Shown here piece after piece: positions 1 through 32,000 of a stretch of 32,000 bases of DNA. Location of the stretch: positions 510,001 through 542,000 of the forward strand of contig NZ_CP034549.1 of the NCBI RefSeq assembly GCF_003966335.1. The letters are read 5' to 3'. The notes under the pieces were generated by a model that was not told where the DNA came from, searched no databases, and saw only the letters and a program-made list of their open reading frames with translations. This stretch comes from Nonlabens ponticola (GTDB lineage Bacteria > Bacteroidota > Bacteroidia > Flavobacteriales > Flavobacteriaceae). Positions within the stretch are counted from its first letter, which is position 1. The number at the start of each line of letters is the position of its first letter. A program made the position numbers and the translations under genes.

Positions 1-1373
1 ACGTTGAAGAAATTACAAGGTCCGACTCGGGAGCGATCAATTTATCAAAAACGGCTGATTGCATTAACGACATCATCCATAATTCAAAAAACAATAAACT
101 AAAATCTATTTGTTTTGTAACTGGCGTCCCAGGAGCTGGAAAAACTCTTGCTGGACTTAATGTGGCTGTTGACAGAATGAATACGGACAAAGATGAACAT
201 GCTGTTTTCCTTTCTGGTAACGGTCCTCTTGTAGAGGTATTAAGAGAAGCACTTACAAGAGACGAAGTTGCGACTGAAAAATTGAGAGGAAACAAATTGA
301 CTAAAAAGAAGGCAGCGATTAAAGCCAATTCTTTTATTCAAAACATTCATCATTTTAGAGATGATAACCTGCTTTCAAATAAAGCTCCGGTAGAAAGGGT
401 TGTAGTTTTTGATGAGGCACAACGTGCCTGGACAAAGCATCAAACCAGCTCATTTATGCGACGCAAAAAGGGAAAAGACGATTTTGACATGTCTGAACCA
501 GAATTTTTAATAAGTGTAATGGATCGACATACAGATTGGTGTACAATTGTTTGCCTTATAGGTGGTGGTCAAGAAATCAATACAGGCGAAGCAGGTCTTG
601 AAGAATGGATTAAATCATTAGCACGGAGCTTTCCGGATTGGCAAATTCACTTTTCTACACCGATACTTACGCAATCTAATTATCTTAAATCTGAAGCGTC
701 AAAGAGCTTTCTAGTGAAAAATGGTCATCAAACACGAGACTTGCATTTGTCTGTCTCGATTAGATCATTTCGTTCAGAGAAATTATCAAGGTTTATTCAT
801 GAGATGCTGGAACTCAATTTGAGTCACGCTCAAAATTTGTTCAAGGAAATTAAAAATGACTATCCGATAGTAATCACAAGAGATCTTGAAAAAGCGAAGA
901 AATGGATGAAATCAAAAGCCTTGGGAACAGAGCGAATTGGATTAGTTGCCTCTTCTGGAGCTCGTAGATTGCGACCCAAAGGAATAGATGTGAAAAACGA
1001 AATCTCTGCCTCAAATTGGTTTTTAAATGACAGCACTGATATCAGATCATCATATTTTTTAGAAGATGTTGCTACCGAGTTCGATATTCAAGGGCTTGAA
1101 ATTGATTGGTGTTGCGTCGCATGGGGCGCTAACTTTTATCTTAAAGATTCAGAATGACAATATCAGAACCTCAAGGGAACTAAATGGCAAAACATCAATA
1201 AAACAGAACTTCAAGAATATTTAAAAAACACCTATCGAGTCCTTTTAACTAGAGCAAGACAAGGAATGATCATTTACATTCCAGAAGGTGATGTTTCTGA
1301 CATTACAAGGGCGGACGAATTTTATGATGAAACTTTTGATTACTTCAAGTCAGTAGGAGTTTTTGAAATATAA
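1..1373 (+). pseudogene. DUF2075-type P-loop NTPase (SF1-helicase-like); 5' end lies outside the window; interrupted by one in-frame TGA at 1155-1157
   Basis: The reading frame is open from nt 3. It contains Walker A GVPGAGKT (123-146), Walker B-like VVFDEAQ (DEAQ at 411-422) and a QGLEIDW block. After the TGA the same frame continues QYQNLKGTKWQN...YRVLLTRARQGMIIYIPEG (1233-1277) to TAA at 1371-1373. The ORF track shows only the GTG-initiated piece 162-1157. Confidence 0.7.
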
Positions 1374-1393
1374 TTTGTATGTACATGTTAAAC

Positions 1394-1415
1394 GAGCTGC
1401 CACATCTGGCAGCTC
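1394..1415. terminator. Hairpin between convergent genes; candidate bidirectional intrinsic terminator
   Basis: Perfect 9-bp stem GAGCTGCCA (1394-1402) / TGGCAGCTC (1407-1415) with 4-nt loop CATC. It is flanked by A/T-rich sequence (gttaaac ... attgtttaatt). It sits between the stop at 1373 (+) and the stop at 1469 (-). Confidence 0.6.
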
Positions 1416-1468
1416 ATTGTTTAATTACTTTCAAGGCAGAAAAAATTGCTGATAAGCAAAATACTTTT

Positions 1469-2317
1469 TTAATCCCTCAAATACTCCTGAACATCTACCA
1501 CATCATACACTGGACTGTACCTCATGAATTCCTGAAAGAAAGCAATGTGTGTGGCTCCTTGTAAGATCAAGACACGATCGTCTGGCTGGATATCTAGGCG
1601 GTTGATATTGGCAAACATGCGCAAGTTGCGCTTATAAAAGTCTGCTGCTACGTCCGCACCTTCAAAATTGCCGTCTGTATTGACATAAGTGAGCAAGTCT
1701 GAATTGGCGTGCTTTAAAAAACTGATGTATTCTGGTGAGTTGGTAAAGCGGTACAACTGTTTAGTGGTTGCCGTTTGTTCTAATGCAGCAGCTTTTTGAA
1801 GCAATGGCATCAATTGAGCATAATATTTATTGACGGCCTGAGTGTTGAGTGAGTCTGCCATTTGACCTATGCGGCCGTAATCATATCCCATTTTGTGATC
1901 AATCGCGTGCAACGTAGCGCCACTGGATCTGGCTATTTGAAATGCTAGCAAGCCTACCTCACCGCCATAGGTGCTCAGCTCAGTTGGATTGGCGATATAG
2001 TTGGCATATAGCGAGTCCATGTATGCTTGCCGCTCAGGTCGCACCTCAACAATTATCTTGGTAGGTTTAAATTCTTGAGCAAGTTGCAAGGCCAGTTCAG
2101 TAATCTCTGCGCGGCGTTCTGGTTTGCTCGCATCATATCTGGATTTATTGGCATCGCTGGTGGCGCCCATATGCCATGTTCCTAAAAGCAATGTTTTGGC
2201 GCCATTGAATTTAAAGGCAGCTTTAGTTTCCTGAATAAATTCGGCTTCTGTTGCGGTTTGTGCTATGCTCAAGTGGCTGGTTAAAATAGCTAGGATAAAT
2301 AGTCTTAGAGTTTTCAT
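1469..2317 (-). CDS. Secreted hypothetical protein, DUF5694-like (TraB/GumN-type fold suspected)
   Basis: 282-aa ORF with an ATG start and signal peptide MKTLRLFILAILTSHLSIAQ. The LLLGTWHMG and ILQGATHIAF motifs resemble the DUF5694 family as I recall it. The family assignment is from memory only. Confidence 0.7.
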   Translation of the reverse strand: MKTLRLFILAILTSHLSIAQTATEAEFIQETKAAFKFNGAKTLLLGTWHMGATSDANKSRYDASKPERRAEITELALQLAQEFKPTKIIVEVRPERQAYMDSLYANYIANPTELSTYGGEVGLLAFQIARSSGATLHAIDHKMGYDYGRIGQMADSLNTQAVNKYYAQLMPLLQKAAALEQTATTKQLYRFTNSPEYISFLKHANSDLLTYVNTDGNFEGADVAADFYKRNLRMFANINRLDIQPDDRVLILQGATHIAFFQEFMRYSPVYDVVDVQEYLRD

Positions 2318-2488
2318 ATCGTTGTTTGTTTCAACAAACCTAGCAGGACTTCAAGCCTCTAAACCAACAAACTCGATGACTCAGGAATATGTATCGATGA
2401 ATCATATGCCATCTATTTTCATAGACAAAACCACCCGTTTGATAGAGACACGCTGTGACGGTCTTGAGATAATGGTTAAGTTCACTAC

Positions 2489-3523
2489 ATGAAACTGAGA
2501 CTACTGCGTTTTATAGGCGCCTTCTACCTCTTCTTTATCTTTTCAGAGACCTTGAGAGACATCATGAGGTATCCTGAGCGATGGCAAAATCAAAATTTTG
2601 ATACCGCAAGATGGTTCCTAGGTCATTTACAGAGCTCGCTTTTGTTTTTGGCTTACGCGCTATTCAGTTACCTATTCCTATACTATTACTATAAAAAAAT
2701 ATCCAAAACTGTTGTGTTTGTAGCGTTGACAGTCATAGCATTTGGAACCATAGGTTTGCGTTATGTGACTGAAGAAGTCATTATCAAAGCAATCACTGGC
2801 TACGGCAATTACTATGAAGGCACCACGGTCGCTTATTACATCGTCGACAACCTTTATTATGCGATGCTTTACACCGCATTTGGCGTGTGCTGGTTCTTTG
2901 TGCACTATGCTGTGGTGCGCGATAGACAACAACAGGAGTTACTACTAGAAAACAAGAAGTCAGAACTCGCTTTCCTGCGATCACAGGTCAATCCGCACTT
3001 CTTGTTCAACATGCTCAACAACATTTATGCACTTATAAACATGAAGTCTGACAAGGCTCTGGTTGCTACAGAAAAACTCAGTCAGCTGCTGCGATACAGT
3101 CTTTATGAGACTGATAAATTAGTGACCATAGAAAATGAACTCGATGCTGTAAGAAGTTATATAGATTTAGAGCGATTACGCTTTCGCGAAAGCGTACAAA
3201 CCACTATCACCGCTGCAACAAACGTACAGCACATACAAGTGACGCCATTTCTGCTCATGCCGTTGGTGGAAAATGCGTTTAAACATGGTGTGGTCACAGA
3301 TGCCACACAGCCTATCATGATAAAGGTGCAAACTGATCAAGATAGACTTGAAATTGAAGTGCTTAATGCGGTTGCAACTCGTGAAAAAGATGAGGTAGGC
3401 GGCATAGGTGTAGAAAACTTGAAAAAACGACTGGCGCTTACCTATGGTGATGATGCAGGAATGAGTACCGAAGTGATTGACGGCCAATTCATCGCTAGAA
3501 TTTTTATTAAATTGAAGCCATGA
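2489..3523 (+). CDS. LytS/YehU-type sensor histidine kinase
   Basis: The N-terminal half is polytopic and hydrophobic. It has the His_kinase (PF06580-type) signature RSQVNPHFLFNMLNNIYAL and a C-terminal HATPase region (ENAFKHG ... GGIGVENLKKRL). Its stop overlaps the start of the response regulator (ATGA at 3520-3523). Confidence 0.9.
   Translation: MKLRLLRFIGAFYLFFIFSETLRDIMRYPERWQNQNFDTARWFLGHLQSSLLFLAYALFSYLFLYYYYKKISKTVVFVALTVIAFGTIGLRYVTEEVIIKAITGYGNYYEGTTVAYYIVDNLYYAMLYTAFGVCWFFVHYAVVRDRQQQELLLENKKSELAFLRSQVNPHFLFNMLNNIYALINMKSDKALVATEKLSQLLRYSLYETDKLVTIENELDAVRSYIDLERLRFRESVQTTITAATNVQHIQVTPFLLMPLVENAFKHGVVTDATQPIMIKVQTDQDRLEIEVLNAVATREKDEVGGIGVENLKKRLALTYGDDAGMSTEVIDGQFIARIFIKLKP
3177..3196. 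repeat. HIP-like palindrome copy 1: TACGCTTTCGCGAAAGCGTA (20-bp perfect)
   Basis: Read directly from the sequence. It lies inside the histidine kinase CDS and encodes RFRES. Confidence 0.95.
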
Positions 3524-4206
3524 TCAAGTGTTTACTTATAGATGATGAGCCGCTAGCGCTGCAATTGCTCGAGTCACATGTGTCACAAACTGAAGGTGTT
3601 GAGGTGCTCAAAACCTTTACCAATCCCATTGAAGCTCTTCAAGAAGTAGAAACTCTCAAACCTGATTTGATCTTTTCTGATATCCAAATGCCTGAATTGA
3701 ATGGCGTTCAATTTTCCAAAATCATAGGAAACAAATACCCGATCATTTTTACCACAGCCTATGAGCAGTATGCGGTAGAAGGTTTTGAACTGGATGTTAT
3801 CGATTATTTACTTAAACCTATCGCCTTACAACGCTTTCAAAAAGCCGTTGACAAATTCAAAAATCGTTCAAAATCTGCCGCAGCAGATGCACCTGCAGCA
3901 GATTATATTTTTGTAAAGAGTGAATACAAAACTCTCAAAATCAATCTGTCAGACATCCATTACATCAAAGGCATGGCAGACTATGTGACGATTGTTACAG
4001 CAGATAAAAAAGTACACACATTAGAAAATCTGAAACACTATCAGGCCACTTTACCAGCCAGCAGCTTCATGCGCGTCCATAAAAGCTACATCATAGCCAT
4101 GGACAAGATTGAATTCATCGAGCGCAACCGCGCTGTGATCTTAGGCGACTACATTCCCGTAAGCGACACCTATAAAAAAGACTTTTTTGATCGTGTGAAT
4201 AATTAG
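3520..4206 (+). CDS. LytR/AlgR-family response regulator (REC + LytTR DNA-binding domain)
   Basis: The receiver domain has LLIDDEPLA, the phospho-acceptor context LIFSDIQMPELNG and a LLKP motif. The C-terminal LytTR region reads IHYIKGMADYVTIVT ... FMRVHKSYII. It is translationally coupled to the kinase. Confidence 0.9.
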   Translation: MIKCLLIDDEPLALQLLESHVSQTEGVEVLKTFTNPIEALQEVETLKPDLIFSDIQMPELNGVQFSKIIGNKYPIIFTTAYEQYAVEGFELDVIDYLLKPIALQRFQKAVDKFKNRSKSAAADAPAADYIFVKSEYKTLKINLSDIHYIKGMADYVTIVTADKKVHTLENLKHYQATLPASSFMRVHKSYIIAMDKIEFIERNRAVILGDYIPVSDTYKKDFFDRVNN

Positions 4207-4240
4207 TTGTTATCTTACTAGATGAAATAAAACCCATCTT

Positions 4241-5026
4241 ATGTTTAGAAAATTGATGTTAGTTGCGATGATATTCGCCTATGCTTTAGGGCACGCGCAA
4301 ACAACAGCAACTTCAAAATTATCAGATTCTTACTTATCTAATTTAGAGGTTTTTGACCCAAGGTATCCTGGAGATGTTGAAGTAACCTATTTGGTTGAAA
4401 AAGCTGCATTTTATGATGAGAACCTTCAATTAATACCAGCACAGTTGGTTCAGGATTACCGTTTAAATGCTGATTATTCAATTGACAAAATGTACATCGA
4501 TGATCAAAAATTTGTCAAGGTTGTAGTATATAGAAAAAGTACATCATCAGAAAAGATTGCCAAACAGAAAACACTAAATCAACTAGAAGCTAAAGATCCA
4601 AATGATTTTAGAGGTACTTACCCTAAACCATTTCAAATAACCGACATGAATGGAAAGGTATATACACCAGAGTCTCTACGTGGTAAAGTGGTGGTGATTA
4701 ATTATTGGTTTATTGGATGTGCACCATGCGAGAAAGAAATGCCTATGCTCAACCAGTTGGTTGAAAAGTATGAAGACAAGGATGTCATTTTCCTAGCGTT
4801 GACGCCAGATAAAAAGGAACAGGTTGCAAAATTTCTCAAAAAGAAAGATTTTGATTTTAACATCATTCCAGATGCATCTCAGATGATCACTGATTATAAC
4901 GTGACAGGATTTCCGACACATATGTTGATAGACAAAAAGTTGGTTATTCAATACTTAGGTCTTTTACCAGAAAAACTTGTATATGATAAATTAGACGAGG
5001 CTATCGGTATGCTTTTAGCCAACTAA
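4241..5026 (+). CDS. TlpA-like thiol:disulfide oxidoreductase (thioredoxin fold, AhpC/TSA family), secreted
   Basis: Signal peptide MFRKLMLVAMIFAYALGHAQ. The redox motif is WFIGCAPCEKEMP (CxxC), and GFPTHMLID is typical of the thioredoxin fold. Confidence 0.8.
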   Translation: MFRKLMLVAMIFAYALGHAQTTATSKLSDSYLSNLEVFDPRYPGDVEVTYLVEKAAFYDENLQLIPAQLVQDYRLNADYSIDKMYIDDQKFVKVVVYRKSTSSEKIAKQKTLNQLEAKDPNDFRGTYPKPFQITDMNGKVYTPESLRGKVVVINYWFIGCAPCEKEMPMLNQLVEKYEDKDVIFLALTPDKKEQVAKFLKKKDFDFNIIPDASQMITDYNVTGFPTHMLIDKKLVIQYLGLLPEKLVYDKLDEAIGMLLAN

Positions 5027-5113
5027 CTTATCGTTCAAATCACTCTAATTGATCTTGGTTTCAACCGTGCTGTTCAAAAACTACTTAAGGCGTGAATTGC
5101 TTACTTTTAAGCA

Positions 5114-6250
5114 ATGATCCCATCAAAATTACCCAATCTACCTACTTCCATTTTTGCAGAGATGAGTGAGCTGGCGGCGCAACATGGTGCGCTTAATCTG
5201 TCTCAAGGCTTCCCAAGTTTTCATGCCGCACAAGAATTGAAAGATCTTGCAGCACAGGCCATACAGAATAATCATAACCAGTATGCGCCCATGATGGGTA
5301 TTCAAGAGTTGCGCATCGCTATTGCACAAATGATGCAATCGCAGCATAGTGTCGCTTACGATCCCATGAGCGAAATATGCATCACGGCAGGTGCCACTCA
5401 AGCAATTTTTACCGCTATTCAGGCAACGATTTTCGCTGGTGATGAGGTGATCATCTTCTCGCCTGCCTACGATTGTTATGAGCCTGCCATCAAAATTGCT
5501 GGTGGCGTGGTGGTTCCGGTTCCTATGCAATTACCAGATTTTACGATCGATTGGGATCTAGTAAAGTCAAAGGTGACTGCCAAAACCAAAATGATCATCA
5601 TCAACTCGCCACACAATCCTAGCGGTGCGCTTCTGCAGGATGCAGACTTAAAACAACTGCAACAAATTGCTGTTGAAAATGATCTGTTGATTCTCAGTGA
5701 TGAGGTCTATGAATTCATGGTGTTTAATGATCATGAGCACCTCAGCGCATGCCGCTATCCTGAGCTGAAAGAGCGATGTTTTATCACAGGTAGTTTTGGG
5801 AAGACCTTTCATGTCACAGGCTGGAAGCTGGGTTACATCCTAGCGCCACCTCGGTTGATGAAAGAGTTTTTAAAGATTCATCAACAGGTAATTTTTTGCA
5901 TCAATAGACCTATCCAGCATGCGGTCGCCAACTATTTGCAAAATCCAAGCACCTATCAAGATCTAGGCAAATTTTATCAGCGTAAACGAGATTTATTTCT
6001 CAATTTGATCAAAGACAGTAGGTTCAAGTTTAAACCATCTGCCAGCACTTATTTTCAACTGCTTGATTATTCTAGCATCACAGATGAGCATGATTACGCT
6101 TTCGCGAAAGCGCTAACCATCAACCACAAGATTGCAGCTATACCCATCAGCGTATTTATGGAAGGTCGTGATCCCAAAATGCTACGCTTTTGTTTTGCCA
6201 AAGAAGATGAGGAATTGGTTGCTGCTGCTAAGATTTTAAATCAGATATAA
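5114..6250 (+). CDS. ybdL: Class I/II PLP aminotransferase, methionine/glutamine aminotransferase YbdL type
   Basis: It aligns along its length with my recollection of E. coli YbdL: INLSQGFP, NQYAPM.G, NSPHNPSG, SDEVYE and SFGKTFHVTGWKLGY (PLP lysine). Confidence 0.85.
   Translation: MIPSKLPNLPTSIFAEMSELAAQHGALNLSQGFPSFHAAQELKDLAAQAIQNNHNQYAPMMGIQELRIAIAQMMQSQHSVAYDPMSEICITAGATQAIFTAIQATIFAGDEVIIFSPAYDCYEPAIKIAGGVVVPVPMQLPDFTIDWDLVKSKVTAKTKMIIINSPHNPSGALLQDADLKQLQQIAVENDLLILSDEVYEFMVFNDHEHLSACRYPELKERCFITGSFGKTFHVTGWKLGYILAPPRLMKEFLKIHQQVIFCINRPIQHAVANYLQNPSTYQDLGKFYQRKRDLFLNLIKDSRFKFKPSASTYFQLLDYSSITDEHDYAFAKALTINHKIAAIPISVFMEGRDPKMLRFCFAKEDEELVAAAKILNQI
6097..6112. repeat. HIP-like palindrome copy 2: CGCTTTCGCGAAAGCG (16-bp perfect; left flank GATTA shared with copies 1 and 10)
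   Basis: Read directly from the sequence. It lies inside ybdL and encodes AFAKA. Confidence 0.95.
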
Positions 6251-6251
6251 C

Positions 6252-7028
6252 ATGCCCGAAACCCTAAAAGTAACCCTAATCCAAACCGAACTCATCTGGG
6301 AAAATCCAGCAGAGAACCTCAAACACTTTGATGCTCAACTCAAAGAGCTGTATGGTAAAACAGATCTCGTGATTTTGCCTGAGATGTTTACCACAGGTTT
6401 CTCCATGAATCCGCAAGGCAATGCTAGTGGTGAGGAAATTTATGACTGGCTGTATAAACACGCGCGCCTAGGCAACCTTGCCATTTATGGTAGTGTGATG
6501 TTTGATAAAAGCGGTAGTTATTGCAATCGTGGTATTTTCATGAAACCCGATGGTCAAAAAATGATTTATGATAAGCGTCACACGTTCACGCTAGCAGGAG
6601 AGCACAAGGTTTACGATCGTGGTAACGATCAGATAGAGGTGTTTTACAAGGACTGGCAGTTCAAACTACAGATTTGCTATGATTTGCGATTCCCAGTTTT
6701 TGCACGCAACACTACCGAGTATGATGCGGTCATTTATGTGGCCAATTGGCCTGTGCCACGTATCAACGCTTGGGACGCCTTGCTAAAGGCACGCGCCATT
6801 GAAAACATGTGTTACAGTATAGGTGTCAACCGTGTAGGGACTGACGGTACTGGCATGGATTATTGCGGTCATTCACAGGTTTATGATGTTTTGGGCAATG
6901 AGTTGCTACCACATCCATGGACTAATAACGGAATTCAAACTATTGAGCTACACAAAGACCATATCCGGCAGTACCGTGATAAACTACGCTTTCTAGAAGA
7001 CCGTGATTTATTTATTCTAAAACAATAG
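6252..7028 (+). CDS. yafV: Carbon-nitrogen hydrolase (nitrilase superfamily), omega-amidase YafV type
   Basis: VILPEMFTTGF (catalytic Glu), YDKRHTF (Lys) and ICYDLRFPV (catalytic Cys) are present, with ANWP..R...W..LL.ARAIEN as in YafV. It starts 1 nt after the ybdL stop. Confidence 0.85.
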   Translation: MPETLKVTLIQTELIWENPAENLKHFDAQLKELYGKTDLVILPEMFTTGFSMNPQGNASGEEIYDWLYKHARLGNLAIYGSVMFDKSGSYCNRGIFMKPDGQKMIYDKRHTFTLAGEHKVYDRGNDQIEVFYKDWQFKLQICYDLRFPVFARNTTEYDAVIYVANWPVPRINAWDALLKARAIENMCYSIGVNRVGTDGTGMDYCGHSQVYDVLGNELLPHPWTNNGIQTIELHKDHIRQYRDKLRFLEDRDLFILKQ

Positions 7029-8616
7029 TTTCTACCACATCAAAGTTTGCCAGTAACGTGATTAAAGCAGGAATATAAACTACCTCTTCTGGCTGACGAT
7101 TTTCAAGAAAGTTTCCTGGGTCGTAGCGGCCATTGGCATTGCTGTCATAAATACTACGTATGTAGTAGTTTCCAGGTGTGATGTAATTGAAGTCGTAATC
7201 ACCATTCTCGGTAATAGTTTTCTCGGCTACTACGCTCAAGTCCTCTTTAACGATTTGCAAAATGACAGGCCATTTTGTACCACCAGTTACAGTGGTAAGA
7301 AAAGCACCGTATTCACGTGCTGTTTTAGTAGCATAGACATAAGTAGTAGTATCGATGCTAGTACCGTACATATCGACTATAGAACCAGGTCGCATCTGCA
7401 AATTATAGCGATTGGATTCTGTCTTTTCAAAGTCAATACTCAAGATATTTTTAAGTGAATCCAGTTTTGTTGTAAACGGTATAACGAGACTATCCTTATC
7501 GATTAAGGTCATGGATGCCGCGTCAATGACACTTATTGGTGTGTTGGTCTTTAATTGTATCGGGCTATTGAGCGTTAGCTGACCTTCTTTTGACAATATC
7601 AAACTGTCTACCTCACGATCTTCACGCAATCGTACTACCACAGTATCTTTATAGGATTTATAGCTCGCTTCTAATAACACGCTATCACGTTCTACAATCG
7701 CAGGCCTGTACCAAAAGTTGAGCGTGTCGATATCTTGCTGTCTCACGATCCTAGATTGCTCGAGCAAACCTTCAGGCAATACCTTTAATTGCATGCTATC
7801 CAGATTTCCCGCATAACCTACTTGAAATCTATTAGCTGCCTCGTGAGACGCTCTCAATACTTTAGGATCCAATACAGGTTTGAATAACTCTACTTCAAAA
7901 ACCTCATCAGTTGGTACCGATATTACATCACTAATAAAACCGATTTTATCTCTATCAGGATTGAATATAAGATCGCTTGCAGGTTCTTTTAAAGCTATCA
8001 TTTTATATTGTCCAGCCCGCAGGTTTTCCATGGTAAAAGTCGTGAGACTATCCAGTGTATTGACCACATATCTAGGCTGCTGCTTGTAAACAATACTATC
8101 AGTATAAGAACTATCTACCTCATAAAGCATCACGTTGACAAACTCATCAGTCTTGTAATTCAAGGCATCAGTAACACTACCGCTTATCTTCAAGGAATCA
8201 ATGTAACTACCTGTACTAAATACGTATTTGTAGAAAGGGTACACATTACCTTCCGTATTATCAACTATGCTTTGCCCAAAGCTAAATACATAGGTCGTGT
8301 TATCTAGTAACGTGTCCAGTATCTCAATGGTCAACTTGCGCGATGCAGCACCCAATGGCTTGATGAGTGGTCTATTCTTGAGCGGTGGCGATACCACTAG
8401 CTGGCGTTCTAGATTCTCTAGTTTAATGTATTCATCAAACGTGATCTCAATGATCTGGTTTTCAAAATTGGTTGTGTAGTTATCTGGCGTGGCGCGCAGT
8501 ATTTCTGGTGGCGTCTCGTCAACAGGTCCACCAGTAGGATTACCACGTTTGGCACATTGTACGATAAGCAGCGCGATGAACGCTACCAGGATAATTTGAA
8601 TACTATGTTTGATCAT
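7012..8616 (-). CDS. Ig-like (SbsA/Big_5-type) domain lipoprotein
   Basis: It has a lipobox-like signal (IALLIVQC|AKRG) followed by NPTGGPVDETPPE, typical of Ig-like domain lipoproteins of Flavobacteria. I prefer the ATG at 8616 (MIKHSIQ...) over the GTG at 8625 used by the ORF track. Its 3' end overlaps yafV by 17 nt in convergent orientation. Confidence 0.75.
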   Translation of the reverse strand: MIKHSIQIILVAFIALLIVQCAKRGNPTGGPVDETPPEILRATPDNYTTNFENQIIEITFDEYIKLENLERQLVVSPPLKNRPLIKPLGAASRKLTIEILDTLLDNTTYVFSFGQSIVDNTEGNVYPFYKYVFSTGSYIDSLKISGSVTDALNYKTDEFVNVMLYEVDSSYTDSIVYKQQPRYVVNTLDSLTTFTMENLRAGQYKMIALKEPASDLIFNPDRDKIGFISDVISVPTDEVFEVELFKPVLDPKVLRASHEAANRFQVGYAGNLDSMQLKVLPEGLLEQSRIVRQQDIDTLNFWYRPAIVERDSVLLEASYKSYKDTVVVRLREDREVDSLILSKEGQLTLNSPIQLKTNTPISVIDAASMTLIDKDSLVIPFTTKLDSLKNILSIDFEKTESNRYNLQMRPGSIVDMYGTSIDTTTYVYATKTAREYGAFLTTVTGGTKWPVILQIVKEDLSVVAEKTITENGDYDFNYITPGNYYIRSIYDSNANGRYDPGNFLENRQPEEVVYIPALITLLANFDVVETIVLE

Positions 8617-8649
8617 CACTTTCACAACGCGCGCAAGTTACTCGATATT

Positions 8650-9336
8650 TTATACTGAGATTGCCATGGTCGCTATGGAAATTCTTACGTTGGAAATTTT
8701 GGCCAGTTCGCGGCAGCACAAACTCAAAGTTGTGCCAGTCGTGATCACATCATCTACCAGCAATACGTGGCTGCCTTCAGGCAAATGTTCTTGCAGTACA
8801 TAAGGCGATTGCGTCTCGTCGCTTCGCATGGTTTGACTCAGCTGGGCCTGTTTCTTGGTATGGTGCTTTTTTAGGAGCACGCTTTCGCGAAAGCTAACAT
8901 CCAAGCCATCACTTAAACATTTACCAAATTTTGTCACCTGATTATAACCTCTTAAACGCTTCCTTTTGGGATGAACAGGCACAGGCACCACTACATCAAC
9001 ATCATTTAGAATTCCATCCTCAATTAGCAATTGCGTCAACCATTGCCCCATGAACGTGCCCACTTCTTCTCTACCCTGATATTTGAGCGCATGGATCATA
9101 TGTTGAATGGCGCCTATTTTTTCATAATAAAAAAGGCTCACACTTTGTTCAACAGGAGTTCTACCTATGAACAACCGCTGCATTTTATCGTCGCTTTTTA
9201 GATCGTGATAAGCCAGCGGTAATTGGCTGCGACACCTGATGCATAGTAGTTCTTCACCAGCCATAAGCGAGTTATGGCAATTGAGGCACACCTGCGGATA
9301 AAAGAGATTAACAAAGTCCTGTAGCAGGGCTCGCAT
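8650..9336 (-). CDS. comF: ComF-family protein (phosphoribosyltransferase domain)
   Basis: The N-terminus carries a four-Cys zinc-finger pattern (CLNC ... CIRC). The C-terminus carries the PRTase motif VLLVDDVITTGTT. Confidence 0.8.
   Translation of the reverse strand: MRALLQDFVNLFYPQVCLNCHNSLMAGEELLCIRCRSQLPLAYHDLKSDDKMQRLFIGRTPVEQSVSLFYYEKIGAIQHMIHALKYQGREEVGTFMGQWLTQLLIEDGILNDVDVVVPVPVHPKRKRLRGYNQVTKFGKCLSDGLDVSFRESVLLKKHHTKKQAQLSQTMRSDETQSPYVLQEHLPEGSHVLLVDDVITTGTTLSLCCRELAKISNVRISIATMAISV
8881..8894. repeat. HIP-like palindrome copy 3: GCTTTCGCGAAAGC
   Basis: Read directly from the sequence. It lies inside comF (minus strand) and encodes SFRES. Confidence 0.95.
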
Positions 9337-9378
9337 AAAAATTTGTTAGTTTAGTGATCCTAAAGATATTAAACCATC

Positions 9379-10260
9379 ATGAACCAAAGCAACGACCGCA
9401 GTTTTCTCAAGATCATTCTTGCCGTACTAGCACTGCTACTATTGGGACTAGGTTACTGGTCTTACATCACCTTTCAAGAAAACCAAAAGATCAAGGATAA
9501 TCTCGTCCAGGAAAAAGAAAATATTGAACAGGAACTCAAGAACATCTCTCAAGAATACAGCATTGAAATTGAGAAAGGTAACATGTTGAGCGACAATCTC
9601 ATCGATGCTCGCGAGCGCATCACTAGACTGCGCGATAGCGTGATCAATCTAGAAGGTAATGTTGCCGTGTTGAGCAGGCTGCGCAAGGAACTAGCAAACA
9701 TACGTGCAGAGCGTTCCCAGCTGGTTCAAAAGATAACCGAGCTTGAAGAAAGCAACAAATACCTCGTACGGGTTAATGACAGTACCATCGCAGCGCTCAA
9801 TCAAGAAATCATAAAAGCAGAGCTACAAGAGGAAACCGTGGTAAAACTCAACGAAAACGTTGAGAAGGCAGCCACACTTATCCCAACTAATTTTGAACCT
9901 GAAGGTGTGATCATACGACGCTCAGGACGCCAGATTGTCAACGATCGCGCCAGCCGTGTGGACGATATCAACGTATGCTTCACACTACCAGAAAATTCAC
10001 TCGCGACACAAGGCGTCAACAGGTTTTATCTACAGGTGATCAATCCAGCAAACAATGTCATGGGCCTAGGTAAAACCATCGAGTTTGAGAGCGGCAGCCT
10101 TACCTACAGCAAGGTCGTAGAATTTAATTATACGGGCAAGGAGCTGGATATCTGTGAACTGCTGGGTGCTGATGTTGAAAACATTGAGAAAGGCACCTAT
10201 CGTGTCAACCTCTTCAATGGCGCCATACGCGTTGGTAATAAAACGATTGATTTTAAATAG
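9379..10260 (+). CDS. Membrane-anchored coiled-coil protein, function unknown
   Basis: It has an N-terminal TM helix (ILAVLALLLLGLGYWSYI), about 150 aa of heptad-like E/K/L-rich sequence and a C-terminal beta-rich domain. I recognise no family motif. Confidence 0.7.
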   Translation: MNQSNDRSFLKIILAVLALLLLGLGYWSYITFQENQKIKDNLVQEKENIEQELKNISQEYSIEIEKGNMLSDNLIDARERITRLRDSVINLEGNVAVLSRLRKELANIRAERSQLVQKITELEESNKYLVRVNDSTIAALNQEIIKAELQEETVVKLNENVEKAATLIPTNFEPEGVIIRRSGRQIVNDRASRVDDINVCFTLPENSLATQGVNRFYLQVINPANNVMGLGKTIEFESGSLTYSKVVEFNYTGKELDICELLGADVENIEKGTYRVNLFNGAIRVGNKTIDFK

Positions 10261-10282
10261 TGAGAAGATTTTTTGCTATTCC

Positions 10283-10296
10283 GCTTTCGCGAAAGC
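10283..10296. repeat. HIP-like palindrome copy 4: GCTTTCGCGAAAGC (intergenic)
   Basis: Read directly from the sequence. It lies 23 nt after the stop at 10260 and about 90 nt before the glyQS ATG. Confidence 0.95.
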
Positions 10297-10369
10297 TGAT
10301 TAATTCACCAACAACGCTTAACCTGTGAGGTAATCGATGGCAGCATGGCTAGTTATGCGAGCCTTTTTT

Positions 10370-10377
10370 TACCTTTG
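10370..10377 (+). promoter_or_regulatory. Candidate -7 box TACCTTTG for glyQS (would give a near-leaderless mRNA)
   Basis: It matches TAnnTTTG and lies 6 nt upstream of the ATG at 10384. No clear -33 element is present. Confidence 0.25.
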
Positions 10378-10383
10378 CCAGCT

Positions 10384-11928
10384 ATGGCAAACAACAATCA
10401 AGATCAGTTTAAGAAAGTGCTCTCACATGCTAAGGAATACGGCTATGTATTCCAATCCAGCGAGATTTATGACGGCTTGCAAGCGGTTTATGACTATGGT
10501 CAAAACGGTGTAGAGCTCAAGAAAAACATACGTGAGTACTGGTGGCAGGCGATGACGCAGCTCAATCAGGATATTGTAGGTATAGATACCGCCATTTTTA
10601 TGCATCCTACTACCTGGAAAGCCAGCGGCCACGTGGATGCCTTCAACGATCCATTGATTGACAATAAAGACAGTAAAAAGCGCTACCGTGCAGATGTGCT
10701 GGTAGAAGACTATTCTGAAAAATACCTGCAAAAAGCGGAAAAGGAAATTGCCAAGGCTGCCAAAAGATTTGGCGATGACTTTGACCCGCAAATGTACCGC
10801 GAGACCAATCCGCGAGTTAAGGGGTATCTAGAGAAAGCCAAAGAACCTGTCGAGCGTCTCGCAAGATTGCTAGAAAAAGAGGATCTAGCAGGCGTTAAAG
10901 CCTTGATTGAAGAACTAGGCATCGCAGATCCTGATACTGGTTCTAAAAACTGGACTGATGTACGTCAGTTTAACTTGATGTTTGGCACAAAGCTAGGCGC
11001 CAGTGCAGACACGGCAACAGATTTATATTTAAGACCAGAAACCGCTCAAGGAATTTTTGTCAACTTCTCTAATGTGCAGAAGTCTGGAAGGATGAAAATT
11101 CCTTTTGGCATCGCGCAAACAGGTAAGGCGTTTAGGAACGAGATCGTGGCGCGTCAATTTATATTCCGCCAGCGTGAGTTTGAGCAAATGGAGATGCAAT
11201 ATTTTGTAAAGCCAGGAACTGAACTCGAGTGGTTTGACGTATGGAAACAAAAGCGCATGGCATGGCACAAGTCCCTAGGTATGAACGAAGATAATTATCG
11301 TTTTCACGATCATGAAAAACTTGCCCATTATGCCAATGCGGCAACAGATATTGAGTTTGATTTTCCTTTTGGTTTTAAAGAATTAGAAGGTATCCACTCA
11401 CGCACTGACTTTGATTTGAAAGCACATGAAGAGCACAGTGGTAAAAAGCTGCAATTCTTTGATCACGAAGATAACGAGCATTATGTTCCCTATGTAATTG
11501 AGACATCCATTGGATTGGATCGTATGTTCTTAGCTGTTTTCTCAAACGCTTTACAAGATGAGACTCTAGAAGATGGCAGCGAGCGCACGGTGCTTAAAAT
11601 TCCTGCAGTTCTGGCACCAGTAAAAGCCGCTATTTTACCGCTGCTTAAAAAAGACGGCCTACCAGAAATCGCTGAAGAAATCATCAATGATCTCAAATGG
11701 TCCATGAAGGTACAGTATGACGAGAAAGATGCCATAGGTCGTCGCTACAGACGTCAAGATGCTAATGGTACGCCATTTTGTGTAACCATCGACCATGATA
11801 CTAAGGATGACAATGCGGTGACTGTGCGCGATAGAGACACTATGACTCAAGAGCGTATTGCAATCAAGGACTTAAAAAACTATCTAGAGCAACGTGTCGC
11901 TATGAGCGAGTGGTTGAAGAGGATATAA
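10384..11928 (+). CDS. glyQS: Glycine--tRNA ligase (class II, homodimeric GlyQS type)
   Basis: The N-terminus is the conserved FKKVLSHAKEYGYVFQSSEIYDGL...YDYG. The class II motifs are FRNEI and GLDR, and the anticodon-binding C-terminal domain is present. I prefer the ATG at 10384 (MANNNQDQF) because the 13-codon extension from 10345 is not GlyRS-like and a TACCTTTG promoter box would lie inside it. Confidence 0.9.
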   Translation: MANNNQDQFKKVLSHAKEYGYVFQSSEIYDGLQAVYDYGQNGVELKKNIREYWWQAMTQLNQDIVGIDTAIFMHPTTWKASGHVDAFNDPLIDNKDSKKRYRADVLVEDYSEKYLQKAEKEIAKAAKRFGDDFDPQMYRETNPRVKGYLEKAKEPVERLARLLEKEDLAGVKALIEELGIADPDTGSKNWTDVRQFNLMFGTKLGASADTATDLYLRPETAQGIFVNFSNVQKSGRMKIPFGIAQTGKAFRNEIVARQFIFRQREFEQMEMQYFVKPGTELEWFDVWKQKRMAWHKSLGMNEDNYRFHDHEKLAHYANAATDIEFDFPFGFKELEGIHSRTDFDLKAHEEHSGKKLQFFDHEDNEHYVPYVIETSIGLDRMFLAVFSNALQDETLEDGSERTVLKIPAVLAPVKAAILPLLKKDGLPEIAEEIINDLKWSMKVQYDEKDAIGRRYRRQDANGTPFCVTIDHDTKDDNAVTVRDRDTMTQERIAIKDLKNYLEQRVAMSEWLKRI

Positions 11929-11941
11929 ATTCAATATCATT

Positions 11942-12484
11942 TTGAGAAAACTACTTGTCATCTTATTAGTCCTGACCGCCTACCTAGGACATAGCCAGGA
12001 CGTTTATCATATTTTCAAATCTGACGGTTCTAAAGTTGAGGCAAAAAAATATGCTACTAACAATAAATGGATTACTGCTACCACCGCCGAGCGAGAAAAA
12101 ATCAATATTCCTTATGATGAATTAGATCGTGTAGAATATAAAATAACGCACAGAAAGAAAACAAATAAGATAGTTGAGGAATTTGTACTTGTTAGTGATA
12201 ATCGTGGTTATATGATGAAATTAATTCATGATGGTGCTTGTAAATCCTATACTCATATCGGTCCGTCAGCTGGACACACGGTCACGTACTTTTATGCTAA
12301 AATGAGAGGAGATCGTAAGGCGACCTGCATAGGCAGCAGGAATTTTGTGAATTTTATGAGCTATAAAAAAACCGCGAAGGAATTTTTTGAGGATTGTCCA
12401 AGTCTGCTTGAAAAGATTGATGAGAAATTCAAAAGAAAGAAAGTACACGATCTCGTTGCCTATTACAATTCAAATTGCAACTGA
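11942..12484 (+). CDS. Small secreted hypothetical protein
   Basis: 180-aa ORF with a TTG start and signal peptide MRKLLVILLVLTAYLGHSQ. I recognise no family. Confidence 0.55.
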   Translation: MRKLLVILLVLTAYLGHSQDVYHIFKSDGSKVEAKKYATNNKWITATTAEREKINIPYDELDRVEYKITHRKKTNKIVEEFVLVSDNRGYMMKLIHDGACKSYTHIGPSAGHTVTYFYAKMRGDRKATCIGSRNFVNFMSYKKTAKEFFEDCPSLLEKIDEKFKRKKVHDLVAYYNSNCN

Positions 12485-12513
12485 TATACCTTTCACCTTA
12501 TATGGCCTAACCC

Positions 12514-15500
12514 CTAAAAATAAGCCTTCAACTGCACGCTGCCTGTGTGGATTGTTCTTGCAGTTTCTGAGTTTCTACCGCTGTAGCTCAAGTTGAGATC
12601 TAGAAAGCTGCTTATCTTCTTTTGTACCAATAAATTCCAGGTGAGGTTGCTGCCTGGTTGCAGTCCTTCCAACATCTGGAAACCTACAGGCGAGAATGCC
12701 TGGCCATCAAAATCATTTTGTACATAACGCAGCTCGCCGTTGACAGCATACTTCTGTGATTGGTTAAACGCCCAGGAAACGCCTAGGTTTTGTTGGTAAA
12801 GCGTGGCCTCGTCATTAATTTGGTTATCCTTATTATGCAATTCATAAAATACATCGATGCGATTGCTCTCGCCAAACAAATAAGAAAGTTGAGGCCTCAA
12901 TAAGTACTCATCGATCTTGAAGTTTCTATTAGCAAAATTCTCGCTGCGGCTGGCATTAAAACCAGTTTGCCCGTTGAAAGACAGCAACCAGCTTTCGGCC
13001 ACCTTATGTAAAAAACTTAATTGATGACTTTCCAGCTCGCTTTCTAGACTGCCTATACTTTGTAGATTCTCGGTCGTAGTGCTTAAATAAGTGTAATTTG
13101 ATGTGTACCGCTGCTTACCGCGATTGAAAAACAGGCTGTTTCTAAAGCTAAGATTAAGACCTAATTGATCATCTGTATCATCAAACGGATTGAGGTCAAA
13201 CTTTTCACCGCGTCGCTCCACCATGCGGTCAATCAAGTAGCTGGTTTGATTATAAAATCTGGACAGTATTTTTTTCAAGCCATTTTCACCAGACCACGAG
13301 ATAGGATTCAATGTGATGGTCTGGCTAAATTTATTCTGGTGAATAGGTAGAAAAATCTGATTAGGCAGCAAGATGCGCACATATCGGGCCTGATCCTGAA
13401 ATTGTGCTACCTCAAACTCATTCAGATCCTGAATGCCATCGCCATTATAGTCAATCCAGGTAAACGTTCCTTGACCAGCATTGACTTCCAGATAGGTAAA
13501 ATCCTGGCGCGGTATGGTACCGCTGTTAGTTTCATAAGTTGTGTTCCACAGAATTTTATTGGAAAACAGTTTACGGTTATAAATGAGCCTGCTGTTGAGC
13601 GAGACTTCATCATCAACGTCCTCATTGACATCGCTCAGCACACGATAATTAGCAAAAATCATCAAGTTAGACAGCTTATTCTTGATAGGTTGAGACTTTA
13701 AATAATATGTGTTTGAGGTGTTCACGCGCTGCAACTCATTATCTCGCAAACTATCATTCACACGATATCGATAGCCTATTTCCACAAATGTTGCCGTACT
13801 ATCGCCGCGACCCACAAATCCTTCATACTGGGTAAATCGTTGCGACAGCGGCGTCAATTGATTGGAAACTTTATCCTCTTGCTGGTTGTTCTCATGATCA
13901 ATTCTTGCTCCTATCCAGTAGTTAGAGATATTCTTGGTAACATCTGCATCGAGCCTATTAAAAGTACTTTCCTGTGTGGTGCTATTGGTATTGAGTACGC
14001 TTCCGCGAAAGCGTGACAACCATCCATCACCACGGTACCTACCAGCTGCATTGTGTCTCGTACCATTGTAACGATCCTGAAATTCCAGATGCTGAAACTG
14101 GTAGCTTGCCCTGATTGTGGTATCGCGTGTGTATTGAAGTCCCGTATTGGTAAATAATTGGTTGCCGAGTGTGTTATCTAGGTTCCAGTCGCGGTTGAAT
14201 TCAATGTTGTAAACACGTTCCACATTGCGGAAATCACTACCAATGTAATCTGTATTTACCTGCAATTGTAGTGACTGTAAGGAATCCTGACCCAGTAATT
14301 GCTGCTCTACTCCTAGCTTGATCGCCACATCGCGATTGTCATCATCTTCCACATTAGAAAAACGGTTAAGGTCATTGCTACTGGCAGCAAACTCGCTCAA
14401 TAACTGCGTGCTAGTAGTAGGTTTGTATTGTGCCTTGAAACCAGCAATCGTCAATATCTCTGGAGCAAAAAGTCGTACCACAGGCTCATAATTACCTTGC
14501 GGAATACCATTTATGGGCTCTACAAATTCATAGATATTTGAAATTGCCTGATCGTTGACCAGTCGATAGTTCCCTTGATTTGCACCAACTAATGAAAACC
14601 GCACATTGAAAAGCTGCTCACTAGCATCCTGCGAGAAAATAAATCGCGGTACGCCATTGATCACCTGCCTGCGGTATTGGATTCTATTTTCAGAAAAACC
14701 AGCTTCGACCGCGCTGGGTGCAATAGCAAGATCTGGATCGTCACCTGCGGCAGCTAAAACCTCAACCTGTTCTTGGTTTAGGTCTTGCTGTAACGGTTGA
14801 TTTTTGGCATCACTTTCTGTGTAGGCATAGGCATCAACCTTTAATTTATTGGACTCATAACCACCATTTGCATAACCTACAAATCGGGTAAAGTTGCGCT
14901 CGCTATATTGATATTCTATGCTGATGCGCATCTCACTGGTAATGGGAAAAGTCGGATTGAATCTTACTTCGCCAGCGTTGTAATCGATGATATAGTCTGC
15001 ATTCTCACCACGAGTAAGAATGACACCATTGACATACACACGCTCACTACCAGAAACCACCAGAATAAAGAGTTCGCCATTTTGACCTATTAATTTATAC
15101 GGTCCTTGATTACCTTCTTGACCAGTGAATCTAGTAGTATTAAATGTACCGCGCACCAGTGCACCAGCGCCACCTAGATATCCGCGAGAATCATCATCGC
15201 CTAGTTGGAACTGTCCAGAAATTCCCTGCACACGCTTGGTAAAATTGTTGAACTGGTAACCAGTCTGAATGAGATCCACGTCACCAGCTCTAATATTCCA
15301 GTTATCACTAAAAAGTTCAATAAATATCTGGTCAAATTCATCCAGTCGTTGGGAATAACCGTTCTGCGTTTGTGGTATGTTAGCATCTTGAATTGAGGCA
15401 CGTAAAGAAACTTTATCTGAAAGTTTTCCCACGATGCGCAAGTCCAGCTCGCTGTCCACAACGCTGCTTTGATTATTACCAGCACGCAATCCTCTAGTAA

Positions 15501-15921
15501 TGCTACCGCTTACTTGCAACCCATCAAAAGGAACAAAATTATTTTGAGTAGTGGACTTGCGCAACGCTACCAATCGCTCTTGCTGAGTCTCGTTTTCTAG
15601 AATGATGGATCTATCATACGCACTGTAAGACGGAAACAAATATTCTGATAGCCTTAGAAAAGAAACGTCTAACGAGTCATGCTCTCGCACCAATGATTCA
15701 TTGGGATATAGTCTAGAGTTCGTAAAGTCAACACGATAATTACTATCATCAACCGTATCGCCTAGAGTAGTAAACACTTTGAAATAGGAAGGATTGGCAC
15801 TGATGCTGTCAAACACGATGGTATCTCGCACAGCCATTCTTTTTGTAATGCTGCCATCTATCTTTTGCGCACTGGCACAGGTTGCCAGCAATATTAAAAG
15901 AAGAGTGCATTTAAAGGCCAT
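12514..15921 (-). CDS. Large outer-membrane beta-barrel protein, family unassigned
   Basis: The ORF is uninterrupted for about 3.4 kb. The signal peptide from the ATG at 15921 is MAFKCTLLLILLATCASAQ. Long stretches alternate in a beta-strand-like pattern rich in Y/N/S/T/G/R. The C-terminus ...GSVQLKAYF ends in the aromatic residue typical of BAM substrates. Confidence 0.75.
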   Translation of the reverse strand: MAFKCTLLLILLATCASAQKIDGSITKRMAVRDTIVFDSISANPSYFKVFTTLGDTVDDSNYRVDFTNSRLYPNESLVREHDSLDVSFLRLSEYLFPSYSAYDRSIILENETQQERLVALRKSTTQNNFVPFDGLQVSGSITRGLRAGNNQSSVVDSELDLRIVGKLSDKVSLRASIQDANIPQTQNGYSQRLDEFDQIFIELFSDNWNIRAGDVDLIQTGYQFNNFTKRVQGISGQFQLGDDDSRGYLGGAGALVRGTFNTTRFTGQEGNQGPYKLIGQNGELFILVVSGSERVYVNGVILTRGENADYIIDYNAGEVRFNPTFPITSEMRISIEYQYSERNFTRFVGYANGGYESNKLKVDAYAYTESDAKNQPLQQDLNQEQVEVLAAAGDDPDLAIAPSAVEAGFSENRIQYRRQVINGVPRFIFSQDASEQLFNVRFSLVGANQGNYRLVNDQAISNIYEFVEPINGIPQGNYEPVVRLFAPEILTIAGFKAQYKPTTSTQLLSEFAASSNDLNRFSNVEDDDNRDVAIKLGVEQQLLGQDSLQSLQLQVNTDYIGSDFRNVERVYNIEFNRDWNLDNTLGNQLFTNTGLQYTRDTTIRASYQFQHLEFQDRYNGTRHNAAGRYRGDGWLSRFRGSVLNTNSTTQESTFNRLDADVTKNISNYWIGARIDHENNQQEDKVSNQLTPLSQRFTQYEGFVGRGDSTATFVEIGYRYRVNDSLRDNELQRVNTSNTYYLKSQPIKNKLSNLMIFANYRVLSDVNEDVDDEVSLNSRLIYNRKLFSNKILWNTTYETNSGTIPRQDFTYLEVNAGQGTFTWIDYNGDGIQDLNEFEVAQFQDQARYVRILLPNQIFLPIHQNKFSQTITLNPISWSGENGLKKILSRFYNQTSYLIDRMVERRGEKFDLNPFDDTDDQLGLNLSFRNSLFFNRGKQRYTSNYTYLSTTTENLQSIGSLESELESHQLSFLHKVAESWLLSFNGQTGFNASRSENFANRNFKIDEYLLRPQLSYLFGESNRIDVFYELHNKDNQINDEATLYQQNLGVSWAFNQSQKYAVNGELRYVQNDFDGQAFSPVGFQMLEGLQPGSNLTWNLLVQKKISSFLDLNLSYSGRNSETARTIHTGSVQLKAYF
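13997..14014. repeat. HIP-like palindrome copy 5, degenerate: ACGCTTcCGCGAAAGCGT (1 mismatch)
   Basis: Read directly from the sequence. It lies inside the large OMP gene and encodes RFRGS. Confidence 0.8.
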
Positions 15922-15945
15922 GTACTGTGTAAAACAGATAAGCCT

Positions 15946-15953
15946 CAAAAATA
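15946..15953 (-). promoter_or_regulatory. Candidate -7 box TATTTTTG for the large OMP gene
   Basis: The minus strand reads TATTTTTG, 24 nt upstream of the ATG at 15921. This supports that start over the TTG at 15948. Confidence 0.3.
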
Positions 15954-16089
15954 TTTTAAATATGTGGCTTTATCGCAGGCTTGCCGTGGTATTACTCTGT
16001 ATGCAAGCTTGTCTATGAAATGAATAACGTGATAAAGGTTTTTCAAAACTGTCCTGGAGACATATTAATCCAGCATAATCATTTCAAAT

Positions 16090-17121
16090 TTACTTTCTTA
16101 GAATAGCTTCTAGCCTTTTAATAATTACAGACGTATCAATAGAATCAAGCGCTTCCACATAATCGGCAGGAACTTTTTTACCATAGATGGTGGTAGGCAT
16201 TTTGGGGTATTTGTCGCGACTTACAATTATCTGATTCTCTTCTGGCTGATTGATAGGTTTAAAACCTGCGTATGGATGTGTATTACCCCATAACGTGATC
16301 ACGGGAACGCCATACATAGCTGCCAGATGACCATTACCGCTATCCACACAAATCATAGTATCTAGATTTGAAATGACTTGAAGCTCTTCTTCTAGAGACA
16401 TCATACCTGCAAGATTGAAAACCGATGCATGGGTTCCGGCGGCAATTTTGAGCCATTGACATTCTTTCTCGCCACCGCCAAAAAGTAAGATCTGTACATT
16501 GTCGAGCAGTGATAACTCATGTACTATTTCTTGGGTTTTAGTTAGAGTTAAAGATTTTGAGGCATGAGCAGCAAATGGCGCAAAACCAATCCATTTTTGC
16601 TTATGACTACCCAGTATTTGCTGAATGTTATCTGGTACTGATGACTTGGGCAACACATGTTTTCCATTTAACTCAAATTTGAAACCTAGATTGTCAAATA
16701 CCTTGATATAGCGATCAACGGTTAGCGGTAATTGTTTGAAAAAATCGGACATACTGATGAGCTTTTTCTTGTCGTTTCTGCCTTTATCTATGACCGCTGC
16801 CTGAGTTTTAAATAGGAAAAACCGCAATAATTTTGTGCGCAGTACATCGTGAATATCTGCGATGGCATCTACTTCATAAGCTCTTAGAGTTTTTGCGAGT
16901 CGTCTTAATCCTAAGATTCCCTTATGGTCACCAGCGGTGTCGATCTCTTCTAGGACAATTCCTTGTACTTGATTTAAAATAGGTAGGAAACGCTTTCGCG
17001 AAAGCATAATTATCTCAACATCTGGATACTGTTCTCGCATGGCAAGAAGTACCGGTACCACGATTGCAACGTCACCCATCGCACTCAGGCGCATGACCAG
17101 TATGCGTTGTGGCAGGCTCAT
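16090..17121 (-). CDS. Glycosyltransferase family 9 (heptosyltransferase-like)
   Basis: The N-terminal signature ILVMRLSAMGDVAIVVPVL and the C-terminal VDSGNGHLAAMYGVPVITLWG are typical of GT9 enzymes. Its ATG directly abuts the stop of the upstream gene (17121/17122). Confidence 0.85.
   Translation of the reverse strand: MSLPQRILVMRLSAMGDVAIVVPVLLAMREQYPDVEIIMLSRKRFLPILNQVQGIVLEEIDTAGDHKGILGLRRLAKTLRAYEVDAIADIHDVLRTKLLRFFLFKTQAAVIDKGRNDKKKLISMSDFFKQLPLTVDRYIKVFDNLGFKFELNGKHVLPKSSVPDNIQQILGSHKQKWIGFAPFAAHASKSLTLTKTQEIVHELSLLDNVQILLFGGGEKECQWLKIAAGTHASVFNLAGMMSLEEELQVISNLDTMICVDSGNGHLAAMYGVPVITLWGNTHPYAGFKPINQPEENQIIVSRDKYPKMPTTIYGKKVPADYVEALDSIDTSVIIKRLEAILRK
16992..17005. repeat. HIP-like palindrome copy 6: GCTTTCGCGAAAGC
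   Basis: Read directly from the sequence. It lies inside the GT9 gene and encodes LSRKR. Confidence 0.95.
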
Positions 17122-17730
17122 TTATTTTCTAGAGCGCAGTACAGGATTGAGCTCATCATCATTATACATTTTCATCTGTTTGTAGACCTTCATGTATTTG
17201 CGACCATGTGCAATGTCCGCCAGTAATTGATCTAGAGCCGTTGATAGATCAATACGCTGTTCTAAGAGGATATCTAGTTTTGCCTGACAGGAATTTATAT
17301 GTGATTGACTAGCATCTTTTCTCGTTGCTTCCTCGTGCATGTGATAGATCTTGAGCGCGAGAATGGAAAGACGATCTACTGCCCATGCAGGACTTTCAGT
17401 ATTGATAGTGGCTGTATCGCTCACCTCAACCTCCTTGTATTTTTCTAGAAAATAACTGTCAATATATTCCACCATATCCGTACGATCCTGATTGCTAGCG
17501 TCGATTTTACGCTTCAAGGTAAGTGCTGCAACCGGTTCAATTTGTGGATCTCTAATGATGTCTTCATAATGCCATTGTACGGTATCAATCCAGCACTTGC
17601 GATACAATAAATGCTCAATGGTGTGGCTATTACGATCATAAGGATTGGTAAATTCTTGATCTACCGTATTGATCTCGTGATAGGTGTCGATAACCTTTTG
17701 AAATATCTCGTTTGCCTTGTCTGAAAACAT
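17122..17730 (-). CDS. DUF4254-like protein of unknown function
   Basis: About 200-aa soluble, largely helical ORF with its ATG at 17730. There is zero gap to the GT9 gene. I recall DUF4254 as a Bacteroidota family commonly adjacent to GT9 genes, but that is recall, not a search result. Confidence 0.65.
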   Translation of the reverse strand: MFSDKANEIFQKVIDTYHEINTVDQEFTNPYDRNSHTIEHLLYRKCWIDTVQWHYEDIIRDPQIEPVAALTLKRKIDASNQDRTDMVEYIDSYFLEKYKEVEVSDTATINTESPAWAVDRLSILALKIYHMHEEATRKDASQSHINSCQAKLDILLEQRIDLSTALDQLLADIAHGRKYMKVYKQMKMYNDDELNPVLRSRK

Positions 17731-17750
17731 CAAATTGATTTTAAAAAATT

Positions 17751-17758
17751 CAAAGATA
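17751..17758 (-). promoter_or_regulatory. Candidate -7 box TATCTTTG for the DUF4254-GT9 operon
   Basis: The minus strand reads TATCTTTG, 20 nt upstream of the ATG at 17730. Confidence 0.3.
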
Positions 17759-17779
17759 CAGGTTCTACAGATTAATGCT

Positions 17780-18682
17780 CTAACCTATAAAAATGGCTAC
17801 CAATAGTAATAACGCTGGCATGATAAAGAGTACTTCTTTCCACAAGCGATGCTGCACATTTTCTACCGCACGTACCATAAAAATTGATACTAACGGAATT
17901 AGAAAAATCACGTACCGAAAATCAAACAAGATGATAAGAACCAGAGAGAAAATACCGGTCATTACCAGCAATGAAAATCGAGGTCGCACTCGCTGGTGAA
18001 TATCTACCAACTTTAATATGTAAATCAATAACCCAACGATGCTCGCAACTACTATAACACTAGACACTAGGAACTCAGGTTGCCAATAAAGAAAAGGTAA
18101 TTCTATCAAGAAAACATCACCATTCAAAAATTGAGATACAGTTGTCCAATTAGTGTAAAGTTGAATAATCCAAGAGATCATAAAAACGGCAAGTAAAGCG
18201 ACTACTGGTATCGCCCAATGACGCCAATTACCACGATTAAACAGGAAAACTGCTACAAAAACCGATAGCAAAAACACGATCGTCAAAGGAAAGATCATCG
18301 CCATGACAGCAATGAGAAAGGTGGCGTCAAATATTTTGGACAAGACAGACTTGCCATTCTTAAGACTGAGCAATCTGCGCAAAGCGAGCAACATCAAAAC
18401 AAGGCCTAAGAAATAAAACCAATTATCAATAGAGATCGCCGCGGCCAGCAAGAACATCGTGTAAGCGTATAATAGGTAGGAATTTTTGCCGGTAAGCTCA
18501 TTTTTAAGAATGATGAATTGGATAACCAACACTGAAAAAGCCATGAATAGACCAGACCAGACATAATTCCACTGCCACACATCGTGAAGCCAGTATGACA
18601 ACAGCATGCTTCCAGGTGCGAGCAGCAACATGCTTATGAGATAGTGAAAGGGTTGCGACGTGCTAAAAAATCTTGACAGCAT
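17780..18682 (-). CDS. Polytopic inner-membrane protein of unknown function (DUF6427-like)
   Basis: It contains about 8-9 hydrophobic helices. I prefer the ATG at 18682 (MLSRFFSTSQPFHYLI...) over the GTG at 18694. No catalytic motif is visible. Confidence 0.65.
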   Translation of the reverse strand: MLSRFFSTSQPFHYLISMLLLAPGSMLLSYWLHDVWQWNYVWSGLFMAFSVLVIQFIILKNELTGKNSYLLYAYTMFLLAAAISIDNWFYFLGLVLMLLALRRLLSLKNGKSVLSKIFDATFLIAVMAMIFPLTIVFLLSVFVAVFLFNRGNWRHWAIPVVALLAVFMISWIIQLYTNWTTVSQFLNGDVFLIELPFLYWQPEFLVSSVIVVASIVGLLIYILKLVDIHQRVRPRFSLLVMTGIFSLVLIILFDFRYVIFLIPLVSIFMVRAVENVQHRLWKEVLFIMPALLLLVAIFIG

Positions 18683-18694
18683 GATGTTTTTCAC

Positions 18695-18702
18695 TATTTT
18701 TG
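18695..18702 (+). promoter_or_regulatory. Bacteroidota sigma-A type -7 box TATTTTTG, with -33 TTG at 18673-18675
   Basis: It matches TAnnTTTG. A 19-nt spacer separates it from the upstream TTG. It lies 24 nt upstream of the ATG at 18727. Confidence 0.4.
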
Positions 18703-18726
18703 CAAGGATAAAAGCAATTTACTGCA

Positions 18727-18957
18727 ATGGAAGAAGTATTTAACGGTATCGCATATTTTTTTGAAGAAATCCTTCTAGTGCCATTCAACATGTTGAGAGA
18801 ACTAGAGGCAGAAAACTGGTGGCTAGCAAATCTAGTATCATGGATCGCAATCCTGATTTTAATTGTAGCCCTAGGTTACTGGATGAAGCAATTGCGCATC
18901 TTTGACAAAAATGATGAAGAAGACCGCAGCCAGACGGCACACAGCTTTCTAAAATAA
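18727..18957 (+). CDS. Small membrane protein (one TM helix, acidic C-terminus), unknown function
   Basis: 76-aa ORF with an ATG start. The TM segment is WLANLVSWIAILILIVALGYW. A good TTG-N19-TATTTTTG promoter precedes it. It is conserved-looking but functionally unassigned. Confidence 0.6.
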   Translation: MEEVFNGIAYFFEEILLVPFNMLRELEAENWWLANLVSWIAILILIVALGYWMKQLRIFDKNDEEDRSQTAHSFLK

Positions 18958-18958
18958 G

Positions 18959-20230
18959 TTATAGGTCAAAGCCTATATCCTCACGATAATACATCCTATC
19001 AAAATGCACTTTACGAGCATTGCGATAGGATTTTTTTGTGGCCTCTTGGTGCGATGCGGCAAAGCTTGTAATGGCTAGCACACGACCACCAGCGGTAATG
19101 GTTTTACCATCTTTGAGTGCCGTTCCTGCATGAAATACAATGCTGTCTTCCACTTTTTCCAAGCCTATTATTTCTTTACCTTTTTCATACACCTCTGGAT
19201 AGCCACCTGATACTAGCATGACGGTAGCTGCAGTTTGTTCATTGATTCTCAATTCTTCTTTATGTAGTTCCGCTTTCGCGAAAGCGTGCAAATGACCCAG
19301 CAAATCACTAGAAATACGCGGCAGTACAACCTCAGTCTCTGGATCGCCCATGCGCACATTGTACTCAATTACCTGCGGCTCGCCATCGACAATCATTAAA
19401 CCAATGAAAATGAAACCCTTGTAGGTGATTTGATCTTTTTTCAAACCATCCACGGTAGGTTTGATGATGCGCTCCTCAATCTTGTTCATGAGCGTCTCGT
19501 CTGCAAATGGTACTGGTGAGATCGCGCCCATGCCGCCTGTGTTGAGACCCGTGTCGTCTTCGCCGATGCGTTTGTAATCCTTGGCAGTAGGCATGACTTT
19601 ATAGGAGTCACCATCTGTCATGACAAAAACACTCATCTCGATGCCGTCTAGAAATTCTTCAATAACAACTTTGTTTGAAGCTGCGCCAAACTTTCCTCCA
19701 ACGAGCATTAGTTCCAGTGATTCTTTGGCTTCATCCGCACTTGGAATAATGAGAACACCTTTACCACCAGCGAGTCCATCAGCTTTTAAAACATAAGGTG
19801 GTTTAAGCTTATCAATGAATTGCATGCCTTGCTTTAGGGTTTCTTTATTGAAACTCTCATAAGCTGCAGTTGGAATGTCGTGCTTGATCATGAATTGCTT
19901 GGCAAACTCCTTACTTCCTTCCAGCACAGCACCTTGCTTTGATGGCCCAATAACATTGACATGCTGCAATTGCTCGTCCTCCTGAAAATAATCATAAATA
20001 CCTGCTACCAGCGGCGCTTCTGGACCCACGACTACCATGCTAATTTCCTTCTTGAGTACTAATGATTTGATAGCTTCAAAATCGGTAACCGATATATCAA
20101 CATTACTTGCAATTTGAGCCGTTCCTGCGTTACCTGGTGCTACAAATAGTTGAGTCAATTGATCGCTTGCCGCTATGGATCTTGCAAATGCATGCTCGCG
20201 ACCGCCGCTACCTAGAATAAGTACATTCAT
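18959..20230 (-). CDS. purD: Phosphoribosylamine--glycine ligase
   Basis: MNVLILGSGGREHA, the ATP-grasp core (ADGLAGGKGV ... EEFLDG.E.S) and VIEYN.R.GDPE are all present, at the full PurD length of 423 aa. Confidence 0.95.
   Translation of the reverse strand: MNVLILGSGGREHAFARSIAASDQLTQLFVAPGNAGTAQIASNVDISVTDFEAIKSLVLKKEISMVVVGPEAPLVAGIYDYFQEDEQLQHVNVIGPSKQGAVLEGSKEFAKQFMIKHDIPTAAYESFNKETLKQGMQFIDKLKPPYVLKADGLAGGKGVLIIPSADEAKESLELMLVGGKFGAASNKVVIEEFLDGIEMSVFVMTDGDSYKVMPTAKDYKRIGEDDTGLNTGGMGAISPVPFADETLMNKIEERIIKPTVDGLKKDQITYKGFIFIGLMIVDGEPQVIEYNVRMGDPETEVVLPRISSDLLGHLHAFAKAELHKEELRINEQTAATVMLVSGGYPEVYEKGKEIIGLEKVEDSIVFHAGTALKDGKTITAGGRVLAITSFAASHQEATKKSYRNARKVHFDRMYYREDIGFDL
19271..19286. 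repeat. HIP-like palindrome copy 7: CGCTTTCGCGAAAGCG (16-bp perfect)
   Basis: Read directly from the sequence. It lies inside purD and encodes AFAKA. Confidence 0.95.
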
Positions 20231-20249
20231 GAAAAAGGATATGAGCCAG

Positions 20250-20257
20250 CAAAAATA
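20250..20257 (-). promoter_or_regulatory. Candidate -7 box TATTTTTG for purD
   Basis: The minus strand reads TATTTTTG, 19 nt upstream of the purD ATG (20230). No clear -33 TTG is present. Confidence 0.3.
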
Positions 20258-20296
20258 AAAGTTTTACTTTGCCTGTAGGCTAATCTAGATTTTTAA

Positions 20297-21592
20297 ATGG
20301 CGCTTCCGTTTTTCAGAAAGAGTTTACAGTGGCGAGGCTTTGACCTCAAGAAAGCTACCCAGCATCTTACTGATATTTCAAATGGAAATCATGATGGTAT
20401 TGAAGAGCGTAAAAAAGCTATTCTAGAACATCACTTAAAGTTCAATGCCTTCTACAACTCTCACGTGAGCGATAAAACAGCCGCGTGGGAAGATTTACCA
20501 ATTCTCACCAAAGCAGACTTACAGCAACCGCTGCATCAACGTTTGAGCAAAGGATATAGCACTAAAAATGTCTTCAAAGGATCTACCAGTGGTTCCAGCG
20601 GGCATCCCTTTTCTTATGCCAAAGACAAATTTGCACATGCCACGGCATGGGCCTCATTTGATCATTTTTATCAGATGCACGGCATTGATCTGGATTACTC
20701 GCTGCAAGCTCGGTTTTATGGGATTCCGTTAAGTGGTGCTGGTAGGTACAAAGAGCTGTTTAAAGATTTGATAGCCAACCGACAGCGCTTCCCTATTTTC
20801 AATATGAGCGATGAGGTATTGGGTAAATTTGTGAAGCAGTTTGAAAAAAAACCGTTTGAATACATCAATGGTTATACAAGTAGCATAGTACTTTTTGCAA
20901 ATTACTGTGACTCCAACAAAACAAAGCTCAAAAAACTGTGTCCTACTTTAAAGGCTTGCATAGTAACAAGTGAGATGCTTTTTCCTGATGATCGTAAATT
21001 ATTGGAGCGCGTTTTTGATGTTCCTATACTCAACGAATACGGAGCCAGTGAGGTAGGTCTCATCGCCATGCAGGATGAAACTGGAATGATGAGAATTAAT
21101 GACTTGACTTTGTGTGTTGAGATTGTTGATGACGAGAACAAACCAGTAGAAAATGGCGAGATAGGCAACATTATAGTGAGCGATCTCTATAACAAAGCGC
21201 ATCCATTCATCAGATATGCTATTGGTGATATTGGCAGCATTGTCGAGGATGAAAACGGTCATTTATATTTGAAAGAACTACAAGGTCGTACCAGTGATGT
21301 AGCCCGATTTGCTAATGGAAAAGTCATTCCAGGACTGACTTTCTATTATGTGACGAAAAGCGTTATCAGCGATGACTCAAACGTCAAGGAATTTATCGTT
21401 ATTCAAAAATCTCATGAGCTTTTTGAAATCGAGTATGTAGCTGACCAGCCACTTACAGACACAGAAAAGTCTAAGGTTGAAAAGAAGATGCTGGAATATA
21501 CGGGACAACAACTCTCTATTGAATTCACCCGATTACCTGCACTAGACCGCAGCAAACGAGGTAAATTGAAACAGTTTACAACATTGATCTAA
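20297..21592 (+). CDS. Adenylate-forming enzyme of the phenylacetate-CoA ligase / CapK family
   Basis: The P-loop-like motif is GSTSGSSGHPFSY. The YGASE motif is NEYGASEVG, and a C-terminal lysine sits in the context KRGKLKQF. The 431-aa size matches CapK-like proteins of capsule loci. Confidence 0.75.
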   Translation: MALPFFRKSLQWRGFDLKKATQHLTDISNGNHDGIEERKKAILEHHLKFNAFYNSHVSDKTAAWEDLPILTKADLQQPLHQRLSKGYSTKNVFKGSTSGSSGHPFSYAKDKFAHATAWASFDHFYQMHGIDLDYSLQARFYGIPLSGAGRYKELFKDLIANRQRFPIFNMSDEVLGKFVKQFEKKPFEYINGYTSSIVLFANYCDSNKTKLKKLCPTLKACIVTSEMLFPDDRKLLERVFDVPILNEYGASEVGLIAMQDETGMMRINDLTLCVEIVDDENKPVENGEIGNIIVSDLYNKAHPFIRYAIGDIGSIVEDENGHLYLKELQGRTSDVARFANGKVIPGLTFYYVTKSVISDDSNVKEFIVIQKSHELFEIEYVADQPLTDTEKSKVEKKMLEYTGQQLSIEFTRLPALDRSKRGKLKQFTTLI

Positions 21593-21612
21593 TTTCAAGA
21601 TTCAGTTTGAAA

Positions 21613-22386
21613 CTAAATACTTTTCTTCAGCTTGCGCTTGACCAAGAATTGTTCGTAGAAAAAACTCAACATTTTAAGGCTACTTTTTATACTTCCATAG
21701 CCTAAATGCTCACGATAAACTGCATAATTATACTTGATCAAACCCCATTTGGATGCCGATAAGCCATCGCCCAATCTGTAAGAAGCAATAGGCTCTTGAA
21801 TCCCGATGGCATCGCCGCCAGTTTTAAGGACGTCCAGCCACATGGCCCAATCCTGTCGTTTGCGCATGAGCGGTATCGGGATTTTACCTATGGCACTGGC
21901 GTCATAGATTCCTGTTAGATTACCTAGGTAATTGGTCTTAAGCAGCTCTTTATAAGTCAATACAGAGAAAACCTTGTGTATAGCTATTGGCTTGTCTGGA
22001 TCATTTTCAAAGATTTCATAAGCTCCATAACTTACCGCCTTGCCGCCTTCCTGCATGGCTTGTATCTGCGTGGTCAATTTATGCGGTTTCCATAAATCGT
22101 CTGCATCCAAGAATGCTATGTAGCGACCTGTCGCGAGTTCCAGAGCTTTGTTGCGTGTAAATCCAGCACCCTTGTTAGAATGGTTTTGGAGTAATTTGAA
22201 GTCTATGCCTTGCGCGGTGTTTTTTGAGGTATAATCTTTCGCGAAAGCGTAACTACCATCATCACTTTTATCATCAACGAGACATATCTCAATAGGTCTA
22301 TAATCTTGCTGCACGATGCTGTCCAGCGCCTGCCCTAACGTGTCTATCGCATTGAAAACTGGCATGATGACCGAGACGAGATCCAT
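21613..22386 (-). CDS. Family 2 glycosyltransferase
   Basis: VSVIMPVFNA, VDDKSDDGS and the DxD motif FLDADDLW are present. Its start abuts the stop of the upstream sugar transferase (22386/22387). Confidence 0.85.
   Translation of the reverse strand: MDLVSVIMPVFNAIDTLGQALDSIVQQDYRPIEICLVDDKSDDGSYAFAKDYTSKNTAQGIDFKLLQNHSNKGAGFTRNKALELATGRYIAFLDADDLWKPHKLTTQIQAMQEGGKAVSYGAYEIFENDPDKPIAIHKVFSVLTYKELLKTNYLGNLTGIYDASAIGKIPIPLMRKRQDWAMWLDVLKTGGDAIGIQEPIASYRLGDGLSASKWGLIKYNYAVYREHLGYGSIKSSLKMLSFFYEQFLVKRKLKKSI
22235..22250. repeat. HIP-like palindrome copy 8, degenerate: tCTTTCGCGAAAGCGT (13/14 of the core)
   Basis: Read directly from the sequence. It lies inside the GT2 gene and encodes AFAKD. 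Confidence 0.8.
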
Positions 22387-23778
22387 CTAGTAAGCTTTGT
22401 CTTCACCAGTAAAAATATTGCGCACGGTTCTAGCAATGATATTGAGATCCAGCATGGTGCTCCAGTTCTCGATGTAGTGAATGTCGTTGCGCACGCGGCC
22501 TATGATATCTTCTTCAGTCTCTACCTCGCCGCGATAACCGCTCACTTGTGCCAGTCCTGTGATTCCAGGTTTTACAAAGTGACGTACCATGAATTTATCC
22601 ACACGCTCTGCATACATGTGTGTATGGCTTACCATATGTGGTCGTGGACCAACCACGCTCATATCACCCTTAAACACATTGAAAAACTGCGGTAGTTCAT
22701 CAATACTGGTTTTGCGCATCAACTTACCCATTTTGGTAATGCGTTGATCGCCTCTGGTCACCTGATGTATATGTGCCCGATCATTAGGGCGCATAGATCT
22801 AAATTTATAACACTCAAACTCTTGATAGTCAAGTCCATTACGGCTTTGCTTAAAAAACACTGGACCTTTAGATTCTAATTTTATAAGCAATCCTATCAAC
22901 GGCGTGAGCCATGACAAGACTCCTACTATTACTATTCCTGAAAATAGGATGTCAAAAGAACGCTTTGCAAATTGATTGACTGGATCGTCCAGCGGTATCT
23001 TGCGCAGGCTAGTCACTGGTGTGCTGCCATAATACTCGTACTTGAGTTGCTTTGACCTGATGTTTTCCTTGTCCAGGATAAACTTGAGCGTGCGCATGTT
23101 ATTATCGGCAAAATCAGTAAGTTCTAGCAGCTCTTTATCATTCACATCACTCACACTGCAAAAGATCTCATCTACCTTGTGTGCTGTGACATATTCCTTA
23201 ACCTGTGCAAGAGAGTACCCTGTAAATGAGGTGTCAAACATTTGTTTGATGCGATAACCATAGTCAGTATTGACCTTGAGAAATTTATGAAGCTGTGTCG
23301 TGTGCTCATTTTTCCCAACAATAACTATACTTCTAAAATTACCGCCCAAGGATTGACGATAAATTTTAAAGGCATAGAAAACAATGATTTTAATAACAGA
23401 AATAATCACAAAAACCGAGGAGACGTATTGAAAAACCGGCATGCTATTATTTGCAATTTGATAGTAATATCCAAAGAAGGCAAACACGATAAACAGGAAC
23501 ATGACAAACTGCTTGAGAATCTTCCACAAGACTTGAAATAAGGTTGTATTGCGATGAATTTGATAAAATTCTAACTGGATAGAACCCACGATCCAGCAAA
23601 TACCAATGAATATGGAAAAGGAAATGTTATCAAAATCGGCAGCGAAGAAGAAACTCGTGCTACCCATGATCACCAGCAAATCCAGCAAGTACTGGAATGG
23701 CCTCGCAAGACTAGAATAGCGGCTATCGCGATAAGTCAGGCTATCTTTTAATATGCTGTCTGAAGTCCTTGTGTTCAC
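22387..23778 (-). CDS. Initiating polyprenyl-phosphate hexose-1-phosphate transferase (WcaJ / bacterial sugar transferase family)
   Basis: An N-terminal TM bundle precedes the C-terminal PF02397-type domain (KRSFDILFS ... [10 protein letters not shown] ... [21 protein letters not shown]). The start is uncertain. GTG 23778 keeps the family-typical [17 protein letters not shown]-terminus but overlaps the upstream gene by 38 nt. The alternatives are TTG 23820 and ATG 23667. Confidence 0.8.
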
Positions 23779-24730
23779 TTTTTTGCAATTCTTCTGGAGA
23801 CAATCCCTTGAAGTACTCAAAAGTACGTCTCATTCCTTCCTCACGACCTATTTTAGGTTCCCAATCAAGTAGCTTTTTGGCTAGGCTTATGTCTGGTCTT
23901 CTTTTAAGTGGATCGTCTGTAGGTAGCGGTTTGTGCGTCAACTTTTGATCAGTTCCTGTAAGCTTCAGGATTTCTTGAGCAAATTCCTTTATTGTAATCT
24001 CATGTGGGTTACCAATATTCACTGGCCCAGAATAGTCGCTATGCAGTAAACGATAGATGCCTTCTACCTGATCATCAACATAGCAAAAGGATCTTGTCTG
24101 CGACCCATCGCCAAAAATGGTCAAATCCTCACCTCGCAACGCCTGTCCCATAAATGCTGGAATCACACGACCATCATTGAGTCGCATACGCGGGCCGTAC
24201 GTATTAAAAATACGCACGATGCGTGTCTCTAGGCCGTGATATCTGTGATAGGCCATGGTCATAGATTCCTGGAAGCGTTTTGCCTCGTCATAAACGCCGC
24301 GTGGTCCTATGGTGTTGACGTTACCGTAATAGGTTTCGGCTTGTGGATGCACTTGTGGATCTCCATAAACCTCAGATGTTGAGGCGATGAGTAGCCTGGC
24401 TTTTTTGGCCATTGCAAGACCTAACAAATTGTGGGTTCCTAGAGATCCAACCTTGAGTGTCTGGATAGGAATTTTTAAGTAATCAATAGGGCTTGCTGGT
24501 GAAGCAAAGTGTAATATGTAATCCAGTTTACCAGCAACATGTACAAATTTTGAAACGTCATGATGATGAAATTCAAAATTCTCTAGCGGGAAAAGGTGTT
24601 CTATATTCTTGAGATCGCCAGTGATTAAGTTGTCCATAGCGACCACGTCATAACCTTCCTTGATAAATCGATCACATAGATGTGATCCTAAAAATCCTGC
24701 TGCGCCTGTTATAAGAACTCTTTTTGCCAT
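23741..24730 (-). CDS. UDP-glucuronate decarboxylase (UDP-xylose synthase), SDR family
   Basis: [15 protein letters not shown] (Rossmann fold), STSEVYG and the YDEAKR catalytic motif are present. Its length and C-terminal RRPDI...A...L.W.P are typical of UXS. Confidence 0.85.
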
Positions 24731-24770
24731 GATTATTGATAAAAGTTAAAAATAGTGATTCCCATGCTAA

Positions 24771-25985
24771 CTATACCTGCTGCGATAATGCCTCGATCCA
24801 TTGACTCAAAATTTGATCCTTTCCAAAGTTTGCTACCACATACTCTCTCGCACTTCTGCCTAATTTCTCTTGTGACTGTTGATCTGCTTGCCATTGCTGC
24901 ATAATCTCAATGGCCTTATCTACATTATAATTTGTCATGTAGACGCCTGCTTGAGCATCTTCAATGACTGTTTTAACCTCTGATAGTTTGTTTCCAACGA
25001 CCAGTGATGGTCTTGCACTGGCCATCATGCCTAGAAGTTTTGAAGGCATCACGGTATCGATGACATCTTCTTTTTGGAAAAGGATGTGCGCATCTGCACT
25101 GCAAAGCAAGTCGGATAAGTCATCGTAAGGTATAGGCTCATAAAAACTGACGTTTTCTTGTGAGAGCTGCCCTTGTAACCAGGTAAATTGAGAACCAGCT
25201 CCTACTATGGTTATGTGATAGTCTTTTTGTGGTAACGCTTTCGCGAAAGCAATAAAAAATTCCCAATCCTGTTTATCACCAACATTGCCGCTATATAAAA
25301 TCTTGAATCTAGGATCCTTTAGGTAGGCGTGAGTCTGTGAATGGGATGGATCGATCTTCACAGGATCAATCCAGTTGGGCAAATAGTATGTCTCGCTGGT
25401 AGTTTTTGATTTAAGCTTTGAAATCATCAAATGGCTGATGGTACTTACCACGCTAGCTCTATCTAGCAGCTTACTTTCAAATTTGAATAGCGCTTTGAAA
25501 ATCGACTTTTTACCAGAGCCTGAAAGTCCAGACTGCAGGGCAGCATCAAACTCAAAGTCTTGTATGTGAATCCAGTGATTGACTTTCCTGCGAGCGGCAT
25601 GTCGTTTACCCAGCGCCGCTGCTGCTGTAAACGGAATAATGGAAATAACCAGATCTGCTTTCTTGATACGCGACAGATTCCAAAAGCTACCCCATGAAAA
25701 ACTCAATAAATGAATGATGCGTTTGATGAAACTGGGCTTCTCTGGAACGTAGAATTTATAGCGGTAGATATCGCGGCCAGGCTGTTTTTCATGAACGTAT
25801 GACTTGCCTATATCATAGGGCGCCTGGATCTTCCAGTGCGGATAATAAGGTACGGCAGTAACCACATTGACATGGGCGCCAGCAGCTACTAGCGCATCCA
25901 CCATCTGGGTAGAATACAATCCTATCGCGGTATCTTCTGGCGCATAGTTAAGCCCAATAAAGGTGATGGATTTGCCCTGCAACAT
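24771..25985 (-). CDS. wcaI: WcaI-family glycosyltransferase (GT4)
   Basis: The N-terminus ITFIGLNYAPEDTAIGLYSTQM...VTAVPYYPHWKI matches the characteristic WcaI N-terminus (INY.PE.TGIG.Y...M...V.T..PYYP.W). Confidence 0.8.
   Translation of the reverse strand: MLQGKSITFIGLNYAPEDTAIGLYSTQMVDALVAAGAHVNVVTAVPYYPHWKIQAPYDIGKSYVHEKQPGRDIYRYKFYVPEKPSFIKRIIHLLSFSWGSFWNLSRIKKADLVISIIPFTAAAALGKRHAARRKVNHWIHIQDFEFDAALQSGLSGSGKKSIFKALFKFESKLLDRASVVSTISHLMISKLKSKTTSETYYLPNWIDPVKIDPSHSQTHAYLKDPRFKILYSGNVGDKQDWEFFIAFAKALPQKDYHITIVGAGSQFTWLQGQLSQENVSFYEPIPYDDLSDLLCSADAHILFQKEDVIDTVMPSKLLGMMASARPSLVVGNKLSEVKTVIEDAQAGVYMTNYNVDKAIEIMQQWQADQQSQEKLGRSAREYVVANFGKDQILSQWIEALSQQV
25237..25250. repeat. HIP-like palindrome copy 9: GCTTTCGCGAAAGC
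   Basis: Read directly from the sequence. It lies inside wcaI and encodes AFAKA. Confidence 0.95.
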
Positions 25986-25986
25986 A

Positions 25987-26541
25987 CTATCGATTTCTGA
26001 TAATCACCGCTGGACTACCAGCACAAATCTTTCCTGCTGGAATATTTTTAAAAACACTACTGCGTGCGCCAATGACGCTGCCATCGCCTATGGATAGTCC
26101 TGGCGCCACAAACACATCTGTAGCGAGCCAGCATTGATCGCCGATAGTGATATCGTGCGATTCAATATCAAAGGCGACCGCATTATAATCATGAGTACCT
26201 GTACAAATGTATGACCGCTGTGAAACCACTGTATTTTTACCTATGTTGATCCTACCTAGACTATATAAAATCACCTCATCGCCTATCCAGCTATGATCGC
26301 CTATAGTTACCTTCCACGGGAACTGTGTCTTTACGGTAGGTCTTACGATAACATTTCTACCGATGTTGGCCCCAAATGCTCTCAACAAAAACCTGCGCCA
26401 TCCGTACATGAATTGAGGCGAGCAGGCAAAAAGTGTAGACTGCACAATCCACCACAATTGAACGGTAACCGCACCACGACCACGGAAGTTGGGTGGTAAT
26501 TTGAATTGATCCAGCTGCTGGTATGTTTTCTCACCTGCCAT
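25987..26541 (-). CDS. wcaF: Hexapeptide-repeat O-acetyltransferase, WcaF type
   Basis: It is close along its length to E. coli WcaF as I recall it: VQLWW.VQ.TLFA.SPQ, IRP.VK...PWK...GD..W.GD.V.LY.LG.I.IG, ATDVFVAPG..IGDG.V.GARSSVFK. Confidence 0.85.
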   Translation of the reverse strand: MAGEKTYQQLDQFKLPPNFRGRGAVTVQLWWIVQSTLFACSPQFMYGWRRFLLRAFGANIGRNVIVRPTVKTQFPWKVTIGDHSWIGDEVILYSLGRINIGKNTVVSQRSYICTGTHDYNAVAFDIESHDITIGDQCWLATDVFVAPGLSIGDGSVIGARSSVFKNIPAGKICAGSPAVIIRNR

Positions 26542-27962
26542 CAGTCACTAGCTCTTTTAAGCGGTTGGTAAACTTTGAATTTCCAATCATCAAAATTCTG
26601 TGGTTTCTGTGATACTATGGTAATCGTATGTTTTGTGTTGGGTAGGCCTTTTACAATAGTGTATTGACCAGACTTATCAACCCTCATGGGATCCATGAAA
26701 AGGGGCAATGTTTCAAATTTTATTTCTTGCTGATAGACCTTTTCATCGATCATTCTTTTTGACGGCGGTAAGAATCTTACATCACTGGGAATAAAGGAAA
26801 TGCGTCCAGAGTTTGATTTAAAGTCACTGCCAGACGCACCGCTGCCATCTGTGCCTGTCTTGCTGCCCGTGAGATCTAACTTATAGGTGCTTTTATCATA
26901 ATCAATATCATAAAAGTTTAAGGTCCATTCCTCTTCCAAATATTCAATATTATCATCCAGACCTATACTGCTGATTGCTGGATACCACTGACCCGGAAAA
27001 CGGCCCAATCTGGTGACATAAAATAAGTTGCTTTTAAGAGCTCTTTTATCATCGATAAATATCTGAAAATCTGACTTTTTAATTCCTGCAGGAATGATAG
27101 CATCAATCCTATTGCCTTCAAATGATAATTTCAATTGCTTACTAGACTGGATATCAATAAATGCAGTATCAATGTACTGCACTTTTTTGATAGGACTAGT
27201 ACTCTGTATTGACAAACCTTTCCTTATGGATTGTTTAATGATAAAATGTAATAGATCCTTTCCTAGGTCATTTGGGTGCACACGATCCTTGAGTAGGTCG
27301 GTAATTACCAATTCTGGATTGAGGTCCAGGAATTCTTTCCAATATTTCCTTACCTCGATAAAGCCAAATCCATTTTCAATAGCCAGAGACTTCATGATAT
27401 TGGACTTTTTTGACTCACCTTCATTGAGACGACGTTGTCCACCTTCATCATTGACAAACGAGTAATGATGATCAAAAATCAGTACATCACTACCTAATCT
27501 GAGCCTGATCTCCTTAAAAAATTCATTGAGCACACCATCCTTGATACCGCCATAAACATGAAAAACAAGCAAGTCAGGATAATGGGGATACAAATCACTG
27601 GATGCCGTACGTATGAGTGTCGGTGCCCGGAAACCACCTATGCCATTATTAATAACTTGTACTTCTTGCTTTGGTAGCAAGTCATCAAAAAACTCCTGTA
27701 ATGACTTGTTTTCCAGGCTTGCAACAATGGACTGACCATACATCTGTACTAAAAATGACTCTCCAGGAACACCTGTATTCTTGATCCTGCGCAAGTTGTC
27801 CAGATGGTTTGCTACTAGCGTATCTGCTGTGATTTCAGGTAGTTTGTAATCGCTTAATTTTTGAGCATAAAGTGGGGCGGCGCTCAAAAACATAATGGCA
27901 AATATAATTAGCGATTTGAAAGCGAGACAATGGTTTAAAAAGTATGGTGTTTTAGAGCTCAT
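26541..27962 (-). CDS. Secreted SGNH/GDSL-like hydrolase with a C-terminal domain of unknown function
   Basis: The signal peptide ends ...AAPLYAQ, counted from the ATG at 27962. The SGNH blocks are I MYGQSIV (GQS instead of GDS), II NNGIGGFRAP, III VFHVYGGIKDG and V DRVHPN. About 230 aa of beta-rich sequence follow. Its stop overlaps the wcaF start by 1 nt. Confidence 0.7.
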   Translation of the reverse strand: MSSKTPYFLNHCLAFKSLIIFAIMFLSAAPLYAQKLSDYKLPEITADTLVANHLDNLRRIKNTGVPGESFLVQMYGQSIVASLENKSLQEFFDDLLPKQEVQVINNGIGGFRAPTLIRTASSDLYPHYPDLLVFHVYGGIKDGVLNEFFKEIRLRLGSDVLIFDHHYSFVNDEGGQRRLNEGESKKSNIMKSLAIENGFGFIEVRKYWKEFLDLNPELVITDLLKDRVHPNDLGKDLLHFIIKQSIRKGLSIQSTSPIKKVQYIDTAFIDIQSSKQLKLSFEGNRIDAIIPAGIKKSDFQIFIDDKRALKSNLFYVTRLGRFPGQWYPAISSIGLDDNIEYLEEEWTLNFYDIDYDKSTYKLDLTGSKTGTDGSGASGSDFKSNSGRISFIPSDVRFLPPSKRMIDEKVYQQEIKFETLPLFMDPMRVDKSGQYTIVKGLPNTKHTITIVSQKPQNFDDWKFKVYQPLKRASD

Positions 27963-28016
27963 AGCAAGATTCAAAGGTATGAAAACATGTCTAGCATGTA
28001 AGACCTTGCTTACACA

Positions 28017-29108
28017 TCAAGAATTTATGATGCGTTTTAGATTATCGGTGAAATGTGACACTCGATAATGCTTTTTTGCACGAGAGTAATTATGCTTACC
28101 TATCCTTGACATTTCATCAGGATTTGAAGACAGCTTCTCGAGAGCATTAGTAATGCTTGCTGGGTTTCTTGCCTCCACAAAAAAGCCGTTTTCAGCTTCC
28201 ACAAAAATATCTGGAATACCAGAGTGAGGCGTTACTAGACATAAATTACCAGTTGCCATGGCTTCAAGGATAGATATGGGTTGACCTTCCATGGAATAAT
28301 ATGTAGGTAATATGAAGACGTTAGACCAAAGCAGCAGGTCTTTTTTCTGCTGGACATCGACCACGCCCACATATTGCGTGTATTGAAGGTCAGCAAATAA
28401 TTGATCAAACTCATGTGTTTTCTCGCTTGAAATATTACCAGCAATTCTGGCTTGATAGCTTATACCTTTTTCCTTTAGGATCTTGAGAGCAGCAAGCACG
28501 TCAAAAATCCCTTTTTCTTCCATTAGATTACTTAGATATACAATTTGCAGCTTGTTGTACTCTTTTTTGGCTATTACCTGCTGTGGTAGGAATAACTCGT
28601 CAATCACAAAGTTTTTTAGGCTGTAGATTTTTTCTGATTCTATGAAAGGCTCAAAATTAGGCTTGAGTGAATCTGATAGGACGATGCCTTTATCAGTTTG
28701 AGACATGAGGTGGTGAAACAGTAGTTTTTTAATGCCCGTGAGCATGTGATATTGCCTTCCCAAAAAATTGCCGTGGATATGCTGTATGATTTGGGCGCCT
28801 GTGATGCGCGCCATGAGAATGAATAGGCTGTATTTTACAACTCCAAAAAACGTTTGTCCTGGTGTCAAATAAAGAATGTCCTTGCCCAGTACCTTATAAA
28901 AAGACAATTGTAGCTTTAGATAAAACCATAGTTTTTTGGCGCTTATCGCGCCCAACTTTTCATTAAAGTCTGGAAAGCTGCTGTTGATGCTACTCACACG
29001 ATAGGCAGCGCCTCGTGACAATTGATCATAAACGACTTTATTTGCCAGCGACACACCTGTCGTAGGTTGCGGGAACGGTCCTATAATAAGTATTTTTTTA
29101 AGAGACAT
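28017..29108 (-). CDS. Family 4 (GT-B) glycosyltransferase
   Basis: ILIIGPFPQPTTGVSLAN occupies the N-terminus. The C-terminal E-x7-E-like region is YYSMEGQPISILEAMATGNLCLVT. I prefer the ATG at 29108. It is the first gene of the minus-strand run 29108->21613. Confidence 0.8.
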   Translation of the reverse strand: MSLKKILIIGPFPQPTTGVSLANKVVYDQLSRGAAYRVSSINSSFPDFNEKLGAISAKKLWFYLKLQLSFYKVLGKDILYLTPGQTFFGVVKYSLFILMARITGAQIIQHIHGNFLGRQYHMLTGIKKLLFHHLMSQTDKGIVLSDSLKPNFEPFIESEKIYSLKNFVIDELFLPQQVIAKKEYNKLQIVYLSNLMEEKGIFDVLAALKILKEKGISYQARIAGNISSEKTHEFDQLFADLQYTQYVGVVDVQQKKDLLLWSNVFILPTYYSMEGQPISILEAMATGNLCLVTPHSGIPDIFVEAENGFFVEARNPASITNALEKLSSNPDEMSRIGKHNYSRAKKHYRVSHFTDNLKRIINS

Positions 29109-29238
29109 CAATCGGCAATATAGCTAAGTGTTCTATTACGGCGGCAAGGTAAGGTAATCGTATGGCAGTAGGAATAGGGTCACATGATTTTACCTGACAT
29201 AACCGCTCTAGAGTTGTAGAGATGATGATTGGGATTAC

Positions 29239-29252
29239 GCTTTCGCGAAAGC
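29239..29252. repeat. HIP-like palindrome copy 10: GCTTTCGCGAAAGC (intergenic; flanks GATTAC...aTAAT)
   Basis: Read directly from the sequence. It lies in the 247-bp divergent region between the GT4 operon start (29108) and the ORF at 29356. Confidence 0.95.
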
Positions 29253-29355
29253 ATAATACATACAATCTTACCAACATTAAAAATGCCCGAGGTACGAGAA
29301 TTAGATTACCTCTCGTATAACTCGCAGATCATTGGATTTTATATAGTTTTACGGC

Positions 29356-30423
29356 ATGGCTAATATTGTCACATCTATTTGTGTTGATTCACCGCTTAAG
29401 AGCGATCAAAAGGGTTCACATTATCCACAATTGAAAAATCAAGATGATATACGCGCTGTTTATTGGCGTTGTGTGGTCACCTTTTGTATTACCGCGAGAT
29501 ATTTTCATCCAGATCAGTCTGTGATCGTTTATACCAACGACGATGAGCCGTTATTACTAGGTAACAATTATCATGTTCAAGAAGAATTGCTCAAAACGGG
29601 TGTTGAAATACGGCTGCTCGATTTTGAAACTTTTGATCCAGGTGAGTTTTCAAGTTCCTTTAGAAACGCATTTTTCAAGCTAGAGGTAATTAAGGCCTTA
29701 GGCAATTTGAAACAGCCGTCCATATTACTTGATAGTGATTGTATATGGACGCACCGTGATAGCAGTATTTTTGAGATCATCAGTACGAATGATAAACTAT
29801 TGCTCAAGGACACGTATCAAAGAAGTGCCACACCGCAACTTAAAGAGCCACATGGATTGAGCATGCAGGATATGAAAGAGGTGTATGAGCAGTTTGAGAT
29901 TGACGGCTTGTTCCTTAAAGTTGATTATCCTGTCTGGTATGGTGGCGAGATTATAGGTGCGACCGCGGCGACTTTAAAAGAGATCGCCCGCCGATTAGAG
30001 CTTACTTTCAATTATTGCTATGAACAGGCACAAGCAGGAAATCTTATCAAATTTAATAACGGGTATGCCATCTTTGATGGTGATGAACTTATAAGTTCTT
30101 ATGTATTCAATACGCTGGATCCAGATGTAATCATTGACATTTATGGCCTTCATGCTAGGCGTTTATGGACTGGAATAGGTTATAATAATGTCCAGCCAGA
30201 CGATATACACTTACCAATATGGCATTTACCCGCAGCAAAACAAGATGGGTTGCTGGCACTATTTCACGAACTTACTAATGCTTCTCAATCTAGATTTTTT
30301 GAAATGGACAGTGGTCTTGATCTGTTCCTGGGCAAATATTTTGGTATTCCTTATGGCAACTATCCCTTAATGAAAAAACCAATAAGGTTTATCAAGAAAA
30401 CTGTGCGTCGCTTTTTGAAATAG
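29356..30423 (+). CDS. Hypothetical protein, possible GT-A-like nucleotide-sugar transferase (DxD-like LLDSDCIW)
   Basis: 355-aa ORF with an ATG start, transcribed divergently from the GT4 operon and lying within a glycan locus. The only motif-level clues are VIVYTNDDEP and LLDSDCIW. I recognise no family. Confidence 0.6.
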   Translation: MANIVTSICVDSPLKSDQKGSHYPQLKNQDDIRAVYWRCVVTFCITARYFHPDQSVIVYTNDDEPLLLGNNYHVQEELLKTGVEIRLLDFETFDPGEFSSSFRNAFFKLEVIKALGNLKQPSILLDSDCIWTHRDSSIFEIISTNDKLLLKDTYQRSATPQLKEPHGLSMQDMKEVYEQFEIDGLFLKVDYPVWYGGEIIGATAATLKEIARRLELTFNYCYEQAQAGNLIKFNNGYAIFDGDELISSYVFNTLDPDVIIDIYGLHARRLWTGIGYNNVQPDDIHLPIWHLPAAKQDGLLALFHELTNASQSRFFEMDSGLDLFLGKYFGIPYGNYPLMKKPIRFIKKTVRRFLK

Positions 30424-31684
30424 CAGCTGTTACATCTATTGGAGTAATTGATATTGACTTCTTGTTTTTTCCTTTAAATACTTGGTAGAAAACAAAGGTG
30501 AAAAATGCAAAATATAAAACACCGTTTTCTCGCTCAAGAATGTTTTCTGAGAACATGATGAGCAGGTAAAAAGACACTACAGCTATAGCCAGATGCGCTT
30601 CTCTCTTTCTAAGCCTATAGAGTATAAAAAGCATTAAAACTATAAAGGTTATCGCTCCAATCGCTCCTACTCTCAAGAAAATACTCATAAACTGGTTATG
30701 GGTATTATACTTGTATTTGGCTAACGTTGGATTCTTTTCATTGTAACATTTCAATAACTCATCTTTTGCATCACCTACTCCATAACCAAAGAGACCTGCT
30801 TCTGGTGCGATGTCATTGACGCAATCAAATATGGCGACCCTAATATTAGTTGAAGACATTTGCTCACCGCTCGTTTGTCCAGAAATATTGAGCAATTCAG
30901 AGAATTTTCTATTGACTTTAGGTTGAAAAATGATCACACAGATAAACAACCCGCAAATGCTTGTTAGTGCGATAATCGCACTTTTATTCTTGTAAGCAAA
31001 AACGAGATAAAGCGCTGTTATAACCAGAGAAATAATCGGTCCTTTTTTTATTACAATAAGCATGAAACATGCGATAATGATACTCATGAAGATGAGGACA
31101 GCAAATGCCCATTTCTTTTTGAGCTTTGACAACAAATAGAAGGAAAACAAGATTGCTACCGCACCATGCATTGCTAGATAGATAGGGTGCAAATTGTAAG
31201 GGCCCAAATCCTTATTGATGACTGTCGGGAAATGCTGGAAAAGAGACATTCCATAATGTTCTATAAAAATGCACCAGAATATGATTAGAGTCAAGGTGAC
31301 CGAGACTATGTAAACCCAAAGAAATTGAGAGAAATTGCGCTTTATTTTTTCTATAACGGCGATAGGTAGCAAACCACTGAAAATAGGAATGATGAGCAAG
31401 GATAGACCTGTCTCCATCTTTCGCAGCCCTATTTCCATATTTTCTGTGTAGGATAGGCTTACAGCATATAAAATGTATAAAGCAGATCCAGCGATCATCA
31501 TGCGATAATCTTTTATACTGCGCTCTGGCTGTTTAAAAAATAAAAAAAGTGTGGTTGCTGTTATCAGCCCCAGCAAAATGTTGCGAGCAAAGTTGGGTAG
31601 CAGCGGCATTGTAAAAGCCACCATCAATAATGTATAGAGGTAGTTTTCGATACGATCGATTTTTAAAGTGCTACTTTGTGGCAT
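30392..31684 (-). CDS. O-antigen ligase / Wzy_C-family polytopic membrane protein (polymerase or ligase)
   Basis: It has about 10-11 TM helices, a larger loop and the family-typical HNQFMSIFLRVGAIGAITF (H-N-x-x-L...E/R-x-G-x-x-G) motif. Confidence 0.75.
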   Translation of the reverse strand: MPQSSTLKIDRIENYLYTLLMVAFTMPLLPNFARNILLGLITATTLFLFFKQPERSIKDYRMMIAGSALYILYAVSLSYTENMEIGLRKMETGLSLLIIPIFSGLLPIAVIEKIKRNFSQFLWVYIVSVTLTLIIFWCIFIEHYGMSLFQHFPTVINKDLGPYNLHPIYLAMHGAVAILFSFYLLSKLKKKWAFAVLIFMSIIIACFMLIVIKKGPIISLVITALYLVFAYKNKSAIIALTSICGLFICVIIFQPKVNRKFSELLNISGQTSGEQMSSTNIRVAIFDCVNDIAPEAGLFGYGVGDAKDELLKCYNEKNPTLAKYKYNTHNQFMSIFLRVGAIGAITFIVLMLFILYRLRKREAHLAIAVVSFYLLIMFSENILERENGVLYFAFFTFVFYQVFKGKNKKSISITPIDVTAAISKSDAQFS

Positions 31685-32000
31685 TCTTTTTTCTAGAGTA
31701 AATTATCATGTCTAGTACTTGTTCCATAGATTTAGGAAGCAAATACATACTAAATAAGGCGCCGCCTAAATAGGCTATACCATTGGTAAAATCACCCCTT
31801 AATAGCATGAGTAAATGCAATGCAAAATAGATCGCCATACATTGTTTAAGCAATTGGCCAGAAAGTAACCATTTTCTAAAATACATCATGGTTATCACCA
31901 ATAAAAACGCAAAAATGACCATTCCTATATGACCAAAGTTATCATAGGCTTCAGACACAAAAGGGTTTGACAAGTTGGTAAAGGTAAACCCATAATTGTC
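31671..32000 (-). CDS. C-terminal part of a polytopic membrane protein, EpsG/Wzy-like; 5' end lies outside the window
   Basis: The frame stays open to nt 32000 (...DNYGFTFTNLSNPFVSEAYDNFGHIGMVIF...), so the TTG at 31973 in the ORF track is probably internal. The SEAY.NFG..G block resembles EpsG/O-antigen polymerase C-termini. It overlaps the next gene by 14 nt. Confidence 0.5.
   Translation of the reverse strand, partial: DNYGFTFTNLSNPFVSEAYDNFGHIGMVIFAFLLVITMMYFRKWLLSGQLLKQCMAIYFALHLLMLLRGDFTNGIAYLGGALFSMYLLPKSMEQVLDMIIYSRKKNATK

Follow-up and report, generated by a model that had tools for sequence, protein, structure and literature searches.

We propose, at a probability of about 40%, that the palindrome GCTTTCGCGAAAGC, together with its 16-mer form CGCTTTCGCGAAAGCG, is a genome-wide, clade-specific self word of the Nonlabens-Dokdonia group, belonging to the USS/DUS/HIP1 class, and that its likeliest role is in taking up DNA of the same species or recombining with it. 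Because it runs through genes at an even spacing of about 3 kb and what is conserved is the DNA, not the protein, the word resembles the self-DNA words known from Haemophilus, Neisseria and cyanobacteria. A role in chromosome organisation is a close rival: the word would then form a site lattice for an abundant protein that organises the chromosome, whether nucleoid-associated, condensin-loading or topoisomerase-type; each copy would be a selected high-affinity site, and the 3-kb spacing would reflect a loop or domain architecture. The statistical hallmarks described here are equally expected if selection keeps the sites for such a chromosomal function, and we regard this reading as only somewhat less likely than the first. 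We found no description of the word in the papers that could be searched, and no report of such self-DNA words for the phylum Bacteroidota in the searchable literature.

The window, meaning the whole stretch of 32,000 nucleotides of Nonlabens ponticola DNA that was analysed, contains eight exact copies of GCTTTCGCGAAAGC and two copies with one mismatch, and none with two mismatches. Our recount recovered every core position first reported, exact or mismatched, as follows:

3180..3193, exact, read RFRES, in a histidine-kinase gene (2489-3523, + strand)
6098..6111, exact, read AFAKA, in a class I/II aminotransferase gene (5114-6250, + strand)
8881..8894, exact, read SFRES, in a ComF-type phosphoribosyltransferase gene (8650-9336, - strand)
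10283..10296, exact, intergenic, between an ORF (9379-10260, + strand) and a class II tRNA-synthetase gene (10345-11928, + strand)
13999..14012, one mismatch (GCTTCCGCGAAAGC), read RFRGS, in a 1144-aa ORF (12514-15948, - strand)
16992..17005, exact, read LSRKR, in a GT9 glycosyltransferase gene (16090-17121, - strand)
19272..19285, exact, read AFAKA, in purD (18959-20230, - strand)
22235..22248, one mismatch (TCTTTCGCGAAAGC), read AFAKD, in a GT2 gene (21613-22386, - strand)
25237..25250, exact, read AFAKA, in a GT4/GT1 glycosyltransferase gene (24771-25985, - strand)
29239..29252, exact, intergenic, between divergent genes (28017-29111, - strand, and 29356-30423, + strand)

Dinucleotide shuffling of the window (100 replicates) gives an expectation of 0.14 copies with at most two mismatches, and the ten observed were reached in 0 of 100 shuffles, an abundance above the compositional model as had been supposed. 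Eight copies lie in coding sequences in all three phases, and by ORF placement the remaining two (10283 and 29239) are intergenic; the former sits 23 nt beyond the stop codon of the preceding ORF and 49 nt ahead of the tRNA-synthetase gene. In long ORFs the word is read as AFAK(A/D) four times, (R/S)FR(E/G)S three times and LSRKR once, and it contains no stop codon, whichever frame is used. Pfam matches agree with the gene calls (His_kinase, class I/II aminotransferase, ComF-type phosphoribosyltransferase, GT9, GARS for purD, GT2 and GT4/GT1), while the 1144-aa ORF has no Pfam match. About 74% of copies are found inside genes and 26% between genes, where 10.6% would be expected (P=5e-8), meaning that copies are enriched about 2.5-fold in intergenic DNA and under-represented in coding sequence. 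Their reading frames are also biased (71:30:29).

At orthologous positions it is the nucleotide sequence that is kept. In each of three genes, purD, GT9 and GT2, no other invariant nucleotide run is as long as the one formed by the word (18, 15 and 14 nt, against 11, 8 and 8 nt for the next-longest), and its synonymous positions are invariant across species, whereas elsewhere the third base is kept in only 9-12% of amino-acid-invariant codons and synonymous sites are saturated; the view that a DNA word rather than a peptide is conserved is thus upheld. Among related loci, the GT9 site (16992) is exact in L121-L124 and L249, and the purD site (19272) in L121, L122, L123 and L125; in Dokdonia the latter lacks the word, as it does in N. 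ulvanivorans, where the codons are GCC TTT GCC ACG. The mismatched GT2 site (22235) has a perfect orthologous copy, read AFAKA, in L121-L123. The variant GCTTCCGCGAAAGC also occurs in the similarly sized (1126-1135 aa) syntenic ORF of three other Nonlabens lineages, L121 (16614), L122 (16846) and L249 (16017), its placement within the ORF being unaligned, and the GT4 gene of L121 holds a copy at a nearly equal codon offset (about 248 versus 246, genes unaligned).

Outgroup residues vary at these positions, and orthologues without the word write AFA with other codons and differ by no indel, in line with the suggestion that sites arose by point substitution at variable protein positions. Our comparisons show that copies arise by substitution where the protein tolerates AFAKA, RFRES or LSRK, as well as in spacers, and that once formed they stay invariant as DNA. 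Between genera the sites turn over at a kept density, so that no single site is essential. This turnover weighs against a chromosome-organising lattice, for which the conservation of sites at the DNA level otherwise argues. That the repeated palindrome is a mobile element (a REP, MITE or RPE-like insertion), or that the recurrence of AFAKA in proteins betrays a conserved peptide motif, we discount almost entirely. REP/BIME and MITE sequences are likewise repeated, multi-copy palindromic DNA, but they are extragenic, imperfect stem-loops of 20-40+ nt spread by RAYT or transposases, whereas the word is mostly intragenic, has no extended stem, shows no insertion relative to word-less orthologues and beyond its core conserves only composition. 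A peptide motif is rejected since the three frames yield unrelated peptides in unrelated proteins, and AFA is coded otherwise where the word is absent.

The word is common to two genera, Nonlabens and Dokdonia, and missing from neighbouring genera. Across the window and six related loci (159.6 kb, seven genomes) we counted 37 exact copies where fewer than 0.01 are expected. A density of 2-8 exact copies in 21 kb recurs in Dokdonia and in six other Nonlabens lineages; at the syntenic loci of Gillisia, Subsaximicrobium and a third outgroup, a lineage with Gillisia-like synteny, we found none. Its presence in dozens of independent assemblies of related species disposes of the assembly artefact that the initial annotation had considered. 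In Dokdonia sp. R86516, copy-bearing tiles lie at 0.88, 1.38, 2.15 and 2.82 Mb of 3.37 Mb, and extrapolation from local density suggests that a genome probably holds several hundred copies. The lytic Nonlabens phage P12024S has none; 2-3 copies, spaced as in the host, occur in some (pro)viral contigs that bear portal, capsid or integrase genes, and these contigs are probably prophages resident in the chromosome.

Such a distribution between resident and lytic elements is consistent with a chromosome-organising protein, and also with the classical HIP1 idea of a by-product of methyltransferase or mismatch-repair bias, in which an orphan methylase acting on TCGCGA or CGCG, coupled to very-short-patch-type (VSP) repair, would regenerate the word. 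Both subsites stand at its centre, and HIP1 is recognised by two methylases. However, TCGCGA outside the word occurs as often as expected (19 vs 17.5 in the pooled loci, 7 vs 5.2 in the window), as does CGCG (175 vs 195), and since neither is enriched or avoided by itself the methyltransferase idea is weakened. The enriched unit of 14-16 bp also far exceeds any methylase or VSP site, and orthologous sites are kept rather than steadily re-created elsewhere, which makes this origin improbable.

The word works as a complete dyad, in most cases the 16-mer. Isolated half-sites are not enriched, only 4 being counted away from the word where 8 are expected, so the dyad is required. Perfect copies exceed near-misses about tenfold (145 perfect, 15 one-mismatch and 14 two-mismatch copies) in tiles that were chosen for holding a perfect copy, the corresponding counts in the unselected window being 8, 2 and 0. 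The 20-mer TACGCTTTCGCGAAAGCGTA proposed earlier is a weak consensus only (position -1 is C in 81% of copies, -2 is A in 46% and -3 is T in 68%) and did not hold up as a palindromic core; instead, the strong core is the 16-mer, with strand-asymmetric flanks of about 30 nt. These flanks mirror each other, being C-poor on the 5' side and G-poor on the 3' side, such that on either strand a stretch of some 30 nt on the 5' side of the word is poor in C and rich in G and T (GC skew +0.47). The pattern is equally strong on both sides regardless of gene orientation, and is present in non-coding copies as well. Apart from composition we found no sequence conservation outside the core, no complementarity of the arms beyond it and no mutual pairing of the flanks, the real ones folding no better than chimeric ones. 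A preference mirrored without pairing indicates that hairpin pairing is not its cause.

A dyad flanked by mirrored, non-pairing sequence leads us to infer that the reader is a two-fold symmetric protein binding duplex DNA. The perfect dyad, the mirrored footprint and the lack of half-site enrichment would suit a dimeric chromosome organiser, and in shape the word is like the parS (ParB) and NBS (Noc) palindromes, which are perfect or near-perfect 14-16 bp dyads with TTTC...GAAA-type half-sites read as duplex by a dimer. Its sequence and TTTC register are different, though; parS has about 4-10 sites near the origin and Noc about 70 per genome, against several hundred extrapolated for the word, and neither is reported within genes at such density. 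There is, moreover, no candidate protein, and known architectural proteins accept degenerate sites, whereas here identity is 16/16 at hundreds of sites with few near-misses.

The flanks bring two further explanations into consideration. Under the first, the word would act in RNA, on transcripts of either direction, as a short hairpin with a C-rich, G-poor stretch downstream of it, such as a Rho loading or processing site limiting antisense or untranslated RNA. The 3' flank of each strand is indeed rut-like, and since the T before the hairpin and the A after it invert the order found in an intrinsic terminator, sense transcription would pass. The hairpin is nevertheless weak (-1.9 kcal/mol for the word alone, -6.0 kcal/mol with AC/GT added), the flank extends over only about 30 nt, no Rfam match was found, and neither the folding of the flanks nor their independence of gene orientation and of coding context is what an RNA signal would lead one to expect; we consider it very unlikely. 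The second would make the word a recombination hotspot or nuclease-attenuation signal, a bidirectional Chi at which the palindrome halts an AddAB- or RecBCD-type enzyme from either side and the GT-rich 5' flank of each strand becomes the 3' tail for RecA loading. The flank composition is the one expected of a strand with its 3' end at the site, a context that Chi shares; the density (about 1 per 3-5 kb) is likewise similar to that of Chi in E. coli, and HIP1 has itself been suggested to act like Chi. Known Chi sites are, in contrast, 5-8 nt long, asymmetric, strand-biased and read as single-stranded DNA, while the word requires its dyad, and so we give a stand-alone Chi function little credence.

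Copies lie about 3 kb apart, far more evenly than at random (gap CV 0.26 in the window, P=5e-5), and in other genomes only 1 of 52 gaps is shorter than 1 kb, against 27% expected. This even spacing was overlooked in the initial annotation; the density of the word is about 1 per 3-5 kb. Neither repair bias nor an RNA signal predicts such regularity, and Chi is not known for it. A chromosome organiser does accommodate it, and in 2018 Xu et al. proposed such a role for HIP1 on the basis of conservation and periodicity (PMC5861425).

A HIP1-like behaviour in a flavobacterial host, as first suspected, is borne out by the identity of the host, N. ponticola, and by the abundance, the placement in all frames and the conservation of orthologous sites. 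HIP1 (GCGATCGC) and the word are both GC-rich, hyper-abundant perfect palindromes that occur inside genes in all frames and in intergenic DNA, are kept at orthologous sites beyond neutral expectation, are non-randomly spaced and are clade-specific. They differ in phylum and sequence (GCGATCGC or alternates in cyanobacteria, another sequence in Nonlabens, Bacteroidota), in length (8 bp versus 14-16 bp with asymmetric flanks of about 30 nt) and in density (up to >1 per gene versus about 1 per 3-5 kb). HIP1 further has methylases on internal sub-sites, where those of the word carry no independent signal, and its reported periodicity is at 10-90 kb, not the short-range evenness seen here. The function of HIP1 is debated between chromosome structure and transformation, to which experimental links now exist (PMC5861425; bioRxiv 10.1101/2024.09.10.611283; 10.64898/2026.06.24.733823).

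Further parallels to a self-DNA word come from USS and DUS, which are spaced more evenly than random, frame-biased, rarer in coding sequence and highly conserved in permissive core regions, with a spacing that matches conversion tracts (PMC2817400; PMC2397512). The word shares with them the even spacing, frame bias, intergenic enrichment, retention at permissive core-gene positions, occurrence across related genera and, extrapolating from local density, probably hundreds of perfect-consensus copies. Like the Pasteurellaceae USS (AAGTGCGGT plus AT-rich flanks), it joins a strong core to flanks of biased composition (PMC2817400, PMC2397512). On the other hand, USS and the Neisseriaceae DUS (GCCGTCTGAA) are asymmetric 9-12-mers, often in inverted pairs acting as terminators, whereas the word is itself a perfect dyad of 14-16 bp with 30-nt flanks; DUS is also absent from recently acquired DNA, while some (pro)viral contigs do have the word, though phage P12024S does not.

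For the uptake and recombination reading that we favour, a dimeric or larger protein covering about 70 bp would read the word in duplex form, and the word would mark conspecific DNA for intake or recombination, as an uptake signal and/or Chi-like tag. Molecular drive through biased uptake or recombination, acting along with selection, could then explain why the consensus is strong, the spacing even and the conservation lasting; this account does not cover the flank asymmetry. We know of no competence, uptake bias or cognate receptor in Nonlabens or Dokdonia. Riemerella columbina, a related flavobacterium, is naturally competent and prefers its own DNA (PMC7965970). In the window, the one gene related to uptake is the ComF-type gene.

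The perfect palindrome GCTTTCGCGAAAGC, here called the word, occurs eight times without mismatch in the window, at 3180, 6098, 8881, 10283, 16992, 19272, 25237 and 29239; two further copies, at 13999 and 22235, carry one mismatch, and no copy with two mismatches is present. Dinucleotide shuffles of the window give an expectation of 0.14 matches at up to two mismatches, and 0 of 100 shuffles reached ten. Eight of the ten copies lie within long ORFs, where all three phases are used: four copies give AFAK(A/D), three give (R/S)FR(E/G)S and one gives LSRKR. Those at 10283 and 29239 are intergenic. Recounting and ORF placement reproduced the coordinates, counts and reading frames given in the initial annotation, and its gene identities were borne out by Pfam.

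A scan of prokaryotes with one genome per species (596 Gb) returned at least 120 8-kb tiles with the word. Among the matches listed, 25 high-GC tiles from unrelated phyla hold one copy each, which is the chance level for 596 Gb, and 43 of 95 low-GC tiles hold two or three; nearly all of the low-GC tiles among these matches come from Nonlabens, Dokdonia, strain BBFL7 and unclassified Flavobacteriaceae MAGs. The PurD protein of the window matches that of Nonlabens ponticola at 100% identity and those of the nearest other species at about 80%, and we compared syntenic loci of 21 kb each, centred on purD and chosen independently of the presence of the word.

Copies of the word at the purD-centred loci of relatives
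Nonlabens sp. YIK11 (L121): 8 exact copies
N. dokdonensis (L123): 6 exact copies
N. marinus (L122): 4 exact copies
Nonlabens sp. SY33080 (L125): 4 exact copies
N. ulvanivorans (L124): 3 exact copies
Nonlabens-like metagenome lineage (L249): 2 exact and 2 one-mismatch copies
Dokdonia contig (L126): 4 exact copies

Counted in relatives and set against a Markov expectation, a check proposed in the initial annotation, the word is far above chance, with 37 exact copies in the window and L121-L126 pooled (159.6 kb) against fewer than 0.01 under a first-order model. An assembly artefact confined to the window, which had been considered at the same time, can be set aside, since related genomes carry copies at their own loci. 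Together, the pooled copies and the loci from several lineages argue that the word occurs throughout genomes of the Nonlabens-Dokdonia lineage and is neither local nor artefactual. The syntenic loci of Gillisia (L246), of Subsaximicrobium (L247) and of a third outgroup whose synteny resembles that of Gillisia (L250) contain no copy. Those of Gillisia and Subsaximicrobium hold no alternative hyper-abundant word either, and no 12-mer except the word itself recurs in any of six single tiles from other genera of Flavobacteriaceae; "dialects" of the word in neighbouring genera were therefore rejected. Separately, two copies (157 and 1090) lie at a distance of 933 bp in a tile labelled 'uncultured Aquimarina sp.' (L110), and a second Aquimarina tile (L071) has one at 7055; either a wrong label or a range of the word beyond Nonlabens and Dokdonia would account for this.

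That the DNA word and not a peptide is conserved had been claimed from the window, and codon alignments of purD, GT9 and GT2 (the last two glycosyltransferase genes) support it. Across species, only 9-12% of amino-acid-invariant codons have an invariant third base; within the word, all synonymous positions are invariant in every word-bearing species. In each of the three genes the word forms the longest invariant nucleotide run.

Invariant nucleotide runs among species at 61-73% nucleotide identity
purD: 18 nt at the word, next-longest 11 nt
GT9: 15 nt at the word, next-longest 8 nt
GT2: 14 nt at the word, next-longest 8 nt

A peptide motif was rejected because unrelated proteins carry the word, translated in three different frames, and because N. 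ulvanivorans, whose purD lacks the copy, writes AFA with other codons (GCC TTT GCC). At this site the PurD protein reads AFAKAE in most Nonlabens species, but some lineages of the genus have AFATTSL or AFKNEQL instead; Dokdonia, Gillisia and others have residues without resemblance to these (AVSEGTL, KVSEQKL), and the alignment shows no indel. The ortholog comparison suggested in the initial annotation thus places the sites at variable protein positions, where they arose by point substitution. Between genera the positions of the copies differ by codon offsets while their density is maintained; the GT9 copy of Dokdonia, for instance, lies about 12 codons upstream of that of Nonlabens. Saturated third bases, an invariant word, the lack of indels and shifting positions show that copies arise through substitution at permissive positions; selection or drive at the DNA level then maintains them, and they turn over slowly. 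Insertion elements (REP, MITE, RPE) were rejected: there is no indel relative to orthologues, copies share nothing but composition outside the core, the copies are mostly intragenic, and there is no long stem.

Two sites illustrate individual histories. The one-mismatch form GCTTCCGCGAAAGC, read as RFRGS, recurs with the identical mismatch in four lineages (window 13999-14012, L121 16614, L122 16846 and L249 16017), these counterparts being matched by synteny and the similar size of an ORF of about 1140 aa without Pfam domain; either this near-perfect copy is still functional or constraint on the protein keeps the glycine in place. In a 431-432-aa gene without Pfam domain upstream of purD, a copy lies 554 nt from the start in YIK11 (L121 8993) and N. 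ulvanivorans (L124 9383); the N. ponticola orthologue (window 20297-21592) lacks it, which indicates lineage-specific loss or gain.

The unit that is enriched is the entire dyad. Its usual form is the 16-mer CGCTTTCGCGAAAGCG, found in 28 of 37 copies in the window and L121-L126, and outside the word the pooled loci contain no instance of TTCGCGAA or longer sub-words. Outside the word TCGCGA is as frequent as expected (19 against 17.5 in the pooled loci and 7 against 5.2 in the window), as is CGCG, so a restriction or methylation sub-site effect was rejected, and an origin of the word as a by-product of a methylase or of repair appears improbable. Isolated half-sites GCTTTCG are likewise not enriched (4 against 8 expected). 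We therefore rejected a half-site or Chi-like monomer word, and consider it unlikely that the palindrome acts as a bidirectional Chi.

The flanks, analysed at 141-172 sites, carry C at -1 in 81% and T at -3 in 68% of copies, and are T-rich from -13 to -3. On the 5' side C is depleted (9% at -20 to -11 against a background of 19%; GC skew +0.47) to about -30, where the depletion stops sharply; the A/C-rich 3' side mirrors this, with CAACA, ACAAC and ACCAC enriched 3-5-fold. Apart from this A/C-rich composition, no second motif at a fixed distance was found in the flanks. Non-coding copies show the same pattern as coding copies, whatever the phase of the latter, and it holds on either side of the site with respect to the sense strand. 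An extended hairpin or cruciform was rejected, as arm complementarity is the same within copies as between copies (z=0.2-1.2) and the folding of real flanks is no more stable than that of chimeric ones (-13.6 against -13.8 kcal/mol). The core hairpin alone is weak (-1.9 to -6 kcal/mol) and the window has no Rfam match; a known RNA family was rejected on the latter ground, and action as a signal at the RNA level is very improbable on both. The element is thus a 16-bp dyad whose footprint spans about 70 bp and has two-fold symmetry, and we infer that it is read as duplex by a symmetric, dimeric protein.

Phage genomes differ in their content of the word. The lytic Nonlabens siphovirus P12024S (L245, 35.7 kb) contains no copy at up to two mismatches, against roughly 8-11 expected at host density, and matches in IMG/VR are mostly single and at chance level. 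A few low-GC (pro)viral contigs carry 2-3 copies each with host-like spacing (3-6.5 kb).

Copies of the word in (pro)viral contigs
L215, portal and capsid genes: 191, 6705, 11185
L179, S49 protease and depolymerase: 4210, 7851, 10955
L162, integrase: 2735, 6842

They have no close cultured relatives, the best portal match being 35% identical, to a Cellulophaga phage. The lack of the word in P12024S and its presence in these contigs suggest that chromosome-resident DNA acquires it and virulent phage does not.

Copies in the window are evenly spaced, with gaps of 2918, 2783, 1402, 3716, 2993, 2280, 2963, 3002 and 4002 bp and a CV of 0.26 (P=5e-5 for a value this low under uniform placement). In the tiles of other genomes, exact copies are separated by 52 gaps, of which 1 is shorter than 1 kb, against 27% expected; the smallest measures 856 bp. 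These tiles (642 kb) hold 145 perfect, 15 one-mismatch and 14 two-mismatch copies, counts biased because every tile was chosen for a perfect copy; in the window, which is free of this bias, they are 8, 2 and 0. Positions outside long open frames account for 26% of 174 sites, where random placement would give 10.6% (odds ratio 2.9, P=5e-8), and intragenic copies encode AFAKA 71 times, RFRES 30 times and LSRK 29 times. A lattice of selected sites for a chromosome-organising protein would fit the statistics of the word as well as a signal for DNA uptake does, and is a possible explanation, slightly less probable than uptake.

The uptake sequences of Pasteurellaceae (USS) and Neisseriaceae (DUS) are documented in detail (PMC2817400, PMC2397512), and the word resembles them in its extreme over-representation, strong consensus, even spacing, frame bias, relative intergenic enrichment, stringent conservation at permissive positions, sharing between sister genera and absence outside them. 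Because these properties, taken together, are those by which uptake sequences have been characterised in the literature, we prefer to read the word as a clade-specific self-DNA word, recognised by a dimer, that may serve the intake or recombination of conspecific DNA and be kept by drive and selection, and we put the probability of this at roughly 40%. A dimeric protein would bind the word on conspecific DNA, the bound word would act in intake or recombination of that DNA, and drive plus selection would maintain it. The existence of the word, where it occurs, the constraint on its DNA, its origin by substitution, its spacing and its anatomy are shown; recognition of the duplex by a dimer and the function are the parts that we infer. 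More tentatively, the word could be the signal of a sequence-specific uptake or recombination system, and so the first uptake-type 'self' signal in the Bacteroidota, unusual in being a palindrome read by a dimer. By-products of methylation or repair, a bidirectional Chi and an RNA-level role are weaker readings than either uptake or chromosome organisation. The cyanobacterial palindrome HIP1, proposed as an uptake or Chi-like signal and recently tied by experiment to natural transformation, is also over-represented, conserved at orthologous sites and non-randomly spaced (PMC5861425), but the word is twice as long, belongs to a different phylum and has an extended asymmetric footprint. Natural competence occurs in the related flavobacterial genus Riemerella; R. 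columbina favours DNA of its own kind, and a search of k-mers up to 10 bp revealed no uptake word in it (PMC7965970).

Among searchable full texts (subscription-only literature lying outside the search), none contains the 14-mer or the 12-mer at its core, no searchable paper ties highly iterated palindromes to Flavobacteria, and the word goes unmentioned in the genome papers on Nonlabens and Dokdonia. It may represent an element of the HIP/USS class in a new phylum, and an earlier description outside the searchable texts is possible. To our knowledge, genome-wide 'self' words have been described in detail in only three clades, the Pasteurellaceae, the Neisseriaceae and the cyanobacteria; it has long been debated whether molecular drive or selection keeps such words, and what the role of HIP1 is. 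An independent fourth example, from a different phylum, would offer a fresh system for testing these theories, with a 16-bp dyad much longer than known self words and hence statistically unambiguous, and with clean phylogenetic limits (Nonlabens and Dokdonia, not Gillisia and Subsaximicrobium). Its hosts include cultivable, well-studied rhodopsin model strains. If the uptake reading is correct, abundant marine Flavobacteriia such as these carry out natural transformation favouring their own kind. Marine Flavobacteriia are genetically hard to manipulate, and DUS and HIP1 raise transformation in their own hosts; the word could increase transformation efficiency in this group as well. It could also serve as a near-perfect binning marker for contigs of the clade and as bait for a new sequence-specific DNA-binding protein.

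Other short sequences are also unevenly represented at these loci. TTCGAA is strongly avoided (0 against 10.3 expected in the window; 5 against 54 in the pooled 159.6 kb from seven genomes), and this avoidance suggests a TTCGAA-specific restriction system throughout the clade. ATCGAT and TGCGCA are enriched about 2-fold in the window and in L121-L126 pooled. The Subsaximicrobium wynnwilliamsii locus (L247) contains AACCCAC-type repeat 12-mers unrelated to the word, such as AACCCACAACCC, five times. A few genes also stand out.

Window, 162-1157 (+): ORF with a strong match to the Schlafen group 3 DNA/RNA helicase domain (E=3e-61), possibly part of a defence locus extending past the left edge of the window
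L126 (Dokdonia metagenome contig), 12629-13624: D12-class (Dam-like) DNA methyltransferase gene between DUF6427 and DUF4254 genes, missing at the same position in all Nonlabens loci
L123 (N. dokdonensis), 9371-9843: ParE-toxin pair inserted just upstream of purD
L123, 14384-14680: GIY-YIG gene after GT9

The last two are minor accessory insertions; apart from them the region keeps its synteny.
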